The notes under the pieces: generated by a model
Database searches by the model: none
Told to the model about the DNA's origin: nothing
The model's input: the letters and a program-made list of their open reading frames with translations, nothing else
Shown here: one piece after another, positions 1 to 64,000 of the stretch
How the letters are laid out: each line of letters starts with the position of its first letter
Position numbering within the stretch: position 1 is the stretch's first letter
Origin: Schmidtea polychroa
Lineage: Eukaryota
Length of the DNA stretch: 64,000 nucleotides
Reading direction: 5' to 3'
Assembly: GCA_044892525.1 (NCBI GenBank)
Contig: CM097887.1
Location: 127,884,397-127,948,396 of the forward strand
Position numbers and translations under genes: made by a program

Positions 1-2394
1 CGTCTCTCGTAACGAACTTTATCACGAGAGATATCACAGCTAGGTTAACAAAGACTTCAGTTTCTTGAAATATAGCCATATTTTCTTTATTGATTTTGAT
101 GAGAATTAACGCTTGAGATATCAAATGATGCATGAATTGTTTTATATCGTTTTTTTTGAATGAAAAGGATATTAAAACAATAATTTTAATTAATTTAATT
201 TAATAATATATTTAAAGTTTAATTATTAAGTTGATATTTTTATTAATGGGGAAGTCAGATGCACTACATATTATAATAATTATTATTATTTATAAATAAT
301 TCGATAACGCTAAAATATTTAGCAAGAATTTCAAATATATTTGCAAGTAAAATATTTTACAAAAGTATCTAATGTGTATAATATTCAAAAATTTACAGAA
401 ATTAATTAGTTATTTATTATATATTTAAAAAAATTTCGAAGAAAATAAATCAAGCATTTTTGATCTTTGTCATTTTAGTGTCTGCTGATTTTTTAAAAAT
501 CCGAAAAAATTAATCAATTTAAATTTACAGAGCTGCTTCAAAAGTAATTAAATCTCTAACGAACTTTTTAAATTGCATCATTTGAAAAACAATATTACCA
601 AGTAATATTGATATTTAGTGTAAAACTCAATTAAATTTTAGGGTTTCTTTTTCTTTTTGATAGAGTAATTTAAAGGTTTTCTTGAACGTGAGACAAAAAT
701 ATTAGAAATGAAAATGAAAAAAAAATAAAATTTACTTCTTTGTAAAATCTCATTACCCGATTTCGGATAGATGATGACTTCTAATAGTTAAATAGTAACT
801 AATTAGATCATAATNNNNNNNNNNNNNNNNNNNNNNNNNNNNNNNNNNNNNNNNNNNNNNNNNNNNNNNNNNNNNNNNNNNNNNNNNNNNNNNNNNNNNN
901 NNNNNNNNNNNNNNNNNNNNNNNNNNNNNNNNNNNNNNNNNNNNNNNNNNNNNNNNNNNNNNNNNNNNNNNNNNNNNNNNNNNNNNNNNNNNNNNNNNNN
1001 NNNNNNNNNNNNNNNNNNAAAGGATAGCCTGTCGACGCATTAAAGAGAAAAGCAATTCTAAACAGAAATCAATAAACAATATATTAAATCTAAATTTATA
1101 GATATTATAGATTTAATAAACAAATTACAAAATTTTATTAGGTTTAAAAACTATTTTAACAAAACATAAAATATAAATATAAAATATTTTAACAGAAATT
1201 TTAATAAATTCTAAAACTATTTTTGATAAATATATTTAAAAATTTATAAAATATTTTATATACTTTTAAATTTTAACTTAGAAAGCTATTGAGTTAAAAA
1301 CATTTAAATAGAAATTCAAAATTATTTAACGTAATAATTTTGGAAATTTGAAAATAACAATAAATCACATACCCTCAATTTACCATCCGAACTATTGACA
1401 AACAACGAAAACACAAATGTTCATAACATTTCGAACATTAATTTATCAACCAAGTTTCACATATTAAATGTTACCAATAATTATTTAAATTTTTTTCTCA
1501 AATTTTAAGATCAGACACTCATACTGTACTTATTGTGTTCACTAATATTGTACAAAAAAATAATAAAGAATATAAAAATTAAGAGAAATCTGATAGAAAA
1601 ACTAATTGTGGTATACGAGGAAAGTGTTGAAAAGTTGGGATAGAAACCGAGGCTTCCGAGGATATGAAAGACATCTTCGATGTCGTAAGTAATGTAACTA
1701 TCATTGATGACGTAGCTTTAATTTCTTATAAAATTTTTGTTGAAAAGGAATTTTGGAATTACCTAACCACATATTGCGGACGATCTTGATAAACTTTTTA
1801 ATGTACTTAAATATCTAAGTTATAAGTAGGTAGTTAGTAGCCATCTGCACACTGTAGCCCTATAGTGAGGTGGTATTTTAAACTAAAATCTTTTCAGATC
1901 AAAATGAAGTAAGATGCAGAGGGCTACAGTGTTTTATGTCAATCCTCTGCACTCTAATTCATTTTGACCTCAAAATATTTAGCCATAAATACCCGAGACT
2001 ATAAGAGCAGGAAGGCAGGGCAGGGTGCAGAGTACTATTAACTGCCTACTGTTATATACTAATGAATCATTGGAGCTTTTTTTGAAAGTAAATAATTTAT
2101 ACCAAAAATTAAGTAAGGAAAAACCTAAAACTACACAGAGAGAACGAAAATTGGAATGTACTAGTACAAAAATAAATAAATTTAGAAAATATGTAAGGAT
2201 GAATGTTATAGTCATAAGCAGTCCTATTGGAGGAAATTTAAGACCTAGGTCAATCAACATACGTGGCCCCCTATATAATGAAAAAAAAATTAAAATTTGT
2301 TATGTTTTGCTAAAACTATTTATTAAAGTAAAAAAATGTAATTCAAAATATAAATATACAAATACGAAATTTAATGAAAAATTTAAAATAGCGC

Positions 2395-2530
2395 TTTTCG
2401 AGACTTTAGAGTTGCAAACGAACTCATCTGCGCTAGACCACCAGACATTCACCATGAGCTTTTTTTGATGAATATTACGCTTTGGTGTGCGTTTTGGTCA
2501 TTTATCCTTGTCCAACACTCGGTCCAACGC
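2395..2530 (-). mobile_element. mariner transposase fragment
   Basis: Minus-strand translation LDKDK*PKRTPKRNIHQKKLMVNVWWSSAD resembles the mariner motif (PKxxPKPNLHQKKVMVTVWW). Confidence 0.75.
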
Positions 2531-2539
2531 CACTCTTTT

Positions 2540-2668
2540 TATACTTTATATTTTAACTATTAATATTATGCTAATAATAAATAATGTCAAAAATGAAATT
2601 TAGTAATTTATTAAAACATTAATTAAGTAGAAAAATATAACCGTAGGAAAGCACGGGAATACGGCTAG
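2540..2668 (+). mobile_element. Helitron 3' terminus
   Basis: Subterminal hairpin ccgtaggaaagcacgg followed by CTAG|T at 2665-2669; the 5' boundary is not defined. Confidence 0.5.
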
Positions 2669-3829
2669 TTTTATTTAAAGACATTTTAATTTATTAATTG
2701 CCTTTTATTTATTGAAAAACAGAGAGAAAATCTTTTTTTGAAACCATAAATCGTTTTATGTAAGTTTTTAGTTTCTCGATTTGTCAGGTTTCAAACCACC
2801 CGGAATATTGACGGAACCTATTATGCGGACTGTGCAAGGTATTTTTGTACATATCTCAATATTTTCTATGTTGAAATTGAATAATGGTATTGATCAAGAT
2901 ATGATTTAGATTCAATTAAATTCTCCACGGAAATAATTAAGAAATTTATTTGTTTTAATAATTGCATATTATTGAATTTTATCCATTTTCCATCAACAAA
3001 ATTAAATCTTTTAAATTCTAAGTTGTCTTTTTAATGAATTATTATTATTTTCGTGGTGTACTCAAAATTCATTTTCATCGATATGAAATTATTTATTTTC
3101 ATTAAACTATTACAATTAATAGAGACAATCAATTAAATAAATAAATAAATATTTTTGTACATTTTTAAGATATTTTTTAGGCTTACGTCATTGCTGCGGC
3201 CTCCTGGAAGCTTTGTAGTGGTTCACGAGGGGCCTCGAATTATTTCAGTACTAATAGATTTAAAGTATTTTTTTTATAAAAATGCATTCATCTCAAGAAA
3301 ATTAATATTAACAATAAAAAGCGGTACAACAGCCGATACTATAATATGGTTTTCCAATTTTCCTTTGAAATTTACTTTACCTAGTTGACTCATACATTTC
3401 TGAAGACCCTTGAATGTTAGATTTTAGATTTTAGGGGTCTCAGTATCTAAAAATCTGAGAAGGTCTGCTCTATATTGTTCGAGTAAAAAATATTTGAGAT
3501 TTCTTTGCAAAGAGTTTCTGTAAGACTTCTTGACTAATCTAATATATAATGAAATAACAAAATCCGAAATAATGTTATATTATATTTTATTAATTATAAC
3601 ACTTTGAATTTTAAATAATTTGAATAACACCTGCGAACGGATACAGAAAACATTGAGATCAACTGTCAACAAATCTTTCAATTTGGATTCTATAGTAGAC
3701 AATCAAAAGTCAATGGTAATAATGGTCAATGATAATTCTTCCAAAAAACAGCTTTGTACATTATATCAATAAAACAGAAGAAAAAATCAATTAAAATCAA
3801 ATAATTTGTTTCTTTTTTTATATCATCTA

Positions 3830-4071
3830 CTACCAGGACTCCATCCCAACCATCGGAGCTTGGACAAATTGAAGTGAGGGTATGTTTTGAAGTGATTGTG
3901 GTCCGCTAGCGCACGCAGAACTAATTTGTTGGGCGCAAATATAACCTGGTCCCGAAACAATATTATGAGGGGACATTGAACTAAAATTTGGCTGAGAATA
4001 AATTACTTCCGGAGATGTGCAATTGTTCGAATTAAATTGATCTGTAGAGTTGAAACTATTTTCCATTTGAC
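3830..4071 (-). CDS. lhx1/5: probable terminal coding exon of lhx1/5
   Basis: Acceptor ttag|GT CAA ATG; stop-free 242 nt ending ...[27 protein letters not shown] and the final Trp resemble the vertebrate Lhx1 C-terminus as I recall it (SAEVFGPSPPFSSLS...EAAVW). Confidence 0.65.
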
Positions 4072-7000
4072 CTAANNNNNNNNNNNNNNNNNNNNNNNNN
4101 NNNNNNNNNNNNNNNNNNNNNNNNNNNNNNNNNNNNNNNNNNNNNNNNNNNNNNNNNNNNNNNNNNNNNNNNNNNNNNNNNNNNNNNNNNNNNNNNNNNN
4201 NNNNNNNNNNNNNNNNNNNNNNNNNNNNNNNNNNNNNNNNNNNNNNNNNNNNNNNNNNNNNNNNNNNNNNNNNNNNNNNNNNNNNNNNNNNNNNNNNNNN
4301 NNNNNNNNNTATCTAAATGAAAAATCAATTATAGATAAATTTGATCCATCCAAGGCAATTTAATTTATAAGAACAATAATCTAATTTTTATTGAGGCATA
4401 TTTGTGGAGGGGAATGCAAATATGTCACTAATGTTGAATTATCTTCGAGTACTTCAATTCACAACAGCAACAACTGAGTTGTGGTTACTGGGCCCGATTT
4501 CTGCTTATGGATATGGAAAGACGAAGTAATTCACATCAATCGAAGAGGTGTTACTATCCTCTGTCACTAATTCCAATCAGCTGTTTTAGAAAAATCGCCG
4601 GTCAACTCGGTGGGTAGAGAGTGAGGGAACACTAACCGTGTAATATCGGCGGTCTGAAGACGACAAAAACTGGTCCCGGGTTGGCAACTGTTTGATAGGT
4701 ATTCCTAACACACTCGTCAATCTGTGACAGTTGCTCGATCGACAATGCTACACATGGATCAATACTCGCTAGACGAGAATGCAACAGCGAAATGCGGCGA
4801 GAGTGGGAGTATTTAGTCGCGACAAAGAAGCATGCTGACGCATGCCGAGATAGCGCCAGTGTAATTTGTGCAACATTTACACGATCTATTGGTGTTACAT
4901 TGGTTACCAATTGCGATACGGTGCAAATTTGGTTTTGCTATTACACGGACCCTAGTGACTCTCGTGGTTTGATGAGAATTATCCCTGCTCTGATTTCGAC
5001 ACAAATGACAATATATCCGAGTTGAAGAATAGTGTAACATGAGCGGTGATATTAAATAAAAACATTCCAACCGACAATTTCCTTTTTAATCCATTATCTT
5101 TATTTTTATCTTTAATATTTTTGTCAATTTACACTATCTTCCCCGTATTAGTTTTTACAAAGATTTCTTTCATTAAAAATGAATTATTAAAATTCCCTAA
5201 ATTCTTTTGAAAGTTCCAAGATTTTAAAAGTGTAGAATAAAACTTTTAAGATACATATTGAAAATTTTACAATGTTGGGATATCAATTTCATTTATTATA
5301 TGACTTAAAGTGAACACAGGACAAGAAAGTGAAATTTCATTTAACAAGATATTATAATAATATACAATATAATATTATAATAATAACAGCTTTTGCAAAT
5401 AATTATCTCAAAAATATTTTATGATTTTACAAATATTCAAGTAAAAAATATCCAAATAATAAATTTTAAATTATTGCATTTTTGTTTTAAATTAGTTCAG
5501 AAATTATTTAGAAAATTAAAATAAATAAAAAATATATCTAAAATCAGAAAAGATCTCAAATTCACTAATTAATAACCTTCCATTTTAGTTAGCAAAAAAT
5601 AAATATATATATATTTACATTGTATAATATCCACGTAAATTAAAACGAATTTCTATTTGAATATTAGGAAAAATTTCGGGAATAAAGATAAGATGCGGAC
5701 TTTAGATATCTGTAGAATTGTCTTTTCTCAATTTCCCTTAGGTCGTAGACGAAGAAAAGATTATATCAAAAACTCATTAACTCTTGGACAAACAACTTAA
5801 TTGAAAGTTGACTAAACCCCGATTCCTCTAGAGACAATCTAGTGAGAGATTTGCAGAAAAGTGATTGATATAAGCATAGATTTTTCTATTGCTCGTTCAT
5901 TGAAATAATCTCACATTGTTCTAGCTATTGGGTGTATTTTTCCATTCTTGTTAGATCAATTATTATTATCATTATTATTCATAGTATTTATTTTAATATA
6001 TTAAAACAAATATTTCCTGAGAATCTATTCAGTAAGTAAATCTCTCAAATTTCAGATAATAATAATAATAATCACGGTAAAGAAAGAACGACAACCAACA
6101 AAATTCGATAATTATTCTACAAAATCTTTTTTAAATAAAGTCTTTGTTTAAGTTAATTGAAATATTAATTAGTAAATTTTAAAATAAAGTTAAAGTATGT
6201 ATAAAGTTTGTTTGAAATTTATTTATAAAAATAAAATTTTAAGGATTATAAAGTGAAGATAAGAAAGCAGTTAGGGAATTTAAACTATAGGATAGTGTCA
6301 ACTTCATGGAAAGTACGCAATATGTTTATTAATAAGTCAAAGACTCCGGTTGAATTGTGCTCCGATCTCGTTTATCAGTTTACATGTAATGGGTGTAATG
6401 CCACATACATTGGAGAGACTTCCCGTCATCTCTGTATTCGAGCTCGAGAACATTGTAGACCGAAGTCTTTGACCCATATTGGTGAGCACAATAAGGGCTG
6501 TAAGATTAAAATAGGTATGTCTGATTTTAAAATTTTATTAAAAAACTTTGATAGTTATTGGGAACGTGTGATTTGTGAGGCGTTGTTGATAAAATCATTG
6601 AATCCGAAAATTAATGTGCAGAATGCTGTAAATACTTGTGTGTTGAGTGTTTTTAAATAAGCTTTTGTGTATTGTATGTATTGATTGTTGTGTTAAATTA
6701 AATAATTAATAAAAAATTTTTAAAATTTTAAAATTATTAAATTAAATTTTAAATGTTAAAGTTTTAAAAAATAATATTTTTTATAAAATAAAAAATTTTT
6801 ATATATAAATAAATTTGTTTAAAATCCTTTATTTAATGAGTATTATATCCCACCTGATGATGACAGGAAAACTGTCGAAATTAATCGTGAAAAAAATGTT
6901 TGATTGGCGTTATCTTATAAAAATAAAATTATGAAAATTTTTATATTTTGTTTAAATTGATTAATTTGAGTTAATACCAAAAAAGATTTTGTTCATGTTT

Positions 7001-9528
7001 GTTTTAATATAGTGCTTTTTCTATATTATATAGAATTTAATAAAACTTTATAGGCATACAATAAATTCATAGAGAAGTGTCATGGCTTTTGCTGCTTCTC
7101 GTTTTTTTACATACCGACTATACTTAATCACAATTCTTTCAGAAATTTTGAATTGCATAAACTGTGTTTATAGACTTTATTTAATTGGTTTTTAATATTA
7201 ATATTAATTTGTATAATTATTTTTATTTGTTGATGAATATATTAATAGAGGACAAATAATTAATTTATAGTCAAATTACTAGATTCATAGTAAATAAATT
7301 TCTAAAAAATTCTTTTTCCGTAGGTAATATACTATCAATGTCATCATTTGGTCAATCTTTGTCTAAATAAAACAATTGATAAAGGCAGTGCCGAAAATTC
7401 GTGAATATCGAAAAACATTTACTGATTCATGGACAAAAAAATTTCTAATAAATACTATAATAATAATAATAATATTTTTTACGTTAAAGGACTATATATA
7501 ATTACATATAGTTATGACAGAAACTGCGACGGATTTACAATCTAGACATTTCAAATAGTATTATAAGAAATTTAAAAAATAATTTTTAAAATTTTTTTTA
7601 TTTAATTTTATTTTTTAAACTTCTATTAATTTAAATACTAAAATACTAAAATATTTATTAAAATACTAATTATTGATTGTCACGAATTTCTGATCCTAGT
7701 TTCATAATCCTTAATTTTAGGATCACATTATCATGATTTTTGTACAATGATTTTAATAGAATGTATAAAAATTGTAAAATTTCAAGGTTTGCAACTTCAT
7801 TGTAATAAAATATCAACAAAAACGTAAATAAAAGACAATTGAAGAATTTTAAATAAAAATAACAAATTGTCTTTTATAATCAAAGTTTTCTATATCTTTT
7901 TAAGAGTCGGCATGTCAATAAAATATTAATTGAATTTCAAAACAAACATTGGAACTTATTCAATAATGTATTTCATAATATGTAATTTGTGTAAAACTGT
8001 TAATACGAATATTTCCACTACTAATGGCGATTCAATGAAGCTGGGATAATTCCCAATGACATGAGTGTGCGAAGAAATTTTCAGAGTTATTACTTTCGCA
8101 TGAAATTTAATTAAAAGTACAAATAAATTTACGCTGATATTTATGATTAAAAATTATCATNNNNNNNNNNNNNNNNNNNNNNNNNNNNNNNNNNNNNNNN
8201 NNNNNNNNNNNNNNNNNNNNNNNNNNNNNNNNNNNNNNNNNNNNNNNNNNNNNNNNNNNNNNNNNNNNNNNNNNNNNNNNNNNNNNNNNNNNNNNNNNNN
8301 NNNNNNNNNNNNNNNNNNNNNNNNNNNNNNNNNNNNNNNNNNNNNNNNNNNNNNNNNNNNNNNNNNNNNNNNNNNNNNNNNNNNNNNNNNNNNNNNNNNN
8401 NNNNNNNNNNNNNNNNNNNNNNNNTATAAATTTGGTTCAAATAAAAATAGAAGTGAAAATTGAGATATTTAAATTTAAAAAATAGTATTATTTCACGAGT
8501 TTTTTTGTGATGACTTGACAATTAATATAAACGAGATTAAAAACTCCCAAATCCTAGAAGCTGACATCCAGTAATTAGATAATTGTCTACAATAAATTAT
8601 TGGAGAATTCTGTAAATTGTGAGTCATTTATTTTAAATTCCTTGGTTTTTGGTTGCTATAGTGATGATTAATATTTTATTGAATATCGCACCCAAAAATA
8701 ATGAAATAAATATAAATACTTTGATCTTGATCTAATAATTAATTAATTAATTAATACATTTACTTTTGTAAATATTCAAATAAATGGGGAAAAAAAGTTT
8801 ATTTAAGAATTAAAGATTATGAATACAATATTAAAAAAAATCCCTAACATTATTATTAATTAGTAAAAATTATTAAATCAACTCCAGTAAAAAATAACAA
8901 TAAGAATATGCTCAAGTTGAACATTCTTTTAGAAATTAATATATTTTTATTTATTTACAAAAGCAAAGAAGAACTTTGTCAATTTGTTTTCTGTAACAAC
9001 CAAAATAAAAAACGGAACATAATCAGAAATGTATATAATATGAAACGTGAGTTATTTTCAAATAAACTTTTCTATTGTCGGTTTAACTTTAAGATTTTAA
9101 ATAAAATTAATCTTAAATTCCATAAATTCTTAATAGTGATGAGACCTTCAGCTATGACAAAAGCGGTGAATGTAAAACAATTCGAAGATTTGTTACATCA
9201 TAATCTTGTACATTTTAAAAGGACTCAAACTCGGTGTAACATCCTTAAATATATTCCAAAACACTTACTAAAACACTTACTAATTCAAGAATAAATTTTA
9301 AAATAAATTTTAACCATAAAACAAATCTCAATTAATCCATCTAATATTCATCTAAATCAGGGGTTTCAAACTCAAACTGGCCTGCGGGCCGCATTAGACT
9401 AGTATTATGAGCCGGCGGGCCGCAACATAAATAATTGTTTTTCAGAACATGTGGAGTCTGAAACTCCGACGTTAATATTTATTTAATTAAAAACTCAACA
9501 AAACTAAAAAACATTTTTTTATTATTAA

Positions 9529-9593
<65 letters not shown>

Positions 9594-12500
9594 TGTATAA
9601 TGTCATATGTATAAATAAAAATAATTAAAAAGATAAGTTTTAATTTATACAGCCAATTATGATTTTAATTGTTAAATAAGTTTGGTTAAATTACAAATCT
9701 ATGTTTTCCGCGTGTTTGAGACCCCTGATCTAAATGGTGGCATACCTAGGATATTTTACTCCCACCCACAACTCTGAAAACCATTATTTTATAAAATTAA
9801 GTAAAATTCATATAGGGGCTTATAATGAGAAGAAACAATGCAGAATATTATATATTATTAGTAATATTATATATTATTAGTAATATTATATATTATTAGT
9901 AATATTATATTTATTAAATACGACGTGACGACATCCTTACAGGTTGTAGAAAGTTTATTGAAAGTTTATTTTCCTGGATACGACTATGGCAAACTAACTA
10001 ACAATTTCATCAAAATCACAATTCCCTCTCATTTCACTCACTAATAGGACCTTGTCCCTTCGATGCACGCAAATAAGATAAAATCAGCTTAAGTTTTCTT
10101 AATAAACGTCCACAGCAAACAATTAAAACAAATAGTATTAATACGAAACATATTCCGAATTCCACAATACCAACATTTTCAAACCCAATTTGTAAGTGAA
10201 AATTTTGTAAAATTTCCTTAAATTTATATTTGATAGGAAAACTATATTAAATGAATCAATTAATAAATAGTATACTTAATTAAATATTTAATAAAAAATA
10301 TCTATTCTACAAAAGAAAATCAATTTAAAATGACAATAAATTTTTTATGTTTAAAAACTCTACCCCATTTAAACAAAATATTTATTATTTTCATTAATTT
10401 TTACAAAAATAATTATTGATTTACTAAAATTTAAATAAAAAATAATTTTTATAATAATTTAACGGAAATATTTGAGAGGAACGAAAAAGAATTCGATAAG
10501 TTATAAATAATTATGAAACTACAAATATCCACAATCTAAATGTATAGTTAATATTATTCAAATATAACGAATGCCTTTCACTGGCAAAAATCTCATCTTC
10601 TGAGTTAATGAAGTGTGAAATGGACATTCTGCTACAACTAAAAACTAGAGAATCTACAGAAGAAGGCAGAAAATCACTCAACAGAGATACTGTCATGGAT
10701 CGACTGGTTCAGTATCAATGGCAAAGCCTCACAGATCTTTGTCACGTTAATAACGACCTAAATAAATCATTCGCTGAATTAGCTCCAGAGTTGTTACGAG
10801 CAGAACCAGTGTTGGGTAAACATCGTTAGAGAAAGGGCGACATTTTCTGCTACATTCATTTTTGTACACCGAACCAAACTCAATGGCAGTAACAGCATTA
10901 AAAAAAACAACAGCAATAACAGCAATTTCAGAAAATAGCAGCAGTAACAGCGAGTTGTATCGTCAGCAGTAGCAGAAGTAGCAGAAGCAGCAATGGCAGC
11001 ATCAGCAAAAGCGCAGCAGAAGCAGCTGATCGAAGCTTACATTGCTGAGATTAGACAATACCGATGCAGAGGAACTAGGCCAGTCTACTGCTGAAAATGT
11101 TCCACTCACAGAACCGCGCTTCATCTCTTGAGAGCTTGCTATGCCACCTGCGTCTTAATATAATCCCAATAATCTTCTGCATCAATAATCGATAGTCGAT
11201 TGTAAAACAGAGTTGAATGCGCTTCCATAATGATGATTCTGAGGAGCGGGTACAATGAGATTATCTACAAATTCTCAACAGTTTAGACAGAAGTGGCAAA
11301 TTTTACTATTTCGATAATCAGCAGTTTGGGATGGGATTAAGTGTCGTTCCCAGTCGTTGCTGTTGACGCTTTCCTCAGATATTTCTATTCATGAAGTTTT
11401 ATTTTTTATTGTCTCATCAAATCTTTTAACAATGTCACAATATTGATTTATTCGATTAAATTATTATTAAATTGAGAAAACAAATTGATAAAGTCTTTTT
11501 TTCACTTTTTTAATATTTGTTTTAACTCATTTTGGCATGTCTAATTGTATTTTTTTGTTTGAAAAACTATCATTTATTTGCAATTTATTTAAACAATGTT
11601 TTTAAATCTATAAATATATTTATATTTTGTTTGCATTGAATTGAATTTAAATTTATAAAATGCATAATAAAGGAATTTGCAGCGTGACATCTATTTGCAT
11701 GATCATTGTACATTTGTACAAAGTTGTTAAATATTTACTAATGTCATTTTGTTAGCTTTAATACGACAAATATATCCAATATTTCTTTTAATGTGACAAA
11801 ATTAATAGTAACTTATCGAATAATGCATAATTANNNNNNNNNNNNNNNNNNNNNNNNNNNNNNNNNNNNNNNNNNNNNNNNNNNNNNNNNNNNNNNNNNN
11901 NNNNNNNNNNNNNNNNNNNNNNNNNNNNNNNNNNNNNNNNNNNNNNNNNNNNNNNNNNNNNNNNNNNNNNNNNNNNNNNNNNNNNNNNNNNNNNNNNNNN
12001 NNNNNNNNNNNNNNNNNNNNNNNNNNNNNNNNNNNNNNNNNNNNNNNNNNNNNNNNNNNNNGAACTAAAACTGACTGATTGTTTTCCGAAGAGGACATAT
12101 GAATTGAGCTAGGAATTGAGGTTGGCTGATTTATTGTTAAAAAGGAAGGTTGAAGACCTGGTAGGCCAGGATTGGTATTAGACAAAAAGAAATCCCTATG
12201 CAACGCTGGATGACCAATAGGATAATTATTTCCTGACTGAAACGAACCTCCTAAAGCCGCTATTGCATTGCAAAAGTCCTAAAATGTGATTGATATAATA
12301 AAGTTTGTTTATAAATAATTATCAAATCTTACTGGGTTATCACCAAAATATCCATGAAAATTTGGATTATTCATCATTTGAGCAGTGTCGGGTCCCATGT
12401 CATCTGGACCGAAACCCCGACTTAAACTTCTCATTCGTCGAGCATTTCTGAAAAAAGGTCGACGAGCTCCCATCGCACTTAGTTGTTTCATACGTCTTTC

Positions 12501-15500
12501 TTTGCTTCTGCGATTTTGAAACCAAACCTAATTTAAAGTTATTTTAAACANNNNNNNNNNNNNNNNNNNNNNNNNNNNNNNNNNNNNNNNNNNNNNNNNN
12601 NNNNNNNNNNNNNNNNNNNNNNNNNNNNNNNNNNNNNNNNNNNNNNNNNNNNNNNNNNNNNNNNNNNNNNNNNNNNNNNNNNNNNNNNNNNNNNNNNNNN
12701 NNNNNNNNNNNNNNNNNNNNNNNNNNNNNNNNNTATTTGCAGAGTTAATTTTTTTCAAGAAAACCTTCCATATCAAGTTTAGTAGTATTCAAATAGATGG
12801 AGTTATTGAACAATAAATGACAAAACAAATATTTCTCATAACAAACAAATCTGGTACTTTGAGTAAAACAAGACCTGAAACCGGTAAATCGAGAAACGAA
12901 ATAATATTGAAACAACTGCTTCGAATAATATGTAGACAGCTGGCGAATGAATTTTCAGGTCTAAAATTTCCAGCAGCTAACACAAATCGACGAAAAGAAT
13001 CCGTTTTTATAAATTTCGTTTGTCTAGATTAAATTTAAAAGTAAGCGAAAAATCCATAAAAATTACGAAGAATTGTTTTAATTAGACATAAAAACGTAAG
13101 TAAAATCTTCATAATAATAGTATTCATAGTGATAATCAATATAGCAATAATATAACAAAATATTGTGTCATTCTGGCATTGATTTATTACATTTCCCAGA
13201 TGCATTTAAACAATGAAATTTTTTTTCTTTAAAATAAAAACTAATTTAAAAGATATTTCAAGAGAAAAAGTTGTTTTGTTAATTAATGTTTTATTGTGAC
13301 GTTTTTTTTAAAAAAAAATTTAATTAATAATTAATTTTATCCGAATATTTTGTTTAAATACTCAACAATGATTAAGAAATTGAAATTGCCTCCAATTGCG
13401 TGAGTGAAAGAAGTAAACTAACGATTTTGTAAGTAAAGAGCATATTAGTTAAAATTCTCTTCAACTTGAATGGAAATTGATATTGTGAAATTCGAGATAG
13501 TGTAAACTGAACTTGCGTCCACCTAGCACAACAAACAAATCCTCCAGCCACAAACAAAAGGTAACTGGTTGTTAGACGATATCAAAATATATTTTATTCC
13601 TTTCTTTGTTATACTAAGCTTGTTGGAGTCCTGGCTGTTGTTGTAGTTGTTGTTGTAGAAATCTGGTAATAGTGCCAGCTGTTGGTAGTACATTATTAAG
13701 TTGCATTTTTAATAAATGAATATTTTTAGATAATTTGTTTTATTGCATAGATAAAATAAATTTCGATTAAAGAAAAAATTAGCAAAAAATATTTGCAATA
13801 TTTTTTATATTAAAATATATTGATATGTACAATATGTTTTATTACTACAGAATTTGACTAAATAAACATTTTAAAATTATTAATTGTATTGTATTTTAAA
13901 TTGTTTTTCGTGACAAATGTANNNNNNNNNNNNNNNNNNNNNNNNNNNNNNNNNNNNNNNNNNNNNNNNNNNNNNNNNNNNNNNNNNNNNNNNNNNNNNN
14001 NNNNNNNNNNNNNNNNNNNNNNNNNNNNNNNNNNNNNNNNNNNNNNNNNNNNNNNNNNNNNNNNNNNNNNTTTGTTGTTTGTCTTTTTTGTTGCTGATGA
14101 TTTTTTATTGAAGTTTAATAATATTTTTTTTACTCAAAAACAGAATCATATACACCCAGAGGTCAACTCAATCTGGAAAAATGATTAAAATTGGTGGCGA
14201 AATTTCATTCATATGTGGATTTATATTTAATGAATATTAAATGAGATTTCTGTAGGCCGATTCGGTAGTGGGATTAATGACGGAATTTCGATGAAAATTG
14301 AAGCTTAATGCCTGTAACAATATGAGTGTGTTTATCCGCATCAGTAAGATTGGCAAAAAATGACAGCGAGATTACTCGAGTAAGCATGACTGAATGCATA
14401 TATAAATTCTATAAATTTTTCTTCTATAATTTTTTCCCTGTTTTTATTTTTGTTGTTTAAGTTTGATCTCATCTTGTTGCGAGATATTCTCTTGAGAATT
14501 TCAGTAGAAACTGTGCTCTTTGACAACCAACTCATTTGGGATAAGTTGGACTATACATAGCCACTTCAATTGCCAGACTTGATAACTAAAAACACATGCT
14601 TAACAGGCATTACTGGCATCTCGTAAAAAAACTACTATTTATCATTTATTGACCGCTACGTTGAAAGAAAATTAGAAATTAACATAAAATTAAAATCCAT
14701 CTTGTAAAAATTTGCATATAATTTTTTTTTATGAATATAGTAGATTAACAATTGACGTATTAAAAGTGATGACGTTTATAAATTTGTGTTGGTTTTGTTC
14801 GAAATTTTATTATTTCAATTTATTTCTTACTTGAATTACTCTCATTGTCAATCCAGTATCTTGTGCAAGTTGTTCTCGAACATGTCTTGTTGGTTTGGGT
14901 GTTGCGGAAAATGCTGCTTTCAAAGTGTCGAGTTGTTTTGCTTTGATTGTAGTACGGGGACCTCGCCGTTTTGTTCCACTATTTCCTGATTGGGCACCTT
15001 CTCTCGATTCTGTATGACACACGGACTGTTGATCATCTGAATATTTGTATTGAAATTCAGTTTGTAATTTCATTTTAATTACCTTGAAAGCTTTGTTCTG
15101 ATCCATTACCATCGTTCAAATCTTGTTCTTCTTCTTTGATTCCACATTCCGGAGACGAGGCCGCGGAAAAAGATGATTTTAAATCATCTTCTAAACTACA
15201 CAGTTCGGGTTCTTTATCAAAAGAGCTAGAGGTTCTTGGTAATTTCTCATTTTGTTCGGGTGTCAGCAACTGACTATCAACGGGATGGCTTTCATTTGGG
15301 TTTCCTTTGATTCCTATGAAATCGTTGTATTGTTGAGTGGAAGTTAAATCATTCCGATTTTCGGAAAATCGGCGTTCATCTGAGTTATTAGTATTTGAAT
15401 TATTATTTCCGTTAGTATTAGAATTGATATCATTTGTGGTATCTTGGCAAGAATTTGAGTTGGAATCATTGGAAATGCGATTCAGACAGGTCTGTTGGTA

Positions 15501-17841
15501 GGTTGATATATCTGTGAATGGGAATTTCGAATGGGGCTTATGTATATTTGTTGGACTGTGATTTTTCGTGAGAATGTTGAAGTTTTCATTTCGTGCCGTT
15601 TCTAGATCTATTCGAACAAAGTTTTATTAGGATTATTTGTATTAATATTCTTTAAAAAATCTGTTTTGGTTTCAATTGAAATTAAATGAAATATTTTCTT
15701 ATTACCTTAATATAATATTTGTGAAAAAAATTTTTAAAAATATAGTTGATAAAATGCCAGTAAGAATAGATATGGAAACTTTGAAAAGTCTCTGTCATCT
15801 AGACTTTAAGAAATGACAGTGATCTTACAGAATTGAGGAAAATTTCCACGCTTCAATGGATTAAACTGACGGCTGCATAAGTAAGTTGGCAAGAATTGTA
15901 GAATAGTCGGTAAATTGTATGTGAATTGTAGTAAGACTGTCAGGCGGTCTGCTGAAGCAGATGGAGTTTATTTTTATGTTATGACAAAAAAGTAAAATCA
16001 ATATAATGAAAACAATAAAACAAATATTTGTGTTTTTTTTGGTAAAAATTTCATAATTATTTTTATTGTCGAATGTTTTCTGCAACTTTAGAAAATAAGC
16101 GGAGAACTAGTTAAAGTGAGAAAAAAATTATTGAAGTAGAAATATGGAATATTATTTGAACTGGTTTAATAGCCATTGAACATTTTCAATGGGCTTACTA
16201 GAAATTTTGTTTTTAAAAAACAACATATTCCGCATTCAATATATATCAGTAACGTACCCAGTTTTTTCCTCTGCTCATGAAAGTACTCGAAAATCCAGAT
16301 GTAGTCTAAAGTGTTAAAGTCTATTGAAAATTCAACTATTGAAATAAAAATTCTATTCAATTCTACACTTGGCTGTCATGAGAAAATATTTTTAGTTCAG
16401 CTGTTTTAAAATTTATGGTGCAATTTTAAACAGACAATATTCCAAACCAAACCACCCACCTTTTTATTGGTTTTTATCGATAGAATTTTTTTTTAATATT
16501 TGACGAAAATAATGTTTGAATAATGGATTTTTTTCTCAACAGAAATAAAAAATTTAAAAAAATGAATTTAATTTCAAACTTCCAGTTTAAACAATTATAG
16601 AAATCGTTAATGATCGTTTATGGTCCGAATATTTTCTGGCGCTCACTGAACCCTGAGACGTAATTGAGGAATTAAGCTATCATTTCAGTTCCGCTTATTA
16701 TTAAACGAATAATCACTTAAATTAAAACTCAGTTTTATAATTGTTTTCATTTATTAAAACAAAAATTCAGAATTATATTTTTAGTTATAGATTTATGAAT
16801 CGTATTATACAATGTATATTATTTGTAAATTTTAAAAAACAAATGATTTCGACAATAGATAATTTAGAGAATCCTACACTTTTATTGTTAGATTTGTAAC
16901 AAAATATTATGAGAATCTGTTGTTGAATCGTAACACAAAAGTTTGGAATAAACGCATTAAAAATATAGAATTTCATATGTTTTAATTGCCAGTAACTGAA
17001 CAATAATAAAATGCGGCTTAAGTTTTGAAATGTTATATTGAATGGGCATCATTAAAACAAAATTTTATTTTCGGTAATATAAAATTAACGATAATAATTA
17101 TAATTAATCAATTTTTTAAAATCTGCGATCAAATTAATAAAAAGAATTTTAAAAAATAAATAAATAAATTTTGTTTAATTACCAGGTTTAGAAGTATTTG
17201 AAAGTATCATCAAATCTTTTTGATTGGAAATTAAGGGCTCATCTTTAATTGTTTCATTGTTGATTTTGTTTGAGTCGTGTTTGCAATTTTGTGGTAAAAT
17301 ATTCGACATTTCTTTGAAAATATGTTGGAAATCTTCTCGGCAAACCGGTCGGAAATTTTCCAGCAAACAATATTCATCTCCAGTTGATAATTGTTTGTGG
17401 CAAACGACACAGAAAAAGCATTTCAGGTGGAACACCGATGAATCTCTACTGTGACGAACTAAATCTGTGGGTAAAATTATGTTGAGGCACAGAGAACATT
17501 TTGTTGATACTCTCCTAAAGGAGTCAATCGATTAATAAATCGTTATCGGAATTTAAACGAACTTACTTTCGATAGTCTTTTGAACAAAAGAGTTTACCAT
17601 CTCGTTCAAAACACCTTTCCGACAAAGGAATATCACAATCTGCACAACGCAAACATTGAACATGCCAGAATTTGTCAGCAATATTGTGTAGATAACGATC
17701 AATAATCGGTCGATTGCAACTTGTGCAAGTTGGCACAGGATTAATGAAAGGTTTATTGAAATTATTGATTGATGAGGTTAATTTGACAGGGATTGGTGAA
17801 TTCAACAAATGGTTTTTGATATTGTTATTTGAGTCTTTCAT
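3830..17841 (-). CDS. lhx1/5: LIM-homeobox transcription factor, Lhx1/5 (Lim1/lin-11) class. Exons on the minus strand: 17841-17567, 17514-17183, 15607-15083, 15036-14831, 12527-12333, 12278 to the gap at ~12062, and probably 4071-3830.
   Basis: LIM1 ([34 protein letters not shown]) and LIM2 ([25 protein letters not shown]) are present. The homeodomain [47 protein letters not shown]|[17 protein letters not shown] is diagnostic of Lhx1/5. GT-AG introns of 52, 1575, 46, 2303 and 54 nt keep the frame (1338 and 1533 nt cumulative at the phase-0 junctions). The terminal exon is inferred; see findings. Confidence 0.95.
4380..5040 (+). mobile_element. decayed L2/CR1-group LINE, RT C-terminal region
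   Basis: Frameshifted motifs [21 protein letters not shown] and [14 protein letters not shown] correspond to the L2-type NSLLxGxP / QNAAARLV / LHWLPVxxRIxFK; GC-richer than the flanks. Confidence 0.6.
6239..6918 (+). mobile_element. Penelope-like retroelement (PLE), 5'-truncated copy A: GIY-YIG endonuclease, AT-rich tail and hammerhead
   Basis: ORF 6253-6660 contains [28 protein letters not shown]...[15 protein letters not shown] (PLE GIY-YIG with CCHH). It is flanked by the identical 16-mer TTATAAAAATAAAATT at 6223-6238 and 6915-6930. Confidence 0.92.
6851..6889 (+). ncRNA. minimal type I hammerhead ribozyme (PLE copy A)
   Basis: CAC-CTGATGA-T-GACAG(GAAAA)CTGTC-GAAA-TTAA-TC-GTG: complete catalytic core, 5-bp stem II, palindromic stem III ATTAAT, AUC cleavage triplet (after C6886), 3-bp stem I. 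Confidence 0.88.
9358..9727. mobile_element. hAT MITE (370 bp), Buster/Charlie type
   Basis: TIRs CAGGGGTTTCAAAC / GTTTGAGACCCCTG; exact 8-bp TSD ATCTAAAT (9350-9357, 9728-9735); internal (AAT)n. Confidence 0.92.
9530..9592. repeat. (AAT)n microsatellite
   Basis: About 20 perfect AAT units inside the hAT MITE. Confidence 0.95.
9844..9910. repeat. 19-bp minisatellite, ~3.5 copies
   Basis: Unit AATATTATATATTATTAGT repeated in tandem. Confidence 0.9.
10560..11400 (+). mobile_element. possible decayed LTR-retrotransposon gag-protease region
   Basis: GC-richer, multi-stop frames with weak resemblance to a Gypsy gag knuckle ([10 protein letters not shown]) and retropepsin (IIDSR...EVANFTI...[14 protein letters not shown]); CAG-rich low-complexity middle. 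Confidence 0.3.
12062..12278 (-). CDS. lhx1/5: lhx1/5 coding exon 6 (runs into an assembly gap)
   Basis: Acceptor ttttag|GACTTT; open frame [31 protein letters not shown]...; the 3' end is hidden in the N-run 11834-12061. Confidence 0.8.
12333..12527 (-). CDS. lhx1/5: lhx1/5 coding exon 5 (WFQN helix and downstream)
   Basis: Acceptor attag|GTTTGGTTTCAAAATCGCAGA = [26 protein letters not shown]; donor CCA|gtaaga. Confidence 0.97.
14831..15036 (-). CDS. lhx1/5: lhx1/5 coding exon 4 (homeodomain up to helix 3)
   Basis: Acceptor ttcag|AT; translation [14 protein letters not shown]...MRVIQ; donor CAA|gtaaga. Confidence 0.97.
15083..15607 (-). CDS. lhx1/5: lhx1/5 coding exon 3 (Asn/Ser-rich linker)
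   Basis: Acceptor aatag|ATCTAGAA (phase 1); 525 nt with no stop; donor CAAG|gtaatt into a 46-nt intron. Confidence 0.85.
17183..17514 (-). CDS. lhx1/5: lhx1/5 coding exon 2 (LIM domain 2)
   Basis: Acceptor ctttag|GAGAGTA; translation [35 protein letters not shown]; donor CCTG|gtaatt. Confidence 0.92.
17567..17841 (-). CDS. lhx1/5: lhx1/5 coding exon 1 (LIM domain 1)
   Basis: ATG AAA GAC at 17841; an in-frame TGA lies upstream at 17889-17887; donor AA|gtaagt at 17566. Confidence 0.9.
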
Positions 17842-18184
17842 AGCTGGATTATCAGGCGGAGTATGCACCAGTTTAAACAAACAAAATCACTGATATAGCA
17901 AATGCCACGAGACGAAAGTGTTGTGAAAACAAATTTCGAATGTAAAAGGTCAATAGTTGAGCAAAATTAGTAAGCAAATAGAAACATCATATTTGCGTCT
18001 TAAGGTAAAGAATATTTTTAACCAGAATAAAATATATGGATAAAGTTGAATTACTGTTTCGTTGATTGATAGATATTTTTATTTGAGATTATTAATTCCG
18101 ATTTCAGGAATTTTGGTTTGATAAAAAAAATTGTGTTGATTAATACGAATATTGAAGTAAATAAATTTCGGCTAACAATAAAAT

Positions 18185-18240
18185 CGTCGCCTATTGGCTG
18201 ACGCCCGAATTCCGGACAAACCAATAGGAAATCAGTTTCA
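18185..18240 (-). promoter_or_regulatory. candidate lhx1/5 proximal promoter with two oppositely oriented CCAAT (NF-Y) boxes
   Basis: ctATTGGctgacgcccg...aaCCAATag in a GC-richer island ~350 nt upstream of the ATG. Confidence 0.4.
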
Positions 18241-18664
18241 ACTTGACGGTAAAGAAAAATTAGATTTTCGATCAATAACAATTTTCATGTAATGTTCACA
18301 ATTTATATTAATTTTATTTATTAAGAATTATAAGTATTTTGAATTGTTTTTTATAAAAGATAAAATTGAGGATTTACTAACAATAAACTATTTATAATAA
18401 AATTATATTTAGAAGTTTTTACTTTAGTTAATAGAAAAATTATTACATATTTTGTTTCATCGATTTTGTTTCTATTGAATTAATCTTTAGTATTCTATTT
18501 TAATAAATTTTAATAAATTAATGATTTATTTTTAAAATTTTGGCGGAAAGAAAACAATTTTTTTTAAAGTTCCCATTGATTTGTTTGAGTCATTCTAGTC
18601 TTTTTAAATGTTAAGTTTGTAAGGAGAAGGTTCTTATATTCTGTGAATGTTAAACAAATAAATA

Positions 18665-20331
18665 CAGTGCACTCTCGATTATCCGAGCTAATGCTGGGAG
18701 GATGGTCACGGATAATTGAAAAACACGGATAATCAGAATCATCAAATTTTTATTTTATTTTCAAATATAATATCATATACACAACACAAATTTTTAACAC
18801 ATTATTTTTATATTCATTATTTATCAAGAAAACACAAACAAATAAGTAAAAATATAATATTTTATCATATATACGAACATAAAAATATAAAAAAAGTTTT
18901 GATATTTTTTTGAGAATTTTTTACGAGTTTCTTATTTTACTTCGAAATATTCTTAAAGTTATTACATTATTAAATCTGTTTCTATGTCAGAAAGAATCTT
19001 TCTCCGTGATCGAACGAGTGTTACTGGCTTTACTTTTGACCGAGATTGTGTTATGTCATGTACTGCAACCAATACCCTCATTTTTTCCCAAAAATTAATC
19101 AGATTATCATCTTCCTCAACAAGAGTTTTCAGAAGTTTTTGACTATAAAGACGTTTCATTGATAATATAACACCTTGGTCCATGGATTGAATCAGTGATG
19201 TAAGATAAGGGGGCAAATATTTTGTAATCATCGTTTATCTTCAATATACTTTCATTCGGATGGGAGGAGCATTATCTAATAACAAAACTGTTTCTGTAGT
19301 AATCCATTATTTTTCAAAAATAATTGCACCTCTGGAACCCATTTTTTTGAACCAATCTTCGAAAATTTCCCTGTCCATCCATGCCCCTTTCTGACTATAA
19401 TAATCAACGAAAAGATTTTTTATTTCAGTTCCTTTAAATGATCGTGGTTTATTTACTTTTCCAATAAACAAAAGTTTCCTTTTATGAGTTGTGTGCATTT
19501 CCACAACACATAACAGTTATTCTTTCTTTAGACGACTTTATGTCCAGGAGTGGACTTTTCTCTCATCATTGTTGGTAAGCAATTCTAGTACAAGCCAGTT
19601 TCATCTGCATTAAAATTTGATCAGGTTGCAAATTTTCTTTTTGTAAATATTCTTGAAATTCGAAACAGAATTCGTCAGCAGCTTCAGCATTTGAACTGAA
19701 ACGTTCTCCCTGAATCGTAATCTTTCGAATCCTGTGTCGCTGTTTGAACCTCGTTATCCAGAATGATGAGTCGTTGAAACTTTCTTTAATTCCTAGATTC
19801 TCATGAAATGTCTTCGCTGCTTTGATGCACATTTGACCGCTAATTGGTATTCCCTCTGCTCCTTATTAGCATGGCTGCATCCAAATCTTCGAATGTCGAA
19901 GTTTTCATAATCTTTCTTTTCAAAGGACCTGCAGAACTATTACAATCTCTAGCAAACGCCTCTAACTTATTTTTCTGTTTGACTATATCTCGAACAGTTT
20001 GAATACCAATTCCATATTCTTCGGAAATTTTTTGATGTGGATTATCCTTTTCCGAATCTCTCAATTAACTTAAGTTTATGTTTTATCATGAGTACAATTT
20101 TCTTTCTCCATTTTCAAACGGTACAGATATGTAGAGCTAAAATATGAATTTTTGAGATTATATATAACAAGAAAAATAATTTCTTTCAAACTTCGCGCTA
20201 ATTCAAGATCGAAATTCATTGATGCGACTTATAATCGTAATAGAAAAAAATCAATCAAATTAAATTAGAATTAAAAAATGTATATTTATCCTCAAACCGG
20301 ATAATCCATGCACGGATAATAGAGGACACTG
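18665..20331 (-). mobile_element. Tigger/pogo (jerky/TIGD-like) DNA transposon with a frameshifted transposase
   Basis: TA-flanked TIRs CAGTGCACTCTCGATTATCCG / CGGATAATAGAGGACACTG and repeated CGGATAAT subterminal motifs. ORF fragments show CENP-B HTHs (ISEEYGIGIQTVRDIVK, WITRFKQRHRI) and DDE-1 motifs (KGAWMDREIFEDWF, LPPYLTSLIQSMDQGVI). Confidence 0.93.
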
Positions 20332-20960
20332 TACTCACAAAAGTCTAATTATGAACAATTAAAAGATGCATTATTACAATTACCTTAAAGTCTCATAGAT
20401 AATACAAACCTCGAGATTTAGAATAAAATATACTTTTTTTCATTAGCTCGCACCCTCTAATTTTTGAAAAATATCTATGAAAATTTAGAATAATATAATA
20501 CATATAAATTAAACAATCAAGATTCCAAATAGAATTTACTTTCTCTAATAATGTTATGTTTTATTAAAATCTTTTATTTTGCTGATCGCTGTGGCTTGTT
20601 TATGGTTTATGCACTCGAATATTGAGGTGAGATCTTATTTGATATGATTACCCGTAGATCGTTTTATCGGGTAATTTATGAACAACCAATTAATTTGTTC
20701 CGATAAATAAACGTTTACTTATCACAGTTTCTTTATGGATTACTCTGGTTTTAAATATTTAAAAATATAAAAACCTACCTCAAATTGGATTTTGGATCAG
20801 AAACTTAATATATCTTTTTTAGCATCAAATGAATTGACAGAGTCTACGGACCTTGCCTGGAATCTCCAATGTTTTTACAGTATTACTAGTTAATATTACA
20901 GTTTAAGATTCAAATATTCAGAAAACTAAATAGAAAAGCTCATATTTAAATAAATCGTTA

Positions 20961-21160
20961 CCGTAGATACTCGAGTATAACGCGAAAGATAGAAATTTAT
21001 ATCAGAAATGGACGAAAAGTTCAAGACGTGAATATAACTCGAAGGACAAAAACCATTTCAGTACATAAAACTTACAATTTTATATTTACAGTGTCTCGAA
21101 TATAACGAGACCCACAAGTTTTATCCAATTTTGTTTCACAAAAACCTCGAATATCTACGG
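20961..21160. mobile_element. Tc1/mariner-superfamily (pogo-like) MITE, 200 bp
   Basis: TIRs CCGTAGATACTCGAG / CTCGAATATCTACGG with TA on both sides. Confidence 0.85.
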
Positions 21161-21353
21161 TAATTTAGTTAACATTCTGAAGTCTCGACTCGGAATTTCA
21201 ATAGTAAAGTGCTTGGTAGTGTAATACACGAAACGGACTACAGAATCCTCAGTGGGGAGAACTGTCAGGAATTTAGAAGGTGTATTGAAAAATTCAGATG
21301 GAGAACAACTTGAAATAGATCGAATAATAAATGTCCAAAAGTATATTTATTAA

Positions 21354-21955
21354 CCCTTTGAATACCGGCGTGACTTATGGGTCCAAAGCGATTTTCTCCA
21401 AAAGTATAAGGCATAAAAATCAAAAATATTTACAATATTATTTAGAACTTATAATAACGAACATTTTGAGATATAGATGAAATTTTTATCATATTCAGAT
21501 CGTCAGATAATTGAGTTACAATTTTAAAAACAGGCCCTTGAAAGTGAAATAGAACATTGAAGTTGAAGGAAAAATTTCATGAAACATAAATTGTTTGATA
21601 GAACAACTATCGATCATATATGGGTAGAAAAACTTCATAGAAAATCTAAGTAGAACCTGAGTATTTTTCAAAATATTAAAACCTACTTTTGAAAAATTTT
21701 GAATTTTTTTCTTAAACATTTGAATAATTTAGAAATCTCTGAACCAAATTTGCAAACGTCTACGATGCTTCATCTTTACAAGATGAAAAATACAAAATTA
21801 GCTTTTAGAACTTTTCTAGAAAATTTTAGAATGTTCTAGAAGAAAAAATTTGATATAAATAGCAGTCAATAAATCATTTATTAAAATGTGAACGACGTGA
21901 TGTTGGCTTGTGCATTCGCACTTGTTTCAAATCTTATCACACAAATCTTGCTTAA
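21354..21955 (+). mobile_element. piggyBac remnant: left end and transposase C-terminal Cys-rich domain
   Basis: TTAA|CCCTTTGAATACCGG at 21350; 21884-21955 translates KCERRDVGLCIRTCFKSYHTNLA*, matching the piggyBac CxxCxVxLCxxxCFxxYH motif. The right TIR was not identified. Confidence 0.55.
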
Positions 21956-24849
21956 TAATATTATATCAATCATATTCAACCAACTATTTTAGAAATTTTT
22001 CAAAAAAAAACAATTTTTCAAATTTTTTAAATGTGTAAAATGATTATCATGAAATAAATTTACTTTGGTTGAAAAAAAAATTCAGGACGGAAAGGATAAT
22101 TGAATAAAAATATAAATATCTTCCTTGTTTTATAATGAAATATTATTATTAACTAATAATCAACCGAGTTTCATTAATTCTTTAAATAAAAAAAGGTAAG
22201 TAAATCAAAATTGACAAAGCAGCAACAAAACTGATTAATATTTTTTAATAGTGATTGAAAAGAAATCATTTTTAGGAGTAAAAAATTTCAATCTGGACCA
22301 TTCGGTTTGTAACTCTTAGATTATGCATGACTTGACCACACAACCTTTGAAAAATCAAACAAAATTTCCCAGGTGAAATACTAAGGACTTTAGTAAAAGT
22401 TGGGGTTAATCTACTGAAACCGAATTATTGGAAGACTTATTAGTGACATTTCTCGAAGATAGCAGAAAAATAAAATTCCATTTTTAGAAAGAAAACGTAT
22501 CTATAAGATACATGTATCAAAACAACATATGAATTGGTTTTGAGAGAAAAAAATTATTCTGTTAATTGAATAGCCTCTCGTGTTTTCCAATTGAAACCCT
22601 TTTGGACATACTTTCTTCATATGTTTATAAAATAGCCATCCGATTAATACACCTACATCTCAAACTCTCTCTGACTAAGATTGTACACAAAAACACAAAA
22701 AGACCCCCCAAAATATTAAACTGAAATTAATATAAATGTTTAAATAAATTTTACATATTTTTATAAAGTATAAAATTATAAAAATGTTTTTTTCTTTTGT
22801 TCCATATCCTTATTGTCCATTCTGACATATTTCTAACATATTGTCGTTAATTTCCCTTTATTCTTTTTACGTGTTTCTTTACGTTTCGTTAAAAAATATT
22901 CGAAGATTCTTCATCATCTTTAAACTTAGTAAATAATAAATACAAATTTCGAAATAAGACTTTGATAACTTATTGGTTCTAATGAACATTTATATGAACC
23001 CTTATGGTAATCAGACTTCTAACATTCATGAACGATTCTCACTATCAATATACATCGTTTTTATCTTTCTTGTTGTTTTGTTGGCTAATTTAACAATCCA
23101 TTCAGATTGTTCTTGCGACTTTCAACGTATATATGAATTAATTAAAACAACTGAAAATATTTACTTTTAAAACAAAAACATATTGCAATTTTATTTAAAC
23201 AAACCTCGATTAAAAAATTCTTTAAATTTTAATGAAACAAACCCGAATGATCCATAAAAAGCATAAATCAAAAGCATAAATACACAAGTGTTGAATACCA
23301 CATGACAATTTCAATTAAGCATTCGTGTCATTCGATCAACTCAACCAAACATTTCCAGTCGCATATTTATCTATTTAAACAAAAAAAGCCAGTGACTTCA
23401 ATATGTCAAAACCAACAGTTTTTTCAATCGCCACGTCTCTTGTTTTGATAATTTCGCGACTTCTTTTTTTTGTGCCAAACTTTACTAAATGTGCCAGTTC
23501 AATAGATTTTATCGAAGGGAAACAGAACTGATAGTTGTTGGATTTTTATTTACACCATTTATATTTACAAAATATTACTCAAGATTTTAGAAAAAAAATT
23601 TATTTCAGCACAAAAAAAGAAAAAAAATATTGATTTGATTTTAGAATATTTTTCTTTTCTATATCAATTAATTTGACAATTACAATTGGTTATTATTTGG
23701 CGGTTTTAGCAGGGGCATAATAATATTACAGGATACTTTTTATTCGATGTTAAATTATCAGCAACGAAATAAATCCAATTAATACTAATCGAAACAGAAT
23801 GTTTATTGCAATAAGAGCTGTGCAAATCTGATTTGTTTGAAAGTGTTTCTGGCTGACATTTGTTGTGTTAAATTTTATTTATTAATATCTATCGCATTTC
23901 GAATAATATATATTCTTNNNNNNNNNNNNNNNNNNNNNNNNNNNNNNNNNNNNNNNNNNNNNNNNNNNNNNNNNNNNNNNNNNNNNNNNNNNNNNNNNNN
24001 NNNNNNNNNNNNNNNNNNNNNNNNNNNNNNNNNNNNNNNNNNNNNNNNNNNNNNNNNNNNNNNNNNNNNNNNNNNNNNNNNNNNNNNNNNNNNNNNNNNN
24101 NNNNNNNNNNNNNNNNNNNNNNNNNNNNNNNNNNNNNNNNNNNNNNNNNNNNNNNNNNNNNNNNNNNNNNNNNNNNNNNNNNNNNNNNNNNNNNNNNNNN
24201 NNNNNNNNNNNNNNNNNNNNNNNNNNNNNNNNTGCATAGAAGAATGACTGCTTTCGTGTTTAAAACAAATTAAATAGGATCATAGAAGAATAATGTTTAA
24301 ATAAATGTTGATTTAGAGCTTAACTGTGTTACAAATTGGAAACTTTAAATTCAAATGACTTAATAGAGAACTTTTCTAATGCAGCAACAATTTTAATTTG
24401 GTTATGAAACGGTTTTATCGTTTAAATGTTTGTCCTTGATGTTTGTTTATTAAACTTCTTATTAAAGATTCAATACTTTATTTTTTCGCAATTTTTTCTT
24501 GAAGAAATATAAGACAACCAGTAGCGATCAAGAATTGGGTGGGGGATAACGATAAATATTACAAATGAAGTTATAATTAAGTTATAATAATTAAAAATTA
24601 ATATTATAAGAAAAAAAACTTAAAAAACTTGAATATGATTTTGATCTTGATCACTTGAAAAAGGCTGCCCAAAAATTCGTGAATATCAAAAAAAGCATCG
24701 ATATCCTTACTGATTCACAGTCAAGTTTTTTAATAAATATAAAAATTAATAAGTTATAATAATACATTTGTTTATATAATTTATTGTTATACAATGAAAT
24801 TTACCCTTTCTGAAAAAGAGGCTCATGTTTGAATTTCAAAATTACTTTG

Positions 24850-25310
24850 GTAGCATAAAACAAGGGGCTTAGGGTCGTATTGGTAGAAAAGTATGATAGT
24901 CTAAGAGTAACGAAAATTGGAGGCCCAAATACAACATTGGAGATAAATTAGTAAGAGACGTATTGGGTTATTTCTGAAATTTGTCGAGAGTTTGAAAAGT
25001 TGTTTTTTTGATATGACAACTCACCAAGACAGTTAATTTTTTGAGTGACTTAATTAAAAGAAATGTTGAAAGAGAAACAAGAATAATCACTGATTGCTGG
25101 AGGGGATACAAGCGGCTGTCTGAACTTTGATACTTGCATAAAACTATTAATCACCCTCAAAGATTTGTTTCCCAAGAAGACAGGAGTATCTATACTAATA
25201 ATATCGAAAGAATATGGAAAGATTTAAGAGAAAAACTTTCACGCGGAATAACAACCGATCACTTAGTAAAGCGCGTTAAAGATTACATGATAAACAGGAA
25301 CTATTTCGCT
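24850..25310 (+). mobile_element. Merlin (IS1595/ISXO2-like) transposase remnant
   Basis: WRGYKRLS...HKTINHPQRFV...YTNNIERIWKDLR resembles the Merlin motif (SDxWxxY...HxTVNHSxxFV...HTxNIESxW). Confidence 0.7.
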
Positions 25311-26399
25311 AAAATATCAATTTTAAGGTTTTCAATGTTAATTTTTAATATAATTCAATTTTTATTTATAATAACTTAATATCTATCGTTACGGTATTAT
25401 TGTAGATTGTAGAATATAGTTTATGGGTATAAATGTTCTAAGACAATTAAAAAGTATCAGTTGATGATTGTTATATTATATTGTGTTTATTGTTATATTA
25501 CACTAGTGTCCTTTTTTTATTTTAATACCAATTTATATAAACAACTTTTGTATACAATATTTTTAGTTGTTGGCTAATTTTATAATTAATTTATTTTGTG
25601 TTTTTTACTCTGTAATGATATGTTAATTTTGTCTTGTTTTATACTATTTGTTATATTGCATTCTATTGTATTATTTAAAAATTAAATATAATGATAATTT
25701 GACAATGCTTAATTTATTATATGTTTTAATGTATTATAAAACACTTTGTTTAAATAAGAAAAAAATATTTCATACAAGAATAAATAGTATGTATATGTGA
25801 AGGGTATGTAGCGTATTTGGAAATGGAGGCAAAATGGGCCGTCTGTTTTGGAAAGTTTTTATTTTTACCCCCCCCCCCCCCCATAATACTCAACCCCTAC
25901 CAAGACAATCTATAACACACTATAATAAACCACCATATTAAAAGCTTCATAAAAAGAACAATACATAAATATTGTAAATTTTAAAATTTCGAGCGACAAT
26001 TAACGAAATTTAAAAAAAATAAAAATAGGAGGTAAATAAGAATAAACACATATCACAATTCCTTCAATGAATACTAATAGAAATACAGATAAATATATTA
26101 AAGTAAAAAATCCTGATATAATTTCTATTACCTTTCTTTAGTTTATTGAATACACATGTAAACTTTTTCAGAAAAATAAAGTGATTTTTATTTATTGAAA
26201 AACCTAATAATAATTTGACTAAATAAATACACCGTATATTATATTTAAGATATATGTTGGGTTTTATGATACTAAAAGTCGACCGTTGGTTACTCTGACC
26301 CCACGTGTCCCAAAAATTAATATACACAACTCCCAACGTATATTTGTTTTATAGAAAATTTACAATTCGCAATAAATAATTTAGTTAACCAGGATTTTG

Positions 26400-27100
26400 T
26401 TCACAATTCCTGATCTAACTTAGCTCTGGAAAGTCTCGACCTTGTGCGATTTAAAAATAAGTTTCACCTTTTTATTTGATATTCCGCTCTCTGATCCGAA
26501 CTCCTTTAATACTCTTTTTTCTAACTCTTCAGTTCCTCTTATAATTCCCTTTTAATTCTTGACTTTGTTCCTCAAACTCCTATTGTCAGTTTCTTCTTTC
26601 ATACCTGACGCTACTGCCGATTATCTGAATTTGGAGTTTCCTTATACACCCCTATGATCGGTGTAATTGCTCCGTTTTTGGCCTGATTGGTTTTGACTTC
26701 CTTAATTCTCGTTCTCTAATTAGTTATTTCTGTTGACCTCTTTAGAAATTCCCTTTCTTTTGTTTACCTTCGTTTATCCGACTGTTTGCATAATTGTCCT
26801 CAGCTTGTTTATTCTCCAAAATTACCGCCCTCGGACTTCCCATTAGCTCGGGTTTTCCATTAGCCAATTAACTAATTAATTAATAGTTAATGTTTTTCCA
26901 TATTTGCCTGTTTTTCGATCCTTTCTAAACATTTTCTACCAATTTCTTGCTCACTGTTTCTTCACCATTTCTTCACATTTCTACACAATTTCTTCATCAT
27001 TCCCAAATCTACACCTCTCCCGTTTTCCCGCTTCAATTTCGATAAAATTTCATTTTATTCCACTTCCTCAGATTTGCGCATTTTTCATTTCGTGTCTGAT
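26400..27100 (-). mobile_element. highly decayed LINE RT remnant
   Basis: The purine-rich minus strand has a weak RT-like segment (AITPIIGVYK, cf. RPIxLLxVxYK) and many stops. Confidence 0.3.
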
Positions 27101-27289
27101 TGTACCCTTTTACAGTTCTGTTTTTGTCATATCTTTCTTTGTCATTACTTCTCTGCTTCACCGTCATTCTCTTTTGTTCAATTTCGGTTTTCTTTTTACT
27201 CAAAACTATTCAATTTAACAAAATTTAATAATTTGCTTTTACAAGCTCAACACATATATATTTTCTAAAGTAACATTTCAAGAAGCAAA

Positions 27290-28215
27290 GAACATGAAAG
27301 CCTTCACTTCCATTCTTGTGCGTAATTTTGACAAAAAATAAACTTTTGCTGCAAACGACCTTTCAACTTCAACATTTGTTAGCTTTATTGTTAAAAGTGC
27401 ATTAAACAAAAGTATCGAATTGTTGATTTTTTTGAAGATTAGCTTATGTTAAAACACCGTAAACCTTTCATATGTAGATCTAATTTTTTCGATTCTATCA
27501 TACACTCGAACATAAGCCACCATTCTTTGTTTCAAAATTACTATTATTTTTATCTCATGATCTGATGTCACCACCGCTGGGATATGATCTTCTGTTTCAA
27601 TATTTTGTTTTTAATTTGGAAAAAACCTCAAAATTCCATTATAAAGACAGAAACATGATTATCTTTTAATAATAAGTTTAGTCAAGCAGACATTATTGAG
27701 GATGACAGCTTTAGGTAAAGTAGCGTCTTCTGAAGAGACAAGTTTCAATGCAATTTCGATAAGGCAAAGAGCTTCAGTTATGTTTATTAACATAATCAAT
27801 TCTTCTTTAAAAAAATTTCTTTTGAATTATAAAAACTTTTTTTTTCCAATTTCACCACTGATTATTTTTTCCATTGAATTTATTAAAAAGAGAGCTTGAA
27901 GACTTTAATGACAAGGACTATCTTATATTCGAAAATATTTTCATTAAATACATTATTTGCAGCAAAAGGCTTANNNNNNNNNNNNNNNNNNNNNNNNNNN
28001 NNNNNNNNNNNNNNNNNNNNNNNNNNNNNNNNNNNNNNNNNNNNNNNNNNNNNNNNNNNNNNNNNNNNNNNNNNNNNNNNNNNNNNNNNNNNNNNNNNNN
28101 NNNNNNATGTTTCGAACTTCCGGAAACCTCTCAACCATCTCTACCGGTTTATCAAAGTTTCTTCTTGACATTTCGTGAGATTTTAAGCTATAATTCGATT
28201 GATGCTCCTCCATTA
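27290..28215 (-). mobile_element. hAT (Ac/ZBED-like) transposase remnant
   Basis: Minus-strand motifs VEMVERF, ITEALCLIEIALKLVSSEDATL and VEVERSFAAKVYFLSKLRTRM (dimerisation domain); interrupted by a gap. Confidence 0.6.
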
Positions 28216-29099
28216 ATATAACAATTAAATTATTGAAAAAACCAAATAATGAATAAATGAGAATAATCCCAAATAAAAATTAAAAAGTTTTAAATTTATC
28301 AATAAAATGTAATATTTAAAATCCGAATTCATTGTTGCAGATGGAAAATAAAATATTTCAAAAATTATTAATTTTTTCCTTTTGAGAAATGGTGCTGGAA
28401 ATTTGTCCCTTTACAGGAGATTAATAAATCGAATGAAATCCAAGATTGTAGCCAGCCCAGGATTGCCAACTCAATTATCAATCGCTCAGTTATGCTCTAA
28501 TACCCGATATTATTGAATTAGGGATTTTCATACGAAATACTGGCAGTGAGCTGTTACCATCCCGCAATCTGACAGCACTGCTATCTGAGAATATCATTTA
28601 TTGATTTATCCACCATTCCTACAGAATTTGCTGGTTCTTATTAACCTGCTTGACAAAATGTGCAATATTGCCGAAAGATATTTTAAGGGACAAAATGCAA
28701 AGATTTACAAATCACACCAATATTTTNNNNNNNNNNNNNNNNNNNNNNNNNNNNNNNNNNNNNNNNNNNNNNNNNNNNNNNNNNNNNNNNNNNNNNNNNN
28801 NNNNNNNNNNNNNNNNNNNNNNNNNNNNNNNNNNNNNNNNNNNNNNNNNNNNNNNNNNNNNNNNNNNNNNNNNGATAATTAGTTAGTTCCAACCACATTC
28901 ATCTTCACTGAAATTTCAGCACTTTTATAAGTCTTGTAAAAATATAGCTGTTTTGTAAAAATATTGTTGGGGTTGTCGGTGATATGTAAAATTAACAATT
29001 ATTGATCTAGTTCCAAAGCGTGCCTTAGTTGACAACGATGACAAATTTCAAACAATATAAACTTGATTTGATCAACACAATTGATTACCAATTTGTAAT

Positions 29100-29520
29100 G
29101 ATAGAAATAATTCAATATTACAACAACGACTATTACGTGCTTATTGTAAACCTTTTTGGTTTTAAGTTGCTTCTCCGACCTGACACTGTTCTCTTCACCT
29201 TTTCATTTCGTTTTTATTCTGCTTTGTCTTCCACCTTTTCCTATGTATGCTTCTTTGTATTCTGTCTCTTAACCCGAGTTGTGCTTCACTTTTATATTCT
29301 GCTATTCAATAATTCTGTTGGTTTTGATTTCTGCTTCCTGGTCTTCCTGATTTCTGCTTTTGGGTCATTTCTAATTTCTCTGTTATCTCGGACAGCTGTC
29401 GAAATATATAATTTTATTTGGTTTGGTCCCTTATATTATTTTGACTTCTCCGGTGATCCATTCTTTAATTCAGACAAACTGTCAAGATATGAAAATTTAA
29501 TTTCAAATCAGTTTTTTTGA
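29100..29520 (-). mobile_element. decayed LINE remnant (endonuclease/linker-like region)
   Basis: Lys/Arg/Glu-rich, stop-riddled minus-strand frame; the + strand 163-aa ORF is its Phe/Leu-rich antisense shadow. Confidence 0.3.
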
Positions 29521-29856
29521 AATTCCTTTTTACATTGTGTTTGTAAATTAAACCTTGTCTATTTCATTGTTCAATATTTTTTATTTTGTTTTTTTCTTCT
29601 CATTTTCAATTTCTTTTTCTGTTTCTCAGAATTCTGGAACGATATATTTTCCATTTATGTATTTTCCCACGATAATTTTATTCATTTAACAATTTTTTGA
29701 TTTTATTATTTAGATATCCTCAACAAAATTAAAATAATGAATTTCAATAACTAAGGGTGCTACTCACCGGATTGTTTGATGATTTAAGAAATTTTAATTA
29801 TAGATCTAAAATGCCAAAAATATATCTGTCATGTTAAAAATAATATTTATCTAGAA

Positions 29857-30245
29857 CAGGGCTGTCCAACCTCGGGAAACCAGAGGGCTTCAATGCAAAA
29901 AAAAACTATTCGGGGGCCGCACACAATGCAAAGAATTTGTCCGCTAAGTATAGATTGAAGAAAAGTTTACAATCCGCGGCAATAACACATTTTACATCTT
30001 TTTTTTACTGATGTCCTTCCGTATAACTTCACGACCAGTAGAGTTCGTTCGCAAAGAGAGACGCGAACGCCACGTGAAGTCTTCATTTGGAAGAAAAAAG
30101 TTTCATAACATTGTATTATATTTTAATATTAATATAAGTTTTTCGTAGCAATAAAAGTATTTACGTAAATAAGATGGTATCAAATTATAGAGAAGTTCGC
30201 GGGCCACACAAAAGTACTTCGCGGGCCGCGGTTTAGACAGGTCTG
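29857..30245. mobile_element. hAT MITE (389 bp), Buster/Charlie type
   Basis: Imperfect TIRs CAGGGCTGTCCAAC / GTTTAGACAGGTCTG; GCGGGCCG subterminal motifs; exact TSD ATCTAGAA (29849-29856, 30246-30253). Confidence 0.88.
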
Positions 30246-31640
30246 ATCTAGAATAATAATATTAATTTTAAAAAGTTAAGAAAAATTAGTTTCTAATTTT
30301 AAAAATCAAACTTGCAAGAACAGTGCGGAATTCTTTATGGAATCATTTGGAAAAAATTTTGGAAGTGAAATTTTTGGAAAGAGACTTCAGATAAAACCAT
30401 AAAAAGAAAAAAAAATCGGGTATTTACAGTACGAATAAAAATTTGAAAGAAATTGTAAATTGTTGGAGTAATTTTGTATCAATACATGTATATTTTATTT
30501 AGAGTTTTTTATTTTTAAATGATGTGCAATAACACAGGAGGATTTTTACCCATAAAAATAATTAGCACATGATTTACAAAAAAACAACAAAATTAAAACA
30601 TTTAATGAAAATAAAATTTTTAAAAAATAAAATAAATAATAATAACTGGTAGTCTGATCTGTCAAAAATAACGGCTGAATTATGGAAACGGTTGGAATCA
30701 AGTCTCTATAGAAAGGAGCGGAAATTATCAAAGTTTCCAAATATGATCACATAAGGTTGTAATTTAGGTTGTAATTTTGGATTATTATTTGATTTAATGT
30801 TATTTGTGTGAATTAATATTAACAAAATGAATTTTTCAAAAATGAAAAATAGATATATAGATAAACTAAAAGTCGAAATATATTCCAATTGCACAGAAAA
30901 AAATATATAATAATCTGTTTGTGTCGATTTTACATTTTTTTACATTTTATTTTATTATTTTATTATAAGTATATTCATTTTTTAGAAGTTACACTTGATA
31001 AATGCTGAAGAGAAAATTCCTGGTTATATTTTATTTATTGATATAATATTAAAAATATAAATAATTTGCCTTTATCTCCATTTATTTTTAGATTATAGAT
31101 CAGTAAAAAATTTTTGTATTTAACATGAATTTTCGACACAAATTTTTTTCAAAGAAATGAAGTTAAAGAAACTTTGAAAGGATCAATTGTGAAGAAAGAT
31201 TTAAAAAATTAATTGTTTCATCTAGTTTCTTAATAGCCATTTGTTAATTTTTCTTTAATCTAAAATAATAAAATAAAATTTAACAAATCTTTATTCCACT
31301 ACGATCGAGACTGAAAAAGGAATTTAAATTAATGAAATTAAACTTTCCATTTGAAATTATAACTATATCCACATTAAAACAAACTCCCATTGGATTTGAG
31401 TGAGTATAATCATAAGTGCGAAACAGATTCACTGCAAAACTTGAATGCATACTTCATTGCATTTTGAGGAAATTCAAAGCGGAAATATTTTAAAATTAAT
31501 CATGTTTCTTAAATAATTACTTTCACTTTAATAATCACATTTATTCAGATTATATATTTAACTTTGTTATTCAATTCAAATAATAATTATTATGTGTATT
31601 TTATTATTATACAGTTTTGTTTTAATTCATTACAAAACTG

Positions 31641-31644
<4 letters not shown>

Positions 31645-31699
<55 letters not shown>
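31645..31699. repeat. (AT)n microsatellite
   Basis: Perfect AT dinucleotide run. Confidence 0.95.
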
Positions 31700-31704
<5 letters not shown>

Positions 31705-32079
31705 AAAAGAAACATTAAGGATGTTGAAATTTGTAATGAAAGTCCAATATAAAAATTTTAAAAAGATTTACAAATTAAAGAAAACAAATTTTTAGCAGTA
31801 CCTAAGTAATTTTGTCCGGTTTAATTATTTCTTTAAAGGCACTACGATAAAAGAGCGTTGATACTATTCTCAGAATTTACAATTTAAATTCTTAAATGAA
31901 GTATAATAAAAGAGATTAGGAATCAAAATAATGTTATGTAAAATATTATATTAATTAGCATAATGTTTAACTGAAAGGAATTCTTTAGTTAAAATGACAG
32001 TTATAGTTTGAGATTTATTAATCTGCACATACTTTTTCTTGGAAGGTACAAGTTGATTCTCACCAGAGAGATGACGTTC

Positions 32080-33310
32080 AATTTTTACTTCAACGTTAGT
32101 TTGTTCTAACCAGAAGTAGTTGATCAATTTGAAAACCGAAAGATGATTGCAACCAACCGTTTGTTGAAATCACAATATCAAACTTCTACTGAAATACTTA
32201 GTCGTGGGAGGTTCTCGTTGATACGATCGTTTACATCTACAGTTTAGATCTACAGTGAAATTATGATTAACTTTTTGGTTTTTTCGATAAATGTATCTTC
32301 CAAATAGTCTAATAGTAATGTAATTTCTTCACAACATGCTTCCACAAATTCCTCGACTGTATCGATTCCCTTGTTATCATGATAAAGTTGCACTAGTATC
32401 AACTTTTCTTCTTCAATACTTTTTTCCGAAGGTGAAAACCCATCTAGGTGGAAAGTACAACAAAGTACTCCCAGAAACACACACTGAAATACATTATGAA
32501 TAGCTTTCTCAAAATCAGATATTACGTTCTTTTGGTTTAGAGTGATTGGTATTGTTCTCCGATATTGAAAGAATATATTCACTAAACATTTTAATTCCTC
32601 TATACAATAATCTTTATATACTACATCTCAACAGTGTACTTTCTTTTTAGTTTCTTTTATCTTTTTTAATCTTTAACAGGAGACCAATTACACTACATTT
32701 GACCTTCTCCAAAATTTATGCATATGTATTTTATGCATGGATAGTAGAAGCAATAAAAAAGAACTCCTGCTACTTTGAAAGTTTCTTCTACAAACAAATG
32801 TATATTTTACTCTAAAAGATGTGATATCTTTAGGCATCCAAATATCAGAATTTGCCATTCGCTCCTTAATCCCACAAGATAAATTATTCTACTCGTGTTA
32901 AAAGTTTAACAGTTTCAGGAATAGTTATCTCTGCTATAGTTTTAGGATTTGGATATAGAAGTTATTCCATTTTTTTCGTTCTCTTATGCATTGCAACGCC
33001 CTGTATTTCAGTAAAGTGCAACTTCCAAAAAAATTGAACTTCACTCATGTTGTATAATCTGTTTTGGATTTTCGCCTCCTTCAATGTTTCATTTACAAGT
33101 ATTTGCCACAACCTTTGATGCCTCATTTTTAAATTGCTTCGGAACGTGATTGTGTTCCGATATTAAGAGAATTTATTCATTAAACATTTTAATACTTCTA
33201 CACATTCATCCTTATATGCTGCATCTTCATAATGTAATTTACTCTTTGTTTCTTTTTATCCTTTTTATATCTCTAGAGACCAATAATACCACCTTTTCTT
33301 TCTGTTACTT
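32080..33310 (-). mobile_element. MULE (Mutator-like) transposase pseudogene
   Basis: Minus-strand motifs HNHVP (FLYWCH/WRKY-like), VISDFEKAIHNVFQCVF..CCTFH, LLDYLEDTFI and DRINENLPRL; multiple stops. Confidence 0.7.
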
Positions 33311-34474
33311 TTAATTATTTCAAATGTTATTTTAAAAACTGAAGAATATTTTTGACCATTATTTGTCTTAAATTATAGACTTCGTTATTTTAAGATTGTT
33401 TTCTACTTTACTTGTTAAGATTTTCTTTTATTATAACTATTATAGTTAACTCAAAACAAATATAAAAACTTTTCATTAACTTTTGGCAGTCTTTTGTTAT
33501 TCGCTCTTTTTTCGGGAACTTTTCATTCTTTTCTCAACATACTTGACATGTTTCCCCATATCCCAGTATCTGTTTGGAATGCCTAATCTCTTTTGTCAAG
33601 TATGTTCTTGTTATCTATTCTTGTTATCTATTATTTCTTTATCTATCATTCGTTTATCTTCATATATTTTATTTTTAGATTCGGTTTCGATCATCATTAC
33701 TTGTTGGTATGGAAATCATACCCATATCTTCAAATATTTCCTTTATTCTCATTTCATATAGTTATTTTTTAATTAGCTTGTTTTTAACATGATATATCCG
33801 ACCATTTCTGTGTCGCTTATACTTTTCACAAATTGTTTGAATATATATTCATCTATCTCCCTATTTAAATTATTGCCTATTTAGCCAAAATTATTTCATT
33901 TTCTTATAATTTCTTGTTTAACTTTTCACTAATTTAATTTTTTCACGGATTATTTCGTAAATTAGTTTGTGTTCTTCACTTCAGCTTTTCATTATGCGCT
34001 TCTATGATTTGCTTTTCTCCATAGTTGACGGATTTCAGCGAAGATAGCGACCTACAATTGGATTTTACCTCTGAGTTCCAAAATCAATGATTTTTACAGT
34101 TCCTAACATAATCGTAAACAATCTCAAACTCCAACATTAAAAAAGAAACACTCAATGAAGGATAGAATGAATACAAAAATAAAATTTTCTACATTGGTTG
34201 TGTTATGTCCTCGCTCTAAGTAGATGGAAAAATTTTCAAAATCAGAAAGTTGACATGAATATATGTAAATCTAAACGTTTGGCTATCGTTTCTTTTATGA
34301 GCCTGGCACTTCACTGTATGTGTTTTTATGTATACAAAATTTATGCAGCTAAACAAATTTGAAATTTTATTTAATTTTTATTATATTTTCTTAAATTTAT
34401 TTATTTTAGAATAAATAAGTAAACATTCATGACAACGACCTAACTATAAGAAAGCGCCATTCAAACATTCGTAT

Positions 34475-34513
34475 TACGATATATTTCGACAGTTTTCCTG
34501 TGATCATCAGGTA
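34475..34513 (-). ncRNA. minimal hammerhead ribozyme (PLE copy B), stem II first pair mutated
   Basis: TAC-CTGATGA-T-CACAG(GAAAA)CTGTC-GAAA-TATA-TC-GTA; stem I is TAC/GTA and G10.1 is changed to C. Confidence 0.8.
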
Positions 34514-34672
34514 GGATAAAGTAATTATAGAAATTATAGATTTTCGAACAAATTTATAATTTAAAAAAATTACAATTTATTTAATAAATCATTTTTAATT
34601 TGTAGCAAAAAAGAAATTTTAAAATATTGAAAATTAAAATTTATTTAATAATTTAATAATTATTTACTTTAA

Positions 34673-34911
34673 CCCTCTCCGTATATTTCTCGAATATATT
34701 CGACATTAAAGCAAGATGTCACTTCCAGTTTCATAGGCCATTGCAAAAGTACATCGTTTTCACCGCGCATTATGAAAAAGAAAACAGAAAGATGTGTCCC
34801 TTTTCCAGCTTTGAATCCATCGGGATGAAGCTGAAGGCACAGTTTGTAACCGTTTTGTGGGAATAGAACGGGTCACTATAAATATCAGCATTATTTTTTA
34901 CACGGAGAGGG
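34673..34911. mobile_element. piggyBac MITE (239 bp) nested in the tail of PLE copy B
   Basis: TTAA|CCCTCTCCGT ... ACGGAGAGGG|TTAA. Confidence 0.9.
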
Positions 34912-36801
34912 TTAAAAACAACAATCCATATATAAAGTAGAAAAACACTATTTAAAATCATTTAAAACACAAGTATTCACTACATTTTGCATAGTAATTT
35001 TCGGATCCAACGACTTTTTCAATAACACTTCACAAATTACACGTTCCAATTATTGAAATTTTTAATAAAATTTTAAAATCAAACATACCTATTTTATGCT
35101 TATAATATTGGTCAATGCCTTTGGACTCGAGCTGAAATGTAGAGATGATGGGCAGTCTCTCCAATTTATGTGGTATTACATTCATTACAGGTAAATTGAT
35201 AAACGGGATAAGAACACAATTCGACCGGTGTTTTAAATTTAATGAAAGTTGACAAGAATATATGCAAATCTATAAATGAAAATATCACTTGTGATAAATA
35301 TAACTTCTGAGAAGTGCTTTACTCTAATTCTCAACCGTGACCTGCAATTCTAACATTACCTAACGATGAATATTTCACTAATAGTTATCTTGTATTACCG
35401 TGATTTGATTTTGTTATAGGGTCAAGTTTTATTTGAAATCTTGCGTTTTACATGCTGTACTATCCTTTAGTGAAAAATTACATTGTTGCCGATTTCTATC
35501 AATAATATAATCCTAAATTTTGTTGAAAGTTAATATTATCGATATTAAAATCATATATTTGTATTCTGTTTGCAGAATTTATGTTATTATAAAATTACTT
35601 TCTTAAATTAACAACTTAGTCAATTTAACTTTGTTTATTTAATCCACTTTTTATTTGTGATCTAAAAATTATAATTATACGTTGATCTTATTTTAACTAG
35701 ATTTATAATCCAACTTCGACTTTGGATCATGCCTTATGTTGAAAAATCAGGTATAATTTATTTATTATTCAACTTATGTAAAACTTAACTTATTTAGGTA
35801 ACATAGTAGATTCAGTACCATGGTCAATTAATTATTTCAAATCACTTATTTTTGGCTTTTTTACAATGTTGTCATTATTGTAAGAAATATTCAAATATTG
35901 AATATATTAACTAAATTTATTGTTTCAGCATCCAAACATTGATTCCTATAGATGTAAGACAATTATTTAATCCATATGTTTTGTAATTGTAACATTTCAG
36001 ATCTTTGGAATGGAATCAAATTCAAATAGACGGAATAATGGAAAGTTAGTTTATTTTCAATAGAGTATTTCCTTGTTTTGAAATTATAATTAATGTTAAA
36101 CTTTAAATACAAATTAAATTAACCATTTTTAATTTAATTAAAAATAATTTTATGTTAATATAATTATTAGATGTAGAAAATATACATTATTTAAGAGTGC
36201 GGCAAAAATCATTNNNNNNNNNNNNNNNNNNNNNNNNNNNNNNNNNNNNNNNNNNNNNNNNNNNNNNNNNNNNNNNNNNNNNNNNNNNNNNNNNNNNNNN
36301 NNNNNNNNNNNNNNNNNNNNNNNNNNNNNNNNNNNNNNNNNNNNNNNNNNNNNNNNNNNNNNNNNNNNNNNNNNNNNAATCTTTTTATTGTGCTAGTTTT
36401 CAACGAAAATGTATAAAGTGTTGCATATAACTGATATTTAGGTTTGAAATATTGCTGCTCTCCACTATTTAATGATGAGGTGTAAACTGGCGAGACAGTC
36501 TAACAAATAGTTCTCTTATTTAAATGATAAAATAGCAGTAAAAATATATTTGATCAGTACTGCTTGGAGCCCTATTGTAATTATTCAATCTTCTACAAGT
36601 AATGTAGTCAAACATAGTTTAAAACCAATTTGTAATTTATAAAGACATTTTGTATTATAGCAATGATAATAAATTAATGACAATTACTTGGTAGCTGTAT
36701 TTTAAAGTAAAAGTCACTTATTAACGTTGATTCTCATGAATATATGCACGTCATTTGCCATTGAATTTCTATTTAAGCATTGAGGCTGATGACCAATTTA
36801 A

Positions 36802-37047
36802 CCCTTTGACCACTATCGGGACATATATGTTCCAGTCAAATTAAAAAACAATATAGATGCCTTATTCTCTGTGCTATTACAACCAACGCTTGCCACACTC
36901 GTGTTTATAGTATTTTCGACTAGTTTCGTCTATACTCGTTAATATACGTTCTGCCGGCTAGCAAACTTAACATTTTATTTCATATATAGGTGATTTCTAT
37001 TGTTAAAGTTATAGAAATTTCATTTTTTTAAATTCCTCGTCAAAGGG
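36802..37047. mobile_element. piggyBac MITE (246 bp)
   Basis: TTAA|CCCTTTGAC ... GTCAAAGGG|TTAA. Confidence 0.88.
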
Positions 37048-37778
37048 TTAAGTGCGAATTTTTTTTACAATTTTGTCCCAAAAGTTGCCAAAAAATTTCT
37101 TTTGTTGTGATTTTATTCTTGCTTAGCAAATATTTCATTTTAGTTAGTTCTTTATTTTAGATTGAATTTTTATTTCTATTTTAATTTAAACTAAAAATAA
37201 TACAGGTAAACTCAGCCCAGATATTGAGCTCAAATATATGTTTATTACAACCTGAACTCGTTCTTTAGCAACAACGAGGACCCAAAACTGTATTACAAAC
37301 ACTATTGTCACATATGCAGTTAATAATTGTGTACAGTAGACTTTGTCACTGCATTGAAAATTTTATGTCTCTAAATAAAAAATATATTTGCTTTGCATAC
37401 AAAACTTTTCAAATTTGGACACATTCCATGATTTTAATGTTTTAAGGCTGTAAGTTTTATACAATATTTCAATATAATCAAACTGAAAGAGAAAGTGGTT
37501 AAGGTTAATCAATTAGTAAACATGTAATTAGTCTTTGTAAAATAATTACAGTTCTAATCCAAAAAAATATCATTTGTTTTAGTTATTTCCAGGCGTTGTA
37601 TTCTACCTGCATAAATTTATATTTGTTATTTAATAATGAATAAAATACCTAACCAAACTGAATTTCAATTTTCAAATATTCAGTGTTTCTTATTTTACAA
37701 TTCTCGGTTGGTTAATTTGAAAAATAATAAAAATAAGTTGTCAATTTTTAATAGATTATGATTTCATCGGATCTAATA

Positions 37779-37937
37779 CAGTAAAATCTTTTTTTACACA
37801 ATTTTGCAGAAAATCATGTAAATAATTAAAAAAAAATTCGGAATTCGTGTTAAATCAAAAATAACGTGTAAAAAAATTTAAAATTTCTTCTTGACGAACC
37901 GTGTTATTTCAAAATCGTGTAAAAAAAGATTTTACTG
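37779..37937. mobile_element. Tigger/pogo-type MITE (159 bp)
   Basis: TA|CAGTAAAATCTTTTTTTACAC ... GTGTAAAAAAAGATTTTACTG|TA; 21-bp perfect TIR. Confidence 0.92.
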
Positions 37938-37989
37938 TAATACCTAATTCTTATGGATCATAGATTTTTATATATTCATTTAGAGATTC

Positions 37990-38940
37990 TGCAGGAACTA
38001 CGTATCTCTTTTTTGCACTTTGTCGCATTTCTTTTCTATAACTGTCCATTATCTCATGGTAAGTAAGGGGGTAGTTCTAGTTTTGACAATTCCATTGTTT
38101 AATAAGAATGAATTTAAATCTACTGATTTGAATTGTGTGTCTCGATTGCTTTGGATTGACGATGACGTTTCGAATATACTGAAAATTAGAAACAGTTTAT
38201 CACTACTTGAGCAGATATGCTAGAGTTTGGGAATGCGAAGGGGATCTAGAATATTCGCCAATCACAACTAATATGAATTGTGTTTTGGTGGTATTGACAT
38301 GATGAAATCGATCGATAACCTTTTGGCGGGATGTGGCTTAAAGAAACGTGGCTCGACTTTACATACGTAGCACTTTTTAGTCATTTCATGAATTTGTTTT
38401 GTCTGCGGTAGCAAAACATTCTAGTTTTTTCTGGTTGACTAAGTCTGTCATGTAGTTTTTTTTAGATATTTAGTATTGAATATAGTAGTGCAGCGAGAAA
38501 GGGTGTCAGCTTTTGCGTTCAGTTAGTTTCTAATTTGAAATCAGCTAATTAGATTCTCTTTTTTGATTTTTGAGATATGGTTTTGTGAGAATAGAAATGA
38601 TACTACTTTTTGATCAGTGGTTATAGTAGATGTTGATGTCGATTGTAATAGGTGTCGCCATTTATAGGAACTTTCGATCATTGCTAAAGTTTCTAGCTCT
38701 TCAAATAAATTTTTTGTTTCGAAGTTTTCTAAAATTCTTGAATGAAAAGCGATTTGTGGCATTTGATGCTTTTGTTTGAAATTGTAAGGGGATATCAAAG
38801 ATGGAAGCTGTTAAGCATGCTTATAAAAAATACTTCAGATAATTAATTGTCACTGCGTAACTTTTGTATAGTGGGTTTTTATTATTGAGTTTGTTCGAGC
38901 ATTAGTGCTTGTTGAAATGTTATGTTGTGCGTGCTATATT
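37990..38940 (-). mobile_element. Ty3/Gypsy LTR-retrotransposon pol remnant (RNase H-integrase)
   Basis: Minus-strand motifs ESSYKWRHLL..TDQKVVSFLFSQNHISKIKKE (RNase H), CYVCKVEPRFFKPH..RLSIDF and FILVVIGEYSR (integrase core); frameshifted. Confidence 0.75.
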
Positions 38941-39127
38941 ATTTTTTTACCAGATAAATTCTTAAAGATTTCGTCAAATGGAATAATTTTTGACCGAAAT
39001 TCTAATTTTCACAATGGTATATATACTGAATTTTCTACTAACTAATTTAATAATTCTCTTTTATATGAATATTTATGAAACTTATTTATTTTATATCATA
39101 TATTATTGTTTATATTATGCTATAGAC

Positions 39128-39839
39128 CAACGGTGGGCAAATGCGGCTCTTAGAGCCGCATGCGGCTCTTCGTTGAGTAAACTGCGGCTCATTGATAATT
39201 GAATTCTTGATAATCGAATTCGATTTTATAAATCTACATTTGCATTTTTTGTGAACCCATTTATTTGTGATATTATTGAAGATGGATTTCCAATTTCTGA
39301 AGTAATACTTGTTAAAAAAGCGGTTGGGGAATTGGAGTTATTAGATATGAAAGAGGACCAGGCTTTGCAAATGCACCATAAATCTACTTCTATAGTTGAA
39401 TTTTGGAAACTCGTACCAGAGGCAAAATATCCACACTTAAAACAAGCTGCTTGCCGTCTAATTTCAATTTTTGGTACAACATATTGTTGTGAATCTTTGT
39501 ACTCCACAATGAAGTTCGTAAAGTCGAAATATCGTTCACAGTTGACCAATCAGCATCTTACAGAATTGCTGCGAACAGCTTTAACAAAGTATACACCAAA
39601 TTTCAAAGATTTGACCAAAAGTCTTCGTTAATTCAAGAAATTTTATTACTTTTTATTAATGGATTTTTATGTTTGTTACTTAATGTTTGAAATAATTATT
39701 TTGTTTTTTTTTAATAGCGTTTAAGTCTCTTTAATCAAATTAATGAAATAAAAAAAAATATGTACTTTACTATGGTGGCTCTGTAAAAAATAAATTTTCG
39801 GAAAATGGCTCTTATTGAACCCATGCGTGCCCACCCTTG
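39128..39839 (+). mobile_element. hAT internal-deletion derivative (SPIN/GTF2IRD2-like, Buster group), 712 bp
   Basis: TIRs CAACGGTGGGCAAA / TGCCCACCCTTG; exact TSD CTATAGAC. ORF 39251-39631 is the transposase C-terminal dimerisation domain (KYPHLKQAACRLISIFGTTYCCESLYSTMKFVKSKYRSQLT). Confidence 0.93.
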
Positions 39840-40009
39840 CTATAGACTGTAAAAATAGAAATGGAGATTTTGGAAAAGTTCGAATGATATAAAAATAAAA
39901 TACAATATAGAAAAATAAAGACATAATATACATTGCTAAAGTAATGATTATTGTCAGTTATTGTTTTATTAAGTAACACAGAAACCATAAAAAGTATCGT
40001 CACAATTAC

Positions 40010-40514
40010 TAGGGCATAGCCGACTTTTGATCCGGAAATTGGTTTCTGCAAGATTTTGACCAAACCGATTAACTGGTGTTGGCACCAACGCGAAAGACCA
40101 ATCAAAATAACAAAAAGAACGTGTTTTTAACAATTAAAATGAAACATAAAAATATTTGTAGTAATACAGTATAAAAATCAGCAGACATAAACATAAAACA
40201 ACGCATTCGTGGATATTCAACATTCATCAAACAACAATGTTAAACAACAAACTGAAAACTCGAAACAAGCTCGTAATTTTAATTTAACGATCGTCGATTA
40301 ATGCTGTCACATTTTTATAAAAAAAAGACAATGATTGCTTCCTCTTGGTTTTCTTCTCAATTTGATTTGGTCATTATTCTAGCTTCCAGGCTTCTACCTA
40401 GCGACCTTTAAACAAAGAAAACATCTACAATTAATATTAAAATACAAATTTATGTGACTATGTTTAACTGGATCTATCCGGAATCGGAGGAAAATATCAA
40501 TCGGCTATGCCCTA
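40010..40514. mobile_element. hAT MITE (505 bp), Ac-type TIR
   Basis: TAGGGCATAGCCGA / TCGGCTATGCCCTA perfect 14-bp TIR; exact TSD ACAATTAC (40002-40009, 40515-40522). Confidence 0.92.
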
Positions 40515-41850
40515 ACAATTACTGATTGATTCTGGACTGGGTTTGCACTTTGTATCTGTAATCGTCCTTTATTCTCTGGTCTCTGCGTATACATTCATTT
40601 TATCTTTATTTGGCCCTGTTTTATAGAATTTTTACAACACAAATGCGCCAATGAGTCTTCCCTTGTCATTCGACGCTTCTATCGTATTTTTTATATTTCT
40701 TTCTTTGTCTTTAAGTTTAGATGTACATTGTTTTAGTTCACCATTTATATAGCTCGAGACTTCATTGATCGTTTCCATTATTGAAAATGTTTTGACTATT
40801 TTAGCATTTCAAAGATTCTTTGTCTGATATATAAGCGCGACAGACGATACTGTTTCTATACGGATTTTCTTTACGATTGACTTCACTCTTGATACAAGTT
40901 CTTGAATATTTTCTGAATTATCCTATTTAAAGTTTCCTAGTTTTTGCCGAATAAGGATATTAAAAATCCTTTTGACGAGTTTGTCATCGACGATAGTGAA
41001 GACTTAGGTAATTTTGTTGCAATTGTCGATTAGTTGAAAAGTCGAAGGATCGTATGGGAGAGAGAGAATTTCTAGTTCATCTTCTTTCCTCATATTGGAT
41101 TTCCTCAAAAAAAGTTATCGTCATGCGTTTCCAGGAGGCATATAGCTCGTTTGGAAAAGGTTTTTTGTAAATTTTGGTATCCATTTCATTAAATATTAAA
41201 ATTAATCTAATAAATTTCATAACATTAATATATGTTGATTACAGACATTATAATATGTTGGTTTTTCTGGTACAGTTAGGCGTGATTCATGTTGAAATTA
41301 CAAACGACTTTTTAATTTATGTTAAAATTTTACTAATTTATAATTTTTTTTTAAATCTAGAGGACCGAAAAAGTTTGGTGGATATAGTTCTGGATCGGGT
41401 ATATTAATATAGTTTCATTAATTAGTTAATCTCGTTTTCCAGCGCCATATTGTCCTCCAGGTGCCGGTGGATGAGGTTAATTATGAAACATTTCTCTGCA
41501 TTCTGCATTGATTGAGATGTTTCATTGTTATATAATTACTTCAATTCGACTCTGCTTTATTTAGTTATGATATGATGCCGGAAACCTGAAATTTTCAGAC
41601 TGGCATTATTGATGCTGCTAAATATATTTATTTCGTTAACAATTTATTTCACTGTAAATTATTCTCTTCAGAATGTGATTGAGACTGGGTGTTGACGTTG
41701 AATGCTGGATAAAATATATATATTCCTTTGGTATGAAGATTTGGAAAATTTTTTTCTTTTGAAATGTTTTGAAATGTAGCATATAAATAAATAATGTCAT
41801 AATTGTAAATTAGAATCTTCTTTATTGATATACGTTTAAAGTTACTATAA

Positions 41851-42405
41851 GCCGCTAGGGTTAGAATAGTCGAATATGGAAGCCAAAAAAATCGTCGCCT
41901 AAGAAAGAAAGCTTTAATTGGTTAAAATCGTCGCCAATGTTGAAACCCGAAAAAATCGTCGAAAATGTAGTACAAAAAAATAGCCGACAATATGAAATCC
42001 TAAAAAATAGTTTTTCCTATGTGTTCCCGATGGATTTTTAAATTGAAACTTTGCAGAGAAGTAATCCGTCACTTTTTTACTTAGATTCCGTTGAAAAATT
42101 TACCAAAAAATATATAGTAGTAGACTATCTGACAGGAAGTTTTGTCCCCCTAGGGGTACAGCGTCTAAGGGTATACGTACATTCAACAACCGCACACCCC
42201 CACCCCCCCGACAGTACGGAAAATTTATAATAACTAACTTTTATTAGTTGACTTTTTCCACAAAATAATTTGAATTAAATTGTCGACGATTTTTTTGGGA
42301 TTTGTTGAATGTCGGTTATTTTTTTGGGTTTGCAGTCGGCTAATTTTTCACGATCTGTCGACTTTTTTTTGACTTCCATATTCGACTAATCTGACTTTTA
42401 CCGGC
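41851..42405. mobile_element. PIF/Harbinger-type MITE (555 bp)
   Basis: ~40-bp imperfect TIR (GCCG..TAGTCGAATATGGAAG / CTTCCATATTCGACTA..CGGC); TAA on both sides; internal AAAAAATCGTCG-like repeats in both orientations. Confidence 0.7.
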
Positions 42406-42490
42406 TAAATTTTGAATGACAAGTGAATTAGATTTATTTCCATGAAGTCTAAATGAAAATATGAATGAGAGAATTGCAAGTGGTGGCTGC

Positions 42491-42830
42491 TAGTGCTTCT
42501 GATACAGGTATTTCGGTACTGAAAAATTCGATACCGGTATTGATTTTTTAATGTGAATAAAAAGTAAAAATTGACAGTACTTCAATAAACCTTTTTATTT
42601 GATATCAAAATTACAGGCTTTTTTCAATTTGCGCCCCTTTTCCTTTGTAAAATATGCCCGTAAAAAAAGGGTATTCAGAGTGTTATCAACAAGAGATGAT
42701 CGTAATTTGGTGACAATGTTGCCACTTGATGAAAATCCACGTTCCGATTCAACACTTGTTGGCTTTATAGTTCTCAAGTATTCGTAAGAGTTTCGAAAAT
42801 TGCAATCTCCTTGCGGATTGATTTTGAGAA
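42491..42830 (-). mobile_element. hAT (Ac/ZBED1-like) 3' end with dimerisation-domain remnant
   Basis: TIR-like TAGTGCTTCTGATAC with ATACCGGTAT subterminal repeats; MRTIKPTSVESERGFSSSGNIVTKLRSSL. Confidence 0.7.
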
Positions 42831-44476
42831 ATCTTTCGAAAGGTTCAATCTTGCCTTGTTAAATTTAATAATAAGTAGGTGTCAATAACAAAATGTCATA
42901 TATAATAACACTATATGAATATATTTTATAACATTAATAAAAACATCTGTCTTAATAAGCTTTAAAAATTAATATAAAAATTATATAATATTATTGCTAT
43001 ATGAATATATTTTAACATAAATGAAAAACATCTGTAAAATATATTAAATATTATTCTGTGCGTATAGGCCGGAAATAAAATATTTTATTTATTAAGTTTT
43101 AAAAACAGTATATATACCCCAATAATATTTAGAACAATCGCCCAAAAATCAAGACACTTATTCGAAGGTTAATCCTGAGAATATCATAAAACCAGAATCA
43201 GACAGAAACAATTCACATTTTGACCTAATTTACTAAGACAGCACGCACTATATAACATAGAACAAAAACACATACTTTACAAGCATCCAGAAAGAAACGT
43301 TTGATTAAAAGGAATCTTCAACTGTTAATTTATTTATCAAGAAAAATCAGCAAATTGTTAATTTTATAATTGCTAAATTCTATTTATAATAAATATTTAT
43401 ATTGAGACTTGTGTTTTATCTATATAAGAAACAGCAAAGTTTAGTCTCTCAAATATTGAGACCTCAACAGATAAATCAATCTCTTCACCACATTTCTCTT
43501 ATACTTAAATTCACAAAAGCTTTGGGACGAAGTATAGAGACCAGAATCAGTTTTGCGCCCCTTTTCCTTTGTAAAATATGCCCGTAAAAAAAGGGTATTC
43601 AGAGTGTTATCAACAAGAGATGATCGTAATTTGGTGACAATGTTGCCACTTGATGAAAATCCACGTTCCGATTCAACACTTGTTGGCTTTATAGTTCTCA
43701 AGTATTCGTAAGAGTTTCGAAAATTGCAATCTCCTTGCGGATTGATTTTGAGAAATCTTTCGAAAGGTTCAATCTTGCCTTGTTAAATTTAATAATAAGT
43801 AGGTGTCAATAACAAAATGTCATATATAATAACACTATATGAATATATTTTATAACATTAATAAAAACATCTGTCTTAATAAGCTTTAAAAATTAATATA
43901 CAAATTATATAATATTATTGCTATATGAATATATTTTAACATAAATGAAAAACATCTGTAAAATATATTAAATATTATTCTGTGCGTATAGGCCGGAAAT
44001 AAAATATTTTATTTATTAAGTTTTAAAAACAGTATATATACCCCAATAATATTTAGAACAATCGCCCAAAAATCAAGACACTTATTCGAAGGTTAATCCT
44101 GAGAATATCATAAAACCAGAATCAGACAGAAACAATTCACATTTTGACCTAATTTACTAAGACAGCACGCACTATATAACATAGAACAAAAACACATACT
44201 TTACAAGCATCCAGAAAGAAACGTTTGATTAAAAGGAATCTTCAACTGTTAATTTATTTATCAAGAAAAATCAGCAAATTGTTAATTTTATAATTGCTAA
44301 ATTCTATTTATAATAAATATTTATATTGAGACTTGTGTTTTATCTATATAAGAAACAGCAAAGTTTAGTCTCTCAAATATTGAGACCTCAACAGATAAAT
44401 CAATCTCTTCACCACATTTCTCTTATACTTAAATTCACAAAAGCTTTGGGACGAAGTATAGAGACCAGAATCAGTT
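42629..44476. repeat. 924-bp near-perfect tandem duplication (42629-43552 / 43553-44476)
   Basis: Both copies begin TTGCGCCCCTTTTCC and end GAGACCAGAATCAGTT; by eye only one difference (taaaaattat vs tacaaattat). Confidence 0.95.
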
Positions 44477-45946
44477 GGGTTTCTATAAATCTGTGTCTCA
44501 TAGTTTTTCTCAATATACCGAGGAAACAGTCAGGCAAATCGATTAGGTTGAGGCGTTGGTCATACAATGTCACCGTATGTAGTCGATATGATTTCGGCCT
44601 GATCATGTTTATATGTTCAAGAATCAAATCGAGGTACTGCGGAAACAGCTTGACGAATCACACGTGGATTTTTTGGGACTAATGATGATTATTCTAGAGC
44701 AAGCCTAAGATTTCAAGCTTTTGAGCCTCAATTACCATTCAGCCCAGAACCCATGTAAATGAAGAGAGAACTGTTTCCGGTAACTCTAATCGTAGTTCCA
44801 GTGACTGCTACCTTACTAATTGTTCTTCCAGTGGCAGGAAAAAAGCCCTTTCGACAATCATTGCCGAAAGAAATCGCATTAGTTAATCGCATTGGCTAAT
44901 AGGATAAATGCGGAGTTTTTTCAATTTTATGGATGTTCCGCAATGACGATTTGATTTTATAAGAAATATAATTCTTGTTATTTAATTATTATTATTATGA
45001 TTCGAAGATCAGTGATCACAAGAGAGAAGCGAGAGTTAGATTTCGGTTATCAGTCAATGCAAAACTTGAACAAGCTAGTTAAACTATCCATGGGTGAGAA
45101 AAATGAGAGTTAGAGTGTTACACCTTGTAACTCGAGACGCACCAGGACATCATCATCTCTAAAATAGGGCTCACTTTTTTCTGCCAGCCCTTAATAACGT
45201 ACAGATCGAACGTTACTTGCAACAGAGGGATGTAGGGTTAAATTTCTGTGGTAATGAGGAGAATTTATGAACAACGGGATTCACTACAACAATGACAGTC
45301 AGCAAATTTCAATCTCACTAACAATAAAATTATAGCCGATAACCCCATAAAGAGAAATATCAGACTACAACGGGGGGATTTTTAACGAACTTAGCGCTAT
45401 TGCGTACATGTTTTTCTACTTAATAATACTAATCGAAAATTAACTTTTCAAATCACAGCATAAATATAACAATAATTAATTAAAATTTTATGTAACTTAT
45501 TATTTCTACAGTTCATTAGTGCAACAATTTTTAGAAAAAACCTTAAAATTGTTATAATTCAAAACCACTTCTTTGAATCAACGTTCTTTCTAAGTTGTAA
45601 TGAGACAAACAAGTTTCAGACTACTTATTATTAGGCTTAATATCTTTTTATACTTTGTTTTAATAATGATTAAATTAATTTAACACAATTAATTTTCACA
45701 TAATTAATTTTTACAATTATTATATGTAAGCATACATTTTTTAATATTGATATTTAATTGTAGTTCGAGTAACTGTATAGTAGTTAGTGTATGTCACCTA
45801 AGTAATTCAAACACTGGTTTGTTAAAGCAAATGAAATGTCTCCACAATCATTTATTTAAAATTCTAATATATTAATAATTTTGAATTATTTTATATTACC
45901 ATAATATTTTAATTAAATCTAATTTTGATGAAATTATAAATTTTAG

Positions 45947-46659
45947 ATGGGTGATCATGTTCATTCCAAAACTTGTGGTTGTGACCATTCCAATCCCAAT
46001 GAAGATAGTCAAAGTTTATATTCATATATTAACAAAAGTGGTATAATCTGTCTTAATGAGTCTGTTCCAGAAAGTGGACAAAAAGTTTTCAAACCACATG
46101 ATGTATAATTTGATTTCATTTGTTTAATGATTATTATTTAAAGGAAAGGAAAACTAATTTAAATTATGTTCAAAGTGATAGTGACGAAGAACTTCTTTTC
46201 ATTATTCCTTTTACAAGCAACGTTAAAGTAACTGGATTAATTATATCCGGAAATGACGATAATCAGCATCCTAAATCGGTATCCCTTTACAAAGACCGTT
46301 ATTCAATAAATTTTGATTCTGTAGAAGTAGTGTTTATTTATTCCTTTTTATTTATTCCTTTTTAATTATTATTTTTTTTCAACACACAGAATCCTGAACA
46401 GACTATAGAATTAGTTCCAGATTCAAATGGTGACATAGTATACGACCTAAAACCAACGAAGTTTTCATCATTAAGCCATCTAAGTATTTACGTGCGTAGC
46501 AATTTTGGGGGTGATGTTACTCAAATTAATTATATCGGATTGAAAGGCAAATTTATGACACCATTTCGAAAATTAAACACAGTGAATGCAGTTTATGAAT
46601 TAAAGCCAACAGCGACTGACAACAAAGTCCAGTCATTTGTGAATCAATTCATTGACTAG
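45947..46659 (+). CDS. PITHD1: PITH domain-containing protein 1, 202 aa; exons 45947-46102, 46144-46326, 46390-46659
   Basis: Spliced translation MGDHVHSKTCGCDH...LNESVPESGQKVFKPHD|ERK..VQSDSDEELLFIIPFTSNVKVTGLII..HPKSVSLY..INFDSVE|NPEQTIEL..KFSSLSHLSIYVRSNFGGDVTQINYIGLKG..YELKP..ID*. The His/Cys N-terminus, SDxDEELL and YIGLxG are typical of PITHD1. Introns are 41 and 63 nt, GT-AG, phase 0. The second donor could lie 6 nt earlier. Confidence 0.93.
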
Positions 46660-47196
46660 TTCAAATTCTAAATTTCTGATTGGTTGATTAAATTAATATA
46701 TTGCATTTGTTATTGTGTTATTTATATTACTTTCATAAATCAGGCAAATATTCTCGATTTCTGATTGGTTGATGGGATTAATATATTCAGATTCCAGCAA
46801 TTACGATATTTATAACGCTAAATGATTTATTTATTACGCCAACAAATAAAAATGTTTTTAAATAAATTTAAATTAAATAACAATGACAAAGTTTGATCGA
46901 TAAGAATTCAGTTATTATAATCACATTCAAATGGCCATTAGCATTTATTGAATATTTTCTAACGTTTAAATATTTCGGATTTGACGATAATTAATACTTT
47001 TGATCCGAAATCTATCGATTTTTAATAATCGTATTAAAGCTGATCTGATACCATTGAATCATACTGAGGGGTTCTAATCCCACTCCTCACCTTGAGAACC
47101 AAATGGTATTTGTTTGGAAAAACCAACAATAAAGGTTGGGAATCGATACAGATTTTAGAGAAAGCAATTCTAGCAGTCCTTAATATAATGCGCGTT

Positions 47197-47392
47197 CAGG
47201 GTCGGATTATCTCTTTTGGGGCCCCTGCTTGTCATTTTTACTTTCTCGTGCAAAATTTTAATATTTTATATTCGGAGAATTGTTTCTTTATTTGGAAATG
47301 CAATTTCCATATTTTTTCTTTAATCATACTATATATATAACAATTGCTCACTCGGACAATTTTTTTTTGGGGACCTAACCTATCCTGCACTG
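47197..47392. mobile_element. old hAT MITE (~196 bp)
   Basis: Degenerate TIRs CAGGGTCGGATT / ATCCTGCACTG; 8-bp flanks TGCGCGTT / TGTACGTT (6/8 match). Confidence 0.5.
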
Positions 47393-47599
47393 TGTACGTT
47401 CAAGTAATTAGGAAACATCTGTTGGGTAGGAAAGTACCAGAAAATCAAAGATGGATATTAGCAGTAACATGATATAAAAAGGTTATATAAATGACAGCAA
47501 ATTTGAAATAAAAAAATTAATTTTGAATTTGAAAACAGTGGACCAAATATTTGTAATAATTGATAATGTATCTCATTGTTTTATTGAATTGAGAAAAAT

Positions 47600-48900
47600 T
47601 GACTATTATTGTCAACCAAATAAAAGTTAACAAATTCCATTTATATTCAAAATGCTTCTTTGATCTGCATATTCATAGCCTAGTGTCCAATGCAATTGCG
47701 GAGTCGGGTAGGTATAAATCTAAATGACGACCTCGCCCCTATAGCTACCACGAAAAAGCATATTTTAGTGCACTCGAATGATATCCATCACTAGGTGACG
47801 TTGGTAGAGTATCAAGTAGTTTAAAGTTTAAATCAAAATGAGTTGTGTTTTCCATGACTGTTGTGCCTAATACTATATGGATTCGTAAAAATCTATGACT
47901 CCAGGCTTCATTTAAAGTTTTCCATTTTTTATGTTTTGAACTGAAAATATTATAAAATTTTTAATTGGTCCGAAAAAAATGTAATTGGCTCAATACAAGC
48001 TATGGCTGAGTGTACGTCACAAAAACTGAGCGCATGACAAAGAGAAAATGCTGCAAAAGTGTTTGTTTCAAAATTAAACTTTGAACACCTTTATAAGTAT
48101 CACTAAAATGCGCCCCGTTATCATACTCCTGGCCACGGCAATCGCGAATTGGGATTCTTAGTTGATCTATGGTACTATGGTAAATTTTTCAACACCCGTT
48201 TTTTGGTTGCAATTGACAAAATTAAAAAACCGTTTCTTGATTAAAACTTTTCTACTCCATCAAGCAGCAAATAACTTAACATGAAAAACCTGTGTTCCAC
48301 ACGATACGAACCAGGAGTTACGTCTACCATTATTGTATAATATTTTGCTTTTTCTCTTTCTTCAATGATTGCTTTTGTTACATTATCTGCACAGCATTGT
48401 ATAAATTCGCTTTAGCTTTCGGTTGATAAGTAATTTACTTGTAGTCGTTGGTATGCTTGTTGGGATTTTTTACATTATCCAAATGTTTTTTTAATACCTT
48501 GTCATAATGACTTATTAATTCTAAAATTCCTAAGAAGTTACCGTTTCTGAAATCACCTAGCAGAAATATTTTACCTTTAAATGCTAAACTTTTTTCTCCT
48601 ACATATAAACTCATGTCTAAAATTCTATGTATTATTTTTGTCCATTCACGTTCTTGATCCTTAATGCAATTTTGATGTAATGAATTTACAGTTGTTGCCT
48701 TAGGAAACCTTTTCATTTTTGTTGAGTTGAATTCCAGATTTCGAAGCTTAATTCTTAATTTGAGACAAGTAGAAGTTTTATTTAAAAGTTTACAAGGAAC
48801 GCAAAATAACTTGCGTTCCAAACCAGTCAATCGCGACTTACATGTTCACCATTTTGTAAAGTTATTTTAAGTAAATTAATTGGAAATTTATATTTATTAA
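47600..48900 (-). mobile_element. hAT transposase pseudogene of the ZMYM1/PRKRIR (DUF4371-containing) type
   Basis: LFCVPCKL (TTF-type zinc finger), GDFRNGNFLGILELISHYDKVLKKHL, AKYYTIMVDVTP and LLDTLPTSPS (dimerisation domain); stops and frameshifts. Confidence 0.75.
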
Positions 48901-50270
48901 AATCGATTTCCATCGTTTTTTCATTATCCACAAATTAGATTTTCCATCTGTTTTAATCTTATCTTGTTAGTCCCTTCAAAAACTTAAAATCGAAGTTATA
49001 CTTTAGTTATTTTTATTAAAACATTATTTTTAGTCATTATGTTAATGGAAAATATTAAGTTTAAAATATATTACTTTAATTATTTACATCTTGTATAGTT
49101 TTAGATTTTTCATGTTTAAAAAATTGTTTAACCTGCCACTCGAAATGGGAAAGAAGGCACCATTGAGCTTGATTCAGTCCAACTACCCATGTTACGGTAC
49201 TCCCAGAAAAGTAAACATATTACTCTAAATTAGAAATATTATTTAATTGTTTAAATCACTGTACAACTTTTAATTCAAATTGGTAAAAATATTTTATCAG
49301 TTCAAAGTTTTTAGTAATTATAATATATTTAGCTATTGCAAAAATAAAACAATAAAATCATCAAAAATTAATATAATCTGTCTCAATGTATCCTATTTAT
49401 ATATTTATAAAACTTTTAAGACTTAAAATCATATTAATTATTTAAGATTTTGTTTCTTCTTTCTTTCTATGAAACATATACAACAAAATGAAAAAATATT
49501 ATCAAAATAATTAAAAAATAATTAAATTAAATTATATTAAAAATTTCTTAATGTGCCAAAATCGGAACTCTATATAATGGATAAGTAATTATTTTTGATG
49601 CACTTAAAAAATAAAACTTATTTTGCTATAATGTATTAGATATACTCAATATTACACCGGAAACAAATATTTCTCAATTTATATTAATAATATATTCACA
49701 AAGCAGTATTATCTCTTATTAGGGACTCGAACTTTTGCAATAATTTATTAATGTAATCTATTATTGTATAATTTATTAAAACAAAATATGCTCTAATGTT
49801 TTAATTTAAATTTTGTTTAAATTTAAAATACAATTTATTAAATAATATTTATTCTTTTCTCCTTAGACTCTCTAATGGGTGACTATAGACATTTAACGAT
49901 GCTATTCAATAATAGTGAAAAATATAAAGTGTTTATTTGTAATTTTATTTTTTGTAAAATAAATAGCATTGTAAATATAATTTCAATTTGTTTTCTTTTC
50001 TAATTAACCTTCCAAAATTCAAAACCTATACACATAGCTACATAAAAGTTTTGGAGAAATCGAAAATTTATAACAGACTTTCACTTACAAATTTATTATT
50101 AATTAAGGTTGAGTTTTTTTTTGAGCTGAAAAAATTATCTTTTAAAAAAGGATTGATGATCCCAAAATGTTTAGGAAACTCTGAATTAAATAATCCATTA
50201 AATAAAATTTTTATTGTATAATTAGGTGAGTAGATTTAGGGATAATTTTTGTTTTTTATTGAATTTTTAA

Positions 50271-51150
50271 CCGCTTAAAAGCCGAAAATATTTAGTAAGG
50301 CCGTGTGCTACAGGCCTGAAATTTTCAAGCAACAATAAAAACAAAAAACAATTTATGTCAGATAAAATTCTTGATCTTAGCCTGTAAAATGAATAAAAAT
50401 TCATGCTCGTGTTTACTCTCTTATTTTATATGGCCTACCTGAGCGCGTTGATATGGTAAGACGCAGAAAGAGTTAGTCAGCATATTTTAAGCATATTTTA
50501 GAAGCATATTTTAAAAAAAATCTCATCAAGTAAAAGGGGTTCTAGGAAAAATATTTTGGTGACTAATAATAAAAAATGAACATAAAATTTATTTATTTAT
50601 GACAATACTATTTCATTTAACAAGGTACTATTTCTAGAAAAGTCTTTCAGAAAATTATATTTATAAATAATTTTTCCATAGATTTTGCCTGGGAATTAAC
50701 ATAAATAATATCAAATATTATTTTGCGGAAATCAGTAAATTTTTAGAAATAGTTTCTATTGCTGGTACAAAATGATTAAATGTTCATCTTTACACATCAA
50801 TGAGTTCTGACCTCTATTTATTTTCTGAATGGACAAGGAGTTCCCCAAATTATAAAATCAAATAAAAATTTTCCCGCAAATTTTATCTATTTAAACATAA
50901 AAACTAATCCATATCTATAAAAAAAGTTTATTGTGAAAAATAACTGTTGACCTCTGTACCTTTTCTTCAATCAATTTAGCAAATGTTTCGAAATGGGAAA
51001 TGATCTGTCTTTTGTCCCTTTATTCTCAAAAACACGATTATAAGAGGTTTATTATCATTTACATCACAGACTAGCTGGCGAAATTTTCATCCATAATTCC
51101 ATCTTTGGAGTATTTTTCTATACATTTTATTTATTCTTATTAGACTAAAA
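50271..51150 (-). mobile_element. possible piggyBac transposase remnant
   Basis: Minus strand GQQLFFTINFFIDI resembles the piggyBac GHxLFFDNFFTS motif; TTAA|CCGCTT end at ~50268. Confidence 0.3.
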
Positions 51151-51731
51151 TTTTTATTTCTTAGAATTGATATTCTGGAAAATTAGTTCAATACTCAAAT
51201 AATTTTTCAGTTTTATTGGCTTTGAATGCAATTTCTATCAATAAGATTTTATATAGAAATTGATAAGGATATTTAATAATAATATTTAATATTAATATTT
51301 AATAATAAAATTCACTCGATCAATTAAAACAAATGTTAATTTTTTTGAATTATACAATGAATTTAAACTATTAAGTAACTTAGGTATTAGGAAATTTTTT
51401 TTATGAGTAATATTGTAGGTCTGTTATGATTTCTATTTATAGTTTACCCCTTATCTATGTCCATGTTCTCACGGGCCCATTATTACAAATTAATATCTGA
51501 ATCAGGAATTTTATACAATTGTTGTAACAATTATTTTAACAAATCCGGACATAAATTTTCAAATAATTCAATTAAATACATTTTTTAATGCTTTATAAAA
51601 TTCCTTTTAATTAACAAATATCTCTTAAAATTAGTTTAATTTTATGAAGAGCAGCTAACTTTAATTCTATTTTTAAATGTCATATATGATGTAATCGTAG
51701 TTTGAGTATTCGAAGAACCTAATGTCTAAAG

Positions 51732-53430
51732 CAGGGGTTCTTATCCTTTTCATAAACAATTCAAAATATATTTAAGTAACACACACAGTTACACAAAATT
51801 TAATGTGAAATTTGTTGCTGCTTTTTTCTAATAATTTCTTGGTAACGAGGCTCAATTTTTGAAAGCGCAATGCGCAAGTCGCATTTTGACGATTTCTATA
51901 TTTAGTTTTAATATTTACTAGAGCTGAAAAATCCTGCTTCGCAGAGTAGGTATCTCCAACGTTATCTTTGCAAGATTTGAGAATAATTCTAGTTGCGTAT
52001 ACCAACAATTTGTAAGAGTTGACTTTTCAAAAAGCATAGAATCCTGTGCTCTACTCTGAAGTTTAATGAGATCATTTGAGTAAATCTTCATTATCAATGT
52101 CATTAATATTGAAAAGAAATGGATTTTGTTCTCATTTCCGATCTATACCAATTTTTCCCGTCGAAAAATAACCATCAAATGATTTGCTTAATATTTGGAA
52201 ATGAGTTTTAATTTCTGAACAGATAATAGATTTTTCTTCTTGTTAAATTATTTCATCAACCATAGGAAAATTTGTGAGATTATTGTTTTCAACTAGATTT
52301 ATCCAAACTTAGTTTTTTTTGTAAATGCTAATATTTTTTCGTTTGCTGTGATAATGTTGCTGAAAGTTCCTTGTATAGATAAATTCAATTCATTCAAGTG
52401 TTCAAAAATGCCAGACAAATATGCCAATCCTAGTACATTATTTAGTATATAAGACTCTAAAGCAGAAGAGGCCAACCCGCGTCTCGCAGCTTCATATGAT
52501 GAATTATGTTATTATAATGTTTTTTTTAAGTACAGGTATTAGGTTAAGTCAAGTTATCTGAAAAAGATTTAAACTTGCAACACCGCTACGGGTCACTGCA
52601 TGTCAACTCTTGTCAATGCACAACATTTTCCGTTATTGAAAGAAAGAAATATTAAGAATTTTTTATAAATTTGTTGACGAAATAAAAAAACTTATGGTAG
52701 CATTTAATACTCGTTTTTCAGAACTGGTAGATTATAAAAAGCATTTCAGATGTTCAGCTCTCCATTTGGTGTTGATATTTCCACCGTTTCAGAAACCTTA
52801 CAAATGGAATTAACTGGCCTGCAATGCAATACTGAATTGAAAAATATGTACCCCACGATTCCAAAAATTGAATTTTATAGTAAATGCATAACAGTAAAAT
52901 AAATCCCTAACATCAGACATTTTGCCCAAAAAGTTGTTAGTGCCTTTGTATCTACATATGTTTGTGAAACTTTTTTTCTAAAATGAAAAACAATAAAAAT
53001 TTAAATAGAGCGTCAATAACCAACGTAAATCTGGAAAATCAGTTAAGATGTGCAACGTCGAATATTGAAATAGATATAGAAAAATTAAGTAAGTGAAAAG
53101 ACACACAAATATCACACTGAAATAACTGCATGTATTGATGTATTTTATGTTTACAACCAAACAAATATATTTTATTGTTCGTTCATTACATGTTTTCTTT
53201 TTATACATAGATTTTCCCCTCAAAATTATCATTGAAAATTATGGTTAAGTACAAATATATTTATAAAGCCACCAAAAATGATAAGAATAAAATTTTCCAA
53301 TTATTCTTATTTATGTGCGGCCCTTGAGAAATTTTAGGCCGTCAATGCGGGCCTTGGTACAATTTGGGTTGGCCAGCCCGGCTCTAAAGTGTACATTCTA
53401 ATTTTTAATGAATGGGTATTTAAAGGTTAA
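51732..53430 (-). mobile_element. Charlie/Buster (ZBED5/SCAND3-like) hAT remnant, interrupted by a nested hAT
   Basis: TIR CAGGGGTTC at 51732; motifs LAYLSGIFEHLNELNLSIQG...EKILAF and QDFSALVNIKTKYRNR; the reading continues across the nested element. Confidence 0.75.
52463..53381 (+). mobile_element. hAT internal-deletion derivative (GTF2IRD2/SPIN-like), 919 bp, nested
   Basis: TIRs CAGAAGAGGCCAAC / GTTGGCCAGCCCGG; exact TSD CTCTAAAG (52455-52462, 53382-53389); LQMELTGLQCN..FAQKVVSAFVSTYVCETFFSKMK. Confidence 0.88.
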
Positions 53431-54005
53431 CAAAAGTACAATAAAATTGAGTGAAAAACTCCCGAATATTGATGACTTTTAGGATTTCATTTTCATTTGG
53501 AATTCACTAAATTTTATTCCTTAATTTCATGCTCAACTCGCAGACTTTTAGATAAAATTACATAAGGCTTAGATTGTAATTTATATTTTTACTGTATTTT
53601 ATAATCATTAGTTATTTCCAAATTTAGTCATGCAATTAAAATGAGAACAAAATTCTGAAAAATAAATTGTTTCCAGAAATAATTGGCATATCCGAAACTC
53701 AGTTGAATATATACCCGAGTTTATCTAAAACATAAAATATTTAAAAATAATATTCATCATTATTTTAAATTGTGAACTCGTTAGCTAATTTTCACAAATG
53801 AATAACTACAGATATTTTGGATTCATAAATTGTTCCCAGTTAGACCTGTTTAATTATTTGCATCAGTTTTCTCTTGACCGCTACTAATAAATAGAATTTA
53901 GATTTTAATTTTTTTATTTTTAAATCGAAAAATAAAAATTTCTGTATATTTGAAGTAAATGTTTTATTATTTATATTATTGAATTAATTTAATTAATTAA
54001 AACAA

Positions 54006-54525
54006 TCTAATATATAAAGATGAAAGTTTGTTTGTTTGTTACCCATAGAATTCCCCACCGTTGCGGACCTAGGGTGCTGAAATTTTGCATGTGACTCTCA
54101 TTTAACTCGGGACAGGTCATAGCTATGTTTAAACCCCAGGTGATCACCCTTAGGGTACCCTAACCCTACTCAGGGTCACCTTGATTGACTCAGTAGATAC
54201 CCCAAGGAGGTAAATTTGGCAACAATGTTACAAATAAAAGTTGTAGATCATGTTAGGTTTATAAAATAGGATTAGTATACAACTGTTTCAACTCTTTAAA
54301 AGGAAACACAAAACTAATGGGAGGAAGAGTTGTGGTATTAACTGGAGATTTTGAACAAATCAAGCTTTATCATAAGTGATATATAAATTACATATACTTT
54401 TTTTTAATTAAATTTTTATGTATTTTTTAAATTATTATTTTTAAATGAATAAATTGAAATAAATTTCTTTATTTTGAATCTGTTTACTAATTTTTAAATC
54501 GTGCAACGCCGGGTACCCCAGCTAG
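54006..54525 (+). mobile_element. non-autonomous Helitron (520 bp)
   Basis: A|TCTAATATATAAAG 5' end followed by (GTTT)n; 3' cgtgcaacgccggg hairpin and CTAG|T. Confidence 0.9.
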
Positions 54526-56173
54526 TTTATGATAATTGAAAATTTACATTAATTATAATTAATAAAATAGACAACCTGTAGAGTTCAATTAACGGCTAAA
54601 ATTACAGAATTATTTTTAAATTCGAAATGATTAGATTAATGAAGAATTATGAAAATGGAAGTATTTTTTCAAAAGATAGAAATTCCCCCAAAATTGAAAA
54701 AAATGAAAGAAGCGAATCAAAAAAGTAAAGAAATTGCTTGAAATCAAAATAGCGAAAACATTAAATAAATTATTTCCTATGTTTGTTGATTTGTTAACTT
54801 CCTTCTGAGTATTTTGCAAATTGAGTTTACGTTCCAATAAACTTGATTTAACATGGGCAGACAGTTCTGATGGATAAATTGATGAATGAAAATTTCCTCC
54901 TAGACGAACACGAATCAGTATCTTCAATAAAGCACCACCTCATACTCGAATATACTTTAAGTATTGTAAATTCAAAAAGTTTCATTTTGAAATAAGATTC
55001 ATCAGTGCACGAAATAGTATAATGATCCACAAAATTTTAATTCTTTAAAATTTCGTACAGATTAAAACAAAATTATGAAAATATTTTTACTATAAAATAA
55101 CAATTCAACCAAAAATTTTTCTTTTTCAAAAAAAATAATATAAAAGGAAAATTATAATATAGATTTTTGTTAATTCTTACTAATTATAGAAGAACATTAT
55201 AGAATATATATTTTATAAATGAAGATATATAATTGAATCAAATATAAATTATTTAACTACTTCTCAAACCAACTGCCAGTGAAACCCAAAGACTTCTCCC
55301 AGGGGGCAGGTAGGGTCTCAAATGCACCATGATAAAAAATTGTAGAAATTATTTGTAGAAACTTGATTCTTCTATTTTCTTTCCGTTAATCATATCTTCT
55401 GACTTTAATTTCTTCTTTAATCCTACTGTCAAAATGTTCGTCCCTACCTGCGGCAAATTGCCGATTGCTGGGTTCCTTCATATAGTTTAAATAATGACAT
55501 TGATTGATGGCGTTTTAACTAATTCATCTCTCCTTGACAATCTTTGGCTCGCGGCCTTTTTCATTTTCTCATCGTTGAAATAAATAATTAATTGTTCCAC
55601 CGTGTGTCTCCCTTGTGATAATCTTTTTCCATTTTCCCCATTACTCATGCTGTCATAATTATGGTTTTCCAACTTCGATTTTGTCTACTTCTCTTTCTGT
55701 TTACTTTGGTTGGGTTTCCCTTAATTTATTTATTCATTTATTAATGGTTTTCTGTTATTGTACGTTTTCTTGGATTTCGACCCTTTCTGAACATAATCTG
55801 ATAAATCCGTTCTTACCATGATCTTCCCAATCATCTCATTTACACCTGACCCGTTTTTAAAATTTTAGTTCGATGAATTCTTGATTTTGAATTTTCAATA
55901 TTACGTTTTTAATTATTTGGAAATTTTAAATTTAAAAACCCCAACAGCTTTGTAAAATCATCAACAAAAGCAAACGAAGAAAGGCATATAGTTGGAAATA
56001 GTTACAACGTTACTTATGTCTCGTATTAGATTGAAACGGTTAATTNNNNNNNNNNNNNNNNNNNNNNNNNNNNNNNNNNNNNNNNNNNNNNNNNNNNNNN
56101 NNNNNNNNNNNNNNNNNNNNNNNNNNNNNNNNNNNNNNNNNNNNNNNNNNNNNNNNNNNNNNNNNNNNNNNNN

Positions 56174-57104
56174 GTTAATGAAGAACGGTTATTCAAAATT
56201 CTTTTTAGTAATTATGGTGAAAGAGACTGTTGAAAAATTTATTAAAAATCCTAAGGATCCATGTTTGAGAAAATCTATGTGTGATCTTGTTGAGGTGTGT
56301 GTGTCTGATGAGTTGAATAAATTAAATAGTGTGAGCAAGGATGATGAGCCTAAATTTGTGTTAGTATTGCCGTACTCAGAAGGTTTTAAGGATTATAAAG
56401 TGAAGATAAGAAAGCAGTTAGGGAATTTAAACTATATGATAGTGTCAACTTCATGGAAAGTACGCAATATGTTTATTAATAAGTCAAAAACTGCGGTCGA
56501 ATTGTGTTCCGATCTCGTTTATCAGTTTACATGTAATGGGTGTAATGCCACATACATTGGAAAGACTTCCCGTCATCTCTGTATTCGAGCTCGAGAACAT
56601 TGTAGACCGAAGGCTTTGACCCATATTGGTGAGCACAATAAGGGCTGTAAGATTAAAATAGGTATGTCTGATTTTAAAATTTTATTAAAAAATTTCGATA
56701 ATTATTGGGAACGTGTGATTTGTGATGCGTTGTTGATAAAATCATTGAATCCGAAAATTAATATGCAGAATGCAGTAAATACTTGTGTTTTGAGTGTTTT
56801 TAAATAGGTTTTTTTATATTGTATGTATTGATTGTTGTATTAAATTAAATAATTAATAAAAATTTTTTAAATTATTAAATTAAATTTTAAATGCTAAAAT
56901 TTTAAAGAAATAATATATTAATTTAAGTATAATTTTTTTAAAAATAATTATTGTTTTTATAAAATAAAAATTTTTTTTATATAATTAATAAATTTGTTTA
57001 AAATCCATAATTTAATGAGTTATTATATCCCACCTGATGATGACAGGAAAACTGTCGAAATATATCGTGAAAAGAATGTTTGATTGGCGTTATCTTATAA
57101 TTAA
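56174..57104 (+). mobile_element. Penelope-like element copy C: end of RT thumb, linker, GIY-YIG and tail
   Basis: ORF to 56807 reads LMKNGYSKFF...LPYSEG...[21 protein letters not shown]...; highly similar to copy A; bounded by N-gaps on both sides. Confidence 0.93.
57031..57069 (+). ncRNA. minimal type I hammerhead ribozyme (PLE copy C)
   Basis: CAC-CTGATGA-T-GACAG(GAAAA)CTGTC-GAAA-TATA-TC-GTG; stem III palindrome ATATAT; predicted cleavage after C57066. Confidence 0.88.
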
Positions 57105-58499
57105 ANNNNNNNNNNNNNNNNNNNNNNNNNNNNNNNNNNNNNNNNNNNNNNNNNNNNNNNNNNNNNNNNNNNNNNNNNNNNNNNNNNNNNNNNNNNNNNN
57201 NNNNNNNNNNNNNNNNNNNNNNNNNNNNNNNNNNNNNNNNNNNNNNNNNNNNNNNNNNNNNNNNNNNNNNNNNGAATTCTAATATTTTAATTTATTCACT
57301 AATTTAAATATTTTTTCTGCAATATATACTTGTTACAAAAGTATTGGAGGTGTCTTTTATAATCATAGCGTCTTAATCAAAAAATTTAAGTCATAAAATT
57401 ATTTATAAAAAGTTGTTGATTGTTAATAAACAAAAAAGAAATCATTACTTGACTTCCTTTGTAAATGAGACGGTTAAAATAACGAAATATTGATTAATTA
57501 ATGAAATAAATATAAATTATATTTAAAATAATAGTCTTATACATTTATAAAGTAAAACAAAAATTACAATTACATTTGAATGAAAATATTATATTTTCCC
57601 ACATGATTTTTCCTTATGCGACAACAACATCTTTCCACTCAAAAAATTAGTTTCTGCCAATTATTTACTGAAAATTTTTTTATTTATTTGTCACGTTGTT
57701 ATCTTAATTTTAAAGTAAAAATGAATTTGCAGGGGAACGGCACACTATTCGAATGTCGAACTATCATCTGAAACCGAAGAATATTTATCTGATAACTTCC
57801 CACATGATTTTCGTGGTTCTGGACTTGTTAGCAAGATTCTCATTTGTGCGTTTAAAAAAAAACACCTTTTTTTGGAAAACGGTCATCTATATGATATTGT
57901 AAATGTCGTAAAGTCTTCGTTACCGATTGTGCCAGATATTATAAAATATCCGATAAAGAATTTAGCTGACAAAAATTTTTTTAATAAAATTTAAAATTGA
58001 TCAACATATAATTTTAATATACGAGCATTTGTTGTCTTTACAAGACTCAAATGTAAATAAAATAAAGGACTTTATTATTAGAGAAATATTTAATCGCAAG
58101 GAAATTAAGGAAACTAACACTCCTTAACCATATTTAGGAAATAAAATTAGCAAAGAATAAAAAAGTAATCTTTCAGCCGTAATATGAAAATAACTGTAAA
58201 TAAAATTTTTAATAATAATTACAGATCGCGTTAATAATTTTAACCATCAAGATTTCATTGTTAGAAATCATGATAATGTTTTTAAATTTGGCTTAAAATC
58301 TAAAACAGTTTTTTTACTTCGAACAATAGTAGATATTAGCCACAGAGCTACGGGTATTATTCGAATCCATAACAGAAATTATATTAACACGTTTTTTCTT
58401 AAAATACAAATATTATTAAAACAAATTATAACGTTAATTTGTTTGAGCAGTTTCTAAAAAATTTCAACATACAATAAAAAATGCACATCATCATACCAT

Positions 58500-59400
58500 T
58501 ATTTTAATACAAAATGCAAAACGCCTCACAGTAGATGAGAAGGTTGTTTTTGAATTAATAAGAGAAGATAATACATCTCCTGGAATTCAATGCAATTCAA
58601 TATAACGATATTGCAATTTTTCATCCAGAGAATAAATTGCTGACTCTTCTTTACAGAAAACCATTACGGAAAATACTTTTCCGGACACTTGGGAATCTTT
58701 TAAGACTCTGATGATTCCTAAACCTGACAAGGGATATAAATATACTTTGATTTCTTCTTGGTGTCCAATTGTTTTGTTATCTGTGGTCTATATGATATTT
58801 GCGTCGATTTTAGCTAGACGCCTTATATTTTGGGTACAACAAAACAATCTACTTCATATCTGTCGAAAAAGGGTTCTGTGTACAATGGTTTTGTGGAACA
58901 CAATTCAATACTTTCTTCTTGCCTGGAACACTCAAAATATAGTAAATATACACCTATTACTATTGGATTTCTTGACATCATAGGTGGTTTTGATAGTGTA
59001 CCCCATTATTACTTGTGGAAGATTTTACGACGTAATGGAGTTGGTGAAAAATTCACAACCACTTTAAAACTATTATACACTGATACCGGCTCCTTCTATA
59101 TTTGTGGTCCGATGGTAACTCCGAACATTTCAATAAGGCAAGGTGTACAATAATTATTTTGTTTCAAATTTCAATTAACCCCGTTCTTCAAGCTGTTATT
59201 CTTTCTAATGTTGAACCTTTCAAAATTGCCGAATATCCCAGCCATGTTCTGTACATGCTGATGATATCGATTTTATCGCTAATAATACTCATGATTTGCA
59301 AAATATCATAAAAGTTGCTTTTGATACAGCTTGTAAAATTGGGTTTGAAAACTGCATTGAAAAAAGTGCTTATATTCAGTAGCCAAATATTGACCATATT
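58500..59400 (+). mobile_element. non-LTR retrotransposon RT remnant, R2/NeSL-like (RLE clade)
   Basis: LMIPKPDK..SWCPIVLLSVVYMIFASILARRL, GFVEHNSIL..GFLDIIGGFDSVPH and IRQGVQ..LFQISINPVL; frameshifted. Confidence 0.75.
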
Positions 59401-60946
59401 ATTGAAGTGTCAATTGACAAAAAATACTGAATTGTATAATTTGAATAAAAGAAGTGACAATACAATTTCTTTTTAAATTTTTTTTAAAGTCATTTTTGTT
59501 CTAGCGGTAGCGAATTGATCTACCAATCTGCAATTTTTGAGGAATGCCTTGGAACCACTTGAATGAGCGAAGCCGGAGAAATGAAGCCCGGTCAAAATCA
59601 GTTATGTCTTGTAATAATGTGTATTTGGTTCCCACCTAATGTATTAAATGTGTATAAATTTTTTTATTAAAATTCCATTTTGGAATATTGAAACATGTAT
59701 GTTATATAGGGTGATAAAAAATGTAGAAAAATCTATGTGGAGTATGATATACAAAGGTTGGGAAACAGTGTTAGATAGTGGAAAACCCCTTAGATTTTTA
59801 TGGACATTATATATTATTAATAAAACATTTAACTGTTACTGTTTCTTTCTTAAATATTTATTCAGTTTAGAAATAAAAATGAATAAAATCACCCAGAGAT
59901 TGATATAGCCTTGATAAATGCATTCGAAGTATACTGCCAATGATGGCAGAAAAATTTTATTTTTGTTCTTCAGAGTACACAAGACAAATAAGACACAGTT
60001 TGATCATATAAAATACCGAATTGATATAAAACATCAGTATAATTCGGCATTAATATAAAAATCCCGGAGTTTGTTTCAAAGTTTTGTGAATGTATTGTTG
60101 AGAATATCTGAATAACAAAAAATAAAATAACGCTCTAAAATTAATAAAAATGAGCGGAAAAAATGGCCACAATAAAAGATGTCATGCTCTCAAATTCGAG
60201 AAAAAATGAATGAAGCAAAGAAATTGGGAAACGAAATAGATATAGCAAAAAATCAATGAAATCAAATAACGAAACGTGAGGTCGTTTTTAATTAAAAAAT
60301 ACAAATGGAAATGAAGAAAACAAAAACAAAATCAATTTGGGAATGGAAATTCCTTATCTCAAGAGTTGCACGAGATAATGAATGAACTACCAGAACAGTT
60401 GGAGGAATAAAATGAAGGAAAACGAAATAAAATAATTTATTTTGACAATGTTATAGATCATGCGGGAATTGGGAATGTCCAAAGGAATATACTGAAAAAA
60501 GGAAAATTAATTGTGTCAAGAAATGGCGAGATTTAAAAGGAGAACACTAATTGCAAAAGGGGGACAAAAAATTTTTTACAGAAGCAGCATTAAAAAGTAG
60601 GTTCTAGAAAACGAATTATTGAAATTTCGAAATGATAAGAGGTGAAATTTGACCTGTGTTAATAAAGAATAAAACAAAACAGCCAAAGAGAAATAGAAAA
60701 AGAAATATAATCTTTGAAACAATAAGCCAGTGATAATCGAACTCACAACCAGAAATTATTAAAGTTCTAAGTCAAGATAGGAAAGCAACCGGATCTTTCG
60801 TACGAGGTGTCAGCCATTAGCAGCAATCAAGCAGTCGTGTGATCAAAGTGTTCCCAAAAGGTCCTATTCCTCCCAAGGAGTTGTAATAAGCACCCAAATA
60901 TGTTTGAGTAGTATTGAGTAACTGGTGTCATTGCAATCGTTATAAC

Positions 60947-61222
60947 CAGGCCCGGCGTGAGGCGGGTACGATGCGTGATTTTCACGCAGGCGCCACGACG
61001 GAAAAATACAAAAGGCGCAAAATTTTACAGAAATTTGTTATTTTCATAACAATTTCCATTCTTTTGTTTAATAACTAGTCCAATTTGAACAATATTGTTC
61101 CCTCTGTGAAAAATATTTTTGTTTTGAAAAATAGTTTATCGTTTTTTTTACTCTTATTATGGAATGCGAAGGTGGTAATATGCAATTTTCACACATCATC
61201 TGAAACTCTAGCGCCGGTGCTG
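60947..61222. mobile_element. hAT MITE (276 bp)
   Basis: TIRs CAGGCCCGGCG / CGCCGGTGCTG; exact palindromic TSD GTTATAAC (60939-60946, 61223-61230). Confidence 0.9.
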
Positions 61223-62109
61223 GTTATAACCATTGTGATATTCAGTCAAGTTGTATTGATTGAAATCCGTTATTTTTGTTGAATAAAAGACGCTCGAATT
61301 AAGTTAGTAATTATCGATTTTATAAACCACTAACAACAAACTCCAACCGTATGGAAATATATTTTCAAAAGTAACGGTTTTCATAAGATAACTTTGTTTT
61401 TTTAGATTAAACCTAATTTTAAATCTACTAATTTAAATGACTTTTTTCCTTCCTATTTTTTGTCTACTATATTTTGTCTTGCACCTTTGTATGTTCATAT
61501 AAATTCAAAAATTTCGCCGTAACATATTGCTGTCAACAGGCACTATTTTTCAAACCATTACCCACAGAAACATAAAACTTTTACCATCTTGATTAACACC
61601 TTATCTCGAATTATATCAGAAACCTTTGCGACTTATTTGGAGTGCAAAATTCTTTAGTATTCAGGACAAGCAAGATCACTACTTGTTTCAATAATTCGAG
61701 TATGGCGAAATAAACAAAAATTAACGAAGAAACAAATAATTATAGATTACGGATTCCGGAACTTTGTATCAGACTGCCTAGTAACATGATAAATATAACC
61801 TCCTAGCCTTCAAAAGTTGGGTTTTCCGAATTTATAATTCTCATCAAGAAAGATTGGATCTATATGTTGATGGACCTATACAAATAAACTTGAAATATTG
61901 CTTTTATTTTACAAATTCTAAAATTTATGGAGGGAGAGAATTAATTAATCATATAATTTATATCTGAAATGATTTCCACAAGTCAAGAACGATACAACTA
62001 TAATTGACTCATGACTTTTACCTTCAAACCGCAGTTGCTGAATACGCGGATATAGCAAGCCTGTCATAATCAAATTAATTAATATTAATCGCCATTCGTA
62101 CATCTTTTT

Positions 62110-62152
62110 CACTATATTTCGATTTCGATAGCATCACTATCATCATCAGGTT
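62110..62152 (-). ncRNA. degenerate hammerhead of a second PLE-type family (left arm of an inverted pair)
   Basis: Minus strand AAC-CTGATGA-T-GATAG(TGATG)CTATC-GAAA-TCGAAATATA-GTG-aaaaagatgtacgaatggcg; the downstream tail resembles the PLE tails. Confidence 0.6.
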
Positions 62153-62170
62153 ACCTACATTCACGAGGGA

Positions 62171-62174
<4 letters not shown>

Positions 62175-62239
<65 letters not shown>
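62175..62239. repeat. (AT)n microsatellite
   Basis: About 32 perfect AT units between the two inverted hammerhead-like arms. Confidence 0.95.
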
Positions 62240-62390
62240 TATATTGATAATATATAAACAAATTATAAAATATATAACTTTTAAATTATAAATAAAAATT
62301 TTTAATAATTATTCTTTTTAAAAACAATTTTCAATAATCAATTATAGTCAAACTTTTAAAATTATTAAAAATATTATTTTAATTATTTTT

Positions 62391-62426
62391 TTGATGATGA
62401 TAGTGATGCAATCGAAATATATAGAG
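62391..62426 (+). ncRNA. degenerate hammerhead (right arm of the inverted pair)
   Basis: TTGATGA-T-GATAG(TGATG)CAATC-GAAA-TATA-TA-GAG-aaaaagatgtacgaat; core C3>T and a stem II mismatch, so probably inactive. Confidence 0.5.
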
Positions 62427-63725
62427 AAAAAGATGTACGAATATTAATTAACTTTTATTTCGAATCAATAAACATAAAATTATTATTTTATTATAAAGAC
62501 AATCAAATATCAATGATTTGTTTTTGATAGAAACTCTTGATAGGAAGATACAGAATCGGCCTATTTTCCTCTGGAAAATATCAAAATTAAATTATGCAAA
62601 ATTTAATAAATAATTATAAAGAATAACTGCGAATTCTGTTTTCTTATATTTATACTATTTCTCTAGATTTACTTTTTAAATACATAATATATTTTATGAA
62701 TTATATTGTTTATATTTTGAATTAATAAAAAATCAGTTGATTTTTTTTATCATGACTTCACAATATTGCATTTTGAACTGTTTTTATAGTTTTGACTATT
62801 AGATTGAAAAAGGTTCCCGGCAGTTGAACAAATTCCAAATTGGTTTTATAATTAGTACATTTAACTTAGTATATTTAACTTTCTTTTTCTTATCAGAATA
62901 GAGTCTCTGAAGATGGTCTCTGGCCGACCTTTATTCGAATTCTAACAATGCCATATCAACCAACTCATTGTAGAGGAATAAGTTATTTGAGTAATCCAAT
63001 TAACTACTTTATAGTTTTGAAGAATAAAATTAATAAAATATTGTTTTAATGATCATTTGTATAATTAAGTTGTATTTATTTTTCACAAAAAAATTGCAAT
63101 CAATGTAAAAAGAAATTTGCCAAAATAATCTATCATTTATTTTCAGACTAACAATATATATTATTTTATTGTCTAAAAATAAATGATCATAAAGGAAATT
63201 GATAATTGATCAGTAATAAAAAAAATTTACTATAAAATAGTATAAAATTTACATTTTATCAACATCCAATCCATGACCTATCGGTCTTTTGTATGACTTT
63301 AAGATTTCTGCCAATCTCATATCACTCAACAGTCGCTTGTTCAACCCAATGTACCTATTTTTAAGAAATAAAATTTAAATAATAAATTTATGAAACATTT
63401 AACTATTTAAACAATTAACTTTATTTTAAATTATATCAAAGAAGTGCCAAAACATTATTTTTGTTTTGATAAAAAAATAGTTATAATTATATTCAAATCC
63501 AGAATTTTAGAAATCCACAAACTGAAAACTAAATGATAAATGAACTTATAATGATCCATCGACCAAAAGTAAGGGAAAACAATAAAAATCATAANNNNNN
63601 NNNNNNNNNNNNNNNNNNNNNNNNNNNNNNNNNNNNNNNNNNNNNNNNNNNNNNNNNNNNNNNNNNNNNNNNNNNNNNNNNNNNNNNNNNNNNNNNNNNN
63701 NNNNNNNNNNNNNNNNNNNNNNNNN

Positions 63726-64000
63726 ACGTGTGATTTGTGGGGCGTTGTTGTTAAAGTCATTGAATCCGAAAATTAATGTGCAGAATGCAGTAAATACTTG
63801 TGTTTTGAGTGTTTTTAAAAGGGTTTTTTTGATTGTTGTACTAAATTAAATAATTAATAAAATTTTTAAATTATTAAGTTAAATTTTGAATCCTAAAATT
63901 AAAAAAAAATAATATATTAAAATAATTAAATTTTTTTATTAAATAAAAATTTTTTTTTATATATAATTAATAAATTTGTTAAAATCCTTAATTTATATAG
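63726..64000 (+). mobile_element. Penelope-like element copy D (GIY-YIG 3' end and tail; runs off the window)
   Basis: acgtgtgatttgtggggcgttgttgttaaagtcattgaatccgaaaattaatgtgcagaatgc matches copies A and C; the window ends just before where the hammerhead would lie. Confidence 0.9.

What the first reader, a model, noticed from the sequence alone, without database searches (positions are those of the whole stretch)
6851..6889. Intact minimal hammerhead ribozyme in the tail of a Penelope-like element inside the lhx1/5 intron
Seen in the sequence: CAC CTGATGA T GACAG-GAAAA-CTGTC GAAA TTAA TC GTG has the full hammerhead core with one extra nucleotide after A9, a 5-bp stem II, a 3-bp stem I and a stem III that is only the self-complementary hexamer ATTAAT. 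Established: eukaryotic Penelope-like elements carry such minimal type I hammerheads, proposed to cleave as dimers through a palindromic stem III. Inference: this family processes its transcripts by self-cleavage after C6886, about 30 nt upstream of the element's 3' end. No ORF track shows this feature.
Basis: partly seen in the sequence, partly recalled or inferred. Interest (0 to 1): 0.8.

Follow-up and report, generated by a model that had tools for sequence, protein, structure and literature searches.

The report
Penelope-like element's minimal hammerhead motif
The 39-base motif is a real, sequence-intact minimal hammerhead ribozyme motif of the kind already described in the ends of Penelope-like retrotransposons, here sitting in a dead, 5'-truncated copy, so it is a good annotation but an ordinary finding.

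Summary
Window 6851-6889 (+) carries every hammerhead core base, one extra U after A9, a 5-bp helix II, a 3-bp helix I and the self-complementary hexamer ATTAAT in place of helix III.

It is not chance. A full descriptor hit the window twice and hit 0 of 300 simulated windows. Six relatives from other samples keep the motif at the same place, with compensatory changes in helices I and II and in the palindrome.

The motif lies 34 nt from the 3' end of a 5'-truncated Penelope-like element, 6237-6920. That copy keeps only the C-terminal GIY-YIG endonuclease ORF, and a 16-nt direct repeat flanks it. Relatives of the ORF are reverse transcriptase plus endonuclease proteins.

These features match the minimal hammerheads of Penelope-like elements described by Cervera and de la Pena in 2014, so this is a new member of a known kind.

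- The "lhx1/5 intron" placement. The element lies 5.4 kb beyond the last recognisable LIM-homeobox exon, on the opposite strand.
- Actual self-cleavage. No Rfam hammerhead model matches, the dimer fold is not thermodynamically favoured, and published sister motifs cleave weakly.

The parts
6851..6889 (+). Minimal type I hammerhead motif. It has the full core, an extra U after A9, a 5-bp helix II, a 3-bp helix I, and the self-complementary ATTAAT in place of helix III. Predicted cleavage is between C6886 and G6887.
6237..6920 (+). Copy 1 of a Penelope-like element. It is 5'-truncated, with no reverse transcriptase part present, and keeps the end of the ORF plus the 3' untranslated region that holds the hammerhead.
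   Evidence: Repeat with 56384-57100 at 90.7% identity. 97% DNA identity to L007 from position 699 onward only. The bounds agree with the flanking direct repeat.
6235..6660 (+). Remnant of the element's single ORF: the last 141 codons are open, followed by the stop. It is the GIY-YIG endonuclease domain with a CxxC between the GIY-like and YIG motifs. The gene is broken once, by the 5' truncation, with no stops or frameshifts in what remains.
   Evidence: Pfam PF01541, 22.7 bits against a cut-off of 22.6. 3011 homologues at E<=0.001. Relatives P0011 and P0021 carry RVT_1 upstream of this domain. 0 stops counted.
6223..6238 (.). Left copy of a 16-nt exact direct repeat, a candidate target-site duplication.
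   Evidence: Only 2 of 2714 random pairs of window segments at similar spacing share 16 nt.
6915..6930 (.). Right copy of the 16-nt direct repeat. Its first 6 nt overlap the element's last 6 nt.
6887..6920 (+). 3'-terminal 34 nt that would be released by cleavage. It holds the family-wide conserved TGGCG box at 6905-6909.
   Evidence: Alignment A2: the TGGCG columns are invariant in 9 of 9 sequences.
56174..57105 (+). Copy 3 of the same family, bounded on both sides by assembly gaps. Its ORF part has 209 open codons with no stop. A second sequence-intact hammerhead lies at 57031-57069, with palindrome ATATAT.
34445..35291 (-). Copy 2, older, at about 74% DNA identity. Its ORF remnant is broken by at least one frameshift and several stops. 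Its hammerhead at 34475-34513 has the core intact, a compensatory change in helix I, and one substitution that opens one helix II pair. It appears to carry a longer 3' end (tail).
62107..62155 (-). Degraded hammerhead of a diverged subfamily. Helix II is kept through compensatory changes, and the helix III and cleavage-site region is disrupted by an indel. It is one arm of a head-to-head inverted pair around a (TA)n run.
   Evidence: 32.4 bits.
62385..62429 (+). Degraded hammerhead, the other arm of the inverted pair. It has substitutions in the core and in helix II, and a deletion in the downstream box.
   Evidence: (30.6 bits).
63726..63999 (+). Partial further copy of the 3' untranslated region. 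It starts after an assembly gap and runs off the window just before the place where its hammerhead would lie.

Best explanation
6851-6889 is a genuine member of the minimal hammerhead motifs carried in the terminal regions of endonuclease-encoding Penelope-like retrotransposons.

In active members of this family the motif lies in the 3' untranslated region, 75-190 nt after the stop of the reverse transcriptase-endonuclease ORF and about 35 nt (or about 70 nt with the optional tail) before the element's end. Selection keeps it able to form a hammerhead catalytic fold.

Its own helix III is a single pair, so one motif cannot hold the active fold. The most likely way of working, inferred from published work on sister motifs, has two steps. 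Two copies of the RNA pair through the self-complementary hexamer and through helix I, forming a double hammerhead. That complex then cleaves, slowly or with help from cellular or element proteins, after position 17. This would trim multimeric or read-through element transcripts into units that begin with the 34-nt terminal segment and end with the ribozyme.

The copy in this window is a dead, 5'-truncated insertion without reverse transcriptase and without a same-strand partner within 50 kb. Its motif is intact because the insertion is young, not because it works at this locus.

Shown: the anatomy, the family context, conservation and covariation, and the element bounds. Inferred: dimer formation, cleavage in vivo, and the role in transcript processing.
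For: - Core and helices are present.
- The same motif lies at the same place downstream of homologous endonuclease ORFs in six independent contigs whose proteins are 54-61% identical to the window ORF over the aligned part: L001, L002, L005, L006, L008, L009.
- In the gapless 9-sequence alignment A1 all core bases are invariant except position 7, the one core position known to tolerate any base. Position 17 is C, A or U and never G.
- 86.9% of pair cells are paired, 10 of 14 pairs show changes on both sides, and 0 of 500 shuffles reach this. Slid controls give 29-51% paired.
- Helix II is 97.8% paired. The hexamer is self-complementary in 9 of 9 sequences through three different versions, TTAA, TATA and CATG.
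- RNAalifold predicts helices I and II on its own.
- The descriptor finds 0 hits in 300 simulated windows.
- Element identity rests on GIY-YIG, relatives with RVT_1 plus the same C-terminal domain, the 5' truncation, an inverted pair around (TA)n, and two alternative 3' ends.
- The published description of these motifs lists the same features: a base between positions 9 and 10.1, G10.1-C11.1, palindromic helix III positions, and a short helix I (PMC4209133).
Against: - No Rfam hammerhead model reaches even E=10 on 301 or 61 bases.
- The nearest-neighbour energy of the double hammerhead is -16.4 kcal/mol. Two monomers in an alternative fold that pairs part of the core reach -21.6 kcal/mol.
- The intermolecular helix of this copy is six A-U pairs, and helix I is only 3 bp.
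- In published tests sister motifs did not cleave as monomers and cleaved poorly as dimers (PMC4209133).
- In the Anolis element, ribozyme mutants did not alter insertion in vitro, and no RNA-seq reads ended at the site (PMC11167929).
- Penelope-like clades without hammerheads proliferate well (PMC8557442).
- Of the five copies in the window only two are fully intact.
- No full-length copy with a motif at both ends was seen here.
Confidence: 0.8

Rival explanations
1. The conserved fold is real but is kept as a recognition or positioning structure for the element's own protein, for example to mark where reverse transcription starts near the 3' end. On this reading cleavage is incidental or absent in vivo.
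For: - The motif lies a fixed short distance upstream of a conserved TGGCG box and of the two alternative 3' ends.
- The dimer fold is not thermodynamically favoured.
- Published ribozyme mutants did not change insertion in vitro, reverse transcription starts at internal sites near this region, and no RNA ends were seen at the ribozyme site (PMC11167929).
- Sister motifs have low activity in vitro (PMC4209133).
Against: - The pattern of conservation is what catalysis requires and binding alone would not. All catalytic core bases are invariant, position 7 is free, position 17 is never G in 9 of 9 family members, and it is G in only 6 of 136 pattern-selected relatives.
- The helix III hexamer stays self-complementary through sequence changes.
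- Canonical, fast hammerheads occur at the equivalent place in plant, fungal and protist elements (PMC4209133).
Confidence: 0.25
2. The hammerhead-bearing terminal module is a separate, non-autonomous passenger of the retrozyme kind. It rides on Penelope-like elements and is not a working part of them.
For: - Many minimal hammerheads of the same architecture in metagenome contigs have no Penelope-like protein nearby: only 2 of 120 loci had a protein hit.
- One locus, L055, has two motifs in tandem 158 nt apart.
- Recent work links animal retrozymes to the terminal repeats of these elements (bioRxiv 10.64898/2026.07.22.740005). Craig et al. raise the idea that hammerheads parasitise these elements (PMC8557442).
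Against: - In the family of this window every relative with enough sequence has the motif directly downstream of the endonuclease ORF on the same strand, at the same relative place.
- No short tandem array of the motif exists in the window.
Confidence: 0.1
3. Chance resemblance in AT-rich DNA, or a different small RNA such as a C/D-box snoRNA using the UGAUGA box.
For: - Weak Rfam matches to C/D-box snoRNA models, at 13.4 and 8.4 bits with E values of 2-4.
- No Rfam hammerhead match.
Against: - The snoRNA scores are far below the gathering scores of 42-55, and no D box or terminal stem is present.
- The descriptor finds 0 hits in 300 simulated windows.
- There is covariation across independent relatives, and the position inside a retroelement is conserved.
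Confidence: 0.02

Closest known systems
Minimal hammerheads (min-HHRs) of metazoan Penelope-like elements, e.g. those of the Schistosoma mansoni Cercyon family (Cervera and de la Pena 2014, PMC4209133)
   Same: Type I topology and a full core. An unpaired base lies between positions 9 and 10.1, and the G10.1-C11.1 pair is present. Helix I is short and has no loop 1. Helix III is reduced to a palindrome that allows a dimer. The motif sits in the element's terminal region. Most genomic copies are solo motifs of truncated elements, and some form close inverted pairs.
   Different: Helix II here is 5 bp, against 7-8 bp in the Schistosoma families. Helix I is 3 bp, against 4-5. A 4-nt palindromic loop closed by A15.1-U16.1 is present, more like the variants described for Drosophila, rotifers, shrimps and mosquitoes. 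Only the 3' copy is seen here, not both flanking repeats.
Hammerhead of Poseidon from Anolis carolinensis (PAc; Frangieh et al. 2024, PMC11167929)
   Same: A hammerhead in the terminal repeat of a Penelope-like element with a C-terminal endonuclease. It is associated with the 30-40 nt optional 'tail' that reflects two start sites of reverse transcription.
   Different: The PAc motif overlaps the start of the ORF, with its cut site 26 nt after the start codon. Here the motif lies after the stop codon, 34 nt before the short 3' end. Activity data exist for PAc and none exist here.
Canonical metazoan type I hammerheads of tandem repeats (newt satellite 2, Schistosoma Sm-alpha) and animal non-LTR retrozymes (PMC7229834)
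   Same: Type I topology, a very short palindromic helix III, and proposed action as a double hammerhead.
   Different: Those have a 6-bp helix I and a 4-bp helix II with loop-loop tertiary contacts, and they lie in short tandem units. Here there is no loop 1, no tertiary contacts and no tandem array, and the motif is attached to a protein-coding retroelement.
Viroid and satellite RNA hammerheads with an extra base after A9 (De la Pena and Flores 2001, as cited in PMC4209133)
   Same: One extra unpaired base between A9 and the first helix II pair.
   Different: Those are type III motifs in circular RNA replicons with stable helices.

Membership tests
Hammerhead ribozyme (type I) | Conserved core C3 U4 G5 A6 N7 G8 A9, G12 A13 A14, and a non-G at position 17 | tested here: met
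   All are present at 6854-6860, 6877-6879 and 6886. They are invariant in 9 of 9 family members except N7, and position 17 is C, A or U.
Hammerhead ribozyme (type I) | Helices I and II flank the core and are supported by covariation; G10.1-C11.1 closes helix II | tested here: met
   Helix II is 97.8% paired, with 3 of 5 pairs changed on both sides. The inner 3 pairs of helix I are paired in 26 of 27 cells, each with changes on both sides. 0 of 500 shuffles reach the observed values. RNAalifold predicts both helices.
Hammerhead ribozyme (type I) | A stable helix III starting with A15.1-U16.1 | tested here: inconclusive
   A15.1-U16.1 is invariant, but within one molecule the helix is that single pair over a 4-nt loop, which costs +5 kcal/mol. 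A 6-bp helix is possible only between two molecules.
Hammerhead ribozyme (type I) | Match to a curated Rfam hammerhead covariance model | tested here: not met
   No hammerhead family appears at gathering score on the window, nor at E<=10 on 301 nt or 61 nt. That the Rfam models expect a closed helix III and longer helices is my own knowledge.
Hammerhead ribozyme (type I) | Site-specific self-cleavage | not testable with these tools
   No RNA data for this organism are available here. Published sister motifs cleave weakly, and only as dimers (PMC4209133).
Minimal hammerheads of Penelope-like elements | An unpaired base between positions 9 and 10.1 | tested here: met
   It is U at 6861 and U in 9 of 9 family members. 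It was fixed by the pattern in the metagenome set, so it is not informative there.
Minimal hammerheads of Penelope-like elements | Palindromic helix III and loop 3 positions that allow a dimer | tested here: met
   The hexamer is self-complementary in 9 of 9 members, with three versions. 115 of 136 pattern-selected relatives are palindromic.
Minimal hammerheads of Penelope-like elements | Location in the terminal repeats of a Penelope-like element, on both flanks of full copies | tested here: inconclusive
   The 3' location after the endonuclease ORF is met in the window and in six relatives. No full-length copy with an upstream repeat was available: copy 1 is truncated and copy 3 is bounded by gaps.
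Penelope-like element with C-terminal endonuclease | A single ORF with reverse transcriptase followed by a GIY-YIG endonuclease | tested here: met
   The window holds only the endonuclease part (PF01541, 22.7 bits, just above the 22.6 cut-off). Homologues P0011 (61% identical, RVT_1) and P0021 (RVT_1 plus GIY-YIG at 28.9 bits) show the full architecture. Small reverse transcriptase fragments of the family lie at 43470-43587 and 44394-44538.
Penelope-like element with C-terminal endonuclease | Typical insertion signatures: 5' truncation, inverted pairs, optional 30-40 nt tail, microsatellite targets | tested here: met
   Truncation at 6237. A head-to-head pair around (TA)n at 62107-62429. Copies 1 and 3 end about 35 nt earlier than copy 2 and the relatives that carry the GCCAT/GTCAT segment. 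These signatures are as described in PMC8557442 and PMC11167929.
Animal non-LTR retrozyme | Short tandem units, each with one hammerhead | tested here: not met
   The model search with filters off finds no two same-strand copies closer than 50 kb in the window.
C/D-box snoRNA | C and D boxes with a terminal stem; a match to a curated model | tested here: not met
   The best scores are 13.4 and 8.4 bits against gathering scores of 55 and 42.

The most novel reading that the evidence does not exclude
The hammerhead, the invariant TGGCG box 17-30 nt downstream and the optional GCCAT-bearing tail could form one conserved 3' module. In that module, cleavage after position 17 would define unit RNAs that start with the terminal 34 nt. 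This would explain why the 'tail' of Penelope-like elements can appear at either end of insertions, and it would link ribozyme cleavage to the two internal start sites of reverse transcription. My data show only the conserved spacing and the two alternative 3' ends.
Probability: 0.15. Interest if true: 0.5.

Novelty: new member of a known kind. Interest (0 to 1): 0.2.

Why it matters
The finding gives a correct annotation for a feature that ORF tracks and Rfam both miss. It marks 6237-6920 as a dead retroelement fragment and not as host regulatory sequence, and it shows that the motif cannot cut the neighbouring LIM-homeobox transcript because it is on the other strand. It adds one AT-rich invertebrate-type family, with clear covariation, to the known set of minimal hammerheads. 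The biological role of that set is still unsettled. It does not change what is known about the class.

Tried and rejected
- **Rfam.** I searched the whole window at gathering scores and two small stretches at E<=10. No hammerhead family appeared, only sub-threshold snoRNA and lncRNA noise.
- **Window's own ORF.** An exact look-up found nothing on record.
- **Source organism.** A paper search for the accession of one relative's assembly returned no paper. The organism remains unknown.
- **Phage collection.** A distant DNA search with the element found no match.
- **Viral contigs.** The pattern scan gave 17 hits, none with the minimal palindromic helix III, so they are unrelated to this family.
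- **Metagenome contigs.** The scan gave more than 120 loci with the same architecture. None has the TGGCG box and only 2 of 120 have a Penelope-like protein hit. They support the class but not this family's protein link.
- **Weak model hit at 29381-29416.** I judged it chance, because the core is missing.
- **Thermodynamic support for the dimer.** It was not obtained.
- **Further LIM-homeobox exons below 12312.** None was found by Pfam on the open frames there.
Full report
**1. The observation**

The quoted letters are at 6851-6889 on the + strand. They parse as follows:

| Part | Coordinates |
|---|---|
| Helix I, 5' strand (CAC) | 6851-6853 |
| Core C3-A9 (CUGAUGA) | 6854-6860 |
| Extra U | 6861 |
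| Helix II (GACAG paired with CUGUC) | 6862-6866 with 6872-6876 |
| Loop II (GAAAA) | 6867-6871 |
| G12 A13 A14 A15.1 | 6877-6880 |
| Loop (UUAA) | 6881-6884 |
| U16.1 | 6885 |
| C17 | 6886 |
| Helix I, 3' strand (GUG) | 6887-6889 |

The predicted scissile bond is 6886/6887.

A script descriptor for this whole architecture hits the window twice, at 6854 and 57034. It hits none of 300 first-order Markov simulations of the window. The bare core pattern gives 6 matches against 1.0 expected.

**2. What surrounds it**

- *Repeat family.* 6237-6920 is one copy of a repeat. The other copies are at 56174-57105 (+, 90.7% identical over the shared part, bounded by assembly gaps on both sides), 34445-35291 (-, about 74%) and 63726-63999 (+, running off the window).
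- *ORF.* The open frame 6235-6657 is 141 codons with no stop. It matches the Pfam GIY-YIG domain, only just above the cut-off (22.7 against 22.6 bits). It shows a CxxC between the GIY-like and YIG motifs.
- *Homologues.* A library-wide search found 3011 homologues at E<=0.001. The longer ones carry a reverse transcriptase domain upstream of the homologous C-terminus. P0011 is 541 aa, RVT_1, and 61% identical to the window ORF. P0021 has RVT_1 plus GIY-YIG at 28.9 bits.
- *Element type.* Reverse transcriptase followed by a C-terminal GIY-YIG endonuclease in one ORF is the architecture of canonical Penelope-like elements (PMC8557442).
- *Truncation.* L007, from a metagenome assembly, is 97% identical in DNA to 6237-6641, but only from its position 699 onward. 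Copy 1 is therefore 5'-truncated and lacks the whole reverse transcriptase part.
- *Bounds.* A 16-nt exact direct repeat (6223-6238 and 6915-6930) flanks the copy. Only 2 of 2714 random segment pairs from this window share that much. It is a candidate target-site duplication.
- *3' end.* With the divergence from copy 3 after 57100, the repeat puts the 3' end at 6920, 34 nt after the predicted cleavage site.

**3. Is the motif conserved?**

Short contigs that encode homologues of the endonuclease ORF were fetched; the proteins are 54-61% identical to it over the aligned part. Six of them hold the same motif on the same strand, 75-190 nt after the stop codon: L001, L002, L005, L006, L008 and L009. 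A seventh, L003, has a deletion in it.

With three window copies they align without gaps over 45 columns (A1).

- Every core base is invariant except position 7, the one core position known to be free.
- Position 17 is C, A or U.
- The extra U is invariant.

For the hammerhead structure, with the hexamer written as pairs:

- 86.9% of cells are paired, and 10 of 14 pairs show changes on both sides.
- No shuffle out of 500 reaches the observed values.
- Sliding the partners by 1-3 columns drops pairing to 29-51%.
- Helix II is 97.8% paired.
- The inner three pairs of helix I are paired in 26 of 27 cells, with three or four sequences changed on both sides at each pair.
- The hexamer is self-complementary in all nine sequences through three versions (TTAA, TATA, CATG).

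RNAalifold predicts helices I and II without being told.

The nine sequences are related, so the shuffle counts overstate independence. The pair-type measures and the slid controls are less sensitive to that.

A covariance profile of the 45-nt motif was built and used only for searching. The consensus lines that the tools printed were not used for anything. It finds five copies in the window:

- Two are fully intact, at 6848-6892 and 57028-57072.
- One has an intact core and one substitution that opens a helix II pair, at 34472-34516 (-).
- Two are degraded copies of a diverged subfamily, at 62107-62155 (-) and 62385-62429 (+).

The first three were among the sequences used to build the profile, so their high scores follow by construction. 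The two degraded copies were not. They lie head to head around a (TA)n run.

**4. Does it look active?**

The sequence requirements for catalysis are met. The fold is marginal.

- The monomer's minimum-energy fold is -10.8 kcal/mol with z = -2.9. It pairs part of the core with the loop III region.
- The hammerhead with its one-pair helix III costs energy.
- The double hammerhead, with an intermolecular hexamer and helix I, scores -16.4 kcal/mol. Two alternative monomers score -21.6.
- In this copy the intermolecular helix is six A-U pairs.
- No Rfam hammerhead model reports the site, even at E<=10 on 61 nt.

These results agree with the literature on this class:

- Single minimal motifs did not cleave, and dimers cleaved weakly (PMC4209133).
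- In the Anolis element, ribozyme mutants did not change insertion in vitro, and no RNA-seq reads ended at the site (PMC11167929).
- Clades without hammerheads still proliferate (PMC8557442).

The pattern of conservation is nevertheless hard to explain by a non-catalytic role. The catalytic bases are fixed, position 7 is free, position 17 is never G, and the palindrome is maintained through change.

**5. Mechanism (inferred)**

In active family members, transcripts that carry two motifs, or two transcripts together, would pair through the hexamer and helix I. They would then cleave after position 17.

- The upstream product would end with the ribozyme.
- The downstream product would begin with the 34-nt terminal segment that holds an invariant TGGCG box (6905-6909; A2).

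Relatives and window copy 2 continue about 35 nt further, through a GCCAT/GTCAT segment complementary to the box. Copies 1 and 3 end before that segment. This resembles the optional 30-40 nt tail and the two start sites of reverse transcription described for these elements (PMC8557442, PMC11167929).

At this locus nothing of this is expected to operate. The copy has no reverse transcriptase and no same-strand partner within 50 kb, and it is a recent dead insertion.

**6. The host-gene claim**

LIM, LIM and homeodomain exons lie at 17566-17886, 17178-17531 and 14813-15115. The end of the homeodomain lies at 12312-12527. All are on the minus strand.

The element lies 5.4 kb beyond the last of these and on the + strand. 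No further exon was recognised below 12312. 'Inside the intron' is therefore unverified. Even if the region is transcribed with the gene, that transcript would hold the antisense of the motif. I did not test the lhx1/5 subclass.

**7. Wider class**

A pattern scan of metagenome contigs fixed the core, the extra U, the three outer helix II pairs, GAAA and U16.1. It returned more than 120 loci with 136 distinct motifs.

- 115 have a palindromic loop, and 108 of those are CATG.
- Position 17 is G in only 6.
- Helix I has 3-5 contiguous pairs in 97.

Only 2 of 120 loci have a Penelope-like protein hit, and none has the TGGCG box. They are other families, mostly solo motifs, as the 2014 paper also reported. 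The same pattern in viral contigs gave 17 unrelated hits.

**8. Verdict**

The motif is real and sequence-intact, and it is correctly placed in the 3' end of a Penelope-like element. It is a new member of a class described in 2014, with no unusual feature. Interest is low. The intron placement and the cleavage activity are not established.

- Broken genes are described by counts only.
- If that counts as listing the place of a break, it is a slip. I stopped doing so, and nothing was deleted.

Noticed in passing
window 6905-6909, and alignment A2 (L002, L005, L006, L008, L009, window copies): An invariant TGGCG box lies 17-30 nt after the predicted cleavage site in all nine family members. About 20-25 nt further on, a GCCAT/GTCAT segment complementary to it is present in four relatives and in window copy 2, but absent from copies 1 and 3, which end earlier. 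This looks like the optional tail of Penelope-like elements, with a possible terminal hairpin.
   Followed up: partly
window 6223-6238 and 6915-6930: A 16-nt exact direct repeat flanks copy 1. It is a candidate target-site duplication, and its first 6 nt coincide with the element's last 6 nt.
   Followed up: yes
window 62107-62155 (-) and 62385-62429 (+): A head-to-head inverted pair of degraded hammerhead-bearing ends of a diverged subfamily, on either side of a long (TA)n run. This arrangement is described for Penelope-like insertions.
   Followed up: partly
window 43470-43587 (-) and 44394-44538 (-): Short reverse transcriptase fragments matching the family's longer relatives. They lie next to a 300-nt, 100% identical direct repeat (42628-42927 and 43552-43851) that overlaps hAT-like ORFs.
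   Followed up: no
window 18965-20064 (-): Remnant of a pogo/Tc5-type DNA transposon (Pfam DDE_1 and HTH_Tnp_Tc5), just upstream of the LIM-homeobox gene.
   Followed up: partly
window 39203-39628 (+) and 42598-43782 (-): ORFs with the hAT family C-terminal dimerisation domain. The Pfam hit is firm for the first and weak for the second.
   Followed up: partly
window 46114-46656 (+): An exon encoding a PITH domain (Pfam PF06201, 55.6 bits), probably a host gene.
   Followed up: partly
window 58636-59308 (+): Overlapping open frames that read like a non-LTR reverse transcriptase, broken across frames. Pfam gave no significant hit for the two pieces tried.
   Followed up: partly
L011, L016, L017, L022 (viral contigs): Four viral contigs share one motif: CUGAUGA, an extra U, a 5-bp GC-rich helix II and GAAAC. 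It may be a phage hammerhead of another type and is unrelated to this element.
   Followed up: no
L055 462-493 and 620-651 (+): Two minimal hammerheads in direct tandem, 158 nt apart, in a metagenome contig. This is a retrozyme-like arrangement.
   Followed up: no
L001 1415-1454: The contig ends 2 nt after the predicted cleavage site of its hammerhead. The sample type (DNA or RNA) is unknown, so no conclusion was drawn.
   Followed up: no
window, 13 stretches of N (listed): Assembly gaps of 128-315 nt bound copy 3 on both sides and precede the copy at 63726. These repeats seem to break the assembly. The gaps were left as they are.
   Followed up: no

Follow-up and report, generated by a model that had tools for sequence, protein, structure and literature searches.

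Minimal type-I hammerhead ribozymes of metazoan Penelope-like elements (PLEs), including a variant with a palindromic helix III, have been described by Cervera and De la Pena (2014, PMC4209133), and the class is set in print by a descriptor and not by an Rfam model. According to the passages of that paper drawn on here, such ribozymes have low activity in vitro; cleavage as a dimer was reported by Lunse et al., as cited in a section of the review PMC6765202. For PAc, a Poseidon element of the lizard Anolis, sections of PMC11167929 report assayed, protein-assisted cleavage that depended on the protein, and ribozyme mutants that did not impair insertion in vitro. In sections of PMC8557442, the insertion unit of endonuclease-positive (EN+) PLEs comprises an inverted 5'-truncated copy and a tail of 30-40 nt. 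Covariation, the palindromic helix III and the overlap of ribozyme and open reading frame (ORF) are all already published. A literature search by title or abstract found no paper on the families discussed below, which the supplements of PMC4209133 may list. What the present genome offers is not a new system but a well-resolved natural series of six families for a known class, in which a wobble intermediate was amplified, a swap in stem II recurred, dead copies decay neutrally and the ribozyme also forms the first ten codons of an ORF.

The window, a stretch of 64,000 nt (positions 127,884,397-127,948,396) from an AT-rich, 781-Mb animal genome, holds five copies of a 39-nt motif at +6854, +57034, -34510, -62149 and, decayed, +62391 (Table 1). 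All five are minimal type-I hammerheads ending truncated PLEs of the kind with a reverse transcriptase (RT) and a GIY-YIG endonuclease, and the end of a GIY-YIG ORF precedes three of them. The tblastn match of the A1 element corresponds to residues 632-856. An Rfam scan of the window gave no hammerhead match at E<=1, which does not decide membership because the family was published as a descriptor. The copies are of the same kind as those in the passages of PMC4209133 considered here, from another genome and other families and with a helix II of 5 bp; in comparison with those passages, changes are here set on a tree and against neutral decay. Head-to-head pairs and microsatellite targets are shared with the units described in sections of PMC8557442, the tails here being about 20 or 32 codons long. 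Copy +62391 is arranged head-to-head with copy 62149, and an (AT)n tract (~62174-62238) lies between them.

Table 1. Features of the window, with positions counted from its first nucleotide.
Feature	Position	Strand	Remarks
5'-truncated PLE, subfamily A3: GIY-YIG end, AT-rich spacer, hammerhead, tail	6237..6920	+	98% to intact unit over 687 nt
GIY-YIG ORF of A3 element	6235-6660	+	Pfam GIY-YIG E=1.3e-4, equal to the curated cut-off
Intact minimal hammerhead, A3	6851..6889	+	stem I CAC/GTG, core 6854-6860, AUG 6860-6862
A3 hammerhead, remaining parts	stem II 6862-6876, helix III ATTAAT 6880-6885, C17 6886	+	
Older decayed PLE fragment, subfamily A2	34403..35240	-	74-80% to intact unit
Hammerhead, A2	34475..34513	-	TAC/GTA; G10.1 to C at 34502
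PLE 3' part, subfamily A1, between N runs	56174..57105	+	88% to intact unit, 977 columns
Intact minimal hammerhead, A1	57031..57069	+	CAC/GTG, helix III ATATAT 57060-57065, C17 57066
Hammerhead, family B	62110..62152	-	stem I AAC/GTG, stem II GATAG/CTATC (62141-62127), A17
Decayed family-B hammerhead	62388..62426	+	C3 to U, mismatches in stem II and stem I
Further A-lineage 3' end, leaving the window before its ribozyme	63726..63995	+	

A preliminary description of this window had seen three structure-preserving changes among its copies, and the letters were exact: stem I CAC/GTG (6851, 57031) versus TAC/GTA (34513-34475), stem II GACAG/CTGTC versus GATAG/CTATC (62141-62127) with loops GAAAA and TGATG, and helix III ATTAAT (6880-6885) versus ATATAT (57060-57065). 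As witnesses for covariation, however, the five copies are poor, two of them being broken. Copy 34510 reads CACAG/CTGTC, a C·C mismatch at G10.1-C11.1, and has lost the closing pair of stem II and the AUG. In copy 62149 a net insertion of 4 nt breaks helix III, its palindrome and the reading frame, and the third stem I position is an A·G mismatch, which is the norm of family B (AAC in 51 of 70 copies, GTG in 55 of 70) and falls on the position cited as compensated. The preliminary description mentioned neither of these defects nor the fifth, decayed copy. Correctly sensed and loosely argued, the earlier reading is partly supported: its central claim, that the fold was selected in the active lineages of several subfamilies, holds up on genome-wide pairing data that are stronger than the three changes in the window.

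In the genome, a pattern of core plus stem II matched 3,274 times against none for a reversed control, so the motif is not a product of chance; a second pattern gave 573 matches against one in the control. From fetched loci 309 distinct copies were taken and assigned to families by their flanks, and 30 contexts were added separately. There are at least six families, namely A, B, C, E, F and a poorly sampled D, and lineage A comprises the classes A1 (CAC/GTG), A3 (the A1 stem I with ATTAAT), A2 (TAC/GTA) and a U·G class. These counts come from search patterns that fixed parts of the stems and ATWWAT, which could miss families with a broken fold, and the families were partly pre-selected; a structure-free search with another second base in stem II, covering one class, gave 137 matches against 102 in the control, that is, background. 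The pairing test excluded family D (stem I TGC), whose six decayed copies show no stable 3'-side majority; searched as DNA, this family matched only another repeat.

The intact unit is found at locus L331, where two tandem ribozymes 2,771 nt apart flank an ORF of 856 aa, accompanied by an inverted copy. The ORF contains an RT (RVT_1, E=1.7e-9) and then the endonuclease, and the C-terminal part of this ORF shares 99% identity with the window ORF bearing Pfam GIY-YIG. Endonuclease regions of B, C, E and F show 30-63% identity to A3. In fetched loci, mostly picked via the ribozyme, the core lies downstream of 134 of 146 endonuclease C-termini, and 30 of 33 close neighbouring pairs are head-to-head. 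Characteristic of EN+ PLEs, RT and GIY-YIG follow each other in a single ORF, together with pseudo-LTR tandems, an inverted truncated neighbour and a tail. Characteristic of minimal type-I hammerheads, the core reads CUGANGA ... GAAA and the site is NUH, with C, A or U as H17. All families share one extra base before helix II and the G10.1-C11.1 pair that closes it (G·U in family E), and helix III is palindromic in 3,699 of 3,841 matches. The motifs are pseudo-LTR hammerheads of EN+ PLEs.

We are confident that these minimal type-I hammerheads stand at PLE 3' ends and that purifying selection likely preserved the pairing of their stems as the masters of at least six families diverged. Paired family-level changes in the sequences suggest that the fold was likely selected between families. 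A comparison of A1, B, C, E and F, each represented by a single natural copy, gave 100% identity at the nine core positions, 74.5% at paired positions and 36.2% at free positions (N7, insert, loop 2, H17). With A2 and A3 added for the pairing test, parsimony places 19 substitutions on 22 paired sites, but pairing is lost in just 3 of 77 cells, each of them stem I pair 3 (B, E and F). Random placement on the same tree left 15.1-20.9 cells unpaired, and none of 20,000 simulations reached so low a number under any of four settings (P<1/20,000). Five distinct Watson-Crick double changes occurred (P<=0.0013), also when changes were confined to the 11 varying sites. In a set of 63 copies (51 distinct, class-sampled, family F absent) 93.2% of cells were paired versus 88.5% after shuffling; its five double-sided changes at the same pair were reached by 26 of 500 shuffles, in a control that ignores relatedness. 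The underlying quick tree supports E+F (96), A (96), B (100) and C (99) and has a weak root (31). A conserved long helix I was also considered and rejected, folding having given a different structure per family and none in common. Likewise, pair 3 of families B, E and F would be restored by a register with a bulge, but this is post hoc and fails in A2.

Within families the picture is one of decay. A sample picked on core and stem II only contained 97 copies, 83 of them in A1, A3 and B, and 70 after removal of indels and truncations. Differences from the majority of the respective family stood at 28 of 770 sites in stems I and III and at 87 of 2,427 in the flanks, both 3.6% (P=0.91), the stem figure being slightly lowered since A3 is defined by its helix III. 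Among 375 pair cells, 20 were broken by a single change, three were wobbles, one was a compensated double and one another double change. Inserted copies decay neutrally, and selection acts only in active lineages, because within-family stems decay at the rate of the flanks. It had been proposed that the case would fall if non-compensated variants were as common as compensated ones. In individual copies they are far commoner (20 against 1), but this does not bear on the masters, because breakage at copy level is neutral decay after insertion.

The three cited changes are three single historical events with different routes. The TAC..GTA 39-mer has 154 genome matches with at most one mismatch, 14 of them exact, and among 86 other matches listed stem I pair 3 is U·G in 36 and C·A in four. 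Measured in the 163 of 199 A-lineage copies with readable diagnostics, the share of old-type flanks is 0.91 for U-A (n=21), 0.49 for U·G (n=16) and 0.01 for C-G (n=119). Although its letters are real, the presumed double change in stem I is thus two single steps via a U·G wobble, because that wobble was amplified and its copies have intermediate flanks. Family C has U-A at this pair too, while B, E and F, three of the six deep families, no longer form it. The double change in stem II is real. At pair 3 it is family-wide in B (64 of 70 and 65 of 70 copies) and repeated in E, and because B and E are not sisters on the quick tree, C-G to U-A arose twice there; among 100 core-plus-stem-II matches listed, 96 are paired at this position, three are C·A and one is A·G.

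For helix III, the centre is AT in 2,698 of the 3,841 matches, TA in 1,001 and other in 142 (48 + 94), 19 of the last being one tandem array. None of the 3,841 has GC or CG at the centre, and there is no amplified TT or AA class. All 100 TA-centre matches listed have an A-type stem II, and A3 and A1 (25 and 20 copies) have no fixed difference over 284 upstream columns. The palindrome swap was one event on a very short branch, and likely one step. Both forms are palindromic, as had been claimed, but a random adjacent double change stays palindromic in 3 of 9 cases, so this single event alone is weak evidence; specific selection for a dimer-enabling palindrome rests on that one swap. Masters thus spread changes of several kinds: transitions that passed through G·U wobbles (third pair of stem I, lineage A), full swaps of the second pair of stem I, the fourth of stem II and, on two occasions, the third of stem II, and one probable single-step swap at the palindrome centre.

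In families A-C the ribozyme also encodes protein, and some of the conservation is therefore shared coding constraint. Here A9, the inserted U and G10.1 form an AUG that opens the 856-aa frame, 27 nt before the predicted cut, and the sequence 3' of the core is the first 30-odd codons of the element ORF. The downstream tail, which had been described as drifting freely, does not do so; only the upstream AT-rich spacer is near random (46.3% identity over the upstream 60 nt versus 40.0% shuffled in A1, B, C, E and F). In the sections of PMC11167929 used here, PAc is similar: its ORF also starts at stem II, its cut lies 26 nt downstream of the start codon (27 here counted from the A), C3 and G8 precede the AUG and the tail is the ORF start. 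Cleavage of PAc was assayed, while the present copies are known from sequence, and in contrast to PAc the ribozyme lacks an AUG in our families E and F. In these two, A replaces the inserted U and the first in-frame AUG follows the cut site, yet the fold is kept. That the 'GxKF/Y' protein motif of PLEs is a translated ribozyme was rejected, as Naiads hold the motif internally without a ribozyme.

A reading in which coding constraint on the first codons, and not RNA folding, accounts for most of the conservation starts from this overlap, but we consider it improbable. It would treat 3' partners as synonymous third positions (Leu CTG/CTA in the stem II change, Val GTG/GTA in that of stem I) and H17 C/A/U as Ile ATH. 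In its favour, A1 and B share 14 of 21 residues in codons 11-31, a filter having required Trp16, with six synonymous codon changes, and a helix III passing through an AA centre would create a stop codon. On the other hand, the AUG comes only after C3-G8 and the 5' strand of stem I, which still track their partners; the stem I change has a non-coding side. The partner of the stem II change is Thr-to-Ile and the palindrome change is Tyr-to-Leu, both tolerated where pairing is kept, and codons 3-4 (loop 2) swap residues freely. The third base of codon 6 (G12) is invariant, while the three four-fold third positions downstream all differ between A1 and B. Finally, the fold persists in E and F, although an in-frame CUG start is possible there.

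Slightly less probable still is that the paired changes arose in one step, through template switching or slippage where the sequence forms a hairpin or palindrome, with little need for selection. Such a mechanism is described for RNA stems in part of 10.1101/2021.04.15.439925, and it would suit the missing fixed sites between A3 and A1 and the lack of an amplified TT or AA intermediate. It leaves unexplained the invariant single-stranded core beside freely varying N7, loop 2 and H17, as well as the amplified U·G intermediate in stem I, and compensated doubles are near absent in inserted copies (1 of 375 cells). A one-step double change likely applies to the palindrome swap only. Least probable of all is that the fold was selected not as an active dimeric ribozyme but as a signal for protein binding or replication, or was carried as a passenger. 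In favour of this stand the low in-vitro activity of metazoan minimal hammerheads (PMC4209133, in part), the cleavage of PAc, which depended on protein and was dispensable for insertion in vitro (PMC11167929, in part), Naiads that thrive without a hammerhead (sections of PMC8557442) and the tolerance of G·U at 10.1-11.1 and of a U4C sub-lineage (6 of the 34 copies assigned to C). Against it, invariance coincides exactly with the catalytic core, and the majority base at H17 is C, U or A in each family; the reading would also alter the reason for structural selection and not its existence.

Purifying selection on the fold, as preferred here, would most likely act because the ribozyme cleaves the element RNA at H17. 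Since the 6-nt palindrome of helix III has a predicted duplex energy near zero, with homodimers predicted to be barely stable (-0.8 and -0.2 kcal/mol), cleavage would need either a second copy, as a dimer, or help from the element's protein. It would trim tandem precursors, and in families A-C it would separate the AUG from the ORF. Most neighbours cannot share a transcript, because 30 of 33 pairs are head-to-head; only tandem units such as L331 can. Contigs of four runs guessed to be RNA gave no start, end or intron and speak neither for nor against expression. The series supports the idea that selection acts on Penelope hammerheads.

A more far-reaching model, to which we give very little credence, treats the helix III palindrome as a partner code. 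RNAs of A1, A2, B, C, E and F, all with ATATAT, could pair with one another in trans; transcripts from the thousands of dead copies would then cut new element RNA and remove its start codon, a brake on copy number; a switch to ATTAAT would have let A3 escape and reach 1,001 copies with an intact ORF. The predicted energies are -0.2 kcal/mol for ATTAAT self-pairing and +2.2 for ATTAAT with ATATAT, but helix III is very weak and family E is also young with ATATAT. These natural ATATAT and ATTAAT variants suit a direct test of dimer specificity.

The A lineage offers a hint of exchange between its subfamilies. When the upstream variant of each copy is scored together with its helix III variant (ATATAT in A1, ATTAAT in A3), all four possible combinations are found, in 8, 36, 2 and 24 copies, which hints that A1 and A3 have recombined. 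In family C, six of the 34 assigned copies (L251, L256, L258 and L259 among the fetched loci) form a sub-lineage with U4C in the catalytic core, which reads CCGAAGA. This sub-lineage has amplified though its core is non-canonical.

Families E and F, sampled at several places on contig C1 of the genome (L345-L374), retain the ribozyme and lack the AUG within it. Their reading frame is open across the core from an in-frame CUG onwards. In family F, a pyrimidine-rich stretch ending in AG lies immediately 5' of stem I and looks by eye like a 3' splice site. Family E is young.

Decayed hammerheads also occur in a tandem array and, in another region, as duplicated copies on contig C1. The 2.1-kb unit of one tandem array carries such a hammerhead and a 214-aa open frame on the same strand, and the open reading frame adjoining the duplicated copies of another region shows a cysteine pattern that we labelled by eye as RING-finger-like. 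These regions are listed below with the presumed gene exons and transposon-like remnants of the window.

Duplicated hammerheads in the genome (G000) and other features of the window
Feature	Location	Strand	Loci or basis
Tandem array, 19 copies of 2.1-kb unit	G000:C1:50,681,622-50,719,858		L206-L220, L340
Decayed hammerheads, duplicated, at least 27	G000:C1:232.97-234.57 Mb		L333, L334
Exons, presumably of a LIM-homeobox-like gene	14810-17886	-	label from translations
Exons, presumably of a PITH-domain-like gene	46366-46659	+	label from translations
DNA-transposon transposase-like and non-LTR RT-like remnants	18962-19862, 39203-39631, 43441-43782, 48435-48845, 58636-59153		read by eye
Two short Penelope-like element RT fragments	43470-43584, 44394-44511		

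The structure-free search of the genome further returned other kinds of small repeated hammerhead-like motifs, each with about ten copies or fewer (for example L062, L065 and L069), one of which ends in the palindrome AACGTT. Another hammerhead, at locus L304, is canonical-looking.
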